From IMG/VR virus record IMGVR_UViG_3300009550_000008: a stretch of 64,000 nucleotides of DNA, one strand, 5' to 3'. Below, in pieces: positions 1-64,000 of the stretch. Position 1 is the first letter of the stretch. Each line of letters opens with the position of its first letter. Made by a program: the position numbers and the translations under genes. The notes beneath the pieces were generated by a model, which saw only the letters and a program-made list of their open reading frames with translations, was not told where the DNA came from and searched no databases. The stretch comes from a virus.

Positions 1-5
1 GAGTA

Positions 6-416
6 ATGGCTATAAGTAAATCATTCAAACTTGCAGAACTCATTCGTCATATTGAATATGATTCTACGGATGATGTAATCAAAACAAGTAAAGCAACTCA
101 AGATAAACATAAAAAGAGGGATTCTACAAGTAAATCCTCTACCGATGTATTCAATCTTGATACCTTTGCTCATGCAGACTTTAGAGCTGCAAGATACATC
201 GTTGCAATGTCTAAAGGAACAGATTTCCATTCAACGGAAATTATGTTGATTCATGACGGAACCACAGTATCATTAACTCAATATGGAGTATTGCAAGATG
301 CAACACTTGCGTCATTTGATGCAGACATCAATGGTGACAATGTTAGACTTAGGTGTACACCAGCTTCGGCAACTACGACTACAATCAAGTATGACCGTAC
401 ACTGGTAGAAGCGTAA
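6..416 (+). CDS. Putative virion structural protein (tail/baseplate-associated)
   Basis: C-terminal FRAARYIV...HSTEIMLIHDG...QYG segment resembles a domain common in structural proteins of marine T4-like phages; lies in the fibre region. Confidence 0.5.
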   Translation: MAISKSFKLAELIRHIEYDSTDDVIKTSKATQDKHKKRDSTSKSSTDVFNLDTFAHADFRAARYIVAMSKGTDFHSTEIMLIHDGTTVSLTQYGVLQDATLASFDADINGDNVRLRCTPASATTTTIKYDRTLVEA

Positions 417-435
417 GAGAACTTCAAACCAAATT

Positions 436-463
436 AAATGGGGCTTCGGCCCCATTTTCTTTT
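436..463 (+). terminator. Rho-independent terminator
   Basis: AAATGGGGC-TTCG-GCCCCATTT stem with UUCG loop, followed by a T-rich tract. Confidence 0.85.
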
Positions 464-534
464 ACGGGTAAGGCTCTCTATCTCATAAATAATCCTATAC
501 ATTCTAAACAATTCAATTTAGGACACGGAGAAAC

Positions 535-768
535 ATGGCAGATACAAAAAATTTCAGAGTAGAGTATGGAATTAACAGTGGTTCTAGTGAGGTGATAAAT
601 TCAAGTGGGAAAGTTGTAGCATCTGCTCTATCAGCAGTCGATTCAGACGATATAACAGAAGGTTCGTCTAATACATTTTTTACTACAACCCGTGTGAATA
701 ACCACCTAGCAGATTCCGGCTCGGCAAAGACAATTAATAATGCTACAATAGATGGAGGAACATTCTAG
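535..768 (+). CDS. Short fibre-related protein, partial paralog of the downstream fibre
   Basis: GGAG RBS and upstream CATAAATA (484-491); shares NFxxxxG...EVIxSSG and D-x-TEGSSN motifs with ORF 768-2603. Confidence 0.6.
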   Translation: MADTKNFRVEYGINSGSSEVINSSGKVVASALSAVDSDDITEGSSNTFFTTTRVNNHLADSGSAKTINNATIDGGTF

Positions 769-2603
769 TGGCTGCACAGAATTTTAAAATCAAGAACGGT
801 TTAACGGTAGGTACTACTGAGGTAATCGATAGTTCAGGTGACTTAACAAATGCAGCTTTCGGAACTGCAGCTAAAGAAGCAATTGACGATCAAGTAAATA
901 CTCTAATGACCGCAGGTTCGGGAATCTCATTATCATATGACGATTCAGCAGGAACATTAACAGTAACAAGAGATGCAGAAACAGGAGACATCGAAGGAGT
1001 TGTTGCTGGTACAAACTTAAGTGGTGGTGGTACATCGGGTACAGTCACATTAAATGTAGAACAAGAATTAACAAACTCAACTGCACCATTTTACCATAAG
1101 ATCGCTGTAACAGTAGTCAGTGATAGTGGTAACAAATATGCAATGGATGGAAATACATCAGGTGGTGTTGCAGTTAGATTGATGCCTAATATAGTTTATA
1201 GGTTCGATCAATCAGACAGTTCAAACGCAAACCATCCATTAAGATTTTCAGAAACCTCAGATGGAACCCACAACAGTGGTGCAGAAATATCTGATGGTTA
1301 TCTAATATACAACAAAGTCGGAACACCAGGCTCGGCGGGTGCATACACAGAAGTTGCATTTGACCAAGAAAGTAACGACACATTATACACATACTGTTCT
1401 GCTCATAGTGGTATGGGACAGACAGTCACATTAGGATATGCTGGTGACATTACAGGTGTTACTGCTGGAGACGGTCTCTCAGGTGGTGGTGCAACTGGAG
1501 CGGTATCACTTGCATTAGATTTAAGTGAACTAACAGCTGCAGTGGTAGACCCTGCGACAGATAGTATTGCAATTATCGATGCTGGAGATGGTTCATCTAA
1601 GAAAGAAGCAATCGCAGACCTTGCAACGATGCAAGCTGGAGACGGACTAAGTGCATCAAGTGGTGCATTTGCAGTAAATGTAGATGACAGTTCAATAGAA
1701 ACAAGTTCAGATTCACTACAAGTCAAAGCTGGTGGTGTTACAAATGCAATGTTAGCAGGTTCAATTGCAAACGCAAAACTTGCAAATTCAGCAATCACAA
1801 TTGCTGGAAGTTCTACTTCATTAGGTGGAACAGTTCTTGCAGACACCGATGCATTAACAGAAGGTTCTTCAAACTTATATCTAACAAACGAAAGAATTGA
1901 TGACAGAGTTGCAACTCTTATAGTTGGTGGTTCAAATATCACATCAACTTATGATGATGCAGCGGGTACATTAACACTTGCTGGTTCGGCTGCATATGCA
2001 GACTCAGATGCAAGAGGTGCTATATCGGTAACCGATTCAGGTGGAGATGGTTCACTTGCATACAATAACTCTACAGGTGTTATCACATATACAGGCCCAA
2101 GTGCATCAGAAGTAAGAGCTCATATAACTGCTGGAACTGGTATTGGAATCAGTTCAGGTGAAGTAAGTATCGGGCAAGCAGTTGCAACATCAAGTAATGT
2201 TCAATTTGCAAACTTAACACTTTCAGGTGACTTAACAGTAAACGGAACAACCACAACAGTAGCAACAACAAACTCAGTGATTTCAGATGCATTGATAGAA
2301 CTAGGAAATGGAACATCAGGTTCACCAGCAAATGATGCTGGTCTAGTTATCGAAAGAGGAAGTTCAGACAATGTATTCATTGGTTGGGACGAAAGTGCAG
2401 ATGCAATCACATTCGGTACAGGTTCATTTACAGGTGCAGATACAGGTAACTTGACAATAACACCTAGTGCAGTAAACACAGGTGCAGTGACAATTACAAA
2501 CGCAACAAATAGTGGTGGTACAGCAAGGAATGTTTATCAGTCTACATCAGCTCCGACAGGTGGAGATGGTGCAGTTGGTGATTTATGGATTTTATACTCT
2601 TAA
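768..2603 (+). CDS. Tail fibre-like virion protein
   Basis: G/S/T/A-rich; repeated GDIxGVxAGxxLSGGG motifs; YRFDQSDSSN...HPLRFS...HSGMG module; C-terminal APTGGDGAVGDLW motif; GTG start overlaps the upstream stop. Confidence 0.75.
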   Translation: MAAQNFKIKNGLTVGTTEVIDSSGDLTNAAFGTAAKEAIDDQVNTLMTAGSGISLSYDDSAGTLTVTRDAETGDIEGVVAGTNLSGGGTSGTVTLNVEQELTNSTAPFYHKIAVTVVSDSGNKYAMDGNTSGGVAVRLMPNIVYRFDQSDSSNANHPLRFSETSDGTHNSGAEISDGYLIYNKVGTPGSAGAYTEVAFDQESNDTLYTYCSAHSGMGQTVTLGYAGDITGVTAGDGLSGGGATGAVSLALDLSELTAAVVDPATDSIAIIDAGDGSSKKEAIADLATMQAGDGLSASSGAFAVNVDDSSIETSSDSLQVKAGGVTNAMLAGSIANAKLANSAITIAGSSTSLGGTVLADTDALTEGSSNLYLTNERIDDRVATLIVGGSNITSTYDDAAGTLTLAGSAAYADSDARGAISVTDSGGDGSLAYNNSTGVITYTGPSASEVRAHITAGTGIGISSGEVSIGQAVATSSNVQFANLTLSGDLTVNGTTTTVATTNSVISDALIELGNGTSGSPANDAGLVIERGSSDNVFIGWDESADAITFGTGSFTGADTGNLTITPSAVNTGAVTITNATNSGGTARNVYQSTSAPTGGDGAVGDLWILYS

Positions 2604-2623
2604 TTGAGTCAGTGAGGAATTAA

Positions 2624-3910
2624 ATGGCGTCAGGTAACCAAAAGGTTAAAACCCCTTCGGGTTGGAATGCAACTCAAGGTGCTTGGGTAAAAACAGGCAG
2701 TACAACTTGGAAGGCAGTAGATCAGATTTATATCAAGACTCCCGATGGATGGAATGATGCATCAGGACAAGAAGCAACGCAAATTCCTTACCCTTACATT
2801 GCAACTGGACAGGAACCAAACATTAGACAAACTATTGTTACATATCCTTACATTGCAAATGCTCAAGAACCAAATATAAGACAAACCATTGTTCCCTATC
2901 CTTACATTGCAAATGGTCAGGAACCTAACCAAAGATCAAGACAGATTTCTTATACCTATCAGGCACAGGCAAGACAACCAGTTGAATATCAATATGGTTC
3001 ACCGTTTACATACGATCATAGAGAACCTAATACATATTCAATAAGATCACCGTTTACATACGATCATAGGTCACCGTTCACTTATAATAGAACTGGAAGA
3101 AGTCCTTTTACTTATAATAGAACTGGTAGGACACCATTTACATATCAGGCACCAGCAAGACAACCTGCGACATATCAGGCTCCTGCTCGACAACCTTTTA
3201 TTGCAAATGCAAGACAACCGAATACATATCAAGCACCAGCAAGACAACCATTTATTGCAAGTGCAAGACAACCAGCAACATATCAAGCACCTGCGAGACA
3301 ACCGTTCATTGCATCTGCGAGACAACCTGCGACTTATCAAGCACCAGCAAGACAACCGTTCATTGCAAGTGCAAGAAACCCGTTCACTTATCAAGCAAGA
3401 ACACCAGTGTTTATACCAGGCGGTGGTGGTGGTTGCTTCAGTTCCGATATGCTTATTCTTATGGGTGATAATAGACTTATGCCTATCAGTGAAGTTCAAG
3501 CTGGAGACTTTGTATTATCATTTAACTTTGAAACTAACTTACTAGAATCTAGAGAAGTTGGTGCAATGATGGAACCAAGAGAAGATATACAACTATATAA
3601 TGTTAAACTTTCAAATGGTAACCACATTGAAATATCAGGTGGTCACCCAGTATCTACATCAAGAGGATGGAGATATATTAATGAGGATGCATGGAAAGTC
3701 GAAGTTGAAGCTGGAATTGCAGACTTCGAATGTGCAGAGGGTGAATTTGAAGTGGGTGACGAACTATTCTATTTCGGAGAACAAGAAGTGGTCGTTGAAA
3801 GTATAACTAAACAAGAAGAACTACAAACTACTTACAACATTGTATTAGTAGAAGGTAATGAAAACTATTTTGTGAATGGTGTTCTAGTTCATAACGGAGA
3901 GAAGAAGTAA
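2624..3910 (+). CDS. Repeat-rich fibre/adhesin-like protein A with C-terminal Hint (intein-like) domain
   Basis: Trp-rich N-terminus, 23 Pro-delimited 8/10-aa units, Gly5 linker, then a CF...SGGH...YFVNGVLVHN Hint domain; GAGG RBS. Confidence 0.8.
   Translation: MASGNQKVKTPSGWNATQGAWVKTGSTTWKAVDQIYIKTPDGWNDASGQEATQIPYPYIATGQEPNIRQTIVTYPYIANAQEPNIRQTIVPYPYIANGQEPNQRSRQISYTYQAQARQPVEYQYGSPFTYDHREPNTYSIRSPFTYDHRSPFTYNRTGRSPFTYNRTGRTPFTYQAPARQPATYQAPARQPFIANARQPNTYQAPARQPFIASARQPATYQAPARQPFIASARQPATYQAPARQPFIASARNPFTYQARTPVFIPGGGGGCFSSDMLILMGDNRLMPISEVQAGDFVLSFNFETNLLESREVGAMMEPREDIQLYNVKLSNGNHIEISGGHPVSTSRGWRYINEDAWKVEVEAGIADFECAEGEFEVGDELFYFGEQEVVVESITKQEELQTTYNIVLVEGNENYFVNGVLVHNGEKK
2786..3403 (+). 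repeat. Coding tandem array: 23 units of 8 or 10 aa (206 aa)
   Basis: Units such as PYPYIANAQE, PNIRQTIV, PFTYDHRS, PFTYNRTGRS, PATYQAPARQ, PFIASARQ. Confidence 0.9.
3434..3895 (+). other. Hint/BIL-type autoprocessing domain (154 aa, no homing endonuclease)
   Basis: Cys1 (TGC at 3434), block B SxxH, block F YNI...NYFVNG, terminal His-Asn followed by Gly-Glu-Lys-Lys-stop. Confidence 0.85.
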
Positions 3911-4602
3911 TGGCTCAACAACCGTATCCAGCTAGTGCCCAACAACCGTTTACTTATAACGCGCAGAATCCATTTACATATCCTGCGAATTATCAGAATC
4001 CGTTCACTTATAACGCACAGAACCCGTTCACATACCCAGCAAACTATCAGAACCCGTTCACATACAATGCACAGAATCCGTTTACTTATCCAGCAAACTA
4101 TCAGTCACCGTTTACGCATAATGCTCAGAATCCGTTTACTTACCCAGCAAACTATCAGAGTCCATTTACATATCCAGCAAATGCACAACAACCTTATCCG
4201 TATATTGCAAATGCACAACAACCGTATCCGTATACTGCAGTAGGACAACAACCTAATATTAGGGCTTCACAACAACCTGCGATTAAAGATAGACAATCAC
4301 CGTATATTGCAGCTGCACAGGAACCAAATATTAGAGATTTACAGAGTCCGTTTACATATATGAATCAGGGTCGAGTACCTCAGACATATATTCACCAGTC
4401 TCCATTTACATATTCAAGACAAGGTGATACACAACAGTCTTATGACCATAGAAGTCCATTTACTTATCAGGTTATTGCAAATACTCAGAACAACTATGAC
4501 CATAGGTCTCCGTTCACATATGCAAGACAGGGACGAACTCCTGAACCAAGATGGGATGGTGTGGTTACACAACAGTGGCCTGCGACTCCAATTACCTCTT
4601 AA
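3910..4602 (+). CDS. Repeat-rich protein B, mirror partner of 2624-3910
   Basis: TAATG stop/start coupling with the upstream ORF; 23 units of 8/10 aa from the same vocabulary. Confidence 0.8.
   Translation: MAQQPYPASAQQPFTYNAQNPFTYPANYQNPFTYNAQNPFTYPANYQNPFTYNAQNPFTYPANYQSPFTHNAQNPFTYPANYQSPFTYPANAQQPYPYIANAQQPYPYTAVGQQPNIRASQQPAIKDRQSPYIAAAQEPNIRDLQSPFTYMNQGRVPQTYIHQSPFTYSRQGDTQQSYDHRSPFTYQVIANTQNNYDHRSPFTYARQGRTPEPRWDGVVTQQWPATPITS
3922..4539 (+). repeat. Coding tandem array: 23 units of 8 or 10 aa (206 aa)
   Basis: Units such as PFTYNAQN, PFTYPANYQN, PYPYIANAQQ, PNIRASQQ, QNNYDHRS, PFTYARQGRT. Confidence 0.9.
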
Positions 4603-4623
4603 TTTAGACACCTAAATATTTCT

Positions 4624-6189
4624 ATGTTAAAGACCATAGAAAACCTTGAACAAGCACGCAACTTTGAATTTAATACTCAGGGTATTGTTACCCAAGGATA
4701 TCAACAAGAAGCAATACGATTAGCAAATTCATATGATTTTGCAAGACCTAATAATGAAACGAGTGTTGATTGTTGGCAAGTGATGAAGTATGCCTTTGAG
4801 TCTCAACCACCTATAAAAAAGGTTCATTGGGAACAGATAAAAGAAAGGATAAATGATAATACATTACATACATTTGGACAATTACATCACAATTCTGTAC
4901 AGTATCTTAGATATGTTCAAGATGGTTGGACAGAAAAACTAAGACCCGACCATCCTATTGGTGGTGGTTCGATGGACTTTATGAATTATGATGATGAGTA
5001 TCAATGGTTATCAACTGTTAGTGACCATCCTGATTGTAATCAATTAAATCCAAGAGAAGAGAATACTCTAAGTTCATGTTATTATCACGCTGCAAAAGCA
5101 CACTGGTTAGTAAACAACATTCAGAAAGAAGGATTGAGACATCCTATCCAAGGACATACACATAAAAGTACAAGTGCCTCAGAATTTGGATTGACTATTC
5201 ATCCAGGCTCGATCAGATGTAGAGTAATGGAGACCCTTGATGACAATGAACTATATGTTTTAGTTACTGATTTTGAAAATGTATTTGATGAAGTAGAACC
5301 TTTTACATTCGAAGAGATGATGGATATGTGGGGTGAGTTAGGTAATAACAAAGGTAATCTATCTGCAATATTCGTTGATGGTAAAATAGAATGGTCACTA
5401 TCATCTACAGCTGGACTTGATTTTAGAGATGAAGTTTTTGATTTCAATAGAAAGGTAACTAAGTTAACGAAGAAAAAACCAGTTAACATATATCTTGGAT
5501 ACGATTCATCACATAGTGAGGTATACGATGTTGCAGAAGCTTCTATTCATCATTCTATAGAGAAATGTAAGAGTGGTGGTGTATCACATGAATTCTTTAA
5601 TGACTATAAGATAGAAGTCAAGAAACTTGACATTAATGCAATTTCAGAGTATACTAGACCTTACGCAAATCAATCTACTGAGTTTACTTACAGTAGATTC
5701 CTCATTCCATATCTAGAGAACTATGAAGGATTCAGTTTCTTTATAGATGACGATTACATATGGCAATGGTCACCTACATCCTTATTCTATTTCTTAGACC
5801 CTGAACATGCAATTGCTTGTGTTCAGTATCAGTTCGATCACCATGATGAAACCAAAATGGATGGTGAGAAGAATGTATCATATCCTAAAAAACTTTGGTC
5901 AAGTATGATGATCTTTAACAATGGTCATGAGGATTGTAAAAAATTAACACCCGAAGTTGTGAATACTGCAAGTGGACAATACTTACATCAGTTTGAATGG
6001 ACAGATCAGATCAGTGAAATCCCAGGCCATAAGATTGCAACAGAAGGATATGATAGTGAGTTATTAAAGACTCACCATGCAGTTCATTATACAAGAGGAG
6101 GCCCATGGATAAAAGACATGGATTATTCCAACATAAATATGTTAGAACTGTATAAACAGATGAAAAACAAGTTGCCAAAAAGCAACTAA
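4624..6189 (+). CDS. Fusion of a ParB/Srx-like N-terminal region and a GT-A glycosyltransferase
   Basis: C-terminal half has IYLGYDS, STEFTYSRFLIPYL, a DDD (DxD) motif, WSSMMIFN and HYTRGGPW; N-terminal half has WLVNNIQKEGLRHPI...HPGSIR. Confidence 0.7.
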   Translation: MLKTIENLEQARNFEFNTQGIVTQGYQQEAIRLANSYDFARPNNETSVDCWQVMKYAFESQPPIKKVHWEQIKERINDNTLHTFGQLHHNSVQYLRYVQDGWTEKLRPDHPIGGGSMDFMNYDDEYQWLSTVSDHPDCNQLNPREENTLSSCYYHAAKAHWLVNNIQKEGLRHPIQGHTHKSTSASEFGLTIHPGSIRCRVMETLDDNELYVLVTDFENVFDEVEPFTFEEMMDMWGELGNNKGNLSAIFVDGKIEWSLSSTAGLDFRDEVFDFNRKVTKLTKKKPVNIYLGYDSSHSEVYDVAEASIHHSIEKCKSGGVSHEFFNDYKIEVKKLDINAISEYTRPYANQSTEFTYSRFLIPYLENYEGFSFFIDDDYIWQWSPTSLFYFLDPEHAIACVQYQFDHHDETKMDGEKNVSYPKKLWSSMMIFNNGHEDCKKLTPEVVNTASGQYLHQFEWTDQISEIPGHKIATEGYDSELLKTHHAVHYTRGGPWIKDMDYSNINMLELYKQMKNKLPKSN

Positions 6190-6200
6190 TATGTTATAAT
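6172..6200 (+). promoter_or_regulatory. Sigma70-like promoter
   Basis: TTGCCA-N17-TATAAT upstream of ORF 6210. Confidence 0.5.
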
Positions 6201-6209
6201 GGAGATATT

Positions 6210-6779
6210 ATGAATTGTTTAATATACGATCAATGGGGTAATCTTTTTATAAGAAAACCTAATGGACTTGAGTGGAGACATGAAAATGTCGATAGACCTG
6301 CTTTAGGTTTTGACTTTGATGTTCTTATATACGATGATGTTGAATTTAAAATTGAAAAATTTGAAGACGGCAAAGAAATGGAAGAACAGGAAAAGCAACC
6401 CTTAACTGAAACCGATAAAGATGCCATCGAGGCATATATTGAAAATGCTGAACCCCCTAGTGGTGTCAGTCTAAACCAACAATATGTTGGGAGAATTGCA
6501 GAAGTTGTTAGAAACAATGTTATGCATCAATGTGAGAAATATGGATTCGATGATATGATCGAAGTATTGATGGCTGCAAGAGAAGGTTCTGCACATCCAT
6601 ATCGATCAAATGCTAGAAGAGCATTAGAATATTCAGATGCAGTAGCAAATGTTGCAGAGGGTGTATTCAGAGAGATTCAAATCACTAGAGAAGATACACT
6701 TAAACCTTTAGATGAATACATAATGCAAATACCACCTCCGTCTATTGGTGTTGGTAGAGATCAGTCTGTAGTAGGTTAA
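6210..6779 (+). CDS. Hypothetical protein, tail-fibre-assembly-like
   Basis: KYGFDDM...HPYRSNARRALEYSDAV resembles the C-terminal motif of fibre-adjacent chaperone-like proteins. Confidence 0.4.
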   Translation: MNCLIYDQWGNLFIRKPNGLEWRHENVDRPALGFDFDVLIYDDVEFKIEKFEDGKEMEEQEKQPLTETDKDAIEAYIENAEPPSGVSLNQQYVGRIAEVVRNNVMHQCEKYGFDDMIEVLMAAREGSAHPYRSNARRALEYSDAVANVAEGVFREIQITREDTLKPLDEYIMQIPPPSIGVGRDQSVVG

Positions 6780-6780
6780 C

Positions 6781-7497
6781 ATGCCCTCATTCGACTCGAT
6801 CAATGTCGAACACATTGAGTCCCCTTTTTACATCGAAGACATGCCTTTGGGTAATACTGTCTATGTTATAGATGATTATCTAGAGTCTTCACTTCATAAA
6901 GCCATGCATAGACATTTAGATCAGTGTTCATGGCAAAAGACTAATCAAGTCGATTATAGGGGCCCGAATCGAGGAGGACTTCCTAATCATTCTTTATGGG
7001 GATGTTCTTTTATAGTAGGTGAAAAACAAAATGATGGATATCTAAATGGTGCATCAGGATGTTCTAATTATTTAATTAGATGGTTTAATAGAAGACTAGA
7101 AACAGACTTTGGTTTTGCATGGGTAAGGTTTCAATATGCTGGTGCAAACTCTCAAACCCATGGTCAACATGGAACATGTCATGCAGATTGTCAGAAAGAT
7201 GATGAATGGAATCTTTCCTTTCTTTATTATACAAATAGATTTTGGAATCCACACTGGGGTGGTAAGTTAAGATTCTATAGTGAAAATAGAGAAGGTGGAA
7301 TCTTAGAACAAATGGATGATGTCGAAATAGGTTCCATTGATTTCAAACCAAATCGTCTCTTAATGTTTGATGGAAGAATACAACATGGTGCAGAAGCTCC
7401 ATCAGAAGATGCACGATATATAGATAGAAGATCAATTGTCGTTAGAGGAGACGAGATCGAGTTATTAAATAGGGGAGATAGATATGCCTACAATTGA
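6781..7497 (+). CDS. 2OG-Fe(II) oxygenase (prolyl-hydroxylase-like)
   Basis: HAD...WGGKLRF...FDGRIQH...R; HxD...H facial triad. Confidence 0.85.
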   Translation: MPSFDSINVEHIESPFYIEDMPLGNTVYVIDDYLESSLHKAMHRHLDQCSWQKTNQVDYRGPNRGGLPNHSLWGCSFIVGEKQNDGYLNGASGCSNYLIRWFNRRLETDFGFAWVRFQYAGANSQTHGQHGTCHADCQKDDEWNLSFLYYTNRFWNPHWGGKLRFYSENREGGILEQMDDVEIGSIDFKPNRLLMFDGRIQHGAEAPSEDARYIDRRSIVVRGDEIELLNRGDRYAYN

Positions 7498-8410
7498 GTT
7501 TAGAACATATAATAAACCATCGTTTGAAATGTTCAGACCAGTTGCAGCTAAATCTATGCAACCTGAATGGTGGAAGAAACAAAAGATTCGTGTAGATCAT
7601 CGTGGTCGTGTTGCACAAACAATAAGGTCTTGTCCTTCAATGCAAGACTGGTTAACAATGGGATATTATATTGTTTCAAGTGTTGATATCCCAATTAGAA
7701 ATGGATTAGATTGGAACTGGCCTAGTGGAGAAAGATTCTCTACGGATGAAGAAATTCCAGTACATTCTAGATCACACCCGTCTGCTCAAATGCAAGATTC
7801 TATAGAGTATTTGGGAGACGATGGCCCAGTTAAAGATGCATTTAAAATATCATCTTACTGGAATATGAAAACCCCGCCGGGCTATTCTGTTTTATTTTTA
7901 GACCCTTTCCTGTTTCAGAATAAATACTTTGCATGTTGGCAAGGAGTGATTGATACTGATGAGTTCAATGTTAATTTGGACAATGCACACATCATATTCT
8001 ATCCTAAAGTAAACCATTCATTTGTTATACCAGCTGGTACTCCACTGGTACAAGTGTTCCCATTTAAGAGGGAAGAATGGACATCAACATATTTTTTTCA
8101 AGAGCACTCAGATTGGCATAAGAATCATGGAACACATGAGAAGTCAATGCAAAAATGGCAAAGGAGTTTGGAATTGGTAGATGCAGATGGAACACCTAAT
8201 GAGAAGATCAACATCGGTGGTTATAGGAATGCTAAAATTTGGAAACCAAAGAGTAGATTCTTTGATAAACCCGAAGAAGTAAACCCACCACCTGAATGTC
8301 CAATGCACAGATCAGAAGAACAGCTGGAAATGGACTTTAATGATAAACAACGAGAGTTGACAGATTTAAATTGGGACGGTTCGGAGTCAAAGAAAATAGA
8401 TAGAGATTAG
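7484..8410 (+). CDS. Conserved phage protein (DUF6065-like) typical of oxygenase clusters
   Basis: TIRSCPSMQD, WNMKTPPGYSVLF, GVIDTD, IPAGTPLVQVFPFKR motifs. Confidence 0.55.
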   Translation: MPTIEFRTYNKPSFEMFRPVAAKSMQPEWWKKQKIRVDHRGRVAQTIRSCPSMQDWLTMGYYIVSSVDIPIRNGLDWNWPSGERFSTDEEIPVHSRSHPSAQMQDSIEYLGDDGPVKDAFKISSYWNMKTPPGYSVLFLDPFLFQNKYFACWQGVIDTDEFNVNLDNAHIIFYPKVNHSFVIPAGTPLVQVFPFKREEWTSTYFFQEHSDWHKNHGTHEKSMQKWQRSLELVDADGTPNEKINIGGYRNAKIWKPKSRFFDKPEEVNPPPECPMHRSEEQLEMDFNDKQRELTDLNWDGSESKKIDRD

Positions 8411-8413
8411 ATT

Positions 8414-9094
8414 ATGTCAGTTAGATTATTATTTCCAACATTACTTTTTGAGTATAACTTGTTGGAAGAAGGGTTAGTTACTCAAACATATTTGGATGAA
8501 TTAAAAGCAGATATGGATGCAATGAGAATGAAAGACCCAGTGGGAAGACAGATTTCTAATGCATATACTGGTTGGCAATCGAATGATGGTTGTGAGTCTA
8601 GGCCTGCATGGGTAAAAATGATGAGAATCATTAAAGAGAAATTCAACCAAGAGATACTTCCTTTTAGTGGAGTGGATACATCAAAATTCCAAGTTAGAAT
8701 GGGTAATTGTTGGGCAAATGTAAATGATAGAGGTGCATGGAATAAACCACATGGTCACAATGGATGTTGGTGGAGTGGTGCATTATATATTAATGCAGAA
8801 GGTGACGAAGGAGATTTCGTTGCAATCAATACAGACCCTAAAGTATTAAGTGACTTCCCAGCTGCACCTAGGTTTAGAGAGAATCATTGTATAAGACCTA
8901 TCTCAGGAACACTTCTTTGTTTCCCTAGTGGTCTACTACATATGGTTGAACCTAATGCATCAAGTAATGATAGATACAGTGTTGCATTTAATATGAATAA
9001 CGAAAGGTTAAGTGGGTCACCTCAAGAGACAGCAATTCCTATAGATGACAACTGGAATAAATTCGATATAGAAGAAGGCGAAGTAAAGAGATAA
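8414..9094 (+). CDS. 2OG-Fe(II) oxygenase, TIGR02466-like
   Basis: LFPT, GWQS, WANVN...NKPHGH...SGALY...FPSGLLHMVEPN...RYSVAFN. Confidence 0.85.
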   Translation: MSVRLLFPTLLFEYNLLEEGLVTQTYLDELKADMDAMRMKDPVGRQISNAYTGWQSNDGCESRPAWVKMMRIIKEKFNQEILPFSGVDTSKFQVRMGNCWANVNDRGAWNKPHGHNGCWWSGALYINAEGDEGDFVAINTDPKVLSDFPAAPRFRENHCIRPISGTLLCFPSGLLHMVEPNASSNDRYSVAFNMNNERLSGSPQETAIPIDDNWNKFDIEEGEVKR

Positions 9095-9111
9095 TTTCCA
9101 TAAATAATCGT

Positions 9112-9372
9112 ATGGAAATAACGATATCACCTTACATCATTTGGAATCTAGTGATGACTGTAATCATAGTCCCACTAGGATTTTTGATTCGTACAGTCCT
9201 ATCTGAACAAAAAAGACTAGATATTCTCGTCAATAAAACTAGGGAAGAGATCGCAAAAGACTATGCCACAAGAGAACAGATTGAGGCAGACTTCAATAGG
9301 ATTATGACTTCTATTCAGAAGATAGATGAGAAACTTGACAGACTTCAGCAGAAAACTTTCTTCCAAGAATAA
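9112..9372 (+). CDS. Small membrane protein with coiled coil
   Basis: N-terminal hydrophobic helix plus heptad-like C-terminus; late box 5 nt upstream of the ATG. Confidence 0.6.
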   Translation: MEITISPYIIWNLVMTVIIVPLGFLIRTVLSEQKRLDILVNKTREEIAKDYATREQIEADFNRIMTSIQKIDEKLDRLQQKTFFQE

Positions 9373-9378
9373 AAAAGG

Positions 9379-9386
9379 TATAAATA
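9379..9386 (+). promoter_or_regulatory. T4-type late promoter
   Basis: Exact TATAAATA upstream of gp13. Confidence 0.8.
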
Positions 9387-9414
9387 GTAGTATACGAAAG
9401 GAAATACTACTATT

Positions 9415-10230
9415 ATGGCAAAACCAAACTCAAAAGCATCATTAAAAGAATATGTTAAAAGAAGACTGGGAGCTCCAGTTTTAGAAATTAATGTAGACGA
9501 TGACCAGTTCGATGATAGAATTGATGAGGCATTGCAATACTTCCAAGAGTATCATTATGACGGTTCTATGCGTGTTTACTTAAAACACCAGTTAACTTCT
9601 GATAACATTGCAACTATGAGAACAGATGAGACCTTTACTGAGTCTGCAGCTGGTACTCATGACTATACAGATCAACAAGTAAAACAACAAAAGAATTATA
9701 TCGTTTTACCTGAGTTTGTATTGGCAGTCAATAGAATTTTCCCGTTCACCGATAAACACAACATGAACATGTTTGATCTTAGATATCAATTAAGATTAAA
9801 CGATCTATACGATCTTTCAGCTACAAATATTCTGTACTACGAAATGGTACAACAACACATCACAATGATGGATAATATTTTAGTTGGTCAAGTTCCAGTT
9901 AGATACAAACAACATATGAACAGACTATACCTCGATGGAGATATGGAATCACTGAACGCTGGTGAATTTATCATAATAGAATGTCATAGAAAAATAGACC
10001 CAACCGATTTCACAGATATATACAACGACATGTGGTTAAAAAGATATACAACTGCATTAGTGAAACACCAGTGGTCAGAGAATTTATCGAAGTTTGAGGG
10101 AATTGCATTGCCTGGCGGTGTGACTATGAATGCATCAGAAATGAAAGCACAAGCACAAGAGGAGATAACAAAGCTGGAAGAAGAGAGTAGGTTAAACTAC
10201 GAACTTCCCGTCATGGATATAATGGGGTAA
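9415..10230 (+). CDS. gp13: Neck protein
   Basis: RRLGAPVLEINV, DEALQYFQEYHYDG, LPGGVTMN; T4 synteny. Confidence 0.93.
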   Translation: MAKPNSKASLKEYVKRRLGAPVLEINVDDDQFDDRIDEALQYFQEYHYDGSMRVYLKHQLTSDNIATMRTDETFTESAAGTHDYTDQQVKQQKNYIVLPEFVLAVNRIFPFTDKHNMNMFDLRYQLRLNDLYDLSATNILYYEMVQQHITMMDNILVGQVPVRYKQHMNRLYLDGDMESLNAGEFIIIECHRKIDPTDFTDIYNDMWLKRYTTALVKHQWSENLSKFEGIALPGGVTMNASEMKAQAQEEITKLEEESRLNYELPVMDIMG

Positions 10231-10234
10231 TTGA

Positions 10235-11092
10235 ATGCCTACGAATGTTTACTTTAATCATGCTGTAAAGACAGAACAGCACCTCTATGAGGACTTAGTC
10301 GTTGAATCATTACGATTCTACGGACACGATGTCTTATATCTACCTAGAACAATTGTAGAAGAGGATACTATTTTCACCGAGGATGTACAATCCACATTCG
10401 GTGACGCCTATTCGGTTGAAATGTATCTCGAAAATACAGAAGGGTTCGAAGGAGACGGAGACCTTGTTTCTAAGTTCGGTGTACAGATACAAGAGGAAGC
10501 AACATTCATTATATCTTTAAGAACATGGGAGAGATTCATTTCCCTAGATTCTAACCTTGCAGTATCACTAAGACCTAACGAAGGGGATTTAATTTACTTC
10601 CCACTTACAGGTTCATTATTTGAAATCAGATTCGTAGAAGACCAAGACCCATTCTTCCAGTTAGGAAAGATGTTTGTATTCAAGATGAGATGTTCATTGT
10701 TCGAATACTCAGGAGAAGATTTCGATACTGGTACAAGTGCAGACTTGGTAGAAGCAGATCAAGCTTACACAATCGAATTGACCATGACTGGTTCAGGAAA
10801 CTATACTCATGGAGAGAATTTAACTACTGTAATTGATTCAGTTACACATACAGTTGGAGAGGTTGTACTATGGCAACCAAACGCAAACAAACTTACAATT
10901 AAGGATAACACTAAGACACTACAAGTTGGAGATACACTAACAGGTGCATCATCTACAACTGCAAGAGCAATTGGAAGTATCGTGGATGTTCAATCATTCC
11001 ATAATCTAGCTTCTGCTCAGAATGTAGAGTTCGAAGAGAAGGATAGTTCATATCTAGACTTTAGTGAAGTGAATCCATTCGGTGAACCATAA
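10235..11092 (+). CDS. gp14: Neck protein / head closure
   Basis: EQHLYEDLVVESL, YLPR, RPNEGDLIYFP, C-terminal DFSEVNPFGEP. Confidence 0.92.
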   Translation: MPTNVYFNHAVKTEQHLYEDLVVESLRFYGHDVLYLPRTIVEEDTIFTEDVQSTFGDAYSVEMYLENTEGFEGDGDLVSKFGVQIQEEATFIISLRTWERFISLDSNLAVSLRPNEGDLIYFPLTGSLFEIRFVEDQDPFFQLGKMFVFKMRCSLFEYSGEDFDTGTSADLVEADQAYTIELTMTGSGNYTHGENLTTVIDSVTHTVGEVVLWQPNANKLTIKDNTKTLQVGDTLTGASSTTARAIGSIVDVQSFHNLASAQNVEFEEKDSSYLDFSEVNPFGEP

Positions 11093-11093
11093 A

Positions 11094-11309
11094 ATGATAG
11101 AAAAAATAATAGCAGAAACGATTGGTTGTGACCAAGACGCAGTAAAAGATAAATCAAATTTTGTAAAAGATTTAGGTGCAGACTCATTAAATATTGTTGA
11201 ATTGGTCATGGAAATTGAAAAAGAATTTGATATAGAAGTTCCTGATGATGATGCAGAAACATTACATACAGTTGCAGACTTGAAACAGTATATTGAGGAC
11301 AACTCATAA
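11094..11309 (+). CDS. acpP: Acyl carrier protein
   Basis: DLGADSL phosphopantetheine motif and VELVMEIEKEFDIEVPDDDAE; ATG at 11094 preferred over GTG at 11082. Confidence 0.9.
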   Translation: MIEKIIAETIGCDQDAVKDKSNFVKDLGADSLNIVELVMEIEKEFDIEVPDDDAETLHTVADLKQYIEDNS

Positions 11310-12358
11310 TGTTCGGAACATATTTTTATAACGAAACAATCAAGAGATCAATATCAGTCTTTGGTACATTGTTCAATAATATTGACATCAAGAAAACTAA
11401 AGCTGATGGGACTGTACTCACATCACAAAAAGTACCCATAAGTTATGGGCCTAAACAAAAGTTCCTCTTAAGGTTACAAGACGATGCAAAGGCAAGGGAT
11501 GGTAGTGTTACCTCGATCTCTTTACCTCGTATTGCATTTGAAATGACTGGATTAGAATACGACCCTACAAGACAACAAAATAAATTAATCAGAACTTCTA
11601 AGACAACAGTAGAAACTGCAGATACAGGAAAGAGAGGATTCCAGTATCAACCAGCTCCATATAACATTAACTTTTCTTTATCAATACTTGCAAAGAATGT
11701 TATAGATGGTATACAGATTTTAGAACAAATACTTCCTTACTTCCAACCTGAGTATACCGTTGCAATGAAAATGGTAGACAGTATGAGTGAAGTAAGAGAT
11801 GTACCAGTCATATTAACATCTACCAATATGGAAGATATGTATGAAGGTGCATTCGAAGAAAGACGAGTTATCGAATATACACTAGAATTTACTATGAAGA
11901 CATACTTCTTCGGCCCAGTTTATACAGGTGAGGTTATTAAGAATGTTATCGAAAGAGATTACATTAATGATAATGTTCAAGCTGGATTTACTTCAACTGA
12001 GATACAAAACTCAGGACTGGTCAAAGAAGTGAAACACTACGAACCAGCATTCGGTGAAGTTGCTAATGCAGTATCGAACAGTTCAACAGTGTCCTTTCCA
12101 AGTGTAATAAATAGTAAGATAAGTGCAAACGATGAAGTGTTTGGTACAAATTTATCAACCAATCCTACAGTTAGTAGTGTTGCAAGTGATAAACTATCAA
12201 TAGTATTGAGTAGTAATGTTACTATCGATGCTGGTACTACACTTAAGTTTGTTGGTTCAGTTGACCCGAGTGATACATTTGTGGTTGCTGAGACGGTGAC
12301 TTTTTATGATGAAGGTGGTAGTTCGACTTATTCGGAAGACCTCGCTGGTGATGCATAG
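11309..12358 (+). CDS. gp15: Tail sheath stabiliser / tail terminator
   Basis: MFGTYFYNETI, VPISYGPKQKFL, LPRIAFEM, QILEQILPYFQP. Confidence 0.93.
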   Translation: MFGTYFYNETIKRSISVFGTLFNNIDIKKTKADGTVLTSQKVPISYGPKQKFLLRLQDDAKARDGSVTSISLPRIAFEMTGLEYDPTRQQNKLIRTSKTTVETADTGKRGFQYQPAPYNINFSLSILAKNVIDGIQILEQILPYFQPEYTVAMKMVDSMSEVRDVPVILTSTNMEDMYEGAFEERRVIEYTLEFTMKTYFFGPVYTGEVIKNVIERDYINDNVQAGFTSTEIQNSGLVKEVKHYEPAFGEVANAVSNSSTVSFPSVINSKISANDEVFGTNLSTNPTVSSVASDKLSIVLSSNVTIDAGTTLKFVGSVDPSDTFVVAETVTFYDEGGSSTYSEDLAGDA

Positions 12359-12360
12359 TT

Positions 12361-12774
12361 ATGGCAAAAGAAATAGACGAAAAATTAGATAATCTTCTTG
12401 ATATCGGTTCTGATATCAAACAAGAAACCAAGTTAGTCAAACTTCCGACAAGGGAGAAGAATATTGAAACAGACTACAAGTATGCCCGTGAGAACCTCTA
12501 TGACCTCGTAGAACGCGGTCAGGATGCAATAGACGGCATACTAGAACTATCCAAAGAGACAGAACACCCTAGGGCATATGAAGTTGCTGGACAACTTATA
12601 AAGACTGTATCTGAGACTGCAGAGAAGTTAATAGATATACAGAAGAAATTAAAAGACCTAGAGAAAGAAGATAGTTCCGTAAGAACGCAACACAATCACC
12701 TTTATGTAGGTTCAACAAGTGAGTTGCAAAAGTTCTTAAAGAAGGAGTCTAAGAAAGATGTTCGAGACGATTGA
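12361..12774 (+). CDS. gp16: Terminase small subunit
   Basis: DYKYARENLY, HPRAYEVAGQLIK, VGSTSELQKFL. Confidence 0.92.
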   Translation: MAKEIDEKLDNLLDIGSDIKQETKLVKLPTREKNIETDYKYARENLYDLVERGQDAIDGILELSKETEHPRAYEVAGQLIKTVSETAEKLIDIQKKLKDLEKEDSSVRTQHNHLYVGSTSELQKFLKKESKKDVRDD

Positions 12775-13360
12775 AAACCCAAAATTTGCCCCTATACCAA
12801 ACGATTTAACAACGGATGACCCGTTGTGGATGATCTCGTTAGCACAGATCACACGACACAATGAACATTATTGGACGGATGTTGATGATATCCATACCTA
12901 TAATGCATATGAAACTATAATTAAAGACAAGGTTAAAGACAAAGTAGTTTGTGACCTAGGGAGTGGTCTAGGAGTATTACTTCACCTTGCAGAATACCAT
13001 GGTGCAAAAGAATGTATTGGAATAGAATCTAATACACAAGCAGCTGTATACTCTCAGGGTATGTACCCTCACTGGAATATTATACACAACAACTTCTTTA
13101 AAATGCATGATTGGCCAGTGGCAGATATCTATCTGCATAATCTAGATCAATCAATATTAAAACCTATGATGGATAAGGCAGAACTGGTAGGTTTACATCA
13201 TGATTATCAAATATTCCCAAGACCAAAGAACCTACGAGACACACCTAAAGGGGTCATAGAGTCCTCTCTAGTGCCGTTAGAAGGTGAACCTATGGATGGA
13301 ATGGTAGACTTTGTTAAAACCCATCACAGGGCCTTTAAAGAGAGGTTACGACTTGGTTAA
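12758..13360 (+). CDS. Class I SAM-dependent methyltransferase
   Basis: VKDKVVCDLGSGLGVL motif I and GAKECIGIE motif II. Confidence 0.75.
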   Translation: MFETIENPKFAPIPNDLTTDDPLWMISLAQITRHNEHYWTDVDDIHTYNAYETIIKDKVKDKVVCDLGSGLGVLLHLAEYHGAKECIGIESNTQAAVYSQGMYPHWNIIHNNFFKMHDWPVADIYLHNLDQSILKPMMDKAELVGLHHDYQIFPRPKNLRDTPKGVIESSLVPLEGEPMDGMVDFVKTHHRAFKERLRLG

Positions 13361-14957
13361 ACCAGTAAATGAAGGATACTTAGGAAACACCCTCATCAAG
13401 AGAGCAGGTGTCGAGTCCCAGTATACCAAAGAAGAGTTAGAAGAATACATGAAGTGTTCTAAAGACCCTTGTCATTTTATTGAAACCTATACTCAGATCA
13501 TATCTCTAGATGAGGGTATGGTTCCATTTAAACTGCGTGGATATCAAGATAAACTTATAGAACATTATAACTCAAATAGATTTAATGTAGTTCTTGCATC
13601 AAGACAGTCAGGTAAATCGATCACATCATGTGCATATCTATTATGGTTCCTATTGTTTCATCCCGAAGTAACAGTCGCGGTACTTGCAAACAAAGGTGCA
13701 ATTGCAAGGGAGATGATCGCAAGAATCGTAACCATGTTAGAGTCTGTACCGTTCTTTTTACAGCCAGGCGTTAAGATTCTAAACAAAGGTTCGATAGAAT
13801 TTGCAAACGATTCGAAGGTGGTTGCAGCTGCAACATCTTCAAGTTCGATTCGTGGTATGTCAATTAACTTACTATACCTCGATGAGTTTGCATTCGTTGA
13901 TGATGCAGATACATTCTATACTGCAACATATCCCGTTATCACATCAGGTAAAGACTCGAAGGTTATCATTACATCTACTGCAAACGGTGTAGGTAATATG
14001 TTTCATAGAATATACGAGTCTGCAGTACACGAACAATCAGAATATAAACACTTTATCATAAACTGGTACGATGTGCCGGGCCGTGATGAAGAATGGAAGA
14101 AAGAGACCATTGCAAACACCTCAGAGGCACAGTTTGAACAAGAGTATGGTAACTCATTCTTAGGAACAGGAAACACCCTAATCAACTCAGATACCTTGTT
14201 AGGTATGATGGCATATGAACCTGAATGGAATAGGGATAGCGTAAACATATATAAAACACCAATAGAAGGACATGAGTATGTCTGTACGGTTGATGTTGCA
14301 AAAGGGAGAGGTATGGACTTCTCTACATTTACCGTCATCGATGTATCTACGAGTCCTTTTGAACAGGTTGCAACATATAGGGATAGTATGATAAGTCCCA
14401 TGCTGTTTCCTGATATTATAAATAAGTATGTAAGAAATTATAATGATGCATTAGTTATAATTGAAAACAATGCTGAGGGTGGAATGGTAGCAACTCAGTT
14501 ACACTATGATATTGAATATCCAAATGTGTTTGTCCAAGGACAATTGAAAGCAGAGGATATCGGTGTCACAGTTAACAAAAAAATTAAAAGAATTGGTTGC
14601 TCTACACTCAAAGAATTATTAGAGGAAAATAGATTAAAAGTTGTAGATCGTGCTACTATAACAGAATTGATGACCTTTGTCACAAAAGGAAATTCCTTTC
14701 AAGCTGACAGAGGATATCATGACGATATGGTTATGAATCTAGTGTTATTCAGTTGGTTCATCACTACTGAATATTTTTATCACCTTACGGATAAACAGGT
14801 TAAAGACTTGTTATATGCCGAACAACAAAAGATGATAGAAGACGATGTCTTACCAGCTGGGGTCTTCGGAGATGTTAAACCCGAGGAAACTACCTTTGTC
14901 GATGACGAAGGAGACCGTTGGTATAGTAAAGACATGGGTAATGAGATGAAATTGTAG
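13353..14957 (+). CDS. gp17: Terminase large subunit
   Basis: SRQSGKS Walker A, LLYLDEFAF Walker B, ITSTANG, HDDMVM; TTG start at 13353 inferred from a GAGAGG RBS (ORF track starts at 13311). Confidence 0.95.
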   Translation: MVKPVNEGYLGNTLIKRAGVESQYTKEELEEYMKCSKDPCHFIETYTQIISLDEGMVPFKLRGYQDKLIEHYNSNRFNVVLASRQSGKSITSCAYLLWFLLFHPEVTVAVLANKGAIAREMIARIVTMLESVPFFLQPGVKILNKGSIEFANDSKVVAAATSSSSIRGMSINLLYLDEFAFVDDADTFYTATYPVITSGKDSKVIITSTANGVGNMFHRIYESAVHEQSEYKHFIINWYDVPGRDEEWKKETIANTSEAQFEQEYGNSFLGTGNTLINSDTLLGMMAYEPEWNRDSVNIYKTPIEGHEYVCTVDVAKGRGMDFSTFTVIDVSTSPFEQVATYRDSMISPMLFPDIINKYVRNYNDALVIIENNAEGGMVATQLHYDIEYPNVFVQGQLKAEDIGVTVNKKIKRIGCSTLKELLEENRLKVVDRATITELMTFVTKGNSFQADRGYHDDMVMNLVLFSWFITTEYFYHLTDKQVKDLLYAEQQKMIEDDVLPAGVFGDVKPEETTFVDDEGDRWYSKDMGNEMKL

Positions 14958-14977
14958 TTCTTTAGAAACTATAAAGT

Positions 14978-14985
14978 TATAAATA
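14978..14985 (+). promoter_or_regulatory. T4-type late promoter
   Basis: TATAAATA upstream of gp18. Confidence 0.8.
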
Positions 14986-15023
14986 AAACAGTAAACAACT
15001 TTTTACATTAACAGGAGAAAAAT

Positions 15024-16997
15024 ATGGCATTTCAAGTATCACCAGGCGTACAAGTCAAAGAAGTTGACTTGACAAATGTTGTGCCTGCAGTATCTTCTAC
15101 TATTGGAGGATTCGCGGGTTCATTTAGATGGGGCCCTGTTGATGAAGTAGTATCAGTTTCAGATAGCAAAGGTTTGGTAGACCATTTCTTTACACCAGCA
15201 GACACAGACGCTGGTGCCGAGGATTTCTACTCTGCAGAGGCTTTCTTAAGATATGGTTCATCATTAAAAGTTGTTCGTGTTGCAAGTGCAACTGCCTATA
15301 ACGCAAACGCAGGAGGAGACTCCGATGCTTCCATCAAAAACCTTGATGCATATCAAACAGGTTTTGAAAATGGTGGTGCAGCGGGAACCGTTGGGGCATG
15401 GACTGCAAAATATCCAGGCGCAATTGGAAACTCATTGAAAGTTTCAGTATGTGCATCTCCTGATGCATATTACAATGACAATGTAACTACTCTAGACGCT
15501 GCAGAAGCAGCTGGTCAGACAGTTATCAGTGTTACAGCAGAAACAGGTTTCAATGTTAGAGATATCGTCAGGTTTGGTACTGATACTCAAGAATATAGAG
15601 TAACAGCAACTGCAACAGGAACAATAACCGTAGAAGCCCTAAACCAACCAGCTGGAACTGGATTAGTCAACGCAGTTGACAACTCTACACAAGTTCACAG
15701 ATATTGGGAGTTTTATAATCAATTTGATAAAGCTCCAGGCACATCTGCATCTGCAACAGCAGCTTCAGGTAGTGCAGACGAGATTCATGTCGTAGTTATA
15801 GACGAAGACGGAGTTATCACAGGTAAACAACACGAAGTTCTAGAAACTTACGGGTTTGTTTCATGTGCATCTGACAGTAAAGATGCATCAGGTAATTCAA
15901 ATTACTACAAGACTAAAATCAACAATCAATCAGATTGGATTTGGTGGACTGGTCACAGTACATCAACTCACCCAGCTGTAAATAGCACTCATACACATGC
16001 ATTATCAGGTTCTACTGCATTCGGTAGACCTTCTGCACCAATCGCATCATCTCTAGCAGATGGAGCTGACGGTGCATTACCTACACCAGCAATTAAATAT
16101 GGTGGATATGTAGATAATTTCGGAGATGCAGAAACTATGGATGTTAGTTTCCTAATTACAGGTTCTACTAGAACTTCAAACGGAGACCTATTAACAGATC
16201 ACAATACGATTGTTAACCAATTAATTCAAATCGCAGAAAACCGTAAAGACTGTATGGTAATTGCTTCACCTCGAAGAGCATCAGTCGTTAATGTCGCTTC
16301 TGAATCAACTCAAAGTTCAAATGTAGTAGCAGATTATGCATCAGTTACTTCAAGTTCTTATGCAGTATTAGATTCAGGTTGGGTATACCAATATGACAGA
16401 TATAACGATAGATACTGTTGGGTGCCAGGCAACGGACATACATCAGGTATCATGGCAAGAGCAGACCTATTAAGAGACCCTTGGTATTCACCAGCAGGAT
16501 TCTCTAGAGGTCAGTATCTAGGAATTACAAAACTTGCATTTAACCCATCGCAATCATCGAGAGATGATCTATATCAAGCAAGAATTAATCCAATAGTTAC
16601 ATTCCCAGGCCAAGGAACAGTTCTTTTCGGAGATAAAACTGCATTAAGTACACCATCTGCATTCGATAGAATCAATGTCAGAAGGTTGTTCATTGTCTTA
16701 GAGAAAGCAATTGCGGTTGCAGCTAAATCACAACTCTTTGAATTCAACGATGCATTCACAAGAGCACAGTTTAGAGCAGCGGTAGAACCTTTCTTAAGAG
16801 ATGTTAAGAACAGAAGGGGTCTAACAGACTTCACAGTATTATGTGATGAAACAAACAACACTGATACAGTTATAGATAGAAACGAATTTGTATGTTCTAT
16901 CTTTGTGAAACCTGCTAGAAGTATTAACTTTATCACTCTTAACTTCGTGGCTGCAAGGTCAGGGGTTGAGTTTGAAGAAATCTACGGAGCAGTTTAA
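15024..16997 (+). CDS. gp18: Tail sheath protein
   Basis: MAFQVSPGVQVKEVDLT, WYSPAGFSRG, FDRINVRRLF, KPARSINFITLNFVA. Confidence 0.97.
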   Translation: MAFQVSPGVQVKEVDLTNVVPAVSSTIGGFAGSFRWGPVDEVVSVSDSKGLVDHFFTPADTDAGAEDFYSAEAFLRYGSSLKVVRVASATAYNANAGGDSDASIKNLDAYQTGFENGGAAGTVGAWTAKYPGAIGNSLKVSVCASPDAYYNDNVTTLDAAEAAGQTVISVTAETGFNVRDIVRFGTDTQEYRVTATATGTITVEALNQPAGTGLVNAVDNSTQVHRYWEFYNQFDKAPGTSASATAASGSADEIHVVVIDEDGVITGKQHEVLETYGFVSCASDSKDASGNSNYYKTKINNQSDWIWWTGHSTSTHPAVNSTHTHALSGSTAFGRPSAPIASSLADGADGALPTPAIKYGGYVDNFGDAETMDVSFLITGSTRTSNGDLLTDHNTIVNQLIQIAENRKDCMVIASPRRASVVNVASESTQSSNVVADYASVTSSSYAVLDSGWVYQYDRYNDRYCWVPGNGHTSGIMARADLLRDPWYSPAGFSRGQYLGITKLAFNPSQSSRDDLYQARINPIVTFPGQGTVLFGDKTALSTPSAFDRINVRRLFIVLEKAIAVAAKSQLFEFNDAFTRAQFRAAVEPFLRDVKNRRGLTDFTVLCDETNNTDTVIDRNEFVCSIFVKPARSINFITLNFVAARSGVEFEEIYGAV

Positions 16998-17007
16998 GGA
17001 GTAAAGA

Positions 17008-17505
17008 ATGGCAACAATAGACGAATTTAAAGCACAACTGATTGGTGGTGGCCCAAGACCTAACCGATTCAGAGTCTTCATTCCTAGAAGTGGAAATAGG
17101 ATTGAGTTCCTATGTAAAGCTGCTGCAATACCTGCTGCTACCCTAGGTGAGATTATCGTTCCTTTTAGAGGACACAATCTTAAACTTGCTGGAGACAGAA
17201 CATTTGAAGATTGGTCAGTGACCATCATCAACGATGCTGAGTTTTCTGCAAGGTCAGGCTTAGAGGCATGGCAACAAGATATACAAGAACTAGACTCAGG
17301 TGTAGGTATGGCATCTAATGACTACCTATTGTCTAGGGCTTTTGTAGAACAGTTAGGAAAAGACGACGCAGTCCTTGCGAGATATGAATTCTTCAACATG
17401 TTCCCGAAAAACATTGCTCAGATCGAATTAAGTTACGAAACTGTAGATGCATTGGAGGAATACACTGTTGATTTCACATATTCTCACTGGGAAAGAGTCA
17501 AGTAA
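17008..17505 (+). CDS. gp19: Tail tube protein
   Basis: GGGPRPNRF, FLCKAAAIP, KLAGDRTFEDWSVTIIND. Confidence 0.95.
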   Translation: MATIDEFKAQLIGGGPRPNRFRVFIPRSGNRIEFLCKAAAIPAATLGEIIVPFRGHNLKLAGDRTFEDWSVTIINDAEFSARSGLEAWQQDIQELDSGVGMASNDYLLSRAFVEQLGKDDAVLARYEFFNMFPKNIAQIELSYETVDALEEYTVDFTYSHWERVK

Positions 17506-17547
17506 TAATAGTGAAAACTACCTCCTCGCGGAGGTCTAAATAATATT

Positions 17548-19083
17548 ATGGAATTATTCGGGTTCGAAATTACTCGTAAGAAAGACGAGTTAAGAGCAAC
17601 GGAGGTAAAGAATGCAAAGTCATTCGTACCTCCAGTTGACGATGATGGCACTCCAGTCATACAACAACAGGCTGGGTACATATCAGGAGGCGCATACGGT
17701 GCCTATGTTGATATGGAAGGTGGTATCAAGAATGAGGCAGAACTCATTCGTAGATACCGTGAGACATCATTAGTACCTGAATGTGATTCGGCAATAGAAG
17801 ATATTGTCAATGAGTGTATCACATCTGATATAACAGATAGGATTGTAGCACTCGATCTCAGAGATGTTAAACTCTCTGACGGCATCAAGAACAAGATGCA
17901 AGACGAGTTTGGTCACATCTTATCCTTAATGAAGTTCAATCAGAACTCTCATGAAATATTCAGAAAGTGGTATGTTGATGGAAGAATTTACTTCCATAAG
18001 GTCGTAGACAGCAAAAGACCTAAGTTAGGTGTTGTCGACTTAAGGAACATTGACCCACTTAAAATTAAGAAGGTCAGGAATGTTGAGAAGGAAAAAGACC
18101 CTAAGACTAAAGTCGAAAGGGTTTCAAAGATCGAAGAATTTTACATGTTTAATGATAAAGGATTCGATAAGTCTTCATCAACAGATGGTAATGTTGTAAG
18201 AATTGCCCCTGAGGCAGTTACATATACTACCAGTGGATTATTAGATTACAGTAGAAATGTTGTAATCGGATATCTTCACAAAGCATTGAAGACTGCAAAT
18301 CAGTTAGCAATGATGGAGGATGCCCTTGTTATCTACAGGATTTCAAGAGCTCCCGAAAGAAGGATATTCTACATTGATGTAGGTAACCTTCCAAAGGCAA
18401 AGGCAGAACAATACCTTGCCGATGTTATGCACAAATATAGAAATAAATTAGTGTATAACGCAGAGACAGGTGAGATCAAGGATGATCGTAAACACATGTC
18501 GATGTTAGAAGACTTTTGGTTACCTAGAAGAGAAGGTGGTAGAGGAACAGAGATAACTACACTTCCAGGCGGTCAAAACCTTGCAGACATAGACGATATA
18601 GAATACTTCAAGAAGAAGTTATATCAGTCACTAAATGTGCCTGCAACGAGATTAGAAGCAGACAATGGATTTAACATGGGTCGTGCATCAGAAATCTCAA
18701 GAGACGAACTTAAATTTAATAAGTTCACAAACAGACTTCAAAAGAAGTTTGGAAGAGTTTTTACAGATATTCTTAAGACTCATTTAGTTCTTAAGGAGAT
18801 CGTAACTGGAGAAGAATTTGACAAGGTTAAAGACTTCATTCAGTATGAATTTGCAACTGACAACCACTTTACAGAGTTGAAGGAAGCAGAGATTCTAAGG
18901 GAGAGATTAGATACCCTTGGAACTATTTCTGATTATGTTGGTAAATACTATTCTAACGAATACATTAGAAAGTATGTACTAAGACAAACAGAAGAGGACA
19001 TCAAAATCATCGATGCTCAGATAAAAGATGAGGGTGCTGATGAGGAAGGTGGAGAAGATGATGATGGATTTGGAGGATTTTAA
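17548..19083 (+). CDS. gp20: Portal protein
   Basis: WYVDGR, IYRISRAPERRIFYIDVGNLPK, EDFWLPRREGGRGTEITTLPGG. Confidence 0.97.
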   Translation: MELFGFEITRKKDELRATEVKNAKSFVPPVDDDGTPVIQQQAGYISGGAYGAYVDMEGGIKNEAELIRRYRETSLVPECDSAIEDIVNECITSDITDRIVALDLRDVKLSDGIKNKMQDEFGHILSLMKFNQNSHEIFRKWYVDGRIYFHKVVDSKRPKLGVVDLRNIDPLKIKKVRNVEKEKDPKTKVERVSKIEEFYMFNDKGFDKSSSTDGNVVRIAPEAVTYTTSGLLDYSRNVVIGYLHKALKTANQLAMMEDALVIYRISRAPERRIFYIDVGNLPKAKAEQYLADVMHKYRNKLVYNAETGEIKDDRKHMSMLEDFWLPRREGGRGTEITTLPGGQNLADIDDIEYFKKKLYQSLNVPATRLEADNGFNMGRASEISRDELKFNKFTNRLQKKFGRVFTDILKTHLVLKEIVTGEEFDKVKDFIQYEFATDNHFTELKEAEILRERLDTLGTISDYVGKYYSNEYIRKYVLRQTEEDIKIIDAQIKDEGADEEGGEDDDGFGGF

Positions 19084-19085
19084 CC

Positions 19086-19259
19086 ATGAGTGATGCAAGA
19101 AAGATTGTTGACGAAATAGAAGCAGGTAAACTTGAACAAGCCAAACAAAGTGTATTTGATGGTATCAAGAACAAAGCTGCAGAAACAGTTGACATGAAAA
19201 GAGTTGAAAAGTCAGTGAACTGGATGGGTGATAACTCAGAAGGTGAAGTAGAGAAGTGA
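19086..19259 (+). CDS. Small prohead core-like protein (57 aa, gp67 position)
   Basis: ORF MSDARKIVDEIE...EVEK read by eye between gp20 and the next ORF; synteny. Confidence 0.55.
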   Translation: MSDARKIVDEIEAGKLEQAKQSVFDGIKNKAAETVDMKRVEKSVNWMGDNSEGEVEK

Positions 19260-19555
19260 AAACATTCTCCGATGTAGCTCAGGAACTTCACGAGGCAAAG
19301 TTTAATTGTCCCGAAGGTCATGAGGTCATCAAAAGGGAAAAGCTAATATTCGGTGAAGAAACTATAAATATAATATACACCGAATGTGAAGAAGGAATAA
19401 CTGTATTTCTAAACGGACAAGATATACAAGAAACTTTTTCAGATGAGGAGTCCCTAAAAATTGGTATGCAGTCAGTGAAGAAAATGTTAAAAGACATGTC
19501 CGAAGAAGGTATATCAATAGAGGAATTAGTAAATGAAATTAATATCGGAATTTAA
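19256..19555 (+). CDS. Hypothetical prohead-associated protein
   Basis: Lies between portal and protease; N-terminal MKTFSDVAQELHE resembles a capsid-targeting leader. Confidence 0.5.
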   Translation: MKTFSDVAQELHEAKFNCPEGHEVIKREKLIFGEETINIIYTECEEGITVFLNGQDIQETFSDEESLKIGMQSVKKMLKDMSEEGISIEELVNEINIGI

Positions 19556-20186
19556 CGACTACAGTGTAAGCCCCGTAATAGTAGAGGGTAAAGAAGATGG
19601 TAAGAAAGATTACTTCATCGAAGGTATCTTTATGCAATCCGAAATTAAAAATCGTAACGGTAGGATATACCCTAAAGAAGTTATACAGAAAGAAGTAAAA
19701 AGGTATAACAAAGAATTCGTAGAACAAGATCGTGCATTCGGTGAGTTAGGACACCCCGAAGGGCCAACGATTAATTTAGACAAAGTGTCTCACATGATTA
19801 CCAAACTAGAAGAAGACGGTAACAATTTCGTGGGACGAGCAAAGATTTTATCAACACCAAACGGACAGATAGTTAAAAACTTGATTGATGATGGTGCAAA
19901 GCTAGGTGTTTCTTCAAGGGGACTAGGTTCACTAGAATCCAAAGGAAACGCACAGTATGTTAAAGACGATTTTCAACTTGCAACAGCAGGTGATATCGTA
20001 GCAGACCCTTCTGCTCCTGAAGCATTTGTAAATGGTATAATGGAAGGAACAGAGTGGGTATATGAGAGTGGTATCTTGAAAGCAAGAGATATAGAAGAAA
20101 TGCAGTCGGAAATGAGGACTGCTAGACTAAATCAACTTGAAGAAACCAAATTGAAACTATGGAAAAGGTTCGTTGGGAACCTATAA
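19533..20186 (+). CDS. gp21: Prohead protease
   Basis: IEGIFMQ, NRNGRIYP, GELGHP, GVSSRGLGS, DIVADPSAPEAFV. Confidence 0.96.
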   Translation: MKLISEFNDYSVSPVIVEGKEDGKKDYFIEGIFMQSEIKNRNGRIYPKEVIQKEVKRYNKEFVEQDRAFGELGHPEGPTINLDKVSHMITKLEEDGNNFVGRAKILSTPNGQIVKNLIDDGAKLGVSSRGLGSLESKGNAQYVKDDFQLATAGDIVADPSAPEAFVNGIMEGTEWVYESGILKARDIEEMQSEMRTARLNQLEETKLKLWKRFVGNL

Positions 20187-20188
20187 CA

Positions 20189-20196
20189 TATAAATA
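20189..20196 (+). promoter_or_regulatory. T4-type late promoter
   Basis: TATAAATA upstream of gp22. Confidence 0.8.
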
Positions 20197-20225
20197 AAAA
20201 AGTAATCTTTAAACAGGAGAAATTT

Positions 20226-21596
20226 ATGTCAGATTTAGAAAACCAAGTAGAGAACACCTCTGAGGTTTCTTCTATCGTGGAAGAACCTACAAAAGGTGCC
20301 GAAAAAGGTGACAAATCTGCTCACAAGCAAGGTTCCAGCTCTGAGGAAAAAATAGAATCAGGAAAAGCTGAAGTCGTCAAACCCGAAGAAAATCCTGTTG
20401 ACAAGGCTGTTGCAGCTGCAAAGAAAGCAGCGGATGGTACTAAACCAGTATCAGACGATGTGAATAAAGGTGCAGAAAAAGGTGACAGCAAAGCAGAAAA
20501 AATTAAAGAAGATGAAGATTCCACAGAAGAGGCTATCGTTGAAAAGGGTGCGTCTAAAATGGAACTTATCAAGGCTGCAGTCGACAGTATGAAAGGTCTG
20601 AACAAAGAAGAGTTGAACAAAATGTTCGCTTCATTGTCAGAAGACGAGGTCGATGAATCCTTGACTAAAGCAGAAGTTGCTAGAAATATTGTAGAAGCGT
20701 TAAAGGCGTTATCTTTAGAAGAAGTCGCAAAACTCGTTAAAGAAATGGGTTATGAGGACGAAGAAGAAGATGAAGATGATGACGAGGACGAGGATAATGA
20801 CGAGAAAGAAGAATCCGTCAAAGAATCAGCTGCAGTAGAATCTTCATTAGTCGAGATAGAAATAGATGACGACCTATCAAAAATCTCAGAATCGCTTGAA
20901 CTATCAGAAGAAAATGCTGAGAAAGCAAGAACTATCTTTAAGGCTGCAATCAACTCAAAAGTTGAAGAAGCAAAAGCAGAACTTGAAGAGCATTATCAAA
21001 CAGAATTAAAATCCCAAGTAGAAACTGTTAAGGAAGAATTAACTTCTTCTGTAGACAAGTATCTAACATATTGTGCTGAAGAGTGGACGAAAGAAAACGA
21101 ACTTGCAATAGAAAGGGGTTTGAGATCAGAAATGACTGAAAACTTCATCGCAGGACTTAAGACATTGTTCGTAGAACATTATGTCGAAGTACCCGAAGAT
21201 AAGTACGATGTTATGGACGAACTCGCAAATCGTCTTGATGAGATGGAAGCAAAACTTGATTCAGAAGTATCCAAGAATATGGAAATTTCAGAAGAGTTAG
21301 GCAGTCTTAAAAGACAAAATGTTGTGACAAAGGCATGTGAAGACTTGTCTGAATCACAAACAGAGAAAATGGTTTCATTATCAAACGGTGTAGACTTCAC
21401 AGACGAAGCAGATTTCGAAGAGAAAGTTGCAGAAATCAAAGAAGCATACTTCGGTGTAGATAGTGAAAACATTGCTGAAGAAACAATCAGTGAAGAAGGA
21501 ACAGGAGATTTCGAAGTTGAAAAAGCAGAGAAAGTTCTAGACCCTTCAATCGCTAGATATTCAGAGGCATTAACTAAACTAAAACCATTAGGTTAA
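20226..21596 (+). CDS. gp22: Prohead core scaffold protein
   Basis: Acidic coiled coil; VDKYLTY, ENELAIERGLRSE, LFVEHYVEVPEDK. Confidence 0.92.
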   Translation: MSDLENQVENTSEVSSIVEEPTKGAEKGDKSAHKQGSSSEEKIESGKAEVVKPEENPVDKAVAAAKKAADGTKPVSDDVNKGAEKGDSKAEKIKEDEDSTEEAIVEKGASKMELIKAAVDSMKGLNKEELNKMFASLSEDEVDESLTKAEVARNIVEALKALSLEEVAKLVKEMGYEDEEEDEDDDEDEDNDEKEESVKESAAVESSLVEIEIDDDLSKISESLELSEENAEKARTIFKAAINSKVEEAKAELEEHYQTELKSQVETVKEELTSSVDKYLTYCAEEWTKENELAIERGLRSEMTENFIAGLKTLFVEHYVEVPEDKYDVMDELANRLDEMEAKLDSEVSKNMEISEELGSLKRQNVVTKACEDLSESQTEKMVSLSNGVDFTDEADFEEKVAEIKEAYFGVDSENIAEETISEEGTGDFEVEKAEKVLDPSIARYSEALTKLKPLG

Positions 21597-21614
21597 TTTA
21601 AGGGGTATAAACTC

Positions 21615-22919
21615 ATGTTTTTATCAGAAAACTTACAAGAGAAGTGGGAGCCAATTCTAGAGCACTCCGATCTACCAAAGATCGAAGACAACTACAAGAA
21701 AGCTGTCACTGCAGTAATACTCGAAAACCAAGAGAAAGCACTAAACGAAGATAGAGCTGCTCTTGAGGAAGCTGCACCTTTAAACTCTACTGGTAGCGGA
21801 ATCTCCAACTGGGATCCAATTTTGATCTCATTAGTGAGACGAGCTATGCCAAATCTCGTTGCATACGACATTTGCGGTGTTCAACCAATGACAGGCCCTA
21901 CAGGTCTTATCTTTGCTATGAAAGCAAGATACAATGACTACCCAACTGAAACTAGACTCAACAATAGTGAAGCACTATTCGGTGAAGCTAGATCAGACTA
22001 CTCAGGTAGTGCAGACCCTACAGCAGGCCCAGTGGGTTCAGACCCAATCGGTGACCCATTCGATACTTCTTCACCTTCTTATGCATCAACTACTGGTGCT
22101 GGAATGGCAACTGCATCTGCAGAAAGCCTAGGTGATGCAGCGGGTAACCATTTTGCACAGATGTCTTTCACAATTGAGAAAGCAACTGTTACTGCAAAGT
22201 CAAGAGCACTCAAAGCAGAGTACACTTTAGAATTAGCACAAGACCTCAAAGCAATCCACGGTCTTGATGCAGAATCAGAACTTGCAAATATTTTGTCAAG
22301 TGAGATTCTTGCTGAAATCAACAGAGAAGTTGTCAGAAATGTCAACCTTCAAGCCAAAACTGGTGCAGCTGACACAGCTAGTGCTGGTACATTCAACTTA
22401 GATGTTGATGCAAACGGTAGATGGTCTGTTGAGAAATTCAAAGGTCTATTGTTCCAAATCGAAAGAGAAGCAAACACAATAGCACAAGAAACAAGAAGAG
22501 GAAAAGGTAACTTTATCCTTTGTTCTAGTGATGTTGCATCTGCTCTTTCAATGGCTGGTGTATTGGATTACACACCTGCGTTAAACACTGACATCAATGT
22601 TGATGATACTGGTAATACTTTTGCTGGTGTTCTTAACGGAAGAGTTAAAGTGTACATCGACCCATATGCTGGTGTTGATTACATGACTGTCGGTTACAGA
22701 GGGTCTAACCCTTATGACGCTGGTATGTTCTATTGCCCATATGTTCCACTTCAAATGGTGAGAGCAGTTGGCGAGAATACTTTCCAACCAAAAATCGGAT
22801 TCAAAACTAGATACGGAATGGTATCTAACCCATTCGTAGGTTCTACACCTTCTGATGGTCTTGCATCTGCTGGAACAAACTTCTACTACAGAAAAATGGC
22901 AGTGTCCAACATTCTGTAA
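21615..22919 (+). CDS. gp23: Major capsid protein
   Basis: LVRRAMPNL, GVQPMTGPTGLIFAM, KSRALKAEYTLELAQDLKAIHGLDAE, FQPKIGFKTRYG. Confidence 0.98.
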   Translation: MFLSENLQEKWEPILEHSDLPKIEDNYKKAVTAVILENQEKALNEDRAALEEAAPLNSTGSGISNWDPILISLVRRAMPNLVAYDICGVQPMTGPTGLIFAMKARYNDYPTETRLNNSEALFGEARSDYSGSADPTAGPVGSDPIGDPFDTSSPSYASTTGAGMATASAESLGDAAGNHFAQMSFTIEKATVTAKSRALKAEYTLELAQDLKAIHGLDAESELANILSSEILAEINREVVRNVNLQAKTGAADTASAGTFNLDVDANGRWSVEKFKGLLFQIEREANTIAQETRRGKGNFILCSSDVASALSMAGVLDYTPALNTDINVDDTGNTFAGVLNGRVKVYIDPYAGVDYMTVGYRGSNPYDAGMFYCPYVPLQMVRAVGENTFQPKIGFKTRYGMVSNPFVGSTPSDGLASAGTNFYYRKMAVSNIL

Positions 22920-22937
22920 ACGAATTTCGTTTCGATT

Positions 22938-22966
22938 AAAAAGGTCTCTTCGGAGACCTTTTTTTT
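22938..22966 (+). terminator. Rho-independent terminator after gp23
   Basis: AAAAAGGTCTC-TTCG-GAGACCTTTTTTTT. Confidence 0.92.
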
Positions 22967-23013
22967 AGCACTAAATATAAGGTCATTACACACATACACA
23001 CAGGAGGTAAAAA

Positions 23014-23232
23014 ATGGCAAATCAACAAAAATCAGGGTTCGAAATCCGAGCCGAACTACTATCACAAGCACAATGTCTCTTAGAAGGAAACATCTACAGA
23101 AACAATGACGCTGTTGCAACTCACAATGACAACTTCCCAAACGATAGAAAACCATTAGGTGACCAATTCGTTTCTACGGAAAGTGTTATTGCAACTGCAA
23201 GACAACTTAATGAGTTTGTGAACGAGAAGTAA
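23014..23232 (+). CDS. Hypothetical protein
   Basis: Strong AGGAGGT RBS, CA-rich leader, upstream CTAAATA late-like box. Confidence 0.7.
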   Translation: MANQQKSGFEIRAELLSQAQCLLEGNIYRNNDAVATHNDNFPNDRKPLGDQFVSTESVIATARQLNEFVNEK

Positions 23233-23237
23233 CATTT

Positions 23238-23259
23238 TTGGGGAACTTCGGTTCCCCAA
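23238..23259 (+). terminator. UUCG-capped hairpin (probable terminator or processing stem)
   Basis: TTGGGGAAC-TTCG-GTTCCCCAA; weak downstream U tract. Confidence 0.6.
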
Positions 23260-23275
23260 TTCAATAAATAGTAAT

Positions 23276-23497
23276 ATGAAAGAATTTGATAAAAAAATAA
23301 CAATCAGTGAAGGCCCATTTGAGAGAATTGCATTTCCAAGTGGTGTTGAAACACACGATGTATTAAGTCGTAAAATTACCACATCCTATATCCAAGACGG
23401 TTATCTTTGTGAACAAACTGTACTAAGAGAATATAGACCTGATGGTGACTACCACGATCAATCCACATCCAAGAGGATAATTAAAGTTAATGGCTGA
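23276..23497 (+). CDS. Hypothetical late protein
   Basis: TAAATA-N5-ATG start; overlaps the gp3 start. Confidence 0.6.
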   Translation: MKEFDKKITISEGPFERIAFPSGVETHDVLSRKITTSYIQDGYLCEQTVLREYRPDGDYHDQSTSKRIIKVNG

Positions 23498-24032
23498 CCC
23501 AATAATCAATAAGTCTCTTTTAGGTAAGAATAATTTTAGACTTCTTATCGACAAAGTACCTACTGTAGAGTTCTTTGTGAAGACTGTAAACATCCCAGGC
23601 GTGCAATTCACTGAAACTGTTGCACCTGCTGGAATCGGTTTAGATGCATTCTTCCCAGGCGATAAGGTTTCTTTCGATACTCTCAGTATCGGTTTCTTAG
23701 TAGATGAAGACCTAGGAAACTTTAAAGAGATATTTGATTGGATGGATTCTATTGTTCCAGTATCAGACCCAAATGCATATGCAGCTTATGTTCAGTCAGT
23801 CAAGACTGCAACTGGTACTTCATCTGCAATTGATAATGATATGAATCAATACTCAGACATAACTCTTATTACAAACACTAATAAAAACATACCTAATAAA
23901 TTCTTTAGGTTCCATGATGCATTCCCTATATCACTAAGTGGGATTGAGATGGAATCAGGGGCAGACGGTGAACCCGTAATTGCAACTGTAGAATTTAGGT
24001 TCACATACTACGAAATAAAATCCACTTCCTAA
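23490..24032 (+). CDS. gp3: Tail completion / tube terminator protein
   Basis: NFRLLIDKVPTVEFF, VNIPG, FLVDEDLGNFKEIFDWM, FPISLSG. Confidence 0.88.
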   Translation: MADPIINKSLLGKNNFRLLIDKVPTVEFFVKTVNIPGVQFTETVAPAGIGLDAFFPGDKVSFDTLSIGFLVDEDLGNFKEIFDWMDSIVPVSDPNAYAAYVQSVKTATGTSSAIDNDMNQYSDITLITNTNKNIPNKFFRFHDAFPISLSGIEMESGADGEPVIATVEFRFTYYEIKSTS

Positions 24033-24063
24033 AGTACCATAAATATGGTATAATAGGTATATT

Positions 24064-24507
24064 ATGACTCTCGATGAATTAAAAGCAGAGTGGAAAAAGG
24101 ATTGTGAAATTGATGATATCGAACTAGATAAATCATCATTAGAAGTTCCTAGACTCCACGCAAAATACTCAGACCTCTTAACTGATGCAGTAATCAGGCA
24201 TAAGAACATCCAACTTAAATACTCCATGCTATTGAAAGATAAATGGTTGTGGTTTAATGGTAAGATGGATGAAGGTCGTATCAAAGAATTAGGATGGGAT
24301 GATGACCCATTTGACGGTCTAAAGATCATGAAGAATGATATGCAAATATTCTTCAATGCAGATCAAGACTTACAAAAGTTAAACGCACAAACTGAGTATG
24401 CACAGATAACAATTGATTTCTTAAAAAGATGTATGGAAAACATTACATGGAGACATCAAACTATCAAGAATACAATCGACTGGCGTAAGTTCATGGCGGG
24501 TTCATAA
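24064..24507 (+). CDS. uvsY: Recombination mediator UvsY
   Basis: WKKDCEIDDIELD, VPRLHAKY, IKNTIDWRKFMAG. Confidence 0.9.
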   Translation: MTLDELKAEWKKDCEIDDIELDKSSLEVPRLHAKYSDLLTDAVIRHKNIQLKYSMLLKDKWLWFNGKMDEGRIKELGWDDDPFDGLKIMKNDMQIFFNADQDLQKLNAQTEYAQITIDFLKRCMENITWRHQTIKNTIDWRKFMAGS

Positions 24508-24593
24508 TGGATTGGTATATGTTAATGAACTTTGCAGTAGTGATATTAATTTCATATTGGATAGGCCGTTGGGATGGTAAGAGGAAGTCATAA
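24507..24593 (+). CDS. 28-aa membrane peptide
   Basis: MDWYMLMNFAVVILISYWIGRWDGKRKS; TAATG-coupled at both ends. Confidence 0.55.
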   Translation: MDWYMLMNFAVVILISYWIGRWDGKRKS

Positions 24594-25282
24594 TGGTTTA
24601 TAATAATTACTGTTGTGTTCTATCTGAATTTCTTAATCCTACTGAGGTAGAATACCTTCACGGATATGCAAGGAGTCTTCCTATACAGGAAGGTAGACTT
24701 GGATTTGATGGTAAAGATTCTGATTCTCAGAAAGCAAGAGAAGGTAATTCAGGTAATGTAGATAATAGTGTTAGACAATCTACTAACAAGTGGATATATC
24801 ATGATGACCCTAAATTCTCAGTAGATTTAAAACAAAAGATATTTGATGGTATGATGCAAGCTAATCAAATGAGTGGATGGAACTACGAGGTCGATCATAT
24901 GGAAAACTGGCAGTACACTGTATATGACCATCAACCTGATAGACCTACTGGAGATTTCTATACATGGCATACTGATTGTGGTTCTGAACCATATTCATGG
25001 GGTAAAATAAGAAAACTATCTGCATCAATTCAATTATCAGCTCCTGATGAATATGAGGGTGGTCATTTTCAATGGATAGAAACAACAAAAGTATTTGACA
25101 ATCTCAAAAAACGAGAAGATGTAATCAGACAAGATGAATTAATTTGCTCTGCACCTATGAGTGGTAGAGAGTTAGGTTCACTACTTGTATTTCCTTCTTG
25201 GTTACATCACCAAGTCACACCCGTGACAAGAGGAACTAGGAAGTCCTTAGTAGTATGGAATACAGGATGGCCTCTGAAATAA
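24593..25282 (+). CDS. 2OG-Fe(II) oxygenase (PKHD-type)
   Basis: YTWHTD, RKLSASIQLS, YEGG, FPSWLHHQVTPVTRGTRKSLVVW. Confidence 0.9.
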   Translation: MVYNNYCCVLSEFLNPTEVEYLHGYARSLPIQEGRLGFDGKDSDSQKAREGNSGNVDNSVRQSTNKWIYHDDPKFSVDLKQKIFDGMMQANQMSGWNYEVDHMENWQYTVYDHQPDRPTGDFYTWHTDCGSEPYSWGKIRKLSASIQLSAPDEYEGGHFQWIETTKVFDNLKKREDVIRQDELICSAPMSGRELGSLLVFPSWLHHQVTPVTRGTRKSLVVWNTGWPLK

Positions 25283-26688
25283 CCCTCAAGAAGGTCGATG
25301 AGGTCTTCATGCAAGTTCAATGTGACGATGGTCTCTCTAGAGACTTGTTCGATTTCTTTTCGTTCACCGTTCCAAATGCAAAGTTCATGCCCTCAGTTAA
25401 GAATAGATACTGGGATGGTAAGGTTCGTCTGTTCTCAATCAAAACAAATAAAATTTATATTGGATTACTTCCATATGTAGATGAGTTCTGTAGAGAAAGA
25501 GGATATGATATTGTAGGTATAAACGATATCATAGGAGAGAAAGAAAGACAGCCTGATGAGAACTTCATACAAGAACTAGGATTACCTTTTGAACCTAGAG
25601 ACTATCAAATGGATGCATTCAGAACTGCAGTCCAATATGGTAGACAACTTTTACTTTCACCAACTGCAAGTGGTAAATCATTAATCATTTATTTACTTGC
25701 ACGATACTATAACAAAAAAACGATCATCATTGTTCCTACAACTTCACTTGTAGAACAGATGGCAAAGGATTTTAAAGACTATGGATACGATAAAGAGATA
25801 TGCAAAATATATGGTGGTCAGCCTGTATTCGATTCTGACATTACGATATCAACATGGCAGAGTTTTAGTAAAGCACCTAAAGATGTCATGCAATCATTCG
25901 AAGTCGTATTCGGAGACGAAGCCCACCTCTTCAAAGCAAATGTCCTCAAAGGAATCCTCGAAAAAATGAAAAAGACTGCAATCCGTTTTGGAACTACTGG
26001 AACACTAGATGGTTCTGAATGTCATAGATTGCAATTAGAAGGAATGTTCGGCCCAGTCAAAAAGGTCATAAGCACAAAAGAGTTAATGGATGAAGGAACA
26101 ATTGCAAATTTAAATATCGATTGTGTCATACTTCGTCATACCAAACAAAAGAAAATGACCTACCAAGAAGAGATGGATTACCTTGTTTCTAACGATGCAA
26201 GAAACTTATTCCTTGTTAATCTTGTTAGAAGCTTGAAAGGTAATACACTGGTGTTGTTTCAATATGTAGAAAAACATGGTACAGTATTATTTGATATGAT
26301 GTCTCATACGGACATGGGTGGTAACCTACATTATGTGTATGGTGGAACAGATACAGAAGATAGAGAACATGTTAGAGAGATTGTAGAGAATAATAAAGAG
26401 GATACTATTCTTGCATCATACGGAACATTCTCTACTGGAGTAAACATAAAAAGAATCGATAACATTGTCTTTGCAAGTCCATCTAAATCTAGAATACGAA
26501 ATCTACAATCAATTGGTAGAGGCCTTCGTAAGGTAGATGGTAAAGATTCCATGAGACTATTCGATATTGCTGATGATCTTCAATGTGATAACTACACTCT
26601 AAATCACCTGAAAGATCGTATAAATATATACAACGAAGAGAGATTTTCATATGAAATTAAGCAGTTCGAATTAAATGACAAGCCCTAA
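25267..26688 (+). CDS. uvsW: DNA helicase UvsW
   Basis: WDGKVRLF, SPTASGKS, GDEAH, LQSIGRGLR; start at MASEIT (25267) assumed. Confidence 0.95.
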   Translation: MASEITLKKVDEVFMQVQCDDGLSRDLFDFFSFTVPNAKFMPSVKNRYWDGKVRLFSIKTNKIYIGLLPYVDEFCRERGYDIVGINDIIGEKERQPDENFIQELGLPFEPRDYQMDAFRTAVQYGRQLLLSPTASGKSLIIYLLARYYNKKTIIIVPTTSLVEQMAKDFKDYGYDKEICKIYGGQPVFDSDITISTWQSFSKAPKDVMQSFEVVFGDEAHLFKANVLKGILEKMKKTAIRFGTTGTLDGSECHRLQLEGMFGPVKKVISTKELMDEGTIANLNIDCVILRHTKQKKMTYQEEMDYLVSNDARNLFLVNLVRSLKGNTLVLFQYVEKHGTVLFDMMSHTDMGGNLHYVYGGTDTEDREHVREIVENNKEDTILASYGTFSTGVNIKRIDNIVFASPSKSRIRNLQSIGRGLRKVDGKDSMRLFDIADDLQCDNYTLNHLKDRINIYNEERFSYEIKQFELNDKP

Positions 26689-27202
26689 GGATATTATCCC
26701 ACAAAAATATGAAGTTCTGAAACTTAGAAGTGGTTCAGAGGTTGTAGGTATGACAAGAGATACCCATGATGGAATAGTGATTACTCTTCCTATGATCTGT
26801 AGGTTAGAGACAATCAATCCCGAAGGTAGTCATACCCTTGCAACATTCTATCCTTATGCACCATTGTCTGCAGACCCAACAGTCCAAATTCCAAATGATA
26901 TGATTGCACATAGAAGTAGTCTTAATGAACAGTTCGTTCCTTTCTATGATGAAGCTTCTGCAAGATGGTTCGACATGGTTGAAAATAAATCTATTCCTCT
27001 AACAGGTAATAGAAAAGAAATTCGTAGAGCATACCTCGATAGAATAGTTAATGACCTCATGTCTGCAACTGGTGGCCCAATCACTGAAAGGGAAGAGAGG
27101 ATGTTAGAAAGACTCGAAGAAGAAGAATGGGATGAGTTAGATGAAACTATGGCAGACTTCGAACATGCAATCCCACCCACCGACAAAAAGAAAATCCATT
27201 AG
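26675..27202 (+). CDS. Hypothetical protein downstream of uvsW
   Basis: VLKLRSGSEVVG N-terminus, acidic tail ending KKIH; usual position in T4-like marine phages. Confidence 0.6.
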   Translation: MTSPKDIIPQKYEVLKLRSGSEVVGMTRDTHDGIVITLPMICRLETINPEGSHTLATFYPYAPLSADPTVQIPNDMIAHRSSLNEQFVPFYDEASARWFDMVENKSIPLTGNRKEIRRAYLDRIVNDLMSATGGPITEREERMLERLEEEEWDELDETMADFEHAIPPTDKKKIH

Positions 27203-27333
27203 TCTCAAATAATTTTCACTTTATCTCAAAAAGCCTTTCCATAAGTTTAGCGAATGCATATATACTATCGAATAAATTTGAGTTATATAAGTTTATTCAT
27301 GTGTATTATAATTTAATTTTAGGAAAAACCACT

Positions 27334-27504
27334 ATGACCACAGCAGTTTTAAGAATTGCGAAGAGCATGGTGTCTGAAATCGAAAACTTGAGAAGATCAG
27401 AGATTGTATCAAAGCTAATCGATGGTGTAGAATTCATCACACTGTTAACTCTTCCAATATTGTTACCGATAGGAATAATGTACCTCGCAACTGCGGGATA
27501 TTGA
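27334..27504 (+). CDS. Small membrane protein (56 aa)
   Basis: AGGA RBS before ATG 27334; C-terminal hydrophobic helix. Confidence 0.6.
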   Translation: MTTAVLRIAKSMVSEIENLRRSEIVSKLIDGVEFITLLTLPILLPIGIMYLATAGY

Positions 27505-27527
27505 GGCTAGTTGTGGCATTTACAAAA

Positions 27528-27620
27528 ATGTCACGAAAATATTTACAACAACTTCAAGAGAAGGGGGAGGTAGTCTTACTCCTCCTGATCTTCTTCGCAT
27601 CGATTTGGGGCGTCTCATGA
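27528..27620 (+). CDS. Small membrane peptide (30 aa)
   Basis: MSRKYLQQLQEKGEVVLLLLIFFASIWGVS; ATGA overlap with the next ORF. Confidence 0.45.
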   Translation: MSRKYLQQLQEKGEVVLLLLIFFASIWGVS

Positions 27621-27730
27621 AACACTATATACTAGGTGGAATGATTAGTTTGTGCATGTTTTATATCTCGATTGGAGATATGGATAGAATGAGTCGTGCA
27701 GTCGAAAGAAGAGTAGAAGTAGTATCTTAA
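27617..27730 (+). CDS. Small membrane peptide (37 aa)
   Basis: MKHYILGGMISLCMFYISIGDMDRMSRAVERRVEVVS. Confidence 0.45.
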   Translation: MKHYILGGMISLCMFYISIGDMDRMSRAVERRVEVVS

Positions 27731-27875
27731 TCCCTTATTAATATATTCCCCTGCGGTAACATAATTATTTTATCATAGATTTCTCATCTGTAAAGGTGGT
27801 TTTCGAAGAAATTTCAAATTAAATAAATACTAAAAAGCCTCTTACAATATAGAGATTTTCTAGTATAATAGACAC

Positions 27876-28436
27876 ATGACTACTAAAAAAGACCCTAAAA
27901 AAGCAGAACACTATGTTAACAACAAAGAGTTCACACTAGCAGTCTCCGAGTATAACGCATCAGTTAAACTTGCAGAATCCAACGGGGAAGTCCCCCCAAG
28001 AATGACAGAATACATTGGTGAATGTATCTATAAAATTGCTACTCGATTATCGACTAGACCTAATTTTATTAACTACACATACCGAGACGAAATGATTTGT
28101 GATGCAATTGAAAACTGTATCCAATACATCGGTAACTTCAATACAGAAAAATCAAATAATGCATTTGCATATGTAACACAAATTTGTTACTACGCATTCC
28201 TACGAAGGATACAGAAGGAGAAGAAACAGGTATTCATCAAGCAGAAGTCCATCGAGGAATCAAATGTTACTATGGATGCATACACAACTATTGATGGTGA
28301 ACACGACCCTAATCTTACAAACACAAATGTAGAGTGGATGCAAGAACATATGAATCGGGTTGAGTACGAACCACGAAAATCAAAAAGAGCCAAGAAAGTA
28401 AAAAAGGAAACCAATCTAGAAAAATTCTCTAAATGA
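27876..28436 (+). CDS. gp55: Late-transcription sigma factor
   Basis: HYVNNKEF, YIGECIYKIA, PNFINYTYRDEMICDAIENC, YAFLRRIQKEKKQ. Confidence 0.96.
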   Translation: MTTKKDPKKAEHYVNNKEFTLAVSEYNASVKLAESNGEVPPRMTEYIGECIYKIATRLSTRPNFINYTYRDEMICDAIENCIQYIGNFNTEKSNNAFAYVTQICYYAFLRRIQKEKKQVFIKQKSIEESNVTMDAYTTIDGEHDPNLTNTNVEWMQEHMNRVEYEPRKSKRAKKVKKETNLEKFSK

Positions 28437-28660
28437 CAATCAAAAGAATCCATGTAAATATGCATAAGATTCGTGCTAATAAAAAACACGGAACTAATGA
28501 ACCAGTTATTACGGTCAAAGAAGGTCGTAAGAATACATATGGACATGAGGTTGAAATTCTTGGGCCGAGCAAAGTAATATATGGTGGAAATGATAAACCG
28601 ATATTACCATGTGGTGCAAGAGTTGTAATTGAAACTGAATCAGAAGTGATTATAAAATGA
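28433..28660 (+). CDS. Hypothetical protein
   Basis: IHVNMHKIRANKK...LPCGARVVIET; overlaps both neighbours by 4 nt. Confidence 0.7.
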   Translation: MTIKRIHVNMHKIRANKKHGTNEPVITVKEGRKNTYGHEVEILGPSKVIYGGNDKPILPCGARVVIETESEVIIK

Positions 28661-29724
28661 AGATAGCAATACTTAACGACACACACGCAGGTGTCCGAGG
28701 TGATATGCAGGCTATGTCTGATTACCAAGGACGATTTTATCAGGAAGTATTTTTCCCGTATCTAATTGAAAACGATATTAAACATATCATTCATCTAGGG
28801 GATTACTTTGATCGAAGGAAGTACATCAACTTCTCGTCTCTCAAAGCAAACAGAGAACACTTCATAAAACCTATGTTAGAAGCTGGTATCAGTATGGATT
28901 TGATTATTGGTAATCATGATACTTATTATAAGAATACCAATGATGTAAATGCACCTGATCTATTACTATTTGAATCCGACAACATTAGTATAATACAAGA
29001 ACCCGAAGTCAGAGAATACGATGGGTTGAATATTGCAATGAGTCCATGGATTAATAGTGATAACTACGCAGATTCCGTTGAGTTTTTAACTACATGTAAT
29101 GCACCTATTTGTATGGGTCATTTTGAATTTGAGGGTGCATTAATGATGCCCGGCATGACATGTCAACATGGATTAGATCATTCATATGTAAGTCGATTCG
29201 AAAAGGTTTACAGTGGTCACTTCCATCAGAAATCAAAATTTGCAAACATTCATTACCTTGGTTCACAAATGCAATTCACTTGGTCAGACTATGGAGATAA
29301 CAAATACTTCCATGTGTTTGATACATCAACAAGGGATATGCTTCCAGTTCCCAATCCAATTACTATATTCGAAAAGGTATTCTATGATGATACAAAAGAG
29401 TCATTTGAAACCATCGTTAATAAAGACTATAGTAATGTATCAGGAACATTCACAAAGGTAATTGTTGTTAACAAAGACAATCCTTATTGGTTCGATGCAT
29501 TCTTAGATAAGATACATGCAGCTTCTCCATTACATTTACAAGTAGTAGATGACCATAAACATATGGACTTGATGGATGATTCTGATGTGGAGAATGTTGA
29601 AGACACATTAACTATATTAAACAAGTATGTAGAAGGTATGGAGATACAAGGTAAGAAAAAGCCTCTTACCGATTTGATGACTTCATTGTATAATGAAGCA
29701 TTAGACGAACACACTTATCTATGA
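28657..29724 (+). CDS. gp47: Recombination endonuclease subunit (Mre11/SbcD-like)
   Basis: DTH, HLGDYFD, GNHD and SGHFH phosphoesterase motifs. Confidence 0.95.
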   Translation: MKIAILNDTHAGVRGDMQAMSDYQGRFYQEVFFPYLIENDIKHIIHLGDYFDRRKYINFSSLKANREHFIKPMLEAGISMDLIIGNHDTYYKNTNDVNAPDLLLFESDNISIIQEPEVREYDGLNIAMSPWINSDNYADSVEFLTTCNAPICMGHFEFEGALMMPGMTCQHGLDHSYVSRFEKVYSGHFHQKSKFANIHYLGSQMQFTWSDYGDNKYFHVFDTSTRDMLPVPNPITIFEKVFYDDTKESFETIVNKDYSNVSGTFTKVIVVNKDNPYWFDAFLDKIHAASPLHLQVVDDHKHMDLMDDSDVENVEDTLTILNKYVEGMEIQGKKKPLTDLMTSLYNEALDEHTYL

Positions 29725-31436
29725 TAATATTTAAAGAAGTACGATATAAAAATTTACTTTCATCGGGAAACAAGTTTACCAAGATACCACTTAATTCCCA
29801 TCAGACTACTCTTGTACTAGGAGAGAACGGTGCTGGTAAATCAACATTATTAGATGCATTATGTTATGCATTATATGGTCGTGGGTTTCGTAACCTAAAG
29901 AAAGACCTTCTAATTAACTCAGTCAATCAAAAAGAATTATTAGTCGAACTCGATTTTACTATCGGGAGAAAAGACTACAAATTAATCCGTGGGGCAAAAC
30001 CAAATAAATTTGAAATTTGGTGTAATGACATTTTGTTAAATCAAGATGCAAGTGTCAGGGATTATCAAGACCATCTAGAATCGAACATACTCAAAATGAG
30101 TTATCGTTCTTTTACTCAGGTGGCAATCCTAGGGTCGGCAAACTTTACTCCGTTCATGCAACTTCGAGCAAAGGACAGAAGGAAGTTAGTCGAAGACCTT
30201 TTGGATATCACAATATTTACAACTATGATGCAGTTGTTGAGGAAACGAAAATCTAATCATGCATTAGATATCAAGGAAAATCAACATGAGATTGCAATTC
30301 TTGAAGAAAGGATTAATGGTCTTAATAGTCAACTTGATGCGCTTCGTGAAAATCGTGATGAAAAAATATACAAATTTGAAACTACCATTAATCAAACTCA
30401 AACCAACATAGACAAACTATTAGGAGAGGTTGATGAAAAGACGAAAAATGTGGTGGAGAAAACACGACTTATCTCGGATAAAGATTCTACGGAAACTAGA
30501 CTTAAACAAACAAATGACATGGAGACTCAACTCGAAAGAGCTCGAAAGAAAGCAATTGCAGACATTGAGTTCTACGAGAACAATGACAATTGTCCAACAT
30601 GCAAACAGGGATTAGACCATGAACACAAGCAGAAGCACATTCAGGAAAAAAATTCGAAGGTTACAGAGATCAAGGAAGCGTTGTCAACTCTCGAAGGACA
30701 AGTCTCAGATTTACATTCCGAAATTGAAAGAATCAACGGAGTCCAGTCAGAAATAGACGAGATACAAAGAGAGATAGGTCTTTCACAAACAGAGATCGTT
30801 TCTAATCAAAAGTATATCGGTAAGTTACAGAAAGAGATCAAAGAACTTGAACAAGAGCAAGAAGGTAATACTGATGCACATGAACAAGTAGAAAAGGCAG
30901 AGGATGATTTGCACATCTTAACTAAGAAGAAACAACATCTTGCTGACCATGGTCACTATCTAGAAATTGCAACTCTACTCTTAAGAGATCAGGGTGTAAA
31001 AGAAAAGATTATCAAACAGTATGTTCCTATCATGAATAAACTAATTAACAAGTATCTTGCACAATTAGAATTCTATGTTGGGTTTGAACTGGATGAAAGT
31101 TTTGATGAAACAATCAAGTCTAGATTCAGGGATGTATTTAAATATGAGAACTTCTCTCAAGGTGAAAAGATGAGAATCGATCTTGCATTACTATTCACTT
31201 GGAGAGCTGTTGCAAGAATGAAGAACTCAGTAAATACAAACCTTCTAGTATTGGATGAAGTATTCGACAGTTCCCTCGATGCATCAGGTACAGATGAATT
31301 CATGAAGATGTTGAATACACTTACAGAGAAGACAAATGCATTTATTATATCTCACAAAGGTGATATACTATACGATAAATTCGAACATGTAGTGAGGTTT
31401 GAGAAACATAAAAACTTCTCAAGAATAGCAGAATAA
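29721..31436 (+). CDS. gp46: Recombination ATPase subunit (Rad50/SbcC-like)
   Basis: GENGAGKST, CPTC zinc hook, FSQGEKMRIDLAL, LDEVFDSSLD. Confidence 0.96.
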   Translation: MIIFKEVRYKNLLSSGNKFTKIPLNSHQTTLVLGENGAGKSTLLDALCYALYGRGFRNLKKDLLINSVNQKELLVELDFTIGRKDYKLIRGAKPNKFEIWCNDILLNQDASVRDYQDHLESNILKMSYRSFTQVAILGSANFTPFMQLRAKDRRKLVEDLLDITIFTTMMQLLRKRKSNHALDIKENQHEIAILEERINGLNSQLDALRENRDEKIYKFETTINQTQTNIDKLLGEVDEKTKNVVEKTRLISDKDSTETRLKQTNDMETQLERARKKAIADIEFYENNDNCPTCKQGLDHEHKQKHIQEKNSKVTEIKEALSTLEGQVSDLHSEIERINGVQSEIDEIQREIGLSQTEIVSNQKYIGKLQKEIKELEQEQEGNTDAHEQVEKAEDDLHILTKKKQHLADHGHYLEIATLLLRDQGVKEKIIKQYVPIMNKLINKYLAQLEFYVGFELDESFDETIKSRFRDVFKYENFSQGEKMRIDLALLFTWRAVARMKNSVNTNLLVLDEVFDSSLDASGTDEFMKMLNTLTEKTNAFIISHKGDILYDKFEHVVRFEKHKNFSRIAE

Positions 31437-31444
31437 TATAAATA
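31437..31444 (+). promoter_or_regulatory. T4-type late promoter
   Basis: TATAAATA 5 nt before ATG 31450. Confidence 0.8.
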
Positions 31445-31449
31445 GTATT

Positions 31450-32934
31450 ATGAAAACATTTAGGGAATTACTAGACGAAAATAACAAAGAGGAAATCTCT
31501 AAGTTATTAAAAGACTTTAAACCTGATATCAAGGGAAAGAAGGCTATCGATTATAAAATCACATACGATAGACCATCAGATGTCCCAAATGATTTCGATA
31601 AACTAAAGAAACTTTTAGATAAACATGGTATTGGTTATGCAATGAATACCTCAAAGTCTTCTAAAGGTACAATTCAGATCGAAGGAGACGATGGTAATAA
31701 ACACAGAATCTTCTTTAAACCATCACAGAATGCAACCAAAGGCCCGTCAGGAGCTCAATGGGAATCAATTATTGCAGTAGGTGTAAACAAACTGAAAGGT
31801 AAGAACTGGGATGTCGGCCCTGAATGGGATGTTGCATCTAAGTTTTGGGAAGATTATGGTGGTATTGGTGAAACAATTGCAAAAGATTTTATTGCAAAAT
31901 TAGGTGTAGATAAATTAGAAGGAACTGGACAAAGTTCTGCTTCTCTAAATCCAAAATGGAAAGGAACAAATACCACACCTAAAACAGACATGAAATCCAG
32001 TAAACATAATATTTCATTAAAGAAAGCTGGTGGTTCACAATTAATGTCTGCAAAGAAAGCTGAATTAATATCCACAGTAGAAGCTGCACAGGAAACCTAT
32101 GGAAAAGCAAATAAGAAAGAGGTTGAAAATTTAGTCAATATCATGGAAAAGAAAATGGTTACATTGACTGAGAAAGACAGTGTGTCATCTATTGACGATA
32201 TGAGAGAAAAGGAAAAACTAACACCCAAAGAAGCAGAACAGATTGCAGAAGTAGATGCAGCTCGTATAGGTGCAAAAGAAGTTGAAAATGAATTCAACAA
32301 TGTGTTCTCGTCAGAAAAGTTTATGGGACATTTCTGCTTTGAAGCTGCAACTGGTAATGTAAAATTTAAAGACAACTGGCCAAGTGCAAATGTTGTATGT
32401 ACATTTAATCCCGATCAAGCAAAACTGGAGAATGTATTAGTATTAGACTCACCCGAGGGTGCTGGTGTTAAACTTGCAAGAGGAAACTCTTTTTATGTTG
32501 CATTTAAATCCACTGCTGGTTCTAAACCTTATCTCTCATTTAGAAGTAAGGCAAAAAGTAAGAAAGCAATGAAATCTGTAGTTAATGAAAGAACAGATTA
32601 CCCTGATATACTTCCTTCATTAAGAACAATAATGATTGAAGAATTATCTAAAGGTGGATTACTTACAGAAGAAATGCAACAGTTAGATGAGTTTGCAATG
32701 TTAAATAATCTAAAACAACAAGTAAGTGACTTCACAAATAAGGCAAAGAGTGTTATAATGAAGGTATGGAAAGGTATAATTGAGAGACTCAAGAAAGCTT
32801 TTGCAATAATCAAGAAATTAGGTGGAAAGGCATTAAGAGCTCTTGCAAGATTTTTTGGTTTTGAAATAGGTAATGTTAGACTTACTAAAACAGGTGGAAT
32901 GTATCCAGTAGACACTTTAATATTTAACAAATAA
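31450..32934 (+). CDS. Hypothetical late protein; possible internal head protein with a PD-(D/E)xK-like motif
   Basis: N-terminal MKTFRELLDE; WES...TPKTD...ISLK motif. Confidence 0.5.
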   Translation: MKTFRELLDENNKEEISKLLKDFKPDIKGKKAIDYKITYDRPSDVPNDFDKLKKLLDKHGIGYAMNTSKSSKGTIQIEGDDGNKHRIFFKPSQNATKGPSGAQWESIIAVGVNKLKGKNWDVGPEWDVASKFWEDYGGIGETIAKDFIAKLGVDKLEGTGQSSASLNPKWKGTNTTPKTDMKSSKHNISLKKAGGSQLMSAKKAELISTVEAAQETYGKANKKEVENLVNIMEKKMVTLTEKDSVSSIDDMREKEKLTPKEAEQIAEVDAARIGAKEVENEFNNVFSSEKFMGHFCFEAATGNVKFKDNWPSANVVCTFNPDQAKLENVLVLDSPEGAGVKLARGNSFYVAFKSTAGSKPYLSFRSKAKSKKAMKSVVNERTDYPDILPSLRTIMIEELSKGGLLTEEMQQLDEFAMLNNLKQQVSDFTNKAKSVIMKVWKGIIERLKKAFAIIKKLGGKALRALARFFGFEIGNVRLTKTGGMYPVDTLIFNK

Positions 32935-32937
32935 ATT

Positions 32938-33552
32938 ATGTATCAATTAGTTGAAGAAGCAATGAAGGTTCTCAGAGAACCAACCACAGATTTCGATTTT
33001 GAAAATCCACCCGAAGACCCAAAAGAGATCGAGAAAAACATGGCAGAAGCCATGGAACGATTTGGTGGTCTTGGTCTATCTGCAAACCAGTTAGGTTTAC
33101 CATATCGAGTGTTCGTCATGAGAACTGCAGATAGTGGTACTAGAGCATTCTTTAATCCTGAGATTACAAAGTTATCCAAAGAAACAGATTTAATGAAAGA
33201 AGGGTGCCTTTCTTTCCCCGATATATACTTAATGATAAAGAGACCTTCTGCAATTGAATTAGAATACTCAGATGCAGATGGAGAAAGACATACACTACAA
33301 TTAGAAGGAATGGGTTCTAGATGTGTTCAACACGAACTAGATCATTTAAATGGAATTATATTCCTTCAAAGAGCCTCTAAGTTAAAATTGGAAAGGGCTA
33401 TCAAGTCTAGACCTAAAGAGAGGAGAAAGAGATTAGATTATGAAAAAAGAATGGAAATTGCTAGACAACTCCAAAGTCTACAATCACAAAGTGATTCCGA
33501 TTCTGACGAAGGAAGAGTGCCAGAACCTGATTCAATGGCACAACAGTCATAG
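32938..33552 (+). CDS. def: Peptide deformylase
   Basis: GLGLSANQ, EGCLS, QHELDHL. Confidence 0.95.
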   Translation: MYQLVEEAMKVLREPTTDFDFENPPEDPKEIEKNMAEAMERFGGLGLSANQLGLPYRVFVMRTADSGTRAFFNPEITKLSKETDLMKEGCLSFPDIYLMIKRPSAIELEYSDADGERHTLQLEGMGSRCVQHELDHLNGIIFLQRASKLKLERAIKSRPKERRKRLDYEKRMEIARQLQSLQSQSDSDSDEGRVPEPDSMAQQS

Positions 33553-34207
33553 ACATTTAGAAAAAGTCGGTTCACTAATAGATTATTGGGGCATCAGAAA
33601 GATGCATATCAAGAATGAGTACATTCGTCTCTTATTCCAAAAAGTCCAAAATCACTGTATAAGTGAAATCTACAATGCAACGGGACAAGTTTTCCATACT
33701 GAAATGGCAACTATGACTCGATGGCATATTGGTGGAGTACAAGACCCACACTTGGATACACTATCTAATGATGAGGTTCGAGAAGACCCTAATATCGAAA
33801 CAAAGGTTGCCTCAGGTGAGAAGTCACCATCTAGAGAATGGACAGTGATTGTATATTTAAATGATGATTACAATGGTGGTGAAACATATTTTCCACCTAC
33901 AGATTATTATCCATTTGGACACCAAGTCGAACCCGAGGTAGGTAGTGGATTTCTATTCCAAGGTATCTATCATGGCCATGGAGTATTCAAAGTTCGAAGA
34001 GCTCCAAGACACACCATTGCATGTTGGTTCACAGCTGACATCGATAAAGCTATGACAGAAAGACCCGTTGAAGATTTAGAACACAACGAGATCACTATCA
34101 GACAATTCTTAGACTATCAAGTCCAAGGTGGGTTATATAATACCGAAGACCTATCTAAAGACCCTGAAAGATGGGCAGAATATAAAAGATTATCTAAAAT
34201 CTCTTAA
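33440..34207 (+). CDS. 2OG-Fe(II) oxygenase (prolyl 4-hydroxylase-like)
   Basis: HLD, VYLNDDYNGGETYF, HGV...R; the start may lie further downstream. Confidence 0.85.
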   Translation: MKKEWKLLDNSKVYNHKVIPILTKEECQNLIQWHNSHRHLEKVGSLIDYWGIRKMHIKNEYIRLLFQKVQNHCISEIYNATGQVFHTEMATMTRWHIGGVQDPHLDTLSNDEVREDPNIETKVASGEKSPSREWTVIVYLNDDYNGGETYFPPTDYYPFGHQVEPEVGSGFLFQGIYHGHGVFKVRRAPRHTIACWFTADIDKAMTERPVEDLEHNEITIRQFLDYQVQGGLYNTEDLSKDPERWAEYKRLSKIS

Positions 34208-34216
34208 TCCCTATTA

Positions 34217-34293
34217 CTCCGTGTAGCTCAACTGGATAGAGCAACGGCCTTCTAAGCCGTAGGTTAGAGGTTCGAGTCCTCTCACGGAGGCCA
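34217..34293 (+). tRNA. tRNA-Arg (anticodon UCU)
   Basis: Acceptor stem CTCCGTG/CACGGAG, D arm GCTC/GAGC, anticodon arm ACGGC-CT-TCT-AA-GCCGT, T loop GTTCGAG, encoded CCA. Confidence 0.96.
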
Positions 34294-34299
34294 AATCAA

Positions 34300-34332
34300 G
34301 CCTTGACAATGCCTCAAGCTTTTTCATATAAT
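34300..34332 (+). promoter_or_regulatory. Early sigma70-type promoter, repeated motif copy 1
   Basis: GCCTTGACAATGCC...GCTTTTT; TTGACA-N18-TATAAT. Confidence 0.8.
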
Positions 34333-34361
34333 ATACTATCAACTAAAGAAATGGAGGAAAT

Positions 34362-34586
34362 ATGAGTCACTTTGGAAATGATATGATTGCAGATGACATT
34401 GCACAACATGTTTCTTTACTTGACGATATAGATGTGGTAAAAGCATTGAATGACAAAAATGTCAGTAAAGTAAGCAAATTCACTGGTGATAGTGTACATG
34501 GTGCAAACATCATAGATTATGCAAGAACAATATTGATCGACCAATTATGGGACGATGCAATGAGTGCCCCGTCACCACACGGCTAA
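34362..34586 (+). CDS. Hypothetical early protein
   Basis: GGAGG RBS; follows an early promoter. Confidence 0.7.
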   Translation: MSHFGNDMIADDIAQHVSLLDDIDVVKALNDKNVSKVSKFTGDSVHGANIIDYARTILIDQLWDDAMSAPSPHG

Positions 34587-34590
34587 TCAG

Positions 34591-34623
34591 GCCTTGACAA
34601 TGCCTACAGCTTTTTGAGATAAT
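34591..34623 (+). promoter_or_regulatory. Early sigma70-type promoter, repeated motif copy 2
   Basis: GCCTTGACAATGCC...GCTTTTT; TTGACA-N18-GATAAT. Confidence 0.8.
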
Positions 34624-34629
34624 ATACAT

Positions 34630-37047
34630 ATGGAATCAAAAATCAGAACACAAAAAGACAACCTTGCAAAATTAATGGCAGGGGAAAACTTAACAGTTGT
34701 GCATAGGAAAACTCCTACTGCATACTTTGATCTTAAGAATAGGTTACTTTGTTGCCCTATTTTCAAAGATGATATCTCTTCTGAACTCTATGATCTATTC
34801 ATGGGTCACGAAGTTGGTCATGCATTATGGACTCCATATGAAGGTGTTCACTCAGCAGTGACTAAAAACAGAACTCTTAAAGGATATCTTAATGTTGTAG
34901 AAGATGTCAGGATTGAGAAGAATATCAGAGAGAAGTATGCTGGATTGAGAAGGTCTTTCTTCACTGCATATAATGAATTGATGGAAATGGATTTCTTTGG
35001 AGTTAAAGATAGAAACCTCCAAGAACTTTCCTTGATCGACAAGATCAACCTTATCACTAAATGTGGTTCTAGAATCAACATCAAACTTTCTAAAGAAGAA
35101 CAATTCTTCCTTGATTGGTCAATGAAGTGTGCATCTTGGGATGAGGTTGAAGAATGTGCCACAGCAATATATGAGTGGTCAAAAGAAAACGAGACAAGAA
35201 CTGAGGAAGATGAAAAATTGATTCCTCAAATGTTTGACATCGGTGATGAAGAAGAGGGTGATGAAGATGATGAAGAATCTCAGGACGGCGAGTCTTGGGA
35301 TGAAGAATCTCAGGAATCAGAAGAAACTGAGGGTGATAATCTTCCTGAGTTAGAAGATGATGAATCAAAAGGTGGTGACCAAGAATCTGAGGATGGTGAA
35401 GAGGAAGAGTCAGAAGAAGAGTCAGAAGAAGCTAAGAAAAAAGTTGGTGGTACTGGTTCTAGTGAAGATGTAAAACCCGAAGATTTCGATGATGAAGATG
35501 GTGCAAGGGAATCAATCACTGAACACAATGCACATAACAACGAAGAGCAATTTGTTTCTGAGACTAACATGATTAGAACTCAGTGTGATCTTTCAATCAA
35601 AGATTTCGACAAGTATTGTTCTGACACTCTTTACGACTACAAATTGGTTCTTGATGATTGGAGAGAGTATTACTCAAACCCTGAATCGTTTGCAGTAAAA
35701 TACTACAGTGAGAAGATTGCAAAAACTCAGAAGATGGGTGTTCACACTTTCAAGAAGATCGAAAGTAAAAACAAAGCAATCGTCAATCACATGGCAAAAG
35801 AATTTGAAATGAGACAAACTGCTCTTTCATCGAAACATGCATTCAGTGGTAAGACTGGTAAGTTGGATATGAACAGACTTGCAAAGTATCAGATTGTTGA
35901 TGATGTTTTCAAAAGAGTTACTTATCTTCCTGATGGGAAGAACCACGGTGTCAACATCATGATCGATTGGAGTGGTTCGATCAACAACGAAGTTCAAGAC
36001 CTCCTAGAACAAGCAATGATTCTTACAATGTTCTGCAGAAAAGTTTCGATTCCTCACAGAGTCTACTTGTTCTCAGATAACATATCGAAGAAAAGAGAAG
36101 TTGATTCTGATGATAGCTACTGGAGAAACAGAGAAGGATTCTTGGTTGAGATTTTCTCTAACGAACAGAATGCAAAAGAGTACAAAGAAATGATGCAGTA
36201 TGTCTGCACACTTTGGAACCACTACTTTGTTGACAATATCAGATACGGTGGTGGTAGACACTTCCATAAGAAACTTGAAGCTCACAATGACTGGTTCGAA
36301 GGTGTTGATTACTACGACCCTGACCAAGGACATTGGATTGATGTTGACCAAGTCTTATTCCCTGAACACAAATACAGATTAGGTGGTACACCACTTGATG
36401 CAACTATCGTTGCCATGAGAGGATTACTTCCTAAGTTCAACAAAGCTTACAATGTCGAGAAATCAATCTTGACTGTAATCACTGATGGTTATTCTCATTC
36501 TGCAAACATCCTTCAAATGGATGATGCTGAGAGAAAAGAACAGCAAGACCAAATGGGTGATGATGAATATGGTTACAGAGCTACGAAGGAAAGAGATATC
36601 ATCGACCCAATAAACAAAAGAGTCTACAAGTTTGAAGAATCAACTAACAGATACAGAGAAAATTTCAGAATGACTCAGAACTTACTTCAATGGGTTTCTG
36701 ATACTACTGGAGTTACGGTTACTGGATACTTTGTTTGTGGTAGAAAAGGTGATATGACTGACTTACTATCTTGTATCGGTCATGAATCAACTCACAACTA
36801 TGACCACATAATGCAAAATGAAATGTGGAAACAAGCAAGAAATAACGGTTTGGTTCTCGAAACTGTCGGGTACAACAAATTGTTCTTGACTGCAGCGACA
36901 AACATCGGGACAGCTGGTGAAGATACTTTGGACGATGAATTGGTCGGTGCAAAGAAATCCACAATCATGTCAAGATTTAAAAAGAATCAGAAGAACAAAT
37001 CAACTTCTAGATTCTTAACTAACGAATTCATAAAGGAGATAGCATAA
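34630..37047 (+). CDS. CobT-like protein: HExxH peptidase domain, acidic linker, vWA domain
   Basis: HEVGHAL, NVVEDVRIE, E/D-rich linker, MIDAS DWSGS, GGTPL, ITDG. Confidence 0.85.
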   Translation: MESKIRTQKDNLAKLMAGENLTVVHRKTPTAYFDLKNRLLCCPIFKDDISSELYDLFMGHEVGHALWTPYEGVHSAVTKNRTLKGYLNVVEDVRIEKNIREKYAGLRRSFFTAYNELMEMDFFGVKDRNLQELSLIDKINLITKCGSRINIKLSKEEQFFLDWSMKCASWDEVEECATAIYEWSKENETRTEEDEKLIPQMFDIGDEEEGDEDDEESQDGESWDEESQESEETEGDNLPELEDDESKGGDQESEDGEEEESEEESEEAKKKVGGTGSSEDVKPEDFDDEDGARESITEHNAHNNEEQFVSETNMIRTQCDLSIKDFDKYCSDTLYDYKLVLDDWREYYSNPESFAVKYYSEKIAKTQKMGVHTFKKIESKNKAIVNHMAKEFEMRQTALSSKHAFSGKTGKLDMNRLAKYQIVDDVFKRVTYLPDGKNHGVNIMIDWSGSINNEVQDLLEQAMILTMFCRKVSIPHRVYLFSDNISKKREVDSDDSYWRNREGFLVEIFSNEQNAKEYKEMMQYVCTLWNHYFVDNIRYGGGRHFHKKLEAHNDWFEGVDYYDPDQGHWIDVDQVLFPEHKYRLGGTPLDATIVAMRGLLPKFNKAYNVEKSILTVITDGYSHSANILQMDDAERKEQQDQMGDDEYGYRATKERDIIDPINKRVYKFEESTNRYRENFRMTQNLLQWVSDTTGVTVTGYFVCGRKGDMTDLLSCIGHESTHNYDHIMQNEMWKQARNNGLVLETVGYNKLFLTAATNIGTAGEDTLDDELVGAKKSTIMSRFKKNQKNKSTSRFLTNEFIKEIA

Positions 37048-37268
37048 TGAATGAAATGGATGCCATTACAATGGTAGAAAAAATAGAAGTGGACGGCACC
37101 ACATTTAATGTCGAGGAATATTTTGAAGTCCTAGAGAACTTACGAAGTTCAGGGAAGATCAATATGTTTGGAGCTCCAAGATGGTTGGAAAACAATTTTG
37201 GGTTAAGTAAAAATCAAGCACGATTAGTGTTTATGAAATGGTCGGAGACATACAATGCCACATCTTAA
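37047..37268 (+). CDS. Hypothetical protein
   Basis: GGAG RBS; LENLRSSGKINMFGA. Confidence 0.65.
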   Translation: MNEMDAITMVEKIEVDGTTFNVEEYFEVLENLRSSGKINMFGAPRWLENNFGLSKNQARLVFMKWSETYNATS

Positions 37269-37524
37269 AGTAGACCCAGCATATTATGAAAGAATACCAA
37301 CAACAGACTACAGTAAATTCGCTGATGCAATTAATGATGTTGGCCCTGCACCTTGCACTTTTCATAATTGTGAACGATACGATCACTGTAAGGAAAAGAA
37401 GGTTGAATGTTTTGCATTCAGAGCATGGGTTAATAATGGTGAGAAATATCTCACTCAAAAGAATGCAAAAGGTGAGGTTAAATGCTTAAACAAAATGGGG
37501 AGATTACTTGAACCAGTTAAATAA
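37255..37524 (+). CDS. Small Cys-rich protein (possible Fe-S or Zn binding)
   Basis: PCxxxxCxxxxxCxxxxxxC cluster; GGAG RBS. Confidence 0.6.
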   Translation: MPHLKVDPAYYERIPTTDYSKFADAINDVGPAPCTFHNCERYDHCKEKKVECFAFRAWVNNGEKYLTQKNAKGEVKCLNKMGRLLEPVK

Positions 37525-37526
37525 TG

Positions 37527-37559
37527 GCCTTGACAATGCCCCTGGCTTTTTGAGATAAT
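37527..37559 (+). promoter_or_regulatory. Early sigma70-type promoter, repeated motif copy 3
   Basis: GCCTTGACAATGCC...GCTTTTT; TTGACA-N18-GATAAT. Confidence 0.8.
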
Positions 37560-37565
37560 AGCTAC

Positions 37566-38864
37566 ATGATGAGAAATAAAGTTAATACAGGAGAGACTAT
37601 GACTGATAAAACTATTTCGGTAAATGGTAAGGATTTTACCATTACACCCGATAAAAGTGAGGTACTGGATACCCTCATAAAATCGTATCCTAATCAGACT
37701 GCCTTTACTAGGGCAGAGATCAAAGAAGCACTTGATGGATATCTTCCATATTGGATTAAATCCTCAAGGTTTCCATTTAAAGAACCTAATCCCGAGGGTG
37801 GAGTTATCTTCAACCTTGAACAGGTTGTTAATGGATACAACGGTGGTTATTCTCACGGTGGTGAGACTCCAGTGGTTGTGACCCCAACGGTTGCACCAGT
37901 GGCTGCAAAAGCAGTTCCATCTAACATGCCAGTTGCAGCTGCAACTGAGTCTGTTAATCTTCTCGATGGTGATGTCAAAATCATTCCTGAGAAGATGTCA
38001 AACTATGTGCCGTTTGGTCATTTCAAGGATGTCAAGAACATCATCAAGTCTAAGATTTTCTTCCCAGTTTTCGTAACTGGTCTTTCAGGAAATGGTAAGA
38101 CTTTGATGATCGAACAAACTTGTGCCCAATTGAAGAGAGAACTCTACAGGGTCAACATCACTATCGAAACTGATGAAGATGATTTGATGGGTGGTCATAC
38201 TCTAGTCAATGGTAACATTGTTTTCAGAGAAGGCCCAGTGGTCAAAGCAATGAGGAAAGGAGCTGTCCTTCTTCTTGATGAAGTTGACTTGGGTTCTAAC
38301 AAATTGATGTGTTTACAATCAGTTCTTGAAGGTAAAGGTTACCTAATCAAGAAAACTGGTGAGTGGGTGAGTCCTAAAGAAGGTTTCACTATCCTTGCTA
38401 CTGCAAACACAAAAGGTCAAGGTTCTGAGGATGGTAAGTTCATCGGGACTCAGATCATGAACGAAGCAATGCTTGAAAGGTTTGCAATTACGATGCAACA
38501 AGAATATCCTCCAGTGAAAACTGAGAGATCGATTCTTAAAAAAGAAATGGGATTGACTGGTGAAGTTGATGATGATTTCTGTGAGAAACTTGTTGACTGG
38601 GCTGACATAATCAGGAAGACTTTCTACGAAGGTGGGATTGATGATGTCGTGACTACTAGAAGGTTGGTTCACATTGTGAATGCTTTCAGAATGTTCAAAG
38701 ACAAAATGAAGTCTATTGAAATGTGCATTTCAAGATTCGATGAAGAGACTAGGAATTCAATCCTTGATCTCTACACCAAAGTGGACGATGGTGTCCACTT
38801 GGAAGAGTCTTCTGAGACATTCACGGAAGAGGTTAACTTTGAGAGTGATGAGAATGACTACTAA
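37566..38864 (+). CDS. cobS: CobS-like MoxR-family AAA+ ATPase
   Basis: GLSGNGKT, ETDEDDLMGG, LLLDEVD, ATANTKGQG, LERF, TTRRLVHI; true start may be 37599 (GGAGA RBS). Confidence 0.88.
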   Translation: MMRNKVNTGETMTDKTISVNGKDFTITPDKSEVLDTLIKSYPNQTAFTRAEIKEALDGYLPYWIKSSRFPFKEPNPEGGVIFNLEQVVNGYNGGYSHGGETPVVVTPTVAPVAAKAVPSNMPVAAATESVNLLDGDVKIIPEKMSNYVPFGHFKDVKNIIKSKIFFPVFVTGLSGNGKTLMIEQTCAQLKRELYRVNITIETDEDDLMGGHTLVNGNIVFREGPVVKAMRKGAVLLLDEVDLGSNKLMCLQSVLEGKGYLIKKTGEWVSPKEGFTILATANTKGQGSEDGKFIGTQIMNEAMLERFAITMQQEYPPVKTERSILKKEMGLTGEVDDDFCEKLVDWADIIRKTFYEGGIDDVVTTRRLVHIVNAFRMFKDKMKSIEMCISRFDEETRNSILDLYTKVDDGVHLEESSETFTEEVNFESDENDY

Positions 38865-39813
38865 GAAACCAGTCAATCTATTGAAAGGGGAACAATCACA
38901 GTTCCCCGTTCAGGTTGTGCCTGGCATGAGAGTTCTCAGATATGACTATGTCAGATTAGTTGACATCAATGCAACCAATCAGAACTGGGGTAGAATCAGT
39001 GGTGTTACAACAGCTGGTAGGGATGGAATCAGGAGAATGATTCAGGATGGAACATACTTACCTCAACACTTTGAACCACCAGTGATAGATCAGGATGGTA
39101 ATCTTATCGCTGGAAAGCACAGGTTCGATGCACATGACGCTGAAGGTGAAGAATACATGTGGGTTGCAGTTTGTGAATTCGATGATGATGATGCAAGAAA
39201 TACATATGCAAATGATGAGAATATGAGAAACACCTTCAAGACTATGCAGACGCCTGAAGATTTCATTTTTGCACATGCACAAATTGTTAAGAGAGGAGAC
39301 AAAGTAGCTAAAACTAAGAATGCAGTTAGTAATTACATCAAGAGAAATTATCCACAACTCCCTATGAATTATCCAAGTAGGTCAAAACTTGCCGAAGAGA
39401 TATTGATTACAGCTGGAGTTGATTTTGTACCGATTGAAATTATGACTGATGAGAAAATCATTTCTGAGTATTATGAAGAGTATGGAATCGATATTGTCGA
39501 AGACCCTTCTTGCATTTTAAAGAAATTAACTGGTGCAAAGGATTTAAAAAGGTCAGATAGATGGGCAAGACTTATGAGAGATTTGACTGATGGTATTTCA
39601 ACTGGTGTTAACTATACAGTTATCACTACATTTACTGGTGCAAACTCTGAGTCAATTCCTGAACTCAGGAAAACTTGTTTAGAGTTCTATGATGATATGA
39701 TCGAGAATGCAAAGAAGTTAATCACTGGACAAGCAAGAAAGAAATTAGGAAGTGTTAGCTTTATTTTCACTAAGCAACTTCCCGAAGATGAGGTGTTCAA
39801 TGAGATTAACTGA
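38854..39813 (+). CDS. ParB/Srx-like N-terminal domain protein
   Basis: EPPVIDQDGNLIAGKHRFDA; start reassigned from 38716 to avoid a long overlap with cobS. Confidence 0.65.
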   Translation: MTTKKPVNLLKGEQSQFPVQVVPGMRVLRYDYVRLVDINATNQNWGRISGVTTAGRDGIRRMIQDGTYLPQHFEPPVIDQDGNLIAGKHRFDAHDAEGEEYMWVAVCEFDDDDARNTYANDENMRNTFKTMQTPEDFIFAHAQIVKRGDKVAKTKNAVSNYIKRNYPQLPMNYPSRSKLAEEILITAGVDFVPIEIMTDEKIISEYYEEYGIDIVEDPSCILKKLTGAKDLKRSDRWARLMRDLTDGISTGVNYTVITTFTGANSESIPELRKTCLEFYDDMIENAKKLITGQARKKLGSVSFIFTKQLPEDEVFNEIN

Positions 39814-40351
39814 GAAGAAAGAATCTAAGTGTAAGGTAACCTATAATGGTTTGGCTGGTTGCATGAACGCTGGTCTTTGGGATTTATCCATCTATAAGAG
39901 AGATATGACTAGAATATTTTATGAAGGTGTATCAGGTCTTAGAACTGGATGGGAAAGTAAAGCTGCACAGGACATGAAGATGAATGATAAGAATTTTAAA
40001 CCAACATTCGATCATGTACTTGCACCACAAACTACAGCATATTTTATTTGTGATAACTGGGATAGGTTTCAAGACTTCGAAGAATTCAGAAAGATTTATT
40101 TGATTGCATCACAGGTATGTGCTGTAACTTCATATGAAAATAATGAACTAAAGAAATGGACTGGTAAGGATTCTTCTCAGGTTCTTTGTCCTATCAATGA
40201 GAGATACGATAGATGTGGTATCAGGTTATATCATAAGAATGTTGGATGGAATGATACACATTTAGAAACACCATTTCACTATCCATTTGAAGTTCCCGAG
40301 GGTTATTTGGAATATGAAGCAAAAACCCTATTGCAAGAACAGGAGGCATAG
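39800..40351 (+). CDS. Hypothetical protein, weakly HNH-like
   Basis: GAGGT RBS before ATG 39800; FDHVLAP...VTSYENNELK. Confidence 0.5.
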   Translation: MRLTEKKESKCKVTYNGLAGCMNAGLWDLSIYKRDMTRIFYEGVSGLRTGWESKAAQDMKMNDKNFKPTFDHVLAPQTTAYFICDNWDRFQDFEEFRKIYLIASQVCAVTSYENNELKKWTGKDSSQVLCPINERYDRCGIRLYHKNVGWNDTHLETPFHYPFEVPEGYLEYEAKTLLQEQEA

Positions 40352-40357
40352 AGTATA

Positions 40358-40663
40358 ATGAAATCAATGTCTATAAATTACAAATATAACGAACACGAAT
40401 TGATAAAACAATTCAGTGAGTATGTTGATAAGACATATGAACAACACTATTCAAAAGATAAGTTTCAGGCAACTGAGTTTATCATGGATGGTGGTCACGG
40501 AGAGGGATTCTGTATTGGAAACATTCTTAAGTATGCCCAAAGGTATGGTAAGAAGGATGGTTACAATAGAGCAGACTTATTTAAAGTCATTCACTATGGA
40601 TTCCTTGCATTATATAATCACGACACACACATAATGGAGGCTGAAAGTGATGAAAATAAGTAA
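40358..40663 (+). CDS. DUF3310 / T7 gp1.7-like protein
   Basis: QHY...GEGFCIGNILKYAQRYGKKDG...DLFKVIHY. Confidence 0.8.
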   Translation: MKSMSINYKYNEHELIKQFSEYVDKTYEQHYSKDKFQATEFIMDGGHGEGFCIGNILKYAQRYGKKDGYNRADLFKVIHYGFLALYNHDTHIMEAESDENK

Positions 40664-41315
40664 TGATACGAGAAATGTCTTAAAAAATTTCTCAACAATT
40701 AATTCGGGAATCCGAGTTAAAGCTGGAAACAAGGTTGAAACCATTTCCAATATGAAGAATATTCTTGCAGTTGCAACGGTTGATGAATCGTTCCCTCAAG
40801 ATTTTAGTATATACAACTTGCCCGAGTTCTTAGGTGCAACATCTTTGTTGTCTGACCCTGAGTTTACATTCGGTGATGCAAGTTTAACCGTTGCAGATGA
40901 TAACTCAAGTCTTGCATATTTTTATGCAAGTGAAGGTATGGTTACTGCACCTGATAAAATGATTACAATGCCTGATGCAGAAATCAACATTGAAATCAGT
41001 TCTACACTTCTTTCTGAATTACAGAAAGCTGCAAGTGTTCTAGGTGTTAATGATCTTATTCTATCATCAGATGGTAATACTATCAAACTAGAAGTGACTG
41101 ATAAGAAGAATCCAACTTCAAACACATTCTCAAGAATCGTGGGTGAAGGGAATGGTTCTACATTCACTATGAACTTCAAGATTGAGAATCTTAAAGTTCT
41201 CGATGGTAACTATAGAGTTGCTGTGTCTTCTAAAGGTATCTCTCACTTTGTGAATACAGATATCGATTTAGAATATTTTATTGCATTGGAGCCTGACAGT
41301 AATTACAATGCTTAA
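40647..41315 (+). CDS. gp45: Sliding clamp
   Basis: LKNFSTINSGI, FSIYNLPEFL, FKIENLK, YFIALEPDS. Confidence 0.94.
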   Translation: MMKISNDTRNVLKNFSTINSGIRVKAGNKVETISNMKNILAVATVDESFPQDFSIYNLPEFLGATSLLSDPEFTFGDASLTVADDNSSLAYFYASEGMVTAPDKMITMPDAEINIEISSTLLSELQKAASVLGVNDLILSSDGNTIKLEVTDKKNPTSNTFSRIVGEGNGSTFTMNFKIENLKVLDGNYRVAVSSKGISHFVNTDIDLEYFIALEPDSNYNA

Positions 41316-41429
41316 CCTATATATTAGTGTAAGTATTGTGCCAGTCTCTGCAATGCATACGGGAGTTATCCAATCTCATCAATCTTCAAGGGTGGATAGC
41401 ACTGTTAATTCGGAGGGGTTTTAACATCC

Positions 41430-42371
41430 ATGAATCAAGAATATCTATTCGTAGAAAAGTATCGACCTCAAACAATTGAGGATACGATACTTCCTGCGTC
41501 CCTAAAACAAACATTTCAAGACTTCGTCAAACAAGGTGAGATACCTAACCTTATGTTATGTGGTTCTGCTGGTGTTGGTAAAACAACCGTTGCAAAAGCA
41601 CTCTGTAATGAGTTAGGTGCAGACTTTATCGTAATCAATGGTTCCGATGAAGGGAGACTTATAGACACTCTTAGAACGAAGATTAAAAACTTTGCATCCA
41701 CGGTATCATTATCGGATGCACCCAAGGTTGTGATACTGGACGAGGCAGATTATATTTCTGCAGATTCAGTTCAACCAGCTTTGAGAAACTTCATCGAGGA
41801 GTTCTCAAGTAACTGTAGATTCATATTCACTTGTAATTACAAGAATAGAATCATACCACCATTACATTCAAGAACAACGGTGATCGATTTTGTCCTGACC
41901 CCTGACGAGAAACAAAGACTTGCTTCAGTGTTTCTTGCAAGACTCATGGAGATATGTACTACAGAAAATATCAAATTCGATCAAAAGGTTTTAGTTGAAC
42001 TTGTAATCAAGTTCTTCCCTGATTTCAGAAGATGTATTAATGAGGTTCAAAGGTATGGAGTCTCAGGAGAGATTGATAGTGGATTACTATCGACTCTTAA
42101 TGAAGAGAAACTTACACCTCTTATTGATATGTTGGCTGATAAGAATTGGGGAGGTATGAGAAAGTGGGTTGGTAAGAATTCAGATAATGATTTCAATACC
42201 CTCTATCGAAAACTCTTCAATGCATTGGAACAACGATTGGAACCTCAATCCATTCCAGCTGCAGTTTTGTTTATCGCTGATTACCAGTACAAGTCTGCTT
42301 TTGCTATGGATTCTGAGATTAATTTCGTTGCATGTTTAACTGAAATAATGTCGGAGTGTAAATTCAAATGA
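41430..42371 (+). CDS. gp44: Clamp loader large subunit
   Basis: VEKYRPQTI, GSAGVGKTT, ILDEAD, PLHSR, FPDFRR. Confidence 0.96.
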   Translation: MNQEYLFVEKYRPQTIEDTILPASLKQTFQDFVKQGEIPNLMLCGSAGVGKTTVAKALCNELGADFIVINGSDEGRLIDTLRTKIKNFASTVSLSDAPKVVILDEADYISADSVQPALRNFIEEFSSNCRFIFTCNYKNRIIPPLHSRTTVIDFVLTPDEKQRLASVFLARLMEICTTENIKFDQKVLVELVIKFFPDFRRCINEVQRYGVSGEIDSGLLSTLNEEKLTPLIDMLADKNWGGMRKWVGKNSDNDFNTLYRKLFNALEQRLEPQSIPAAVLFIADYQYKSAFAMDSEINFVACLTEIMSECKFK

Positions 42372-42664
42372 CGCAATATGATGAGAGAGTAGATATGCAG
42401 AAGAAGATTCTTCTTGCAGAAGAGTACAAAGATAAACCTAAGTGGGTTCATGCACATAGTTTAACATCTATGTGGTATGAGACTGAGAAGACCGCTAAAG
42501 ATGCTGTAAAGGGTGTCTTGGATGTTCAGTATATGGATGGTAGAATCGAAAGGACAATGTCAAAGACTGGAAAGAAATACCTCATTCAAAAAGGTATGAC
42601 TGGTGAAGAGTTAGTTCAAGAGGTTACTAGAAATCTTGCAGACTCAGGTAGATCACTTGACTAA
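42368..42664 (+). CDS. Hypothetical protein inserted between gp44 and gp62
   Basis: ATGA overlap with the gp44 stop. Confidence 0.6.
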   Translation: MTQYDERVDMQKKILLAEEYKDKPKWVHAHSLTSMWYETEKTAKDAVKGVLDVQYMDGRIERTMSKTGKKYLIQKGMTGEELVQEVTRNLADSGRSLD

Positions 42665-43049
42665 AAGAAATCCATTCGATTTTGTAAAGTCGGTCTCTTA
42701 CGACAAAAAAGATATCATGGTTGATGATATCGAAGAGAAAGCATATCAACCATTCTTAATTAATAAATCATTATCCTATCATCAGGATTCTGTTTTCCTT
42801 ACTAATGAAATGAATGTCAGGCATGGTGTAGACAACCGTCTTCAATACATGTTTTTCCTAAATACTCTTAGAAAAAGACAAAGATTTTCACAGTGGTCTA
42901 AGCCATATATTAGTAAGAAACTCGATACGGTAAAAGCATATTATCAGATATCTACAAAAGAAGCTAAAGACTATGTGGAACTATTGTCTGATAAACAGAT
43001 TCGAGAATTGAAAAACAGAATGAAAACTGGTGGTAAGGATAATGAATGA
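42636..43049 (+). CDS. gp62: Clamp loader small subunit
   Basis: NPFDFVKSV, YQPFLINKSLS, NEMN, LRKRQRFSQW; exact start uncertain. Confidence 0.9.
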   Translation: MQTQVDHLTKRNPFDFVKSVSYDKKDIMVDDIEEKAYQPFLINKSLSYHQDSVFLTNEMNVRHGVDNRLQYMFFLNTLRKRQRFSQWSKPYISKKLDTVKAYYQISTKEAKDYVELLSDKQIRELKNRMKTGGKDNE

Positions 43050-43452
43050 CCAAGAAGATATAATAAAAGACCTTGTTGAGGTCACATTCCCCGAAAAAGA
43101 CGACTTCCTAAAGATTAGGGAAACACTTTCACGCATAGGTGTTGCAAGTAGAAGAGAACAAGAACTGTTTCAGTCTTGCCACATACTCCACAAAAGAGGT
43201 AAGTATTACATTACTCACTTCAAAGAACTCTTTAAACTAGATGGTAAACCTTCTAACATCGATGAATCAGATATCGGTAGAAGAAACACAATTGTAGGTT
43301 TACTGGAACAATGGAACCTAGTTACTGTTCTTAACAAACAACAAATAGCCGAACCAAAGGCACCACTCTCACAGATCAAAATCATTCCATTCAAGGAAAA
43401 AAGTGAGTGGAAATTAACCACTAAATACAGTATAGGCAGTAATAACTCCTAA
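43042..43452 (+). CDS. regA: Translational repressor RegA
   Basis: DDFLKIRETLSRIGVAS, QSCHILHKRGKYYITHFKELFKLDG. Confidence 0.96.
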   Translation: MNDQEDIIKDLVEVTFPEKDDFLKIRETLSRIGVASRREQELFQSCHILHKRGKYYITHFKELFKLDGKPSNIDESDIGRRNTIVGLLEQWNLVTVLNKQQIAEPKAPLSQIKIIPFKEKSEWKLTTKYSIGSNNS

Positions 43453-43494
43453 ATATACCTACGAAAGATATTAATTTCTTTCGAAGGAGTAAAT

Positions 43495-43671
43495 ATGTTA
43501 GAATTCCTACAATGGATTATAGCATGGATACAGGTGATTCCTTGGTTAGTTATGGGTGCATCGTTAGTTGCAGCTCTAACTCCAACACCAGTTGATGATG
43601 GATTAGTCAAGAAAGCTTACAAAGTGCTTGATTGGTTTGCATTCAATGTTGGTAAAGCTAAGGATAAATAA
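43495..43671 (+). CDS. Small membrane protein (58 aa), possibly holin-like
   Basis: AAGGAG RBS; MLEFLQWIIAW...AALTPTPVDD...NVGKAKDK; absent from the ORF track. Confidence 0.7.
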   Translation: MLEFLQWIIAWIQVIPWLVMGASLVAALTPTPVDDGLVKKAYKVLDWFAFNVGKAKDK

Positions 43672-43703
43672 GATAACAAACTATTAATAGTGAGGAATAT
43701 ATC

Positions 43704-43976
43704 ATGGAAATATCATACATAATCGTATTGATTGTCGTGGTTACAGTTGGATATCTTGCATGGAGAGATACATCAGAGGCACCTGCCCCTGCGAAGAAGG
43801 TTGCAAAACCTACTCCGAAGGCAGATGCAAATAACAATGGTGTAGTTTCCAAGGCAGAATTGAACAAACTGACTAAGGTTCAACTATTTGACTTTGCAGA
43901 GAAAAATTCTCTAAAAGTTAAAAAGTCAGGAACTAAAGCTGCGGTCGTGAATGAAATTTGGTCTCAACAGAGATAA
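43704..43976 (+). CDS. Membrane-anchored protein with EF-hand-like loop and Rho-N/HeH-like domain
   Basis: N-terminal TM, Pro/Ala linker, DANNNGVVSKAE, LNKLTKVQL...TKAAVV. Confidence 0.65.
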   Translation: MEISYIIVLIVVVTVGYLAWRDTSEAPAPAKKVAKPTPKADANNNGVVSKAELNKLTKVQLFDFAEKNSLKVKKSGTKAAVVNEIWSQQR

Positions 43977-43999
43977 ATTCTTATTTACAAAACAACGAG

Positions 44000-44026
44000 A
44001 AGGGGACATTCAGTCCCCTTTTTTTT
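44000..44026 (+). terminator. Rho-independent terminator
   Basis: AAGGGGAC-ATTCA-GTCCCCTT followed by a T run. Confidence 0.85.
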
Positions 44027-44070
44027 GGGCAAATCAGTGCCATAATGAACCTAAAATCATAAATAATCGT

Positions 44071-44364
44071 ATGGATATATTACAATTTATGAGTGAAGTC
44101 GGAGTACCTATTGGGAGTGCTGTCATTATGGCATTCTTTATTTTCCTAACTTTACGATATATCCTAGAATCAGTAGTAGGACAAGTAACTGGTTTGACTA
44201 ATATTATTAGTAGTTTAGAAAGTAGAGTGAGGATGATGAACAATGATATGATAAAGATTGATTTGTTAGTGTCAGCAGCTCTAGAACTCAAACCCGACAT
44301 TGATCGTATCGCAAGAGCAGAAAACTTTGTAGAAGATGACAAGATTGATGTTCGAAGAGACTAA
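44071..44364 (+). CDS. Membrane + coiled-coil protein (paralog 1)
   Basis: SEVGVPIG TM helix and RMMNNDMIKI; start moved to 44071 (after the terminator, TAAATA-N5-ATG). Confidence 0.7.
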   Translation: MDILQFMSEVGVPIGSAVIMAFFIFLTLRYILESVVGQVTGLTNIISSLESRVRMMNNDMIKIDLLVSAALELKPDIDRIARAENFVEDDKIDVRRD

Positions 44365-44660
44365 TGGAAAAGATAGCACAACTGATTTCAGAGTTTGGTT
44401 TTCCAGTGGTACTTGCCTTGGGAATGGGTTACTTTATCTTTTTCGTATGGAAGTTTGTCACTCAGACACTTAAACCAAGTTTAGGTAAGGGCAGTACCGA
44501 ACTCATTCGACTTCTAGATCAAATTAGGATGTTAGATAACGATCTTATTCGTCTTAAAAGTAAGGTGGATACAGTTTTAGAATACCGAGAGAAACAGGAA
44601 ATTCTAACGGATGCCGAAGAAAAAGAGGCATTACAGAGGTTAAAAAAAGATGAAAATTAA
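44364..44660 (+). CDS. Membrane + coiled-coil protein (paralog 2)
   Basis: SEFGFPVV TM helix and RMLDNDLIRL; similar to the upstream ORF. Confidence 0.7.
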   Translation: MEKIAQLISEFGFPVVLALGMGYFIFFVWKFVTQTLKPSLGKGSTELIRLLDQIRMLDNDLIRLKSKVDTVLEYREKQEILTDAEEKEALQRLKKDEN

Positions 44661-45162
44661 TGGTACACATTTAGGTATTGCAGTAATGGTTCTGTTCTTT
44701 ACAGGACAATTATTTGCAGACGAAATAGTACACAAATTTAAAAATCCAAGCTTTAGTGGTATTGGTCAAGGAGCCCATTATTTGACAATCGAGAATCAAG
44801 AAAGTTCTCGTAAGAAAGCAATAGAAGATGCCTTGGATGCAGCGAGAAAAGCTGCAGAAAGAGAAGCAGACAATACAACGCTTGCCAAATTTATTAGAAA
44901 CCTTGAGAGTAGAATCTATGCTCAATTTGCAAAACAGCTAGTTGAATCAATGTTCTCAAATGATAATCCAGCAGGATTCGGCTCATTCGTATTAGAGGGT
45001 AATACAATTACATGGGAAATTATTACGGATGCAGGCGGTACAGAATTTATAAGATTAACAATCGTTGCCGAAGACGGGAGTTCTACAGTAGTTGAAATTC
45101 CAGTCGGTACAGGAAACTTTGGACAAGACCCTGATATTGGTGGCGGTGATGGAGGAGGTTGA
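44650..45162 (+). CDS. csgF: Curli assembly protein CsgF-like
   Basis: Signal peptide, HKFKNPSFSG (compare CsgF FQFxNPxFGG), NLESRIYAQ, TVVEIPV; adjacent to csgG. Confidence 0.8.
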   Translation: MKINGTHLGIAVMVLFFTGQLFADEIVHKFKNPSFSGIGQGAHYLTIENQESSRKKAIEDALDAARKAAEREADNTTLAKFIRNLESRIYAQFAKQLVESMFSNDNPAGFGSFVLEGNTITWEIITDAGGTEFIRLTIVAEDGSSTVVEIPVGTGNFGQDPDIGGGDGGG

Positions 45163-46076
45163 TGTTGAGACTTTTAACAATATCACTCCTCGTAATGTTG
45201 AGTGGATGTGCCTCTGTTCCTAAGTGGTCAGAAGGCCCAGCAGATTGTGCATATGAGACTGGAAGGTTCGATGAAGGTTTCGGAAGGGATGTAGTAACTG
45301 GCGTTGCAAAGTCAGTCACTAGGAATTACATTTGTGTTGAAAGTCCCGAAGTTGTAAGACTTCCTTCTTACATACAATTATTAGAATTACCACCAGCAAA
45401 AGAACAACCAATAGTTGCAGTCTATACCTTTATGGATAAGACTGGACAAAGAAAAGCCAGAGAAGGCATTGCAGATTTCTCTACTGCAGTAACACAGGGT
45501 GCAACCGAAATGGTAATTGATGCACTGAAAACAGCTGGTGATGGTACATGGTTTAGAGTCGTTGAAAGAAACGGTATCGACCATTTAGTTAGAGAAAGAC
45601 AGATCATTCGTTCTGCAAGAACAGACTTTGCAAATAAGACTGGACAATCAGACGAGGGAATACAGCCACTGCTCTTTGCGGGCATTATAATAGAAGGTGG
45701 CGTAATTGGGTATGATACTAACCTCCAAACTGGTGGACGAGGCGCACGGACACTCGGTATTGGGATTAGTAAACAGTATCGTCAAGATGCTGTTACAGTA
45801 AGTATGAGAGCCGTATCGGTTCTAACAGGTGAAGTATTAATGAATGTCCAAACACGAAAAACCATTTTATCATATGGTAATTCAGGGGATGTCTTCCGAT
45901 TCATCGAAGAAGGAACCCAGTTGTTAGAGTTTGAGGACGGAGTTGGAAATAATGAATCAGTGACTTACGCAACACGAACAGCAATTGAAGCTGCAGTGTT
46001 GGAATTAGTATACCAAGGCCATCATAGAGGGTTTTGGGAAATAGAGGGGTATAACGAAAATGAAGAAACTAATTAG
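45159..46076 (+). CDS. csgG: Curli secretion pore CsgG-like lipoprotein
   Basis: Lipobox LSGC, AVYTFMDKTGQRK, FSTAVTQG, WFRVVER, ERQIIR, EGGVIGYDTN. Confidence 0.92.
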   Translation: MMLRLLTISLLVMLSGCASVPKWSEGPADCAYETGRFDEGFGRDVVTGVAKSVTRNYICVESPEVVRLPSYIQLLELPPAKEQPIVAVYTFMDKTGQRKAREGIADFSTAVTQGATEMVIDALKTAGDGTWFRVVERNGIDHLVRERQIIRSARTDFANKTGQSDEGIQPLLFAGIIIEGGVIGYDTNLQTGGRGARTLGIGISKQYRQDAVTVSMRAVSVLTGEVLMNVQTRKTILSYGNSGDVFRFIEEGTQLLEFEDGVGNNESVTYATRTAIEAAVLELVYQGHHRGFWEIEGYNENEETN

Positions 46077-46797
46077 TTTAGTCTTTGGACTACTATTGTC
46101 GACAAACATTCTTTTCGCACAAGCCACTGATGATAACGAAATTAAGATTGAACAAGCTGGTGACACGCTTAAACTATACATCGATCAAATCGGTTTTGGT
46201 AACAAAATTGGTGGAGACGATGCAAGTGGTGGGTCATTATCAAATATGGAAATCACTGGTGGTGGTTTAGAATTTGATCTTGATTTTTCAGGGAACCAAA
46301 ACATTTTGTTCGGGCCACTAAAATCTGACGATTCGACTTACAAGTTAGATTTTACAGGTGACTCAAATAAGATTGATTGGAATATCGGTTACATTGGTAG
46401 TACGGATGACTCAGATATTAACTTTGATGTTACTGGAGACAGTAACCAATTTGATTTAGATCAAGGTTATGCTTTATCCGCAGAAAGATTGAATGCCGAC
46501 TTAATATTAATCGGAGACTCGAATATTTTTGATGTTGATTGGGAATCAGATGACTTAACATGGAACTTTGATATCACAGGTGATTCTAACAATATTAACA
46601 CATTACAAAAAGATGGAGAACAATATTTAAAATTGACTCTTGAAGGTGATAGTGCTGATATTGATATTAATCAGTTGTCAGGAACATGTGTAGGAGGTTC
46701 GCCTTGTGCAACACCTAATGCACATATTACATTAGATATCGATAGTGAAAATGCAATCATTCAGATCACTCAGAAAGACGCAGCTAACGATACTTAG
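46060..46797 (+). CDS. Secreted curlin-like beta-solenoid protein (acidic)
   Basis: Signal peptide; repeated QxGxxN and TGDSN strands. Confidence 0.7.
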   Translation: MKKLISLVFGLLLSTNILFAQATDDNEIKIEQAGDTLKLYIDQIGFGNKIGGDDASGGSLSNMEITGGGLEFDLDFSGNQNILFGPLKSDDSTYKLDFTGDSNKIDWNIGYIGSTDDSDINFDVTGDSNQFDLDQGYALSAERLNADLILIGDSNIFDVDWESDDLTWNFDITGDSNNINTLQKDGEQYLKLTLEGDSADIDINQLSGTCVGGSPCATPNAHITLDIDSENAIIQITQKDAANDT

Positions 46798-47905
46798 TAC
46801 ATTGTTCATCAGTGGGGTTTTGCATGCTCAAGACCCCATTGGAGACATTGTCGAGTCTACTGGTATCGGACAGATACTACGCAACAACTCAGTTGTTGAG
46901 AATAATGTAGGCTCCAATATACAATTATATGATGTTGCAGAGACCGTTAATGGTCGAATGAAAATAGAGTTCTTAGATGATGAAGAACTAGACCTCATAG
47001 AACATACAGAAGTATACATCGATGAAGTATACTACGACCCTAATCCATCATTATCAAAGATGTCACTTAGAATGGTTCAGGGAACCGCCCGTTTTGCTTC
47101 GGGCAAAGGTAATAAGATCAAGAAAGCAAACATAGACATCAGCACACCGACAGCACAAATTGCAATCAACGGTACAGATTTCACAACTACAATCGATGAA
47201 TTGGGAAGGACACTTGTTATTCTGCTTCCTGATGCAGATGGTATTACACCATCAGGGGAGATTGTAGTATCAAACGAAGGTGGAGAGGTTGTCCTGAATC
47301 AAGCGTTTCAGGCAACAATGGTATCCACAATAGAAACACCACCTACAGGTGCAGTAGTAATCAATAATTTAACAACCAGTATGATCGATAACATGTTCAT
47401 TGTATCACCGCCTCAGGAGGTCAAACAGGCCGTAGAAGAACAGGTAAGGGATGATATGAACGATGACCAAGGGATACTCGATGTAGACTTCCTCGAATTT
47501 GATGGTTTAGATGGTGATATCGACACATATTCAGAAGGTGAAACATTAGAAGAAACAAGTAGATTGGATATCGATTACCTCGATGTAGACTTCCTTACCA
47601 ATGTCTTAGATGTTGTTGAAGCACTAATTAAAACAACTGCAAAATTACAAGATAAACAATCATCAGGTGGTGGAGGAACAGCTAGATTAGTTGGAGCTCA
47701 GTTTGGATTCAATAAAGACTCACAGTTTAATGTCTTTGAAGAGGATGGAAATCTAGTATTTTTTAGATCAGTTAATGGTGTTATTGAGATTGTCATTCAG
47801 AGTGGTAACTCAGGATTCATGGATTTAAGGGTTGGAGACTACGAAGGAGTCATAGAATTTGGTGGTGGAGACCCAGCAATTCAAATCTTTATTAACCAGC
47901 AGTAA
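46745..47905 (+). CDS. FecR-domain secreted/periplasmic protein
   Basis: Signal peptide; ETVNGRMKIEFLD, ISTPTAQIAINGTDF, GEIVVSN. Confidence 0.8.
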   Translation: MKMQSFRSLRKTQLTILSTLFISGVLHAQDPIGDIVESTGIGQILRNNSVVENNVGSNIQLYDVAETVNGRMKIEFLDDEELDLIEHTEVYIDEVYYDPNPSLSKMSLRMVQGTARFASGKGNKIKKANIDISTPTAQIAINGTDFTTTIDELGRTLVILLPDADGITPSGEIVVSNEGGEVVLNQAFQATMVSTIETPPTGAVVINNLTTSMIDNMFIVSPPQEVKQAVEEQVRDDMNDDQGILDVDFLEFDGLDGDIDTYSEGETLEETSRLDIDYLDVDFLTNVLDVVEALIKTTAKLQDKQSSGGGGTARLVGAQFGFNKDSQFNVFEEDGNLVFFRSVNGVIEIVIQSGNSGFMDLRVGDYEGVIEFGGGDPAIQIFINQQ

Positions 47906-47941
47906 CCAAAATAACTAAATACTTGTTTGTAGGAGAGAAAT

Positions 47942-48088
47942 ATGGAATATCTAAATCGGTTTTTAGATTGGCATGAAGCCTTAACATACAAATGGATAGA
48001 AAGATTAGAGATAACAGAATACCACGCAATGTGGGTTGGTTACTTTAAAGGACTTTTGTTAGGACTACTACTATGGTGGATTTTTTAA
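47942..48088 (+). CDS. Small membrane protein (48 aa)
   Basis: AGGAG RBS and upstream CTAAATA; MEYLNRF...GLLLGLLLWWIF. Confidence 0.6.
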   Translation: MEYLNRFLDWHEALTYKWIERLEITEYHAMWVGYFKGLLLGLLLWWIF

Positions 48089-48777
48089 AAAACTTTTGGA
48101 AGAAATTAGATGCATTCGGAATCACATTACTGTTTGCATTACTATTTTTTATCGCTATGGGTGCATATGCAGGCCCGTCAGATGACAACCATGTTCATGT
48201 CGAACAGGTAGGAAATGGTGGTGATGATGTATCACTAACTATCGCTCAGCTTGGTTATGGTAACAAAGTTGAATTTTCTTTTGCACACTCCGATAACATA
48301 TTTAATTTGACTCAGAATGGTTCAGGTAACTATGTTGGTTGGGTCTCATATTGGGGTTCAGGAAAAAATTGGGGTGGTGATGTAGATGGTACAGATAACA
48401 ATGAAGTTGTAGTACAATTTGATGGTGCAACATATGGTAGACACTTATGGGGCAACAATAATGATGTCGATGTATATCAAAATGGAGATCATACATTTAA
48501 CCTAGATGTTCATGCAGACGATACAAATGTAGAAGCCTGGCAAGAAGGTTCAGGAAGTCACTATGCACATTCATACTTCTATGGTACAGCAGATGGTTCA
48601 GATGTTGATCTAGAACAAAAAGGTAATGCAAATCATAATGCACAAATTAGGCTTCAAGGTACTGAACCCACAACACTAAATCTATTACAACAAGGTACAA
48701 CTAATCAGAGTTATAGTGTAACTCAAAACTGTTTTACAGTTGGTGGTTGTAGTCTAACTGTAACTCAAGGAAACTAA
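48073..48777 (+). CDS. Secreted curlin-repeat protein
   Basis: Signal-like N-terminus; multiple QxGxxN repeats (QLGYGN, QNGSGN, QKGNAN, QQGTTN). Confidence 0.75.
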   Translation: MVDFLKNFWKKLDAFGITLLFALLFFIAMGAYAGPSDDNHVHVEQVGNGGDDVSLTIAQLGYGNKVEFSFAHSDNIFNLTQNGSGNYVGWVSYWGSGKNWGGDVDGTDNNEVVVQFDGATYGRHLWGNNNDVDVYQNGDHTFNLDVHADDTNVEAWQEGSGSHYAHSYFYGTADGSDVDLEQKGNANHNAQIRLQGTEPTTLNLLQQGTTNQSYSVTQNCFTVGGCSLTVTQGN

Positions 48778-48941
48778 TGAAACAGTGGTTATTTAATAAG
48801 ATGGCTCCGTATGCCATCCAATTCAGAGAGTGGTCTAAAGGAAAGACTTGGATACAAATTCCATTATGGATACTTATATTATGGATGTTAGGATTTGCTA
48901 ATCCTATTTGGTGTGTTTATCCAGTCTGCTGGATTCAGTAA
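48777..48941 (+). CDS. Small Trp-rich membrane protein (54 aa)
   Basis: MKQWLF...WCVYPVCWIQ; TAATG-coupled at both ends. Confidence 0.6.
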   Translation: MKQWLFNKMAPYAIQFREWSKGKTWIQIPLWILILWMLGFANPIWCVYPVCWIQ

Positions 48942-50779
48942 TGTATTCTTGGAAGACTGTATTAGTGACCATCGGGTTACTATTTGGACTTAAAGTTTGG
49001 AATCCCTATCTAATAGAAAACATCACATGGTCGTGGTTCGACTTCTTACATCAATCACATGAGGTAGAACAAGTAGAAGATATAGTTCTAGTTGATATCG
49101 ATGAGAAGTCATTAGAGAAGTATGGTCAGTATCCATGGCCAAGAAACATTTATGCAGATATCATGTTGGAATCACATTATTCCAATACACATGTATATAC
49201 TCAATTATTCAAAGAACCCGATAGATTTGACGGAGATGCTAAATTTGCAGAGGGTTTAGTTAATCGCTTATCGATACTTTCAGCAGCTCCAACAATTCAG
49301 AAAGATACTGGTACTGCACCGTTTGTGAGGACATCGGTCTTCGGCGGTGGCGAGATTAAAGATCATATTTGGAACTTTTCAGGCATTGCATCACCCGTTG
49401 AGATGCTAATGGCAAATTCATATGGTGTTGGCGTCACGGTTGCAACTCCGTCAATATCAGGTACACCAAACTTTGACGGGACGATTCGTTCTGCACCACT
49501 TATAGTATCTGCAAACGATCAGATATATCCATCCGTTGCACTGGAAGTGCTTCGTGCATTTGGAGATCATAAAAATTATCAGACAAGGGTTACACCCGAA
49601 GTTGGAATCGAGTGGATTCGTATGGGTCGATCTACACCCATTGAAACAACACCTACTGCAGATATTCAGATTGCATACTGGTATGACTTTGAGAGAATAT
49701 CTGCAGCTGATTTATCAGAGTCAGACTTACAAGGTAAGATACTTGTATGGGGTCTAACTGCAGAAGGACTTAATAATCCATCTTCAACCCCAGTGGGTGT
49801 AATGTATCCCCATCAAGTTCAAGCCTCAGTCCTCCAGTCCGTCTTGCAAGAAGTTCGAATACAACAATCCTACTATCTTGAATTTTTGTCTCTCGTTCTT
49901 CTTCTGTCAGTCCTTCTAGGAATACTGGGAGTGGTTTACACACTTCCCACAGCCTTTGCGGGGATAGTGAGTTTAACTTTCGTTGGATTTCAGGTGGGTG
50001 GGGGTTTCTATTGGTGGTCTTCATCTCTCGTTCTTTTCGATACTTTCTACTCATCGATTGCCTCCATGATTGTGTTTGGACACGCATCCTTCAACAAATA
50101 CTATAAGACCTATCAACTCAAAGAACAAATTAAGATGCAGTTCCAAAAATATTTATCTCCTGACATGGTTGACGAACTGGCTAAAAACCCTGAAAAATTG
50201 AGACTTGGTGGAGAAAGAAAGGAGATGACATTCATGTTTATGGACATATGTGGGTTCACTCCGATCAGTGAAGCTTACAAGAATAATGATGACCCCGAGG
50301 GATTAGTAGACTTGATAAACAAATTCCTTGATGTTCAAACCAAGATAATAATAAATAATGGAGGAACCATAGACAAATACATGGGCGATTGCATCATGGC
50401 ATTTTGGAATGCTCCATTGGATTGCGAAGAACATGCAGAACTTGCTGTTAAGTCTGCAGAAGAAGTATTAATTGCAACCAAGGAACTCAATGAAGAACTT
50501 AAACCTCTTAATCTGCCTCCTATTAATGTCGGTATCGGCATCAGCACAGGAGAATGTATTGTCGGAAACATGGGGTCAGAAGTTAGATTTGACTATTCCG
50601 TCATTGGAGACGCCGTCAACTTGGGTGCTAGACTCGAAGGACAAACGAGAAATTATGATGGGGTGGACTTGTTGTTATCGGAAAGAACTTATCAACTATG
50701 TCCAAACAGAGCATTTACTCAAGTCGACAGAATTAATGTCAAGGGCAAATCCGAGAAGGTTACAATATACACTTGTTGA
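48941..50779 (+). CDS. CHASE2-domain class III adenylate cyclase
   Basis: IVLVDIDEKSL...GQYPWPR (CHASE2), TM helices, FMDICGFT, DKYMGDCIMAFW, DYSVIGDAVNLGARLEG; start at MYSWK via TAATG coupling. Confidence 0.92.
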   Translation: MYSWKTVLVTIGLLFGLKVWNPYLIENITWSWFDFLHQSHEVEQVEDIVLVDIDEKSLEKYGQYPWPRNIYADIMLESHYSNTHVYTQLFKEPDRFDGDAKFAEGLVNRLSILSAAPTIQKDTGTAPFVRTSVFGGGEIKDHIWNFSGIASPVEMLMANSYGVGVTVATPSISGTPNFDGTIRSAPLIVSANDQIYPSVALEVLRAFGDHKNYQTRVTPEVGIEWIRMGRSTPIETTPTADIQIAYWYDFERISAADLSESDLQGKILVWGLTAEGLNNPSSTPVGVMYPHQVQASVLQSVLQEVRIQQSYYLEFLSLVLLLSVLLGILGVVYTLPTAFAGIVSLTFVGFQVGGGFYWWSSSLVLFDTFYSSIASMIVFGHASFNKYYKTYQLKEQIKMQFQKYLSPDMVDELAKNPEKLRLGGERKEMTFMFMDICGFTPISEAYKNNDDPEGLVDLINKFLDVQTKIIINNGGTIDKYMGDCIMAFWNAPLDCEEHAELAVKSAEEVLIATKELNEELKPLNLPPINVGIGISTGECIVGNMGSEVRFDYSVIGDAVNLGARLEGQTRNYDGVDLLLSERTYQLCPNRAFTQVDRINVKGKSEKVTIYTC

Positions 50780-51086
50780 ACCTATAACTAATTTTCAATG
50801 GGGTTCATTTGTAACCCTTCAACTTCTTGATATGTACTCTACCTATAAAGGATTACAATACGATTGTGTATATGAAGCTAATCCTATCATGGGTGAACAA
50901 CCCTCAGTAATAAAAATGGGTATAACAAAGTTTGTTGTACTTTATCCAGCAGTAACAGCTGAACGCAATGGTCGAGAATTAAGTGAACAAAACATGAGAA
51001 ATATTAATAGACTTATGTCTATAGTTATCATGAACAATATGTCAGTCGTTAATAAAGCAAAAAGAAATTGCACAAAAAGGCCTTGA
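50736..51086 (+). CDS. Hypothetical protein (DUF5658-like)
   Basis: LQLLDMYST...EANPIMG motif; start uncertain. Confidence 0.45.
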   Translation: MSRANPRRLQYTLVEPITNFQWGSFVTLQLLDMYSTYKGLQYDCVYEANPIMGEQPSVIKMGITKFVVLYPAVTAERNGRELSEQNMRNINRLMSIVIMNNMSVVNKAKRNCTKRP

Positions 51087-51121
51087 CATTTTCATATTTG
51101 ACCCCATATAATATATAAATA
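51083..51121 (+). promoter_or_regulatory. Tandem sigma70-type and late promoters upstream of hsp20
   Basis: TTGACA-N18-TATAAT immediately followed by TATAAATA (51114-51121). Confidence 0.7.
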
Positions 51122-51184
51122 CTTTTGTAATTGCTCAATTGAGGATTACATTTATATTAACTTGCTTATTAAAAGGAGAAAAAT

Positions 51185-51595
51185 ATGACGCATTTAGATA
51201 TATTTGGTCAATTCAGACCGTTCGCAATTGGATTTGATAGATACTTCGAAGACCTCGATAGACTATCTAATCTTTCACAACCCAACTACCCACCTTACAA
51301 TGTTGTAAAGGTTGACGATGAAAATTTCATTGTTGAACTTGCAGTTGCTGGTTTTGGTAAAAAAGATGTTTCTGTTACTAAAGAGAAGAATCTTCTTATC
51401 ATTGAGGGTAAAGTAGAAGACGCCGAAAAAGAATTCGTTCACAAAGGTTTGGCTTCTAGAGCATTCAAGAGATCATGGACTCTTGCAGACAATGTTGAAA
51501 TTGATTCTGCAGAGTTGAAAGACGGCATCTTGTCTGTTAGTTTAGTGAAGGTTATTCCCGAAGAGGATAAACCAATCTCTATAAAAATCTCTTAA
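51185..51595 (+). CDS. hsp20: Small heat-shock protein Hsp20 (IbpA-like)
   Basis: IGFD, NYPPYNV, ELAVAGF, HKGLASRAFKRSW, DGILSV. Confidence 0.95.
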   Translation: MTHLDIFGQFRPFAIGFDRYFEDLDRLSNLSQPNYPPYNVVKVDDENFIVELAVAGFGKKDVSVTKEKNLLIIEGKVEDAEKEFVHKGLASRAFKRSWTLADNVEIDSAELKDGILSVSLVKVIPEEDKPISIKIS

Positions 51596-51661
51596 AACCC
51601 ACTATACAAAATAGACTCTTGGTGTTATACTGAGAGTCTATTCTTAACTATAGGAGAGATT

Positions 51662-52183
51662 ATGTTATCAGTAGGAGAACAGTTCCCAAGTTTTACACTT
51701 AAGGGAATTAATGAAAACAACGAATTTGTTGATGTAGAAGTTAATGAAGGATATACGCCTTTGAAAAAAGACTGGTCTGTAGTTTACTTTTACCCGAAAG
51801 ACTTTACATTCATATGTCCAACAGAAATTGCTGGAATGGATATCTTAGTCGATCATGCAAATGTTGTTGGTATCAGTGGTGATAACGAGTTCTGTAAATT
51901 AGCATGGAAACAAGATAATGAGTTGATAGGTTCTATCAGACATTCACTTGCAGCTGATTGTGGACTTGGACTATCACATCAACTAGGTATCGTAGATGAT
52001 GAAAATGGTGTTTGTTATCGTGCAACATTCATTTTCGACAAAGACAGAGTCATTCAACATGCATCAATCAATGCATTAGACACTGGACGAAATGCACAGG
52101 AAGTTCTAAGAACTTTACAAGGATTACAAGCTGGTGGACTCACTGGTTGTGCATGGAACGAAGGTGATGAGTTTGTTGGTTAA
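51662..52183 (+). CDS. ahpC: Peroxiredoxin (AhpC-type)
   Basis: FYPKDFTFICPTE, RATFI, GRNAQEVLR. Confidence 0.92.
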   Translation: MLSVGEQFPSFTLKGINENNEFVDVEVNEGYTPLKKDWSVVYFYPKDFTFICPTEIAGMDILVDHANVVGISGDNEFCKLAWKQDNELIGSIRHSLAADCGLGLSHQLGIVDDENGVCYRATFIFDKDRVIQHASINALDTGRNAQEVLRTLQGLQAGGLTGCAWNEGDEFVG

Positions 52184-52233
52184 TTTCAAAAACCATCTTT
52201 ACATAGGACTATGGTATATGATATCATAGTTCT

Positions 52234-53487
52234 ATGTACTTTCAATATACTTTAGACGATTTAAAACAAAATTCTTCTCAGAAGAAATTCTCATATATTA
52301 CATTCTTTGCAGGCGGTGGTGGTTCATCGTGTGGATATAAACTCGCAGGTGGTGATGTTCGATACATGAATGAGTTCCAACAGATTCATGTTGACACTTA
52401 TCTTAAGAACTTCCCTGATACTGTACACGAATGTAAAGATATCAAACAAGTGACTGGTAAAGGCATTATGGAACTTACTGGTCTCAAACCATATGAACTT
52501 GATCTACTGGATGGGTCACCACCTTGTCCACCTTTCTCTATGGCTGGAACCAAGAGAGAAGGATGGGAACAAGAGAAGGTTGCATATGGAATGAAACAAC
52601 AAAACATCGAAGACCTTACATGGGAACAAATTAGAATTGCTGGTGAACTCAAACCCAAAGTAATTGTATGTGAGAATGTAAAAGGTCTCTCTATGGATTA
52701 TGCAAGAGATCATCTTAACAAGATGGTCACAGATTTTGAAGCACTAGGTTATTCAGTTGTATGGAAGATCATGAAAGGACATGAACATGGAGTACCTCAA
52801 AAGAGAGAAAGAGTATTCATGGTTGGTGTTCGTGATGATGTTCTAGAAGCAATTGGTAGACCTTGGATGACTCTAGGAAGTATCTTCCCTGAACCATCAG
52901 ATCAATATGCAACGATCAGTCAAGCAATTGATGATCTTGAAGATGATGAAGAGAATATCGAAGATGCTAAATACTTAGAACAAGCTATGAAAGATTCATC
53001 AAAAGGTCATTGGGTTCATGGATTTGAAAAACATCCTGATGAAAAGTTTGCAAACTGTACACCATGTAAAGGTATTGATGGTGTTGCAGATAAAGAGAAT
53101 ATGTCCTATGTTTCTATTGGAGATCATATTGTAAAACCTTGGTTCCAAGAGAACATTAGATTAGGACACATACCAGCGGAAGACGAGAAACATTCTTATT
53201 ATATGTCTAGGATAGTTCCAAAACATTTACCAGCTCATTCATTGACTGAACAAGGATGTCAACCTAAATTTATGGGTGGTAATCATTTCCATTACAACGG
53301 TAAGAGAATTTATACACCAAGGGAAATGGTAAGACTTATGTCACTACCTAACGATTATCAAATGACTGGTGATTACAATGATAAGGGTGCAAGGATTGGA
53401 TTAATGGTTGCACCACTATGCTTGTATTATCTAGTTGAAGAAATCAAAAAACAGATATTAGAACCATGGAACACATTGCAAAAGTAG
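52234..53487 (+). CDS. DNA cytosine-C5 methyltransferase
   Basis: FAGGGG (I), GSPPC (IV), ENV (VI), QKRERVF (VIII), motifs IX/X. Confidence 0.95.
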   Translation: MYFQYTLDDLKQNSSQKKFSYITFFAGGGGSSCGYKLAGGDVRYMNEFQQIHVDTYLKNFPDTVHECKDIKQVTGKGIMELTGLKPYELDLLDGSPPCPPFSMAGTKREGWEQEKVAYGMKQQNIEDLTWEQIRIAGELKPKVIVCENVKGLSMDYARDHLNKMVTDFEALGYSVVWKIMKGHEHGVPQKRERVFMVGVRDDVLEAIGRPWMTLGSIFPEPSDQYATISQAIDDLEDDEENIEDAKYLEQAMKDSSKGHWVHGFEKHPDEKFANCTPCKGIDGVADKENMSYVSIGDHIVKPWFQENIRLGHIPAEDEKHSYYMSRIVPKHLPAHSLTEQGCQPKFMGGNHFHYNGKRIYTPREMVRLMSLPNDYQMTGDYNDKGARIGLMVAPLCLYYLVEEIKKQILEPWNTLQK

Positions 53488-54464
53488 ATCACGGTTTCAA
53501 AGAAACCTACGATAAGTGGAACGGAAAGTTCCTAGACAAATCATCATACGATGAAGTTATATCATCTATAGGAGTAGATGAGAAAGTAATTAAAGTAAGT
53601 AAACCAGTTGCATCTATTACAGGTGATATGGCTCCACTTGCATATATTGTTAAAGGTGAATACACTGGAGACAATTATCAGACTATTAAAGATACATTGT
53701 TTTCAATTGATGATGTCTCAACTATGAGAGCAAATGCATCAGGCCCAATCGATCATGAGGATATGAAAAAGAAAGGATTGATCGAAGGTGTACATTACAA
53801 ACTAAGAACACCTAACTCTTACTATCCACTTAAAAAGAATGGTAAGTTCAATCGTATTGCAGAAGCAAATGCAATTCATTCTGTATTGATAGGATATAAG
53901 AGAGGAAGATTTACAGGGATGATTAATCCTAGTGGTTGGATGAAGAAGAAATCTAATCAACAAAAGTGGGAAGTATTACAGAAGATTGCACCTCTTAACG
54001 AAGGTGCATTAAAGATCGCTGCTCCCGATGTGTGGCGTCAGCAAAGATCATTTGCAGACAATTATATTGAAAGTAAGTATCACATCGGGGGCGCACCTAT
54101 CACGGCTTTATCTGCAAACAGATATTCCAGTGAAGGTACTGCAAAAATGTCAGCACATCTAGATGGAAAAGATTTAGAGTTTGGATTGACAACAATGTGT
54201 GTTTTCAGGATTGGAGACTTCAAGGGTGCATATCTTTGTTTCCCTAGATACGGTCTTGCAATAGAAGCTGATGATGGTGATGTATTGATTGCAGATTCAA
54301 ATGAATTACATGGTGTTACACCTATCGAAGGAAATGGTGTGAGACTTTCATGTGTTGCATATTGTGATGAACATGTTGCAACAATGGGTATTGGTGGTAA
54401 ATCAGAAAACCCGATTGGCCCATCTAACAAAGATAAACATGGAAGTCTAGACGAGTTTTTTTAG
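53466..54464 (+). CDS. TET/JBP-family 5-methylpyrimidine dioxygenase
   Basis: HLDGKD, GAYLCFPRY...DGDVLIAD...HGVTPI...RLSCVAY; overlaps the C5-MTase gene. Confidence 0.85.
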   Translation: MEHIAKVDHGFKETYDKWNGKFLDKSSYDEVISSIGVDEKVIKVSKPVASITGDMAPLAYIVKGEYTGDNYQTIKDTLFSIDDVSTMRANASGPIDHEDMKKKGLIEGVHYKLRTPNSYYPLKKNGKFNRIAEANAIHSVLIGYKRGRFTGMINPSGWMKKKSNQQKWEVLQKIAPLNEGALKIAAPDVWRQQRSFADNYIESKYHIGGAPITALSANRYSSEGTAKMSAHLDGKDLEFGLTTMCVFRIGDFKGAYLCFPRYGLAIEADDGDVLIADSNELHGVTPIEGNGVRLSCVAYCDEHVATMGIGGKSENPIGPSNKDKHGSLDEFF

Positions 54465-55001
54465 ATGATATACTTAATCGGTGGAGTACCATGTTCAGGT
54501 AAATCAACCCTGATGAGAGGTCTTATCTCTCGTTTAGAAGAACCTAAACTTGTAGAACCTATGCCTCTATTCAAATGTCAGGAACATGGTGACATTCTAG
54601 TATGTGGTCAGTATCCCGAAGGAGAAACATTCGGTGGTACAGATAGATTATCATATGGTGCAATACCACACTTTAGAGAATTTTGTGATGGTATCAGTAT
54701 TGGATATAAACATACTATTATAGAAGGTGATCGATTCTTTAGAGCAGAAGATATAGAATGGGTACTAGACAATCATGAATCAGAAGTTTACATTCTTACA
54801 GTTGACTCAGATGAAGAGAAACGAAGACACGAAGAACGACAAGATACTCAAACAGAGAAATGGTTACAGGGTCGTAGAAGTCAGATAGATAACATTCAAA
54901 AGAATTTCAATCTTATGGGAAGGTTAAATGTGGTCAACAACAGAGACATTCAAACTTCCCTAAGAATAGCTGATGAAATCTACGGGAAAATTATTTCATG
55001 A
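54465..55001 (+). CDS. P-loop nucleotide kinase-like protein 1
   Basis: GVPCSGKST, GGTDRLS, IIEGDR. Confidence 0.8.
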   Translation: MIYLIGGVPCSGKSTLMRGLISRLEEPKLVEPMPLFKCQEHGDILVCGQYPEGETFGGTDRLSYGAIPHFREFCDGISIGYKHTIIEGDRFFRAEDIEWVLDNHESEVYILTVDSDEEKRRHEERQDTQTEKWLQGRRSQIDNIQKNFNLMGRLNVVNNRDIQTSLRIADEIYGKIIS

Positions 55002-55573
55002 TTGTTCTTGTTCTAGGTGCTTCATGCAGTGGTAAGTCAACGATGTTAAATAATCTTTGTGATAGATTACATACTCCAAAAGAAGATATTTTTGAACCTC
55101 TTCCATTTTGGAAATGTAGAGAATACGGAGACATATTAAATGTTGAATCATATCCAATTAAGTATCCACCAAATCAAGTGTTCAATGGAACAGAAGTAAT
55201 AACTGCAGAGAACACTATCTATGATGGTGACTCAGGAGTTTCAGAGATTCCAAAGTATCAAGACTTCTGTAGATGGGCCGATTACTCATATGTACATACA
55301 CTTATAGAATGTGATATGTACTGGAAAAGTCAAGAGATACAATGGGTATTAGATAACCATGATGCACAAGCTTTTCTTTTAACAGTTGATTCGGATGAAG
55401 AACTTAGAAGACATAATGAAAGACATAGTACACAATCTGAGGAAGAAAAACTATTGTGTAAATTGCAGATAAATAATATACAAAAGAACATTAATGAACT
55501 TAATGTGAGAGAAAACAATACCACTGAATCTTCATTAAAAATTGAAGACGAGATTTATGCCAAAGTTATTTAA
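54998..55573 (+). CDS. P-loop nucleotide kinase-like protein 2 (diverged paralog)
   Basis: GASCSGKST; shares WVLDNH and LTVDSDEExRRHxER with the upstream ORF. Confidence 0.75.
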   Translation: MIVLVLGASCSGKSTMLNNLCDRLHTPKEDIFEPLPFWKCREYGDILNVESYPIKYPPNQVFNGTEVITAENTIYDGDSGVSEIPKYQDFCRWADYSYVHTLIECDMYWKSQEIQWVLDNHDAQAFLLTVDSDEELRRHNERHSTQSEEEKLLCKLQINNIQKNINELNVRENNTTESSLKIEDEIYAKVI

Positions 55574-55871
55574 AGAAGTTTATAGGGTTGTAGAAAACCC
55601 ACATGAAACAGACGCTGGGATAGAGATCATCAGTGGAGAATGGGAGGGTTTAGTTTACCAGTACGGTGATGTACAATTCGAAGATGGTAAACCTCATTTG
55701 AATTTTAAGAGAACTATAAGAAGGTTACCTCAATCAGGTGACACTGTAGAAGACTTAGAAAAAAACGAGGAACTAAATAACCTTATGGGCGACATACTTG
55801 TAGAGTTAATACAAGAACAAATAGAGAGGGATAAAGAAATTGAACAAAGAAGTATTGAAGGAACAGATTAA
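55542..55871 (+). CDS. Hypothetical protein
   Basis: GEWEGLVYQYGDV...MGDILVELI; start may be 55557. Confidence 0.65.
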   Translation: MKTRFMPKLFKEVYRVVENPHETDAGIEIISGEWEGLVYQYGDVQFEDGKPHLNFKRTIRRLPQSGDTVEDLEKNEELNNLMGDILVELIQEQIERDKEIEQRSIEGTD

Positions 55872-56295
55872 AAGACACGAAGGTGAGGTCTTAGAAGTCT
55901 ACGAAGATTCGTTAGGATATCTAACATTAGGCGTGGGTCACTTGATTCAGAAGTCAGACCCCGAATACGGACAACCAGCTGGAACTCCAGTTAGTCAAAA
56001 TGTAGTAGATTTATACTACACAGATGATTTTGATAAGCATGTCGATGAAACGATTCATGTATGTGAAAACAACAATATCGTTTTTGATGCATTACCTGAA
56101 AACATTCAACATGTTCTAGTGAATATGTGTTTCAACTTAGGTGCAAATCGATTAGGTAAATTCAGAAACATGTTAGCTGCAGTTTCTACATCTGATTGGA
56201 AAGAGATGGCAAGTCAGATGGAAGACAGCAGATGGTTCGGTCAAGTTGGTCGAAGATCAGTTGAGTTACAAGAAATGGTATTGGAGTTATCATGA
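55840..56295 (+). CDS. Lysozyme (T4L/GH24-like)
   Basis: HEG...YEDSLGYLTLGVGH catalytic E/D/T pattern, NMCFNLG, DSRWFGQV. Confidence 0.88.
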   Translation: MNKEVLKEQIKRHEGEVLEVYEDSLGYLTLGVGHLIQKSDPEYGQPAGTPVSQNVVDLYYTDDFDKHVDETIHVCENNNIVFDALPENIQHVLVNMCFNLGANRLGKFRNMLAAVSTSDWKEMASQMEDSRWFGQVGRRSVELQEMVLELS

Positions 56296-56534
56296 GCAAA
56301 GATATGACAAATGATTTATTGAAAGCTGTTGTTGCACATGCAGACGGTCAGATAGAAAAACACAAAATTAATGTTCTTGTACAATGCAAGAACTCAGTTG
56401 GTGTTGCAGAGCATGGTGACCATGTAGAAACAATTCAAAAGGAAATGGAACAGATTGCACATTATGAAGACATAAAAGATGTAGTCCGTAAACATTTTGG
56501 AGAATATACAGATAGAACTACATTGACAGAATAG
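56292..56534 (+). CDS. Hypothetical protein
   Basis: GGAG RBS; NSVGVAEHGD motif. Confidence 0.65.
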   Translation: MSKDMTNDLLKAVVAHADGQIEKHKINVLVQCKNSVGVAEHGDHVETIQKEMEQIAHYEDIKDVVRKHFGEYTDRTTLTE

Positions 56535-56551
56535 AACATCCCTAGTATAAT
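56523..56551 (+). promoter_or_regulatory. Consensus sigma70 promoter for gp43
   Basis: TTGACA-N17-TATAAT, 6 nt before the ATG. Confidence 0.8.
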
Positions 56552-56557
56552 TATATA

Positions 56558-59074
56558 ATGGATTTCTATACAAATGTCTGTCGAACCCGTGACAAAATTC
56601 TAGTCAAAGGATATCAAGGTAAGAAACAAGTCAAGATGGCTGTTTCTTATCGTCCTAATCACTACATCCCCTCGAAGAAAGGGGACACTGCATTCAAGTC
56701 ATTAGATGGTAGATCACTGGAAGCAGTGAATCTAAACTCTATGGGTGGTGCAAGAAAGTTTCGAGAGAGATACTCAGGTGTCGAAGGATTCGAAATCCAT
56801 GGATACGACAAGTATATCTACACTTATATCGCAGAGAAGTTCAAAGGTGATATAGAATACAATCCTAAACTAATCAAAGTTGCATCCCTCGATATCGAGT
56901 GTGAGTGTGAAGATGGATTCCCTGAACCAATGATTGCTGGAGAGAAGGTTAATGCAATCTCCATCAAACCATTTGGAAAAGAAACTGTAGTATTCGGTAT
57001 CGGCCCATGGAATCATGATCGTACTGATGTGATCTATCACGAATGTACAAACGAAGCAAACCTATTGATGAAGTTCATCAAGTATTGGAGAACTGAATCA
57101 TTCGATATCATTACAGGATGGAATGTGAACTCATTCGATATCACATATCTTTGTAATCGTATCGATAGAATCCTAGGTGAAGATGAACATAAAAAGCTAT
57201 CACCATGGAATCAATCAGATGTTCGTGAGTTTACTGCTCATGGATATCAGAAACAACAGGTTTACAATCTCTATGGTGTGAATGTTCTTGACTATCTAGA
57301 ACTATATCGTAAACATACATTTGTAAATCAAGAATCCTACAGACTAGATCACATTGCAAATGTCGAACTTGGTAAAAGTAAATTAGATTATTCAGAGTAT
57401 GGAAATCTGCATACACTTTACAAACAAGACTATCCAAAGTTTCTTGAGTATAATGTACAGGATGCTGTACTGGTCGAAGAACTAGAAGAGAAACTAGGAT
57501 TGATCGAACTCGTTCAAGCGATGAGTTACAATGCAAAGTGTAATTACAACGATACCTTTGGAATGGTGAAGTATTGGGAAACCATTATCTACAACTTCCT
57601 TAAAGAACAAAACATTCAAACACCACCACAAAGACTTAGGACTGGTAATGACAAGATGAAACCTATCATAGGTGCCTATGTCAAAGACCCGTTAGTCGGT
57701 GGTCATGATTGGGTGGTGTCGTTTGACTTGAACTCACTGTATCCACATATCATCATGCAGTACAATATCAGTCCTGAGAAGATGGTAAAAGAATACAAAG
57801 AGGATGTATCAATTGATCGATTACTCAACAAAGAATGTAATCTATCATATCTAAAACAACAGAACAACACAGTTTGTCCCAACGGTGCAAAATTCAAAAG
57901 AGATCGTCAAGGTTTCCTACCTGAACTCATGGAGAAATTCTATGATGAAAGGAAGCAATGGAAGAGAAAGATGATCGAATATCAGATTGAACGAGAATCT
58001 TGTAAAGATCGTAAACGACTTAGAGAACTCGATACTCTCATCAAGAGAGCAAACAACAATCAGATGGTTCGTAAGATTGCACTGAACTCAGCTTACGGTG
58101 CATTGGCAAATCAGTATTTTGCATTCTTTTCTATTGACCTTGCAGAGGCAATCACTACATCAGGTCAGTTGATTATCAAATGGTCTGAGAGAACTATCAA
58201 TGACTTCATGAACAAAACATTAGGTACTGAGGATGAAGACTTTGTAATTGCAATGGATACTGATTCAGTCTATATCACTATGGACAAACTGGTTCAGAAG
58301 GTTTTACCCGAAGAGACAGACAAGGGTAAGATCATCGACTTCTTAAACAAATCAGAAGGTATGTTTGAGAAGGTACTTGCAGATGGTTTCGATGAACTAT
58401 CTGAGTACACAAATGCCTTTCAAAACAAGATGGAAATGGGGAGAGAGGTGATCGCTGATCGTGGTATTTGGACTGCAAAGAAAAGATACATTCTAAATGT
58501 CCACGACAACGAGGGAGTTAGACTTGCAGAACCCAAACTGAAAATGATGGGTATCGAAACTGCAAAGTCGTCAACACCACAATGGGTTAGAACTAAACTC
58601 ACAGAAGCTTTTAAGGTTGTGATGAATGGTACTGAACAAGACCTATGGGAATTCGTAGAGACCTCACGAAAGGAATTTCGTAATCTACCACCTGAACAGG
58701 TTGCATTCCCGAGAGGATGCAAAGGTTTAGTCCAATATGCATGTCCAACACATATTTACTCCAAAGGAACTCCGATTCATGTTCGAGGTTCGCTGTTGTA
58801 CAATCATCATCTTAAAAAGAAGAACATCGACAGACGATATGAAATGATTAAGAACGGAGAAAAGATTGCATTCAGTTATCTAACCGTTCCAAATCCAATC
58901 AACGAGAATGTCATTTCATTCATGAATGTTCTACCGAGAGAGTTAGACCTACACCGTTTTATTGATTATGATATGCAATTCAACAAAGCTTTTGTTGACC
59001 CTCTAAAAGTCGTAATCAGTTTAATCGGGTGGAATGTTGAACCAGTTGCAAGTCTAGACTCCTTTTTTGGATAA
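56558..59074 (+). CDS. gp43: DNA polymerase, family B
   Basis: DIEC exonuclease motif, SFDLNSLYPHII, KIALNSAYG, MDTDS, KKRY. Confidence 0.98.
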   Translation: MDFYTNVCRTRDKILVKGYQGKKQVKMAVSYRPNHYIPSKKGDTAFKSLDGRSLEAVNLNSMGGARKFRERYSGVEGFEIHGYDKYIYTYIAEKFKGDIEYNPKLIKVASLDIECECEDGFPEPMIAGEKVNAISIKPFGKETVVFGIGPWNHDRTDVIYHECTNEANLLMKFIKYWRTESFDIITGWNVNSFDITYLCNRIDRILGEDEHKKLSPWNQSDVREFTAHGYQKQQVYNLYGVNVLDYLELYRKHTFVNQESYRLDHIANVELGKSKLDYSEYGNLHTLYKQDYPKFLEYNVQDAVLVEELEEKLGLIELVQAMSYNAKCNYNDTFGMVKYWETIIYNFLKEQNIQTPPQRLRTGNDKMKPIIGAYVKDPLVGGHDWVVSFDLNSLYPHIIMQYNISPEKMVKEYKEDVSIDRLLNKECNLSYLKQQNNTVCPNGAKFKRDRQGFLPELMEKFYDERKQWKRKMIEYQIERESCKDRKRLRELDTLIKRANNNQMVRKIALNSAYGALANQYFAFFSIDLAEAITTSGQLIIKWSERTINDFMNKTLGTEDEDFVIAMDTDSVYITMDKLVQKVLPEETDKGKIIDFLNKSEGMFEKVLADGFDELSEYTNAFQNKMEMGREVIADRGIWTAKKRYILNVHDNEGVRLAEPKLKMMGIETAKSSTPQWVRTKLTEAFKVVMNGTEQDLWEFVETSRKEFRNLPPEQVAFPRGCKGLVQYACPTHIYSKGTPIHVRGSLLYNHHLKKKNIDRRYEMIKNGEKIAFSYLTVPNPINENVISFMNVLPRELDLHRFIDYDMQFNKAFVDPLKVVISLIGWNVEPVASLDSFFG

Positions 59075-59082
59075 ATAGAAGT

Positions 59083-59505
59083 ATGGCATACAGTAAAAAG
59101 GTAGTAGATAGATTTAATAATGTTCTAAATGACCCTCAGAAACATGCAGTTGGGAGGTTTGACCCCAACGACCCGAATGTTGCAACAGGAATGGTAGGGG
59201 CACCAGCGTGTGGTGATGTCATGAAACTAGATTTAAAACTAGACATAGACGATAGAATCGAAGATGTAAAGTTTAAAACATACGGATGTGGTTCTGCAAT
59301 TGCATCATCAAGTTTGTTTGTTGATATGTTGATAGGTAAGACTATCTCAGAAGCAAAACAAATACAGGACAAAGATATTGCAGAGATATTAGAATTACCA
59401 CCGATCAAACTCCATTGTAGTGTATTGGCAGAGGAGGCCATATGTAAAGCAATCGAACACTGGGAGAAAAAAACCAGTAATCGAAAACATAATTACAATA
59501 AATAA
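59083..59505 (+). CDS. iscU: Fe-S cluster scaffold IscU
   Basis: GAPACGDVM, FKTYGCGSAIASSS, LPPIKLHCSVLAE. Confidence 0.95.
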   Translation: MAYSKKVVDRFNNVLNDPQKHAVGRFDPNDPNVATGMVGAPACGDVMKLDLKLDIDDRIEDVKFKTYGCGSAIASSSLFVDMLIGKTISEAKQIQDKDIAEILELPPIKLHCSVLAEEAICKAIEHWEKKTSNRKHNYNK

Positions 59506-59509
59506 CAAT

Positions 59510-59971
59510 ATGTACGAATATAATGTCAAGGTAGTAAAAGTTGTAGACGGCGACACAGTTGATGTCGACATCGATCTAGGATTTGGAATGACCTATAAAA
59601 AACAAAGAGTCCGCTTAATGGGCATCGATACACCTGAATCGCGTACTAGGGACAAAGTAGAGAAATTATTCGGAAAAGCTTCAAAGAAACATTTGAAGAA
59701 TTTAATGGAACAAGCAGAACAACTAACTCTAGTATCCCACGATAAAGGAAAGTTTGGAAGAATCCTCGGTGAATTATTCTCATATCACAATGTAGGACAT
59801 CCAGTACACGAAGTACATTTCTCTATCAATCAGCAAATGATTGATGACCATCATGCAGTAGATTACGCTGGTGGTAATAAAGAAGAGATACAAGAACAAC
59901 ACATGCAACATAGAACATTACTAATTGAGAAAGGAGTCGTTACTCAGGAAGATATCGACAAAGTGAAATGA
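59510..59971 (+). CDS. Thermonuclease (SNase-like)
   Basis: VVDGDT, RVRLMGIDTPES, GKFGRILG; start at 59510 (TAAATA-N5-ATG). Confidence 0.88.
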   Translation: MYEYNVKVVKVVDGDTVDVDIDLGFGMTYKKQRVRLMGIDTPESRTRDKVEKLFGKASKKHLKNLMEQAEQLTLVSHDKGKFGRILGELFSYHNVGHPVHEVHFSINQQMIDDHHAVDYAGGNKEEIQEQHMQHRTLLIEKGVVTQEDIDKVK

Positions 59972-60132
59972 TTATAGGTTTCCTTGACATCTTCTACATG
60001 ACAATCATTCTAGTAATATTCGGTTTCATTATTCATCTTGAAGCCCAAGTAAAGACTATCAAGACTATGATCGAGGGATACCTTGATACTAGGAATGGTA
60101 AAAAGATGAAAGATTTTCCAAAAAAGAAATAA
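59968..60132 (+). CDS. Small membrane protein (54 aa)
   Basis: MIIGFLDIFYMTIILVIFGFII...; ATGA overlap. Confidence 0.55.
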   Translation: MIIGFLDIFYMTIILVIFGFIIHLEAQVKTIKTMIEGYLDTRNGKKMKDFPKKK

Positions 60133-60187
60133 AACCCCCTTGTAAAATTACTCACTATATATTATAATGGTTATATCATTATGAGAG

Positions 60188-61246
60188 GTGAATATGTCAT
60201 TTTTAAAAGACTTAGTTAAAGCAACTGGAAACGAATATGCAAATATCGTATCCGATGGTGTTGCAGCTGGGGATGTAGACTCATTCGTTGATACGGGGAG
60301 TTATGTCTTCAATGCATTACTTAGTGGTTCACTACACGGTGGACTTCCAAAAAACAAAATCACTGCAATTGCTGGAGAATCTGCAACAGGTAAAACTTAT
60401 TTTGCCTTGGGAATGTGTAAACAATTCCTAGAAGATAATCCCGAAGCTGCAGTAATCTATTTCGAATCCGAATCTGCAATCAGTAAAGATATGATTGAGG
60501 ACAGAGGAATCGATTCTAAAAGAATTGTTATCGTGCCTGTAGTAACAGTTCAGGAATTCAGGAAACAGGCAATTTCTATATTAGACAAATATCTCGAAAC
60601 TGATGAATCAGAAAGACCACCTATGATGATGTGTCTTGATTCATTAGGAATGTTGTCTACTACTAAAGAGATCGAAGATACTGCAGAGGGTAAAGAAACC
60701 CGAGACATGACTCGAGCTCAAGTAGTTAAAGGTGCATTCAGAGTATTGACTCTAAAACTTGGTAGGGCAGGTGTCCCTATGATAGTGACTAACCACACTT
60801 ATGATGTGATTGGTTCCATGTTCCCACAAAAAGAAATGGGTGGTGGTAGTGGATTGAAGTATGCAGCTTCATCTATTATCTACTTGTCCAAGAAAAAAGA
60901 GAAGGAAGGAACCGAAGTTATTGGTAACATCATTCACTGTAAGAATGCAAAGTCAAGACTTACAGTTGAGAACAGAATAGTGGATGTTAGATTAAACTAT
61001 GAAACAGGTTTAGATAGATACTATGGATTACTTGATCTTGCACTTGCAAGTGGTATCTTCAAAAAGTCTTCAACAAGAGTTGAGCTACCAACAGGTAAAA
61101 CCGAATTTGCAAAAACAATAAACAACAACCCTGAGAAATTCTTCACTGATGAAGTGATGGAAAGATTAGAAGAAGTTGTAAGAGATTATTTTAAATATGG
61201 AAACGAGAATAGAACAGACGATACTCAAGAATCTGATTCAGAATGA
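60188..61246 (+). CDS. uvsX: RecA-like recombinase UvsX
   Basis: [38 protein letters not shown]; start may be 60194. Confidence 0.95.
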
Positions 61247-62576
61247 AGAGTTTACACGGAAGTGTATTCCTTTTCTAAGGCCTGAGTATTTCACAGATAC
61301 ATCTGAAAGAACAATCTATGAATTTACATATGATTACTTTCAGAAGTATACTAAACCACCCACAATAGAAGCACTTCTCATAAATCTTGAGAACAGCACT
61401 TCCCTTAATGAGAAGACTCTCAAGGACACAAAATCTATTGTAAACGGTTTCGGTAGTGAAGAATCCCCACAGGAATGGCTGGTCGATGAGACAGAGCAGT
61501 GGTGCAAAGATAGAGCAATCTATATTGCAGTAATGGATTCAATCGAAGTGATCGATAAGAAGTCACAACGATCTACTGGTGAGATACCAGAGCTCTTAAA
61601 GGATGCACTCTCCGTGTCCTTTGATACACATATAGGACATGATGTATTAGAAGACGCGGACGATAGATTTGAATTCTATCATACGGAAGAAGAGAAGATT
61701 CCATTTGATCTAGAATACTTCAACAAAATCACAAAGGGTGGATTACCCAATAAGACACTGAACATTTGTCTTGCAGGCACAGGTGTTGGTAAGTCATTGT
61801 TCATGTGTCATATGGGTTCTGCAGCTTTGATGATGGGTAAGAATGTATTGTATATCACACTAGAAATGAGTGAAGAAAGAATTGCAGAGAGAATCGATGC
61901 AAACACTTTGAACATTCCTATGAAAGAACTTCCTGATATATCTAAGAAGATGTATGATAAGAAGATCGAGAAACTCAAGAACAAAACAAAAGGTAAACTA
62001 ATTGTAAAAGAGTATCCAACTGCAGCTGCACATGTCGGACATTTCAGACATCTATTGCAAGAGTTAGATATCAAGAAAGACTTCAAACCCGATATCATCT
62101 TTATCGATTATCTAAACATATGTTCATCACATAGAATCAGGCCTGGTTCAGGTGCAAACTCTTACACTTTGGTCAAGAGTATTGCAGAAGAACTTAGAGG
62201 ACTTGCAGTCGAATATGATGTACCTATTATGTCTGCAACTCAGACTACAAGATCAGGATACGGTTCGACAGATATTGGACTTGAAGATACATCAGAATCC
62301 TTTGGATTACCAGCGACAGCTGATATGATGTTTGCATTAATCACATCTGATGAACTCGAAGAACTAGATCAGTTGGTTGTAAAACAGTTGAAGAACAGAT
62401 ACAATGACCCAACTATATTCAAGAGATTTGTTATCGGTGTAGATAGATCAAGAATGAAACTATATGATTGTGAACAAGAAGCACAAGAAGAACTCTTAGA
62501 CTCAGGGGATGACTATGATGATAGTGTTCCAGTCGCCGACAGAGGAAGAGACAGATATTCGGACTTTAAGATATGA
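61197..62576 (+). CDS. gp41: Replicative helicase
   Basis: [46 protein letters not shown]. Confidence 0.96.
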
Positions 62577-62716
62577 TAAAAAAGAAAAATATACAAAACA
62601 GAAGACAAAGAGCCCTAGATACTTTAATGAAAGTAAAGGAACCTAATGATCGTCAAAAGAAGGAGATTGCAATTCTGCAACAGCATCTAAAGCTGCAAAA
62701 CACTATTGACTCATAA
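62573..62716 (+). CDS. Small basic hypothetical protein (47 aa)
   Basis: ATGA overlap with the gp41 stop; open for 47 codons. Confidence 0.45.
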   Translation: MIKKKNIQNRRQRALDTLMKVKEPNDRQKKEIAILQQHLKLQNTIDS

Positions 62717-62739
62717 GGTATCATGGGTTATAATGGTAG

Positions 62740-62931
62740 ATGGTACAAAAAATGGTTGGGAAAACATTGAAATCTGATGAAGTAATTGAGAGTATTACCT
62801 ATAAAATACAACTCAAAAAAGACCTTAGACAGGCCAAATCAAAGGGTGATCTAAGAAAGGCTGATCTTATCCAACTAAAAATAAATCAAATAGAAGAAAA
62901 ACTTAAGTCGTCACCACTCTCCAAAACCTAA
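62740..62931 (+). CDS. Hypothetical protein
   Basis: Preceded by TTGACT-N17-TATAAT. Confidence 0.55.
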   Translation: MVQKMVGKTLKSDEVIESITYKIQLKKDLRQAKSKGDLRKADLIQLKINQIEEKLKSSPLSKT

Positions 62932-62967
62932 ATAGTTGGGTATAACTTTTTTTAGGAGAACATTTAC

Positions 62968-63420
62968 ATGGCATGGGCAGACGATATAATTTTATTAAAT
63001 CTTAGAATTGCTAGACAGCAAAGATATGTCGACTACTTAGAGGGTGCTAACTCTAATGTTTTTGGGCCTAGAGGTGCAAATGCAGACCCAATGAATCCAG
63101 CACATACAAACGGATGTGACCCTGATGATTCAACTGCAGCTTCTCATAGATGGACAGGAACAGGTGGTGCAAACGCATACTTTGCTTGGTGGAGATCACA
63201 ATTTTCATCCGCGGATGAGAACACAGCTGGTATAGAAGGTGCAGTATATGATGCATGGAAACACTGGAACGACACACTTTCACAGGACATTGCAAATGAG
63301 ACAGGATATGCAGACACACTTGCAGGGCATAAGACAACTATTACCAATCTCACAACCAAGAGAGACCTTTTACAAGCAAATATCGACAACGGTGTTGAGC
63401 AGAAAACTGCACCCGAATAA
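62968..63420 (+). CDS. Hypothetical late protein
   Basis: AGGAG RBS and upstream CTAAATA. Confidence 0.6.
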   Translation: MAWADDIILLNLRIARQQRYVDYLEGANSNVFGPRGANADPMNPAHTNGCDPDDSTAASHRWTGTGGANAYFAWWRSQFSSADENTAGIEGAVYDAWKHWNDTLSQDIANETGYADTLAGHKTTITNLTTKRDLLQANIDNGVEQKTAPE

Positions 63421-63472
63421 TAAAAAAGCATAAATAGTAGTATTACACAGGATTATGTGATATACTACTATT

Positions 63473-64000
63473 ATGGGTGCAAAGAACTTACATTTAGAAC
63501 ATTTAGAAGACGAGATCATCAATCAGGGTATTGATGGTGGTCGTGGTGCAATTAACTTTCTTCAAGGTCTAAGAGACATGTTGAAAGGTAATGCAAAGTC
63601 AGGGGTCAAGATGACCGTTAAATGGGACGGAGCTCCAGCGATATGGGCAGGGCCTCATCCCGAGACAGGACAATTCTTTGTTGCAAAGAAATCCCTCTTT
63701 ACCAAAGCACAACTTCACTACACCTCAGAACAACAAATCAAAGATGCACCTGAACTCTCAGGTGATCTACAAACCAAATTCCTAGAAGCATTCAAACACC
63801 TTTCAAAGTTAAACTTTAGTAAGATATTACAGGGTGACTTGATGTTTACATCAGGTGATAAGAAGATGTCTACCATTGATGGTGAGTCATTCATAACATT
63901 CGGGCCAAACACAATTACATATGCAGTTCAAACATCGAGTGAACTGGGTAAACAAATAGCTGGTGCAAAATTAGGAATCGTATTCCATACCACATATACA
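63473..64000 (+). CDS. Conserved T4-like phage protein (DUF6267-like), truncated by the window edge
   Basis: MGAKNLHLEHLED...TVKWDGAPA...QGDLMF; ligase-like KxDG motif; no stop before the window end. Confidence 0.7.
   Translation, partial: MGAKNLHLEHLEDEIINQGIDGGRGAINFLQGLRDMLKGNAKSGVKMTVKWDGAPAIWAGPHPETGQFFVAKKSLFTKAQLHYTSEQQIKDAPELSGDLQTKFLEAFKHLSKLNFSKILQGDLMFTSGDKKMSTIDGESFITFGPNTITYAVQTSSELGKQIAGAKLGIVFHTTYT

Follow-up and report, generated by a model that had tools for sequence, protein, structure and literature searches.

Restriction-type words and the GC[C/G/T] context in a marine T4-like phage encoding a C5-methyltransferase/TET pair

The C5-MT/TET cassette

The window, i.e., the whole stretch of 64,000 nucleotides analysed here (IMG/VR record IMGVR_UViG_3300009550_000008), comes from a marine T4-like phage. 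It encodes, in this order, a small heat-shock protein, a redoxin, a C5-cytosine methyltransferase (C5-MT), a TET dioxygenase, and two P-loop kinase-like proteins, which is the clade I/A layout of phage C5-MT/TET pairs:

51185..51595, + strand: HSP20 small heat-shock protein (Pfam PF00011, E 1.5e-17), clade I/A neighbourhood marker on the upstream side
51662..52183, + strand: AhpC/TSA peroxiredoxin, or redoxin (Pfam PF00578, E 6.8e-22)
52234..53487, + strand: C5-cytosine DNA methyltransferase, 417 aa (Pfam PF00145, E 8.7e-51, full-length match)
53466..54464, + strand: TET/JBP-type 5-methylpyrimidine dioxygenase, 332 aa (Pfam PF12851, 49.5 bits for a cut-off of 34.9)
54465..55001, + strand: P-loop nucleotide-kinase-like protein 1, presumed 5hmC kinase (weak match, below cut-off, to Pfam Ploopntkinase3, E 1.4e-4; PHROG kinase matches)
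54998..55573, + strand: P-loop kinase-like protein 2, paralogue of protein 1 (~40% identity)

The adjacent methyltransferase and TET genes named in the first-pass annotation are indeed there; they run in parallel, and their reading frames overlap by 22 nt. The C5-MT contains the FxGxG, SPPC (DGSPPCPPFS, catalytic), and ENV motifs; its best solved relative is 8yf3 (SpCmoX, E 8e-70), and it shares 54% identity (BLASTP, gap included) with the enzyme of the cultured phage Melnitz, relative to which its target-recognition region carries an insert of 21 residues. This insert and the gene neighbourhood support a predicted membership of clade I. The TET protein shows the HxD...H iron-ligand pattern; its H-L-D motif, distal His, and Arg are conserved in an alignment of 10 homologues. 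Kinase-like protein 1 keeps its place after TET in relatives, and the tandem second copy was not seen among the relatives examined.

Purged words and their survivors

Words were counted against a shuffle preserving all proteins and codon usage (81 genes, 19,654 codons, 200–300 shuffles); pairs of numbers below are observed/expected counts. The purge is confirmed to be real and far beyond chance. In the window, GGWCC is absent from both strands (0/40.5) and ACGT is missing as well (0/123); GGATC reaches 2/92 in a strand-summed tally where a single palindromic site scores 2 (one per strand), so that one site is left. CCAGA stands at 3/102, the copies at 33520 and 45457 reading GCCAGA and the one at 61587 lacking the 5' G, with a TCTGG count of 0, whereas GGSCC exceeds expectation (34/10.2). 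For the main motifs, the observed values were reached in none of 300 shuffles, and the outcome is unchanged when expectations come from a maximal-order Markov model. ACGT, CTGAAG, CGWCG, CCTGC, TGATCA, AGATCT, AGTACT, ACTAGT, and GTGCAC are purged words that the first-pass annotation had missed; about 800 copies of 12 purged motifs would be expected in 92 kb. The purged words would correspond to those of AvaII, EcoRII, HpaII, AlwI, MaeII, AcuI, BspMI, BclI, BglII, and others. The earlier manual counts all hold on full recount, including that of CCAGA, which had been described as depleted except as GCCAGA, with one exception at 61587. The proposed GGNCC- and CCNGG-type restriction agrees with the purge, which fits GGNCC and GGWCC, or CCNGG and CCWGG plus CCGG, equally well.

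Codon choice is telling at protein-imposed sites. Of the Gly codons of the window, 87% are GGT or GGA and 6% GGC, yet the 29 Gly-Pro pairs use GGC (21) or GGG (8) and never GGT or GGA, leaving no in-frame GGWCC. GGC is found in 17 of the 18 Pro-Gly pairs (the exception being GCCTGGT at 62141) and GAC in 48 of the 49 Asp-Pro pairs, the lone GAT creating the only GGATC(C), at 21812. These figures and both exceptions match what had been tallied by eye. At Pro-Gly (giving CCNGG) and Gly-Pro (giving GGNCC) pairs, the otherwise rare codon would be chosen, placing a GC[C/G/T] step at the forced site.

The first-pass annotation had also suggested a codon-preserving shuffle and a split of CCNGG, GGNCC, and CCGG sites by GpC overlap; under both, GpC-free copies are gone and the survivors are GpC-overlapped. 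Five motifs able to start behind a G give 2/221 without GpC overlap and 34/57 with it; individually, the two classes are 0/27.9 and 18/9.9 for CCWGG, 0/32.8 and 4/12.9 for CCGG, 1/92 and 2/10.4 for CCAGA, 0/33.5 and 1/8.3 for CGWCG, and 1/34.8 and 9/15.2 for CTGAAG. The 3' base matters too: CCTGC stands in the window at 2/35.4 when its GpC is of the GCA type only and at 41/61.7 with GC[C/G/T]; over 92 kb, its counts by 3' context are 16/21.3 (C), 16/16.4 (G), 21/49.9 (T), and 2/55.4 (A only). ACCTGCA (0/18.8) and GTGCAC, whose only GpC is GCA (0/12.6), are lost. The counts support GC[C/G/T], not every GpC, as the protective context; the earlier claim that GpC overlap protects is, thus, right for GC[C/G/T] and wrong for GCA-type GpC, whose sites are purged.

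Protection is short-ranged. Counts are 107/171 with the presumed marked cytosine inside the site and 6/17.9 with it abutting, then 0/44 at 2 nt, 0/38 at 3 nt, and 2/719 at 4 nt or more, which suggests that the influence of the mark extends one base outwards. Over 91.7 kb, every survivor of the 12 purged motifs except GGATCC at 21812 contains or abuts a GC[C/G/T] cytosine. There are 1,407 such cytosines in the window, i.e., 5.9% of all C, or one per 45 bp. Individual survivors of note are as follows:

21812..21817, no strand: GGATCC, only purged-motif site of the window without a GC[C/G/T] cytosine inside or abutting
61587..61591, + strand: CCAGA without 5' G; GCT immediately 3', so that a presumably modified cytosine abuts
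39254..39259, + strand: CTGAAG without overlapping GpC; preceded by GC and thus adjacent to the cytosine of a GCC step
37345..37350, + strand: CCTGCA, its internal GpC being of the GCA type only; adjacent to a GCC cytosine (ggC, then CCTGCA)
63321..63326, − strand: TGCAGG (minus-strand CCTGCA), its internal GpC being of the GCA type only; adjacent to a GCC cytosine on the minus strand
62141..62147, + strand: GCCTGGT, sole Pro-Gly pair with GGT; rescue from the 5' side

The GGATCC site falls on Leu-Asp-Pro (CTG GAT CCA), where GAC would create GGACC, and is shared with one relative, G001; at the position of CCAGA 61587, most relatives have CCT or CCC.

Two observations count against the explanation put forward below: rescue is partial for CCGG, CCAGA, and CGWCG (0.1–0.3 of expected), and GCAGCA/TGCTGC is purged (2/40) despite GCT on the lower strand.

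Relatives and the proposed anti-restriction strategy

Melnitz has the clade II layout, with the polymerase upstream, and its footprint follows a GC[C/T] rule: GCG gives no rescue (CCTGCG 2/24, CGCG 1/59). In clade I-type genomes, GCG does rescue, with CCTGCG and CGCG at 16/16.4 and 12/16.7 in the window, 7/13 and 6/10 in G007, and 7/22 and 19/35.6 in G010. The purged set itself varies among relatives (ACGT, CCAGA, CTGAAG, CCTGC, GATC). In genomes where a given word escapes the purge, most of its copies are unflanked (e.g., 47–72 vs. 1–12 for CCAGA, 15 vs. 0–2 for CTGAAG); in those where it is purged, flanked copies alone persist.

The slot lying between hsp20/redoxin and lysozyme/polymerase can be occupied differently. 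In G002-type relatives, a methylase of N4/N6 type, with the SPPY motif characteristic of N4-cytosine methylases, replaces MT-TET, and GGNCC is rescued alongside CCWGG and CCAGA. In G002, 151 kb of sequence (genome ~83% complete) encode neither C5-MT nor TET, and the footprint is present (unflanked vs. flanked: CCWGG 0/71 vs. 52/17, CCAGA 2/201 vs. 15/24; GGWCC 0/83), with GCG having no protective effect, as in Melnitz. Both MT-TET and the SPPY methylase are missing from the slot of three further loci showing the footprint (L137, L145, and L152); two of these, L145 and L152, have a TAGT glycosyltransferase there. Six relative contigs without a modifier in the slot, all fragments of 12–37 kb, show no rescue (unflanked and flanked: CCWGG 30/45 and 9/14.5, CCGG 9/29 and 1/15). 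Each footprint genome examined has a DNA-modification gene in the slot, be it the SPPY methylase, TAGT, or MT-TET. The comparison supports a footprint that tracks the cytosine modifier in the slot and not MT-TET alone. The first-pass annotation held that the same bias in relatives lacking MT-TET would speak against its reading; such a bias is seen in the SPPY-methylase relatives and is missing from the modifier-free ones.

We consider it probable that the footprint is explained by a two-part anti-restriction strategy combining sparse GC[C/G/T] modification with site removal. The clade I-type C5-MT would methylate GC[C/G/T] cytosines after replication, on both strands (~6% of all cytosines); their oxidation to 5hmC would fall to the neighbouring TET dioxygenase, and the two P-loop kinases would probably phosphorylate the hydroxymethyl group, yielding the final mark or a handle for a further group. 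Since most nuclease targets lie outside the reach of so sparse a mark, selection would have removed, by synonymous change, the words recognised by the restriction enzymes that the lineage encounters, exempting those with a marked cytosine inside or directly against them. The purge, the GpC and 3'-base rule, the distance rule, the gene content, and the behaviour of relatives are results of the present analysis; the activity of such enzyme pairs and their clade-wise specificity are taken from the literature; we infer the GC[C/G/T] mark on the phage DNA, its final chemistry, its blocking of nucleases, and the host origin of the latter. The reading given in the first-pass annotation is supported and sharpened with regard to the C5-MT/TET pair and GpC-linked survival, the modification and the host enzymes keeping their conditional standing.

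Improbable, though the best placed of the alternatives, is a GC[C/G/T] mark written by another shared system, MT-TET serving packaging, regulation, or some other purpose. The footprints of G002 and of L137, L145, and L152 speak for it, and the SPPY-methylase relatives do imply that MT-TET is not the sole possible writer; against it stand the modification gene found in the slot of every footprint genome examined and a 3'-base rule that shifts with the methyltransferase clade as published, GCG protecting in clade I-type genomes and not in Melnitz or G002. We give marginally less credit to cutters encoded by the phage itself to degrade host DNA, as is the case in T4 and chloroviruses, instead of host restriction enzymes; the genome would then be avoiding its own nucleases and shielding itself from them. 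The host of Melnitz is a genome-streamlined OM43 methylotroph, a bacterium expected to carry few restriction systems, and Melnitz nonetheless purges at least 10 words; however, at least 12 distinct words would require many nucleases, none of which was recognised in the annotated parts, and the purged set differs between close relatives, as expected from shifting host-strain repertoires.

Very unlikely is a scenario devoid of modification, in which host enzymes cut poorly beside G/C or recognise longer words. The contrast between GGWCC and GGSCC requires no modification, since an AvaII-type enzyme would explain it, and GACGCA is depleted but not GACGCY, in cassette-free relatives too. Yet the G-before/C-after rule would be needed independently for CCWGG, CCGG, CCAGA, CTGAAG, CCTGC, CGWCG, and TGATCA, the GCG rule would have to vary in step with the methyltransferase clade, and the CCWGG/CCGG rule is missing in cassette-free relatives. 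Finally, codon usage, amino-acid content, mutation bias, and chance are rejected as sources of the pattern: Ala codons rich in GCA and a depletion of poly-A/T characterise the whole phage clade, cassette or not, but no protein- and codon-preserving shuffle approached the observed values for any main motif, and rescue relies on rare codons.

The two-part strategy would explain how a mark on only ~6% of cytosines protects a whole genome, protein-forced sites being covered and the rest deleted. It provides sequence-only evidence that the marks written by C5-MT/TET pairs in marine phages protect DNA from nucleases, which biochemical papers had only proposed, and recovers by the same means the 3'-base specificity separating the published clades. 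With the same approach, motifs could be given to uncharacterised modifiers in metagenomes, and the restriction pressures that uncultured phages face could be catalogued; as cultured Melnitz shows the same footprint, the idea is directly testable at the bench. A bolder reading, which we regard as possible rather than probable, is that modifier and purge are co-adapted and the genome is locked to a GC[C/T(/G)] code, that the 482-aa SPPY methylase (e.g., of G002) is a new GC[C/T]-specific N4-cytosine methyltransferase, and that the footprint is a general computational read-out. The slot would then accept only modifiers writing the same GC[C/T(/G)] context, and the footprint would reveal both the motif of an uncharacterised modifier, including its 3' base and one-base reach, and the restriction repertoire facing a phage lineage.

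Comparison with known systems

M.CviPI, the chlorovirus GpC methyltransferase, is likewise a virus-encoded, GpC-directed C5-MT, in its case an orphan. It accepts any GpC, unlike the footprint of the window, which leaves GCA unprotected; the loss of GCA-only sites (CCTGCA, ACCTGCA, GTGCAC) argues against such all-GpC modification.

The CmoA/CmoX/CmoY pathway makes 5-carboxymethylcytosine in Synechococcus phage S-B43 (Yang et al. 2025, PMC12783734; PDB 8YF3), where CmoX, specific for a GC motif, requires Arg350 for binding the carboxymethyl moiety of Cx-SAM. The window enzyme shares the SPPC catalytic motif, but it has Leu at the Arg350 position (IGLMV vs. VGRMV, alignment to 8yf3), and its neighbours are TET and kinases instead of the Cx-SAM synthase CmoA and the ligase CmoY. 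We, thus, reject a CmoX-type identity and regard the enzyme as a methyltransferase, not a carboxymethyltransferase. A simple, crude pattern scan found a class I SAM-binding motif in no ORF of the window.

Phage C5-MT/TET pairs modify GpC cytosines (Burke et al. 2021, PNAS, PMC8256090), in line with the first-pass statement that phage TET enzymes favour GpC methylated by their partner. In that article, clade I/A clusters co-occur with HSP, redoxin, and P-LK or GT; clade II specificity is GC[C/T] and that of clade I GC[C/T/G], MT43 and MT88 methylating GpC[C/T/G] and not GpCA; the protective role was proposed by the authors; and text searches of the article for restriction-site avoidance returned no match. 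The window resembles clade I/A in its adjacent, parallel C5-MT and TET within five genes, in the nearby HSP, AhpC-type redoxin, P-loop kinase, lysozyme, and DNA polymerase, and in the extra insert of the target-recognition region (measured here relative to the Melnitz enzyme). It differs by its two tandem kinases and by having no recognisable downstream transferase. The GC[C/T/G]-not-GCA rule, read here from sequence alone, is the specificity measured for MT43/88 and TET43/88.

Avoidance in the window is conditional on the phage's own modification context. As in virulent phages, 4–6 bp Type II/IIS words undergo strong selective loss through synonymous codons. Unlike in plain avoidance, a copy that the modification context overlaps or touches is spared, and such copies are even enriched at protein-forced sites, so that the survivors spell the modification motif, including its 3' base.

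The window, its relatives and the purged words

The window (64 kb, 37% G+C, genes all on the + strand) comes from a T4-like marine myovirus that has not been cultured. No near-identical annotated phage was found by nucleotide match to the window; the best nucleotide match is its capsid gene, 76% identical to that of the cultured Methylophilales phage Melnitz, and its DNA polymerase shares about 48% protein identity with cyanophage polymerases. Marine metagenomes from several studies contain near-identical DNA, and metatranscriptome contigs (X15-X17) match short pieces of hsp20, redoxin, TET, kinases and polymerase, possibly through DNA carry-over. One record, G001, is 97-98% identical and adds 27.7 kb upstream of the window; counts given over 92 kb use this extended sequence. 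A single tRNA-Arg(TCT) gene lies at 34217-34293, and AGA is the main Arg codon (534 of 822).

Expected counts come from shuffling synonymous codons among same-amino-acid positions in the 81 called genes (19,654 codons), with proteins and codon usage fixed; maximal-order Markov expectation agrees with the depletions found. The codon choices that the first-pass annotation had noticed hold up in these counts: the 29 Gly-Pro pairs use GGC (21) or GGG (8), though GGT and GGA make up 87% of Gly codons; GGC is used in 17 of 18 Pro-Gly pairs and GAC in 48 of 49 Asp-Pro pairs; CCAGA has three copies, two of them as GCCAGA; and the single GGATC(C) is at 21812.

Purged words in the window, observed/expected under the codon shuffle; where split, all sites, then sites without and with a GpC cytosine
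ACGT: 0/123
GGATC: 2/92 (one palindromic site, both strands counted)
GGWCC: 0/40.5
TGATCA: 0/23
AGATCT: 0/24
AGTACT: 0/17
ACTAGT: 0/12.6
GTGCAC: 0/12.6 (over 92 kb)
GCAGCA: 2/40
CCAGA: 3/102; without 1/92; with 2/10.4
CCGG: 4/46; without 0/32.8; with 4/12.9
CGWCG: 1/42; without 0/33.5; with 1/8.3
CTGAAG: 10/49; without 1/34.8; with 9/15.2
CCWGG: without 0/27.9; with 18/9.9

GpC overlap, the 3′ base and the reach of the proposed mark

Words were classed by whether any cytosine, on either strand, comes after G. Pooled, CCWGG, CCGG, CCAGA, CGWCG and CTGAAG stand at 2/221 without a GpC cytosine versus 34/57 with one, rescue being only partial for CCGG, CCAGA and CGWCG. GGSCC, which always contains GCC, reaches 34/10.2, and the words unable to hold a GpC cytosine (ACGT, GGATC, GGWCC, TGATCA, AGATCT) are gone from the window, the site at 21812 apart. 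The split thus confirms the earlier claim that such words survive only beside GpC, and shows it to be broader than first seen.

The base after the cytosine matters as well. The lower strand of CCTGC always reads GCA; sites with this GpC only stand at 2/35.4, those with an additional GC[C/G/T] (CCTGCB or GCCTGC) at 41/61.7, and ACCTGCA at 0/18.8. Over 92 kb, the count is 2/55.4 for A only, 16/21.3 when C is added, 16/16.4 for G and 21/49.9 for T. Because GCA-only CCTGC is depleted and GTGCAC, with GCA on both strands, is absent, the protective context is GC[C/G/T] (GCB), whose 1,407 cytosines in the window are 5.9% of all C.

For each site of 12 purged words over 92 kb, we measured the distance to the nearest GCB cytosine: counts are 107/171 with this cytosine inside the site, 6/17.9 with it abutting, 0/44 at 2 nt, 0/38 at 3 nt and 2/719 at 4 nt or more, the last being the GGATCC at 21812 alone, scored once per strand. 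At each of the seeming exceptions (61587, 39254, 37345 and 63321), a GCB cytosine directly abuts the site. These distances suggest that the mark extends its effect by one base.

Modifier genes in the window and in its relatives

Modification gene block of the window
51185-51595, +: HSP20
51662-52183, +: AhpC-type redoxin
52234-53487, +: C5-methyltransferase (MT; PF00145, E 8.7e-51)
53466-54464, +: TET/JBP dioxygenase (PF12851 above cut-off; HLD, distal His and Arg conserved)
54465-55573, +: two paralogous P-loop kinase-like genes in tandem, about 40% identical to each other

A small ORF, lysozyme and DNA polymerase follow the kinases; a PDB sequence search with TET gave no match. Within the block there are two kinases, but no gene recognisable as a transferase. 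A single kinase is present in the relatives examined, and ahead of it there is often a 330-390-aa gene of no assigned function that is missing in the window; relatives hold instead that gene and a kinase, an epimerase and a TET-associated glycosyltransferase (TAGT), TAGT alone, or nothing. Just upstream of the block, 48908-50779 encodes a 623-aa protein that combines a CHASE2 sensor domain with the catalytic domain of an adenylate/guanylate cyclase.

MT is present in 80 viral contigs (58-99% identity), and TET adjoins it in every contig of at least 12 kb checked. In nearly all MT-TET contigs, L024 being an exception, GGWCC and unflanked CCWGG number 0. Purging of ACGT, CCAGA, CTGAAG, CCTGC(A), GGATC, TGATCA and GATC varies among these relatives: where a word is purged, survivors are all GCB-flanked; where it is not, unflanked versus flanked copies number 47-72 versus 1-12 for CCAGA and 15 versus 0-2 for CTGAAG, and GCA-only CCTGC numbers 11-15. 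In G007 (146 kb, shuffle), CCWGG stands at 0/53 unflanked and 49/12 flanked, CTGAAG at 1/68 and 12/26; G010 (146 kb, shuffle) is similar. Which words are purged changes fast among close relatives. GATC is purged completely in G007 (0/402) and G010 (0/427) and nearly so in Melnitz (23/389); the window, at 167/236, shows only a mild shortage of it. For ACGT, purging is seen in the window and G007 and is lacking in G010 and G002.

Melnitz, which infects OM43, carries MT-TET after the polymerase, the clade II layout, and has GGWCC at 0/63, CCWGG at 0/68 unflanked and 68/25 flanked, and GCA-only CCTGC at 2/87. All 68 of its CCWGG sites have a GCC flank, as do 15 CCGG sites. GCG gives no rescue there (CCTGCG 2/24, CGCG 1/59), whereas in clade I-type genomes the same two words stand at 16/16.4 and 12/16.7 (window), 7/13 and 6/10 (G007), and 7/22 and 19/35.6 (G010). 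The footprint thus matches what has been published on how the MT clades differ: in Burke et al. 2021 (PMC8256090), MT43/88 with TET43/88 were measured to act on GpC[C/T/G], not GpCA, and clade II acts on GpC[C/T]. Of all the arguments for MT-TET as the writer of the mark, we rate this contrast strongest.

Polymerase-anchored loci show the slot between hsp20/redoxin and the small ORF, lysozyme and polymerase to be a hot-spot. Six contigs without a modifier in the slot (109 kb pooled), fragments of genomes that may carry one elsewhere, have no flank effect: CCWGG is 30/45 unflanked and 9/14.5 flanked, GGWCC 29/43, GGSCC 3/14, CCGG 9/29 unflanked and 1/15 flanked, and CCAGA is not purged. In many other relatives, the MT-TET-kinase slot is taken by an N6_N4-family methylase of 482 aa that contains a TSPPYF motif.

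Other slot occupants in relatives' loci
L140:7087-8535 (= G002), L095:7272-8720 and about 20 other loci: 482-aa SPPY methylase
L137:3501-4841, L152:5815-7149: 444-446-aa protein, no family in PHROGs or Pfam
L145:5529-6386, L152:7137-7955: TAGT

The SPPY motif is typical of N4-cytosine methylases; a PDB sequence search with this enzyme gave no match. No C5-MT or TET was found in the relatives that carry it (PF00145 and a TET homologue are both absent throughout the 151 kb of G002, about 83% complete), nor an SPPY enzyme in MT-TET genomes. G002 has GGWCC at 0/83, GGSCC at 55/15, CCWGG at 0/71 unflanked and 52/17 flanked, and CCAGA at 2/201 and 15/24. GCG is not protective there (CGCG 0/41; CCCG 1/20 with GCG versus 6/12 with GCC); SPPY-methylase genomes retain GCC rescue and probably GCT rescue. 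GACGC followed by A versus Y was rejected as evidence of a GCY rule in G002, cassette-free relatives showing the same contrast. Formally, then, the bias that the first-pass annotation tied to the cluster does occur in relatives without it (G002 and others); those relatives carry the SPPY methylase in the slot, and the cassette-free contigs lack the flank effect. G002 is too divergent for inherited inertia to account for its footprint, and the genomes differ in their purged sets. Most simply, cytosine modifiers that share a context would replace one another in the slot; the SPPY methylase is a candidate GC[C/T]-specific N4-cytosine methylase.

The footprint is also present in L137, L145 and L152, whose slots have no MT, TET or SPPY methylase. 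Another writer, shared by these phages, would suit these loci and G002; set against the GCG contrast, we consider it very improbable. The 423-aa protein of L145 was discarded as only a GIY-YIG homing endonuclease. A 370-aa slot protein weakly matching Druantia DruA (L146:3228-4358, L123:7462-8583, L137:1917-3029) occurs in several relatives, including cassette-free ones.

Some patterns stand apart. GCAGCA/TGCTGC has no copy on the + strand of the window, so that Ala-Ala is never GCA-GCA; it is purged despite GCT on the lower strand, which gives no rescue there. It is nearly absent in almost all relatives, including G001, G002, G007, G010 and cassette-free contigs, and not in Melnitz (70/99). 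Against the shuffle, the window is enriched in TGCA (617/385) and TTGCAA (86/35) and depleted in GCT (0.72), GCG (0.54) and GCC (0.84) steps. GCA-rich Ala codons were rejected as a second footprint: the preference is common to both groups (GCA share 0.57-0.75 in cassette-free relatives versus 0.64-0.88 in others), and only TGCA density differs, at about 5 versus 10 per kb. A/T runs are also scarce (AAAA/TTTT 966/1,413; AAAAAA/TTTTTT 71/168), which is unrelated to the GpC rule.

Proposed mechanism and comparison with described systems

We propose that 5mC would be laid down post-replicatively at GC[C/G/T], oxidised to 5hmC and then probably phosphorylated; the mark would block nucleases where it overlaps or touches a site, and every other target word would have been lost by selection. 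Taken as a whole, this mechanism is our best estimate and is likely to be right. The cutters, whose identity we infer, are most likely host restriction systems. Phage-encoded nucleases are a minor rival, favoured by the OM43 host of Melnitz, which is expected to hold few restriction systems.

In the searchable literature, we found no paper on conditional restriction-site avoidance around GpC, nor the 3′-base read-out, the distance read-out or the interchangeable cassettes. The gene cluster adds one more member to a family already described: the clade I/A neighbourhood given in Burke et al. 2021 (PMC8256090) is exactly the window's gene run, and the extra insert reported there in the clade I MT target-recognition region has a counterpart in the 21-residue insert that distinguishes the window MT from that of Melnitz. 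Among solved structures, the window MT is closest to that of SpCmoX (8YF3), a carboxymethyltransferase specific for GC; where CmoX has its defining Arg350, the window enzyme has Leu, and we therefore take it to be a methyltransferase from this lineage of GC readers.

What the first reader, a model, noticed from the sequence alone, without database searches (positions are those of the whole stretch)
2624..4602. Two adjacent genes encode mirror-image repeat arrays: a candidate two-chain antiparallel zipper fibre with a pairing code
Seen: cutting at the recurring Pro position, ORF A (aa 55-260) has 23 units of lengths 10,8,10,8,10,8,10,8,8,8,8,10,10,10,10,8,10,8,10,8,10,8,8. ORF B (aa 5-210) has 23 units of lengths 8,8,10,8,10,8,10,8,10,10,10,10,8,8,8,8,10,8,10,8,10,8,10, which is the exact reverse. 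Both arrays total 206 aa. Four of the 46 units begin with T, S or Q instead of P but keep register. Unit types pair reciprocally, whichever chain carries them: PYPYIATGQE (A1) faces PFTYARQGRT (B23), and PFTYNRTGRS/T (A12-13) face PYPYTAVGQQ/PYPYIANAQQ (B12-11). PNIRQTIV (A2, A4) face QNNYDHRS/QQSYDHRS (B22, B20), and PFTYDHRS (A11) faces PNIRASQQ (B13). The expanded 18-aa repeat in A (PATYQAPARQ-PFIASARQ) is matched copy for copy by one in B (PFTYNAQN-PFTYPANYQN). The genes are TAATG-coupled. Inference: A runs outward and B runs back as one long beta-ribbon (about 70 nm if fully extended), docked by the Trp-rich N-terminus of A to the upstream fibre, and repeat gains or losses in the two genes must be co-selected. 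I know of no described system like this.
Basis: partly seen in the sequence, partly recalled or inferred. Interest (0 to 1): 0.93.

Follow-up and report, generated by a model that had tools for sequence, protein, structure and literature searches.

The report
Mirror-coded two-protein phage fibre zipper
Two neighbouring genes of an uncultured marine T4-like phage encode repeat proteins that match each other residue by residue only when one is read backwards, a rule kept in over 100 related gene pairs, so the two chains most likely zip head-to-tail into a long thin fibre by a pairing code that I could not find described.

Summary
Confirmed and strongly conserved. ORF A (aa 55-260) and ORF B (aa 5-210) have exactly reversed unit lengths. 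112 of 128 distinct homologous A/B pairs are mirrored (1.3% of cross-locus pairs), over arrays of 186-540 aa and 82 different proline barcodes. Close strains show matched indels in both genes. A residue code at one register (F-A, Y-A/R/V/G, P-Q/R, T-N) puts all 8045 prolines in one pair class and nearly all aromatics in the other, as a two-stranded antiparallel beta-ribbon requires. The mirror survives swapped gene order (B-A) and has no DNA/RNA complementarity behind it. A paralogous module in the same phages occurs both split and as a one-chain hairpin; AlphaFold2 (low confidence) places long strands at the code's register there. Best reading: a heterodimeric fibre needle docked on the upstream fibre. 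No A+B complex could be modelled (tool unavailable) and nothing is shown experimentally. The scan found this system before on other DNA; no paper found.

The parts
768..2603 (+). Upstream 611-aa Gly/Thr/Ala-rich fibre-like protein ending in GDLWILYS; putative carrier on which the A/B needle docks
   Evidence: PHROGs tail-fibre/structural hits, E 1e-13 to 2e-6; weak tblastn hits to phage tail-fibre proteins; the gene directly before the module ends in G-D-[LM]-W in 120 of 124 loci. Docking is inferred.
2624..2785 (+). ORF A aa 1-54: conserved Trp-rich cap, three predicted short beta-hairpins; putative base/docking domain
   Evidence: Nearly invariant over homologues; AF2 strands 8-45 in a homologue at pLDDT 40-59; no family or isolate match
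2786..3403 (+). ORF A aa 55-260: outgoing arm, 23 Pro-punctuated units of 8 or 10 aa
3404..3433 (+). ORF A aa 261-270: tip segment and Gly5 linker
   Evidence: a Gly-rich segment is also typical of Hint-less tips
3434..3895 (+). ORF A aa 271-424: Hint domain, Cys271 to His423-Asn424, +1 residue Gly (type-A BIL-like); followed by a 4-residue Lys-containing tail (3896-3907)
   Evidence: PF14890 E 5e-9, 36.5 bits vs cut-off 35.8; PDB intein/BIL hits; present in 51 of 128 pairs
3908..3912 (+). TAATG stop/start overlap coupling A and B
   Evidence: not universal: gaps of 0-65 nt, an inserted gene or swapped order in homologues
3922..4539 (+). ORF B aa 5-210: returning arm, 23 units, exact reverse complement-in-type of A's array (A residue i faces B residue 264-i)
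4540..4602 (+). ORF B aa 211-230: conserved C-terminal anchor (R-W-D-G ... W-P), predicted to end beside A's cap at the base
   Evidence: invariant columns; fixed offset to A's cap in all mirrored pairs
4624..6189 (+). 521-aa protein with a weak GT8 glycosyltransferase-like C-terminal half; conserved downstream neighbour, role unknown
   Evidence: PF01501 E 0.014, below cut-off; first downstream gene in 115 of 119 loci

Best explanation
A and B are two structural proteins that bind each other antiparallel and in a single register along their whole arrays (A residue i opposite B residue 264-i), forming a long, thin, twisted two-stranded beta-ribbon. A runs out from its Trp-rich cap and B runs back to end beside the cap. 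Pairs alternate between a Pro/Gln/Arg/Thr/Asn/Ile class (Pro is tolerated only where the NH points away from the partner, which also blocks the edges) and an aromatic-opposite-small class that forms one hydrophobic face, probably buried by coiling or by packing of several ribbons (e.g. 3:3). The irregular order of units is a barcode that fixes register and partner. The base docks on the C-terminus of the upstream fibre; the tip (A's C-terminus plus B's N-terminus) is an exchangeable module, here a Hint domain that probably cuts itself off. The assembly is most likely a needle-like extension of a tail fibre used to reach or probe host receptors. Shown: mirror, code, matched indels, order independence, fused/split paralogue. 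Inferred: direct binding, beta geometry, stoichiometry, docking, virion location, Hint activity.
For: 112/128 pairs mirrored vs 1.3% of cross pairs; 82 barcodes. Antiparallel register peak 0.90 vs 0.0-0.62 off-register; best parallel 0.56. Matched indels at facing positions, e.g. L007/L008 (+18/+18), L032/L048 (18, 10, 8 in both genes), L150/L221 (16/16), L133/L223 (8/8), L137/L236 (6/6). All facing units have even length. Covariation peak at k+m=L-2 in 6-, 8- and 10-mers. Pro 8045 even / 0 odd; aromatics 9871 odd / 40 even; F/Y never faces F/Y, 0 vs 1371 expected (related sequences, so counts are not independent). A-B scores exceed A-A, B-B and self-hairpin scores in all 15 pairs sampled. Mirror intact in B-A gene order. 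Paralogous module is either one chain with mirrored arms or two mirrored genes, and does not cross-match A/B. AF2 on the one-chain paralogue P0041 gives only two long strands, 13-36 and 418-441, sum 454, the register the code gave. Location in the fibre region between VrlC and neck gp13/14 (PMC7029224 describes this host-recognition cluster in related phages).
Against: No confident structure: both AF2 models have mean pLDDT about 35. The model of a natural A-B joined ORF (L248, alignment of A rows only) did not pair the arms and folded A's 18-mers as a low-confidence solenoid. 16 of 128 pairs fall below the threshold: one is a truncated contig, seven are single-gene copy-number variants 99-100% identical to a matched sibling (assembly collapse or real intermediates, not resolved), the rest are diverged or unexplained (L030, L073, L074, L180). 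No isolate carries the genes, so no proteomics or EM exists.
Confidence: 0.72

Rival explanations
1. A and B do pair antiparallel by the code, but B is a transient template or chaperone/ruler for A (or the reverse) and is not part of the mature fibre.
For: Phage fibres often need dedicated chaperones encoded next door (gp38/gp57A for T4 gp37, PMC6957217); sequence covariation cannot tell permanent from transient contact.
Against: The same unit types occur on either chain (149 shared types, about 70% of units), and in the paralogous module both arms can lie in one polypeptide, which fits two equal structural strands.
Confidence: 0.08
2. A and B pair in register but in another geometry (each chain a narrow beta-solenoid or meander packed antiparallel, or a closed six-stranded barrel), not a simple two-stranded ribbon.
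For: AF2 gave a low-confidence solenoid for A's 18-residue repeats when B rows were absent (best Z 4.0). One fully aromatic face needs burial.
Against: Free mixing of 4-, 6-, 8- and 10-residue units is hard to fit in a solenoid; strict two-residue parity and one-class prolines fit a two-stranded ribbon; AF2 drew 24-residue continuous strands at the coded register in P0041.
Confidence: 0.12
3. The zipper is real but is not a virion fibre (for example a filament displayed on or in the infected cell, or a capsid/neck appendage).
For: The host-recognition cluster of related phages also holds non-structural genes (PMC7029224); glycosyltransferase-like and 2OG oxygenase genes follow.
Against: Both paralogous modules sit directly behind a fibre-like gene with a similar C-terminal Gly-x-x-Trp motif; the variable part is at the predicted tip.
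Confidence: 0.06
4. The mirror is made at the nucleic-acid level (inversion, RNA hairpin, templated copying or read-through across the A/B junction), or is chance or an assembly artefact, with no protein contact.
For: Watson-Crick matches are slightly raised at the codon-facing register (33% vs 25% expected).
Against: No inverted repeat over 19 nt; synonymous shuffles give 32%; the mirror persists when gene order is swapped or a gene is inserted between A and B; 82 different barcodes from many independent samples.
Confidence: 0.01

Closest known systems
Needle (domain D11 stem) of the phage T4 long tail fibre protein gp37 (PMC6957217; crystal structure PDB 2XGF from my own knowledge)
   Same: Thin distal fibre element made of an outgoing and a returning segment of equal length (residues 882-931 and 960-1009) with a tip inserted at the turn; T4-like phage fibre.
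   Different: gp37 is one chain in a homotrimer, arms of 50 residues, held by seven His-bound irons and a D10 collar. Here the arms are two gene products of 186-540 residues built from shuffled Pro-punctuated units with a reciprocal pairing code; no His-x-His series, no sequence match.
Streptococcal antigen I/II stalk (A repeats and P repeats; PMC3178794 for the repeats, structure from my own knowledge)
   Same: Two distant repeat regions run antiparallel and in register to project a tip domain.
   Different: One chain; alpha-helix against polyproline-II helix with two unlike regular repeats. Here both arms share one unit vocabulary, have two-residue periodicity and an irregular barcode, on two chains.
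Type-A bacterial intein-like (BIL) Hint domains (PMC7765530)
   Same: Hint fold, Cys1, terminal His-Asn without a Cys/Ser/Thr at +1, placed in a hypervariable region of a non-conserved protein.
   Different: Concerns only the optional tip of A; found here in phages, behind a poly-Gly linker and before a very short Lys-containing tail; activity untested.
Host recognition cluster of pelagimyophages (PMC7029224)
   Same: Genomic position between VrlC and the neck genes, with fibres and glycosyltransferases; major capsid protein 65-68% identical to HTVC008M and Melnitz.
   Different: The passages I searched do not describe mirrored repeat genes, and the cultured phages lack A and B.

Membership tests
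T4 gp37-type needle | Out-and-back arms of equal length with a tip at the turn | tested here: met
   By sequence complementarity only; not shown structurally
T4 gp37-type needle | Both arms in one polypeptide | tested here: not met
   Two ORFs in 128 pairs, in either order; two joined ORFs (L213, L248) may be assembly chimeras. The paralogous module can be one chain.
T4 gp37-type needle | Series of His-x-His motifs binding iron in the core | tested here: not met
   No such series in A or B; His is 3.5% of one pair class and faces Asn
T4 gp37-type needle | Sequence or fold homology to gp37 D10/D11 | tested here: inconclusive
   No PDB or PHROG sequence match; fold searches used low-confidence models
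T4 gp37-type needle | Trimeric assembly on the virion, receptor binding at the tip | not testable with these tools
   Complex prediction unavailable; no isolate
Antigen I/II stalk | Ala-rich helical repeat paired with a three-residue-period polyproline-II repeat | tested here: not met
   All units even in length, strict two-residue parity, same vocabulary on both arms
Type-A BIL Hint domain (tip of A only) | Hint domain with Cys1 and terminal His-Asn | tested here: met
   C271, H423-N424
Type-A BIL Hint domain (tip of A only) | No Cys/Ser/Thr after the terminal Asn; no homing endonuclease; variable host region | tested here: met
   +1 is Gly here and G/F/R/M/I/L/V in homologues; domain 154 aa; patchy presence, at least 8 changes on a neighbour-gene tree
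Type-A BIL Hint domain (tip of A only) | Autocleavage activity | not testable with these tools
   Needs expression and mass spectrometry

The most novel reading that the evidence does not exclude
A natural, programmable protein duplex: two separately encoded chains recognise each other by a modular reverse-complement code (unit length plus residue pairing), so any string of units specifies one partner and one register. Fibre length and partner specificity are written directly in the order of units, paralogous zippers in one virion stay orthogonal, and the chains can be fused, split or reordered without loss.
Probability: 0.6. Interest if true: 0.92.

Novelty: categorically new. Interest (0 to 1): 0.84.

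Why it matters
If the chains pair as the sequences indicate, this is a protein analogue of base pairing: a small set of reciprocal beta-strand modules giving length-tunable, orthogonal heterodimeric rods of up to about 540 residues per strand, far longer than the 50-residue arms of the T4 needle. It would supply design rules for long two-stranded beta-ribbons, which are hard to predict and build. It would also give a clean natural case of compensatory indel evolution between two genes, and a candidate host-recognition structure for a widespread group of uncultured marine T4-like phages.

Tried and rejected
No whole genome is held. DNA inversion, RNA duplex and synonymous-level complementarity rejected. 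Parallel in-register pairing and homodimer or self-hairpin pairing score far lower. Pfam, PHROGs, NCBIfam, PDB, ESM Atlas and isolate-phage searches gave nothing for the arrays or cap; BLAST's low-complexity filter weakens the isolate result, but the cap alone also found nothing. Fold searches on the two low-confidence models gave no meaningful match; this is not evidence of a new fold. An alignment with both A and B fragments for AF2 misaligned and was dropped. Joined A-B ORFs L213 and L248 are mirrored only over the outer 150 and 85 residues and look like chimeric or collapsed assemblies; not counted as evidence of fusion. Homology of A's cap to the paralogue's C-terminal cap is only suggestive (hhalign probability 5%, E 0.008). 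Hint-mediated ligation of A to B's N-terminus was considered: B's N-terminus shows no Hint-specific feature and 77 of 128 pairs lack the Hint. Seven literature searches, including the repeat motifs themselves (0 papers), found no description; the library lacks most subscription journals.

Full report
CONTEXT. The window is part of a T4-like myophage genome: neck, terminase, sheath and capsid genes follow the region, and the major capsid protein is 68% identical to OM43 phage Melnitz and 65% to Pelagibacter phage HTVC008M. The host is unknown. In a homologous contig the locus lies between VrlC (DUF4815) and the neck genes, the variable host-recognition cluster described for pelagimyophages (PMC7029224). 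No cultured phage carries A or B. Homologues come from viral and metagenome contigs, and three sit in MAG bins, probably as phage contigs.

OBSERVATION. Confirmed in every detail. Using a pair matrix trained on other loci, the window's A and B fit at one register only (261 vs 60 for the next), above all 20,000 unit-order shuffles and all 20,000 shuffles that keep the lengths in place. So both length order and unit type carry information. Of all B chains collected, only those of the two near-identical strains fit window A as well; the median is -83.

CONSERVATION. Anchoring A at its cap and B at its C-terminal R-W-D motif, with no alignment or gaps, prolines of the two chains face each other along the whole array. 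In the first 55 pairs the median fraction of B prolines faced by an A proline, beyond the conserved first 60 residues, was 0.95 in own pairs and 0.31 in cross pairs. In the full set, 112 of 128 distinct pairs reach 0.75, against 1.3% of cross pairs; arrays span 186-540 aa with 82 distinct proline patterns. Close strains differ by indels of the same size at facing positions in both genes, up to three matched indels in one comparison. Of the 16 pairs below threshold, one is a truncated contig; seven are 99-100% identical to a matched sibling except for whole repeat copies in one gene, mostly losses, as assembly collapse would give, although real one-step intermediates are not excluded; the rest are diverged or unexplained.

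THE CODE. Facing units have even lengths (mainly 8, 6 and 10, some 4) and are of opposite type; either type can be on either chain. Mutual information peaks where positions k and m in facing units of length L satisfy k+m=L-2, which is i+j=264 in the window. At this register pairs alternate strictly. One class is Pro-Gln, Pro-Arg, Thr-Asn, Ile-Gln. The other is Tyr-Ala, Phe-Ala, Tyr-Arg, Tyr-Val, Tyr-Gly, His-Asn, Glu-Ser. All 8045 prolines of both chains fall in the first class, 9871 of 9911 aromatics in the second, and Phe/Tyr never faces Phe/Tyr (0 vs 1371 expected) (sequences are related, so these are descriptive counts). From established beta-sheet geometry: cross-strand pairs in a two-stranded antiparallel ribbon alternate between hydrogen-bonded and non-bonded sites on opposite faces, and proline fits only at non-bonded sites, where it also blocks edge extension. 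The pattern is what such a ribbon predicts, with large-opposite-small packing on one aromatic face. That this face is buried by coiling or by several ribbons is inference.

NOT A NUCLEIC-ACID EFFECT. There are no long inverted repeats. Nucleotide complementarity is at most 33% and is explained by the amino-acid pairs (32% after synonymous shuffling). In one group of loci the gene order is B then A, and the mirror is complete (B 4-213 with A 55-264 in L185-L192; also L275). In about a dozen loci an extra gene of about 95 aa lies between A and B. These rule out read-through, mRNA hairpins and nested templating.

FUSED AND SPLIT PARALOGUE. A search for longer relatives revealed a second module a few kb upstream in the same phages, again directly behind a fibre-like gene with a similar C-terminal Gly-x-x-Trp motif (lead from note e1-5878361, checked here: G-D-[LM]-W ends the gene before A/B in 120 of 124 loci). 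The code learned from A/B finds that this module is either one protein whose two arms complement each other (for example P0041, 18-158 with 296-436) or two genes that complement each other (L092, L093, L095, L098, L109), while the two modules of one genome do not match each other (347 vs 57 and 49 in L081). AlphaFold2 on P0041 was of low confidence overall (mean pLDDT 34.9), but its only long strands were 13-36 and 418-441, whose sum, 454, is the register given by the code. I infer their pairing from the secondary-structure listing; the alignment supplied the covariation, so this is only partly independent. A second model, of a joined A-B ORF that may be an assembly artefact and with A rows only, showed short hairpin strands in the cap, did not pair the arms and gave a low-confidence solenoid: inconclusive, and counted against.

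THE TIP. Beyond the paired region A ends in a short Gly-rich tail (64 pairs), a Gly linker plus Hint domain (51) or an unrelated domain of about 140 aa (13). On a tree of the downstream neighbour protein, Hint presence needs at least 8 changes, so tips are gained, lost or exchanged repeatedly while cap and anchor stay nearly invariant. The Hint has the marks of a type-A BIL domain (PMC7765530); 36 of 39 distinct Hint tails have a Lys in the last three residues. Self-removal is the likely action; it is optional to the zipper.

MECHANISM. Shown: reverse complementarity, residue code, compensated indels, independence of gene order, fused and split forms of a paralogue. Inferred: A and B are co-translated, zip antiparallel in the one register that the barcode allows, dock by cap and anchor on the upstream fibre's C-terminus, and project the variable tip up to about 70 nm (206 x 0.34 nm, an upper bound). 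Matched indels most simply arise in two steps, a tolerated bulge followed by compensation; the unmatched loci may be such steps or artefacts.

COMPARISON AND NOVELTY. It works like the out-and-back stem of the T4 gp37 needle (arms 882-931 and 960-1009, seven His-bound irons, homotrimer; PMC6957217) but fails that family's single-chain and His-iron features and shows no homology. It differs from the antigen I/II stalk in periodicity and composition. I found no paper describing a two-gene, unit-coded antiparallel zipper. The scan has reported this system, and a different His/Phe-coded one, on other DNA; those notes are not independent evidence and my scores rest on tests made here.

VERDICT. Real, conserved and under selection at the protein level; most likely a heterodimeric beta-ribbon fibre needle with a pairing code. 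Interest 0.84; structure and function await experiment.

Noticed in passing
L081:10001-11377, L084-L091 and L102-L107 at 6001 (one chain); L092, L093, L095, L097-L099, L103, L109, L110 (split): A paralogous mirror module upstream of the window, directly after VrlC and a fibre-like gene; fused in some phages, split in others, with its cap at the C-terminus. It is present in the near-identical relative L085, so probably just off the left end of this window's genome.
   Followed up: yes
L184-L192, L275: Gene order B then A with the mirror intact.
   Followed up: yes
L051, L052, L057, L063, L065, L067, L075, L076 between A and B: A ends in an unrelated Pro/Ser/Gly/Tyr-rich domain of about 140 aa and a small acidic gene of 86-100 aa is inserted between A and B; possibly a tip domain with its own partner or chaperone. 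One clade on the neighbour tree.
   Followed up: partly
window 535-768 and L081-L110 upstream genes: Several small and large genes in the fibre region all end in the same five residues, DGGTF, each followed by another fibre-like gene.
   Followed up: no
window 4624-9094: A conserved block follows the zipper genes: GT8-like 521 aa (115 of 119 loci), a 189-aa unknown, then 2OG-Fe(II) oxygenases. They might modify the Pro/Thr/Tyr-rich fibre (hydroxylation, glycosylation); untested.
   Followed up: partly
window 11082-11309: Phage-encoded acyl carrier protein (TIGR00517 above cut-off) inserted among the neck/tail-completion genes.
   Followed up: no
L016, L030, P0002, P0068: A variant Hint-like tip starting with a Cys-rich motif and lacking the terminal His-Asn; it occurs on both modules.
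   Followed up: no
P0001 (1954-nt contig), L213:777-2165, L248:304-1266: Single ORFs joining the start of one arm or module to the end of B; only partly mirrored; possibly chimeric assemblies or recombinants through shared repeat units.
   Followed up: partly
window 34217-34293: One tRNA-Arg(TCT) gene.
   Followed up: no

Follow-up and report, generated by a model that had tools for sequence, protein, structure and literature searches.

What might a splicing-type domain be doing at the far end of a phage fibre protein, four residues before the stop codon and followed by none of the residues with which protein splicing is normally completed? This question is raised by gene A of a 64,000-nucleotide stretch of DNA (IMGVR_UViG_3300009550_000008, hereafter the window), which is part of the genome of an uncultured marine T4-like myovirus. 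The window also contains tail sheath, head scaffold, gp13/14/15-like and DNA polymerase genes, and its tail sheath protein is 47–51% identical to the tail sheaths of Pelagibacter and Methylophilales myophages. The nearest virus record (G001) holds a copy of gene A at 96% identity. The parts of the locus on which the argument depends are as follows.

2624..3910 (stop included), + strand: gene A, encoding a fibre-type repeat protein of 428 residues, the precursor (ORF list, sequence)
2624..2788, + strand: conserved N-terminal domain of A, residues 1–55, MASGNQKVKTPSGWN... (78–100% identity over 80 viral loci)
2789..3418, + strand: Pro/Tyr/Gln/Arg-rich repeats of A, residues 56–265 (translation)
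3419..3433, + strand: poly-Gly run Gly266–Gly270, with Gly270 as the −1 residue at the putative scissile bond (sequence)
3434..3895, + strand: Hint (BIL-like) domain, Cys271–Asn424, 154 residues (Pfam, AlphaFold2, Foldseek, PDB sequence match)
3434–3436, + strand: predicted catalytic Cys271 (sequence)
3635–3646, + strand: block B, Ser338-Gly-Gly-His341 (sequence)
3890–3895, + strand: His423-Asn424, the end of the Hint domain (sequence)
3896..3907, + strand: C-extein GEKK, residues 425–428, with Gly at +1 and two Lys as the last residues (sequence)
3896–3899, + strand: candidate Shine-Dalgarno sequence GGAG within the codons of the tail, 10 nt upstream of the gene B ATG (read off the sequence)
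3908–3910, + strand: stop codon TAA of gene A, overlapping the ATG of gene B as TAATG (sequence)
3910..4602, + strand: gene B, a partner repeat protein of 230 residues, MAQQ...QQWPATPITS, with its ATG at 3910–3912 (ORF list)

The N-terminal domain, the repeats and the poly-Gly run (residues 261–270 read PVFIPGGGGG) presumably constitute the N-extein, that is, the mature protein. The repeat region of A (215 residues) contains no Lys, and the whole of gene B encodes a single one. To judge from its position, the GGAG motif is likely to be the Shine-Dalgarno site of gene B, and the TAATG overlap suggests translational coupling of the two genes. Gene B, which gave no match in Pfam, PHROG or NCBIfam, adjoins the Hint element and is not a part of it.

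The Hint domain of gene A

The sequence-only reading of this locus had proposed a Hint domain from the series PVFIP-GGGGG, Cys1, SGGH in block B, terminal His-Asn and GEKK-stop, all of which are present in the sequence where it had placed them, and comparisons of profile and fold bear the assignment out. The Pfam profile Intein_splicing (PF14890) scores 36.5 bits over the whole of protein A against a cut-off of 35.8, and 40.8 bits (E 2.4e-10, profile positions 3–155 of 155) over the isolated domain. The AlphaFold2 model, built on a 31-sequence alignment, is an all-beta horseshoe with a mean pLDDT of 90.5 and a pTM of 0.87. In the Foldseek search of the PDB the first place is taken by BIL2 of Tetrahymena thermophila BUBL1 (6y75/6tmm; E 2e-11, TM 0.78/0.87), with the DnaB mini-inteins ranking after it, the C. 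thermocellum BIL 2lwy at rank 7 and Hedgehog 1at0 at rank 31; there were 63 matches with E ≤ 1e-3, and those listed are all inteins, BILs or Hedgehog proteins. A search of the PDB sequences likewise puts BIL2 (6tmm) first (E 1.5e-5). On both counts the nearest solved relatives of the domain are BIL domains and not canonical inteins or Hedgehog proteins. In the 31-sequence alignment neither the block-B His nor the terminal His-Asn varies, and Cys1 is conserved in at least 90% of the sequences. Judged by its sequence and its predicted structure, the C-terminal domain of gene A is a Hint domain from which no catalytic residue is missing; the window contains no other.

The other profiles place it at some distance from the established groups. 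The Pfam Hint, Vint and PT-HINT models gave sub-threshold matches; PT-HINT (PF07591), whose cut-off of 27.7 we used as a proxy for sequence membership in the A-type BILs, scored 16.9 bits with the protein and 21.0 bits with the isolated domain. The domain is also below the cut-offs of both NCBIfam intein models, intein_Nterm and intein_Cterm, which marks it as a divergent member.

Canonical splicing requires Cys, Ser or Thr at the +1 position. As the sequence-only reading had pointed out, this nucleophile is missing: the +1 residue is Gly425, and Cys, Ser and Thr are absent from the entire 4-residue tail GEKK that follows the Hint, so that canonical class-1 splicing is excluded. The expectation that the kin of such a domain would cleave or pass their thioester on agrees with what is known of its nearest relatives, the BILs, which cleave or transfer to an amine. 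In PMC7664689, where Amitai 2003 and Aranko 2013 are cited, BIL domains are described as lacking the +1 nucleophile and yielding cleaved products for the most part; for A-type BILs occasional splicing by another pathway is reported (PMC5874633), and the cleavage and flank-joining behaviour of BILs is also covered in PMC7765530.

Presence and absence of the domain among orthologs

The 55-residue N-terminal domain of gene A retrieved 80 viral loci, 78 of them with a complete A ortholog; this sample was drawn by N-terminal peptide patterns and includes fragmentary contigs and near-identical duplicates. The C-terminal end is the variable part of the family and occurs in three alternative forms, short, Hint or globular. 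Eighteen of the 78 complete orthologs have the poly-Gly run, then a Hint domain, then a tail of 4–29 residues; 49 end soon after the Gly-rich motif (e.g., ...LPGGGSPGHQQK, ...QPPGGEKE or ...GGGNFCEP); and 11 possess unrelated globular C-domains instead (e.g., L062, L072 and L075). The poly-Gly run is also found at the same position in Hint-less orthologs. In a FastTree tree of the upstream gene, drawn with no support values, the Hint-bearing loci fall into at least five separate places, with Hint-less sisters beside each. The Hint is an optional insert that is dispensable for the fibre.

When the domain is excised in silico, the remaining poly-Gly run and tail are colinear with the C-ends of Hint-less orthologs, both in protein and in DNA. 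The window, as ...PGGGGG/GEKK, aligns with the Hint-less L071 (...PPGGEKE), the TAATG overlap included; across the excised junction the DNA reads GGAGAGAAGAAGTAATG in the window and GGGGAGAAAGAATAATG in L071. Other lineages behave in the same way, excised L041 (...GGG/RQQK) aligning with the Hint-less L012 and L013 (...HQQK), excised L033 (...GGGGG/MAKQIFDPGG..) with the Hint-less L025 (...GGGGGSFVPVFGPGG.., containing SFVPVFGPGG), and excised L059 (/..GFVPLKR) with the Hint-less L035 (..GFNPLTK). This colinearity points to a precise intein-like insertion, with GEKK as a C-extein of four residues. Read against these alignments, the HN-GEKK-stop ending is no truncated oddity: the insertion lies four residues short of the point at which the host protein naturally ends.

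Two other interpretations of the tail were considered and dropped. The 'SFV' that follows the poly-Gly run in L025 could be taken for the scar of a deleted Hint (CFV...); its sister L023, however, reads 'GYV', and the four residues of L025 are the counterpart of 'MAKQ' in the tail of L033, so that the presence or absence of the Hint is precise here as well. Nor can the tail be a mere carrier of the ribosome-binding site of gene B, an explanation that fails for tails of 10–29 residues and for loci without B; in the window the GGAG motif may act as an added constraint.

Among 50,697 phage records no match was found to A plus B by blastn, nor to the N-terminal domain of A by tblastn, the nearest genomes being possibly left out of this set. 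None of the cultured relatives in this set thus carries gene A. The Hint itself, searched by tblastn in the same records, matched nothing but canonical inteins (26–33% identity) that reside in the helicase and polymerase genes of Vibrio phages.

Partner gene B and the fate of the putative glycine thioester

The chief suggestion of the sequence-only reading was that the Hint ligates A to B in trans, linking the last Gly of A with B's free N-terminus so that an antiparallel hairpin becomes a single chain. A B gene with a conserved C-terminal motif is present at 51 of the 78 loci, and at these the length of the N-extein tracks the length of B (r = 0.989, n = 51, difference about 42 aa), so that A and B very likely pair; if the pairing is antiparallel, the C-end of A adjoins the N-end of B, and the TAATG overlap that would couple their translation also counts in favour of the idea. 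The chemistry has a precedent too, since the passage of PMC7664689 that cites Aranko 2013 reports that a BIL can ligate without nucleophilic side chains, through a plain alpha-amine. Upstream in G001 there is moreover a single-chain paralogue with two repeat arms, although it has no poly-Gly run at its centre.

The distribution of the genes nevertheless argues against such a ligation. Of the A/B pairs, 39 have no Hint, their A ending with poly-Gly plus a brief tail, and the pair can thus do without the domain; conversely, six of the 18 Hint-bearing loci, in a sample with fragmentary contigs, have no B gene at the locus. At L033, L036, L037, L043 and L047 gene A is followed directly by a 516–517-aa homolog of the window's 521-aa gene, and at the Hint-bearing L088 no B ORF was detected. 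B begins with Met-Ala, Met-Pro, Met-Ser or Met-Val at loci with and without the Hint alike; no Met-Cys start occurs among the detected B proteins, and the B protein of the window contains no Cys at all. No A–B fusion exists among the 78 complete A orthologs, none of which ends with the B-type C-terminal motif, and the arrangement of poly-Gly, Hint and short tail is also found at the end of unrelated phage proteins for which there is no B-like partner. Finally, the tail matches the natural C-end of the Hint-less orthologs, which means that the Hint is inserted inside A and is not a module placed at the A/B junction. Ligation of A to B is not supported by these data and appears highly improbable; an adduct of the terminal Gly with some other nucleophile is conceivable. 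We note separately that the B starts often give an N-terminal Pro.

The variability of the fibre C-end, at which L062, L072 and L075 have acquired unrelated globular domains, would also be compatible with a Hint that stays unprocessed on the fibre as a structural or binding knob, or as a decaying relic. However, the 14 distinct A-hosted Hints, which have diverged to 23–66% identity between lineages while the host N-terminal domain remains 78–100% identical, all keep Cys1, the block-B (T/S)xxH and the terminal His-Asn. Catalytic residues that are invariant at as little as 23% identity argue for maintained autoprocessing and against a knob or relic. The length relation between A and B leads in the same direction: at Hint-bearing loci the difference is 36–47 aa when the N-extein only is counted, inside the common relation, and the Hint therefore lies outside the functional part of A that pairs with B. 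We consider it very unlikely that the domain simply remains in place.

The tails, on the other hand, diverge far faster than the Hints they follow (20–27% versus 89–93% identity among L033, L036 and L043, and 59% versus 96% between L058 and L067). The C-extein thus appears to be largely disposable, and a non-splicing Hint could for this reason persist at this position. The lack of a +1 nucleophile is not confined to the window: at the 18 loci and in 12 A-type database relatives the +1 residue is G, A, M, F, Y or R and never Cys, Ser or Thr. Every inspected tail of the A-type Hints contains Lys.

The domain is probably a type-A-BIL-like, self-excising insertion at the C-terminal 'turn' of fibre protein A. 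By analogy with the type-A BILs, it would most likely cut itself out after translation by means of thioester chemistry. Cys271 would attack the carbonyl of Gly270, the N–S acyl shift being aided by His341, to give a Gly270 thioester, and Asn424, aided by His423, would cyclise and free the GEKK peptide. With no Cys, Ser or Thr at +1, a branched intermediate would not form, and the thioester would fall either to hydrolysis or to attack by an amine in the tail. Hydrolysis would leave a mature A ending at Gly270; by the amine route, A(1–270) would become joined to GEKK, the attacking group being either the alpha-amine of Gly425, which is what has been put forward for A-type BILs, or the side chain of a Lys, which is what BUBL BIL2 employs. 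Whichever route is taken, the 17-kDa domain would leave, and the product would resemble the Hint-less orthologs, which end with poly-Gly and a few polar residues. A Hint without ligation chemistry could persist here because it lies so near to the C-end that loss of the C-extein would cost almost nothing. The earlier proposal of a self-removing assembly chaperone is retained in its first half, as self-removal is the best reading of the locus; a transient role of the Hint as a cap in folding or assembly is possible and is not required by the data.

Some observations fit self-removal less comfortably. Lys is present in every inspected A-type tail and occupies the +1 position in 53% of the wider family, a hint of some specific chemical role for which simple hydrolysis does not account, and the strict catalytic conservation would be equally expected if thioester transfer were useful in itself. 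PT-HINT, the Pfam model closest to the A-type BILs, is below its cut-off, and at the block-F position the Asp of many inteins is replaced in the A-hosted Hints by Asn or His (VYN/VYH).

The flanking residues are better seen in the wider family. With HMMER, 2461 proteins out of 1.84 billion cluster representatives gave a match at E ≤ 1e-3, and the junctions were mapped for all domains in the best 150 of these matches and in six more. In this set Cys1 is found in 268 of 269 domains and His-Asn at 245 of 257 aligned domain ends, while Gly, Cys and Ser predominate at −1, with Gly the commonest. Lys is the most frequent +1 residue among the 244 HN-ending domains (129), ahead of Ala (26), Arg (19) and Gly (12); Cys, Ser or Thr stands there in 22 (9%), so that 91% have no +1 nucleophile. 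Lys occurs within +1..+6 in 69% of the domains, compared with a background Lys frequency of 5%. Many members of the same set form back-to-back arrays of two to seven Hints, and in others a lone Hint, preceded by a Gly run, closes the C-terminus of a phage tail or structural protein; P0147, a protein of the latter kind, has matches to PHROG 'tail protein' and Pfam Prophage_tail, and the contig of P0085 also has a T4 rIIB-like gene. In a FastTree tree of the Hints, which shows no support values and took in no known A-type BIL, most A-hosted Hints group together. They do not form a single clade in this tree, as the L033 group lies outside and a group residing on a different phage protein (P0063/64/73/85/86) nests among them.

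This abundance of lysine brings in another possible fate of the thioester, namely its transfer from Gly270 to a lysine epsilon-amine, whether of Lys427/428 or of another virion or host-surface protein, which would yield an isopeptide cross-link or a branched fibre end without ATP. The closest solved relative by sequence and fold, TthBIL2, links a Lys epsilon-NH2 to a C-terminus by an isopeptide bond; it conjugates ubl4 both to ubl5 and to Ras (PMC8616854). Gly-Gly precedes the Hint, as in ubiquitin-like substrates, and the frequent Lys at and shortly after +1 in the best 150 matches and six more (129/244 at +1), its presence in all inspected A-type tails, and its absence from the repeats of A, with one Lys in B, are all in line with a lysine acceptor. 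At the same time, Hint-less orthologs make the same fibre, so the cross-link cannot be essential; several of them are Lys-ended as well (HQQK, PQIK), and the tail Lys may be inherited from the host protein. No acceptor-recognition domain is attached to the Hint, and the tails are otherwise unconstrained. BUBL-like conjugation therefore seems unlikely, though by no means negligible. It is quite unlikely that the glycine–Hint–lysine arrangement represents an ATP-independent conjugation device of phages, a viral counterpart of BUBL in which the fibre Gly thioester is handed to a lysine amine; if it did, the fibre tip would be covalently locked or branched, and the presence or absence of the Hint would act as a switch that decides whether the fibres are cross-linked or plain.

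Significance and comparison with known systems

BIL-type Hints are known in bacterial surface and toxin proteins and in ciliate polyubiquitin loci. We found no description in the literature of a BIL-type Hint on a phage fibre, only canonical inteins, in terminase or RNR genes. What is new here is that one orthologous gene forms a series with and without the Hint, that the tail is homologous to Hint-less C-ends and that the Hint occurs independently of gene B. The locus represents a natural experiment, in which one fibre gene exists with and without a Hint at a precise site in at least five lineages, and the Hint-bearing and Hint-less alleles of protein A provide clean biochemical controls. If processing is efficient, these domains would be small natural self-cleaving tags that make Gly thioesters, which may be useful to protein engineers; if the thioester goes to lysines, as with BIL2 of BUBL, they would provide enzyme-free cross-linking of phage virion parts.

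Self-cleaving C-terminal modules are familiar from phage tailspikes and fibres in the form of the Peptidase_S74-type chaperones, which employ a Ser-Lys dyad and are essential for trimer folding. The gene A Hint shares with them the C-terminal position on a phage fibre and, putatively, self-removal after its job is done, but it is unrelated to them in fold and chemistry and is absent from most orthologs. With the Hog-Hint of Hedgehog it shares Gly-Cys-Phe at the scissile site, the C-terminal location and, by its predicted chemistry, the thioester release of the N-terminal part. Hedgehog, however, is a weaker structural match and lacks the terminal His-Asn, its nucleophile being supplied by its sterol-recognition region, whereas the gene A Hint has His-Asn followed by GEKK only.

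The class-1 mini-inteins (Ssp/Npu DnaB, gp41-1) have the same fold and catalytic blocks, likewise possess no endonuclease domain, and are similarly inserted precisely in a host gene with intein-free alleles in relatives. The gene A Hint differs from them in having no Cys, Ser or Thr at +1, in scoring below both NCBIfam intein models and in residing in the end of a variable structural protein instead of a conserved site of a replication enzyme. BIL2 of BUBL1 (6TMM/6Y75) resembles it in having Gly-Gly before Cys1, a His-Asn end and a non-nucleophilic +1 residue; yet it is only 22% identical to the gene A Hint and sits between two folded ubiquitin-like domains, of which the upstream one is transferred to Lys, while the domain described here is flanked by a repeat fibre upstream and a tetrapeptide downstream.

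The type-A BILs (Amitai 2003; Dassa 2004; 2LWY) offer a further parallel. They too are small Hints with an N-terminal Cys, a block-B His and a C-terminal His-Asn, have no +1 nucleophile and are located in variable stretches of surface or structural proteins that are not conserved, and 2lwy superimposes on the gene A Hint with a Foldseek TM of 0.86, normalised to 2lwy, at 24% identity. The shared expectation is self-cleavage at the N- and C-terminal sides with occasional amine-mediated splicing. There are differences as well: PT-HINT is sub-threshold, and the nearest solved sequence is the ciliate BIL2 and not 2LWY; the flanks in the gene A Hint family are Gly-rich at −1 and Lys-rich at +1; and with only four residues after the Hint there is no C-terminal cargo to release. 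Moreover, the host is a phage fibre protein and not a bacterial secreted protein or toxin, and within this one orthologous gene the Hint is a precise presence/absence polymorphism.

Genes around the A/B pair

The two repeat-protein genes A and B lie in the window between a fibre gene and a set of putative modification genes:

768-2603: tail-fibre-type protein gene (611 aa), upstream of A, matching PHROG tail fibre and structural proteins
4624-9094: gene for a 521-aa protein and two 2OG-Fe(II)-oxygenase-like genes, immediately behind A/B

The phylogenetic marker for the loci was the C-terminal part of the 611-aa protein, 300 residues that are conserved among them. The C-terminal half of the 521-aa protein resembles phage glycosyltransferases (34% identity to genes of S-SCSM2R and Mosig), and this protein and the two oxygenase-like products may be fibre-modifying enzymes.

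Probable pairing of A and B, and the distal ends of the fibre family

Among the window (2624-4602) and loci L011-L090, the lengths of A and B are correlated across 51 loci with r = 0.989, A exceeding B by about 42 aa, where only the N-extein was counted as A in the Hint-bearing loci. The TAATG overlap of the two genes suggests that their translation is coupled. Such near-perfect co-variation of length, taken together with the TAATG coupling, strongly suggests that A and B form an in-register two-chain structure. A paralogue that has both an A-like and a B-like repeat arm in a single chain is encoded upstream of A in G001, the virus record nearest to the window:

L004 346-1800 (G001:C1), minus strand: 484-aa single-chain paralogue, about 6 kb upstream of A

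Its N-end and C-domain are different, and it has neither a poly-Gly centre nor a Hint domain.

In loci L062-L064, L072, L075, L076, L078, L081-L083 and L085 the short end of A is replaced by a globular C-terminal domain of 150-250 residues, and B is absent, the next gene being a small ORF of 86-95 aa. The distal part of this fibre family is thus built in at least three alternative ways.

Relatives of the Hint domain

Seven database proteins (P0007, P0009, P0011, P0013, P0024, P0025 and P0028; also locus L093) consist of 4-7 intact Hint domains arranged back-to-back, with linkers of 1-5 residues (...VHN-K(GG)-CF...) and nearly no extein between them; every domain of these arrays retains Cys1 and His-Asn. 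The neighbourhood of P0007 has overlapping genes in the prokaryotic or viral style.

Two further proteins, one of subtilase type and one unrelated (P0005, 710 aa; P0006, 617 aa), are capped at the C-end by related Hints. Both Hints lack the terminal His-Asn, ending in ...GVLVY-stop and ...GVLVYDEQK, and would be N-cleavage-only versions of the same cap. The tree of the domains places P0045, a BUBL-like protein of 810 aa from metagenomes, beside phage Hints of the L033 type. The Hints of P0045 are preceded by ...RLRGA directly before CF and end in HN followed by (S/A)(W/M)QIFV(R/K)TLTGK, a ubiquitin-like start.
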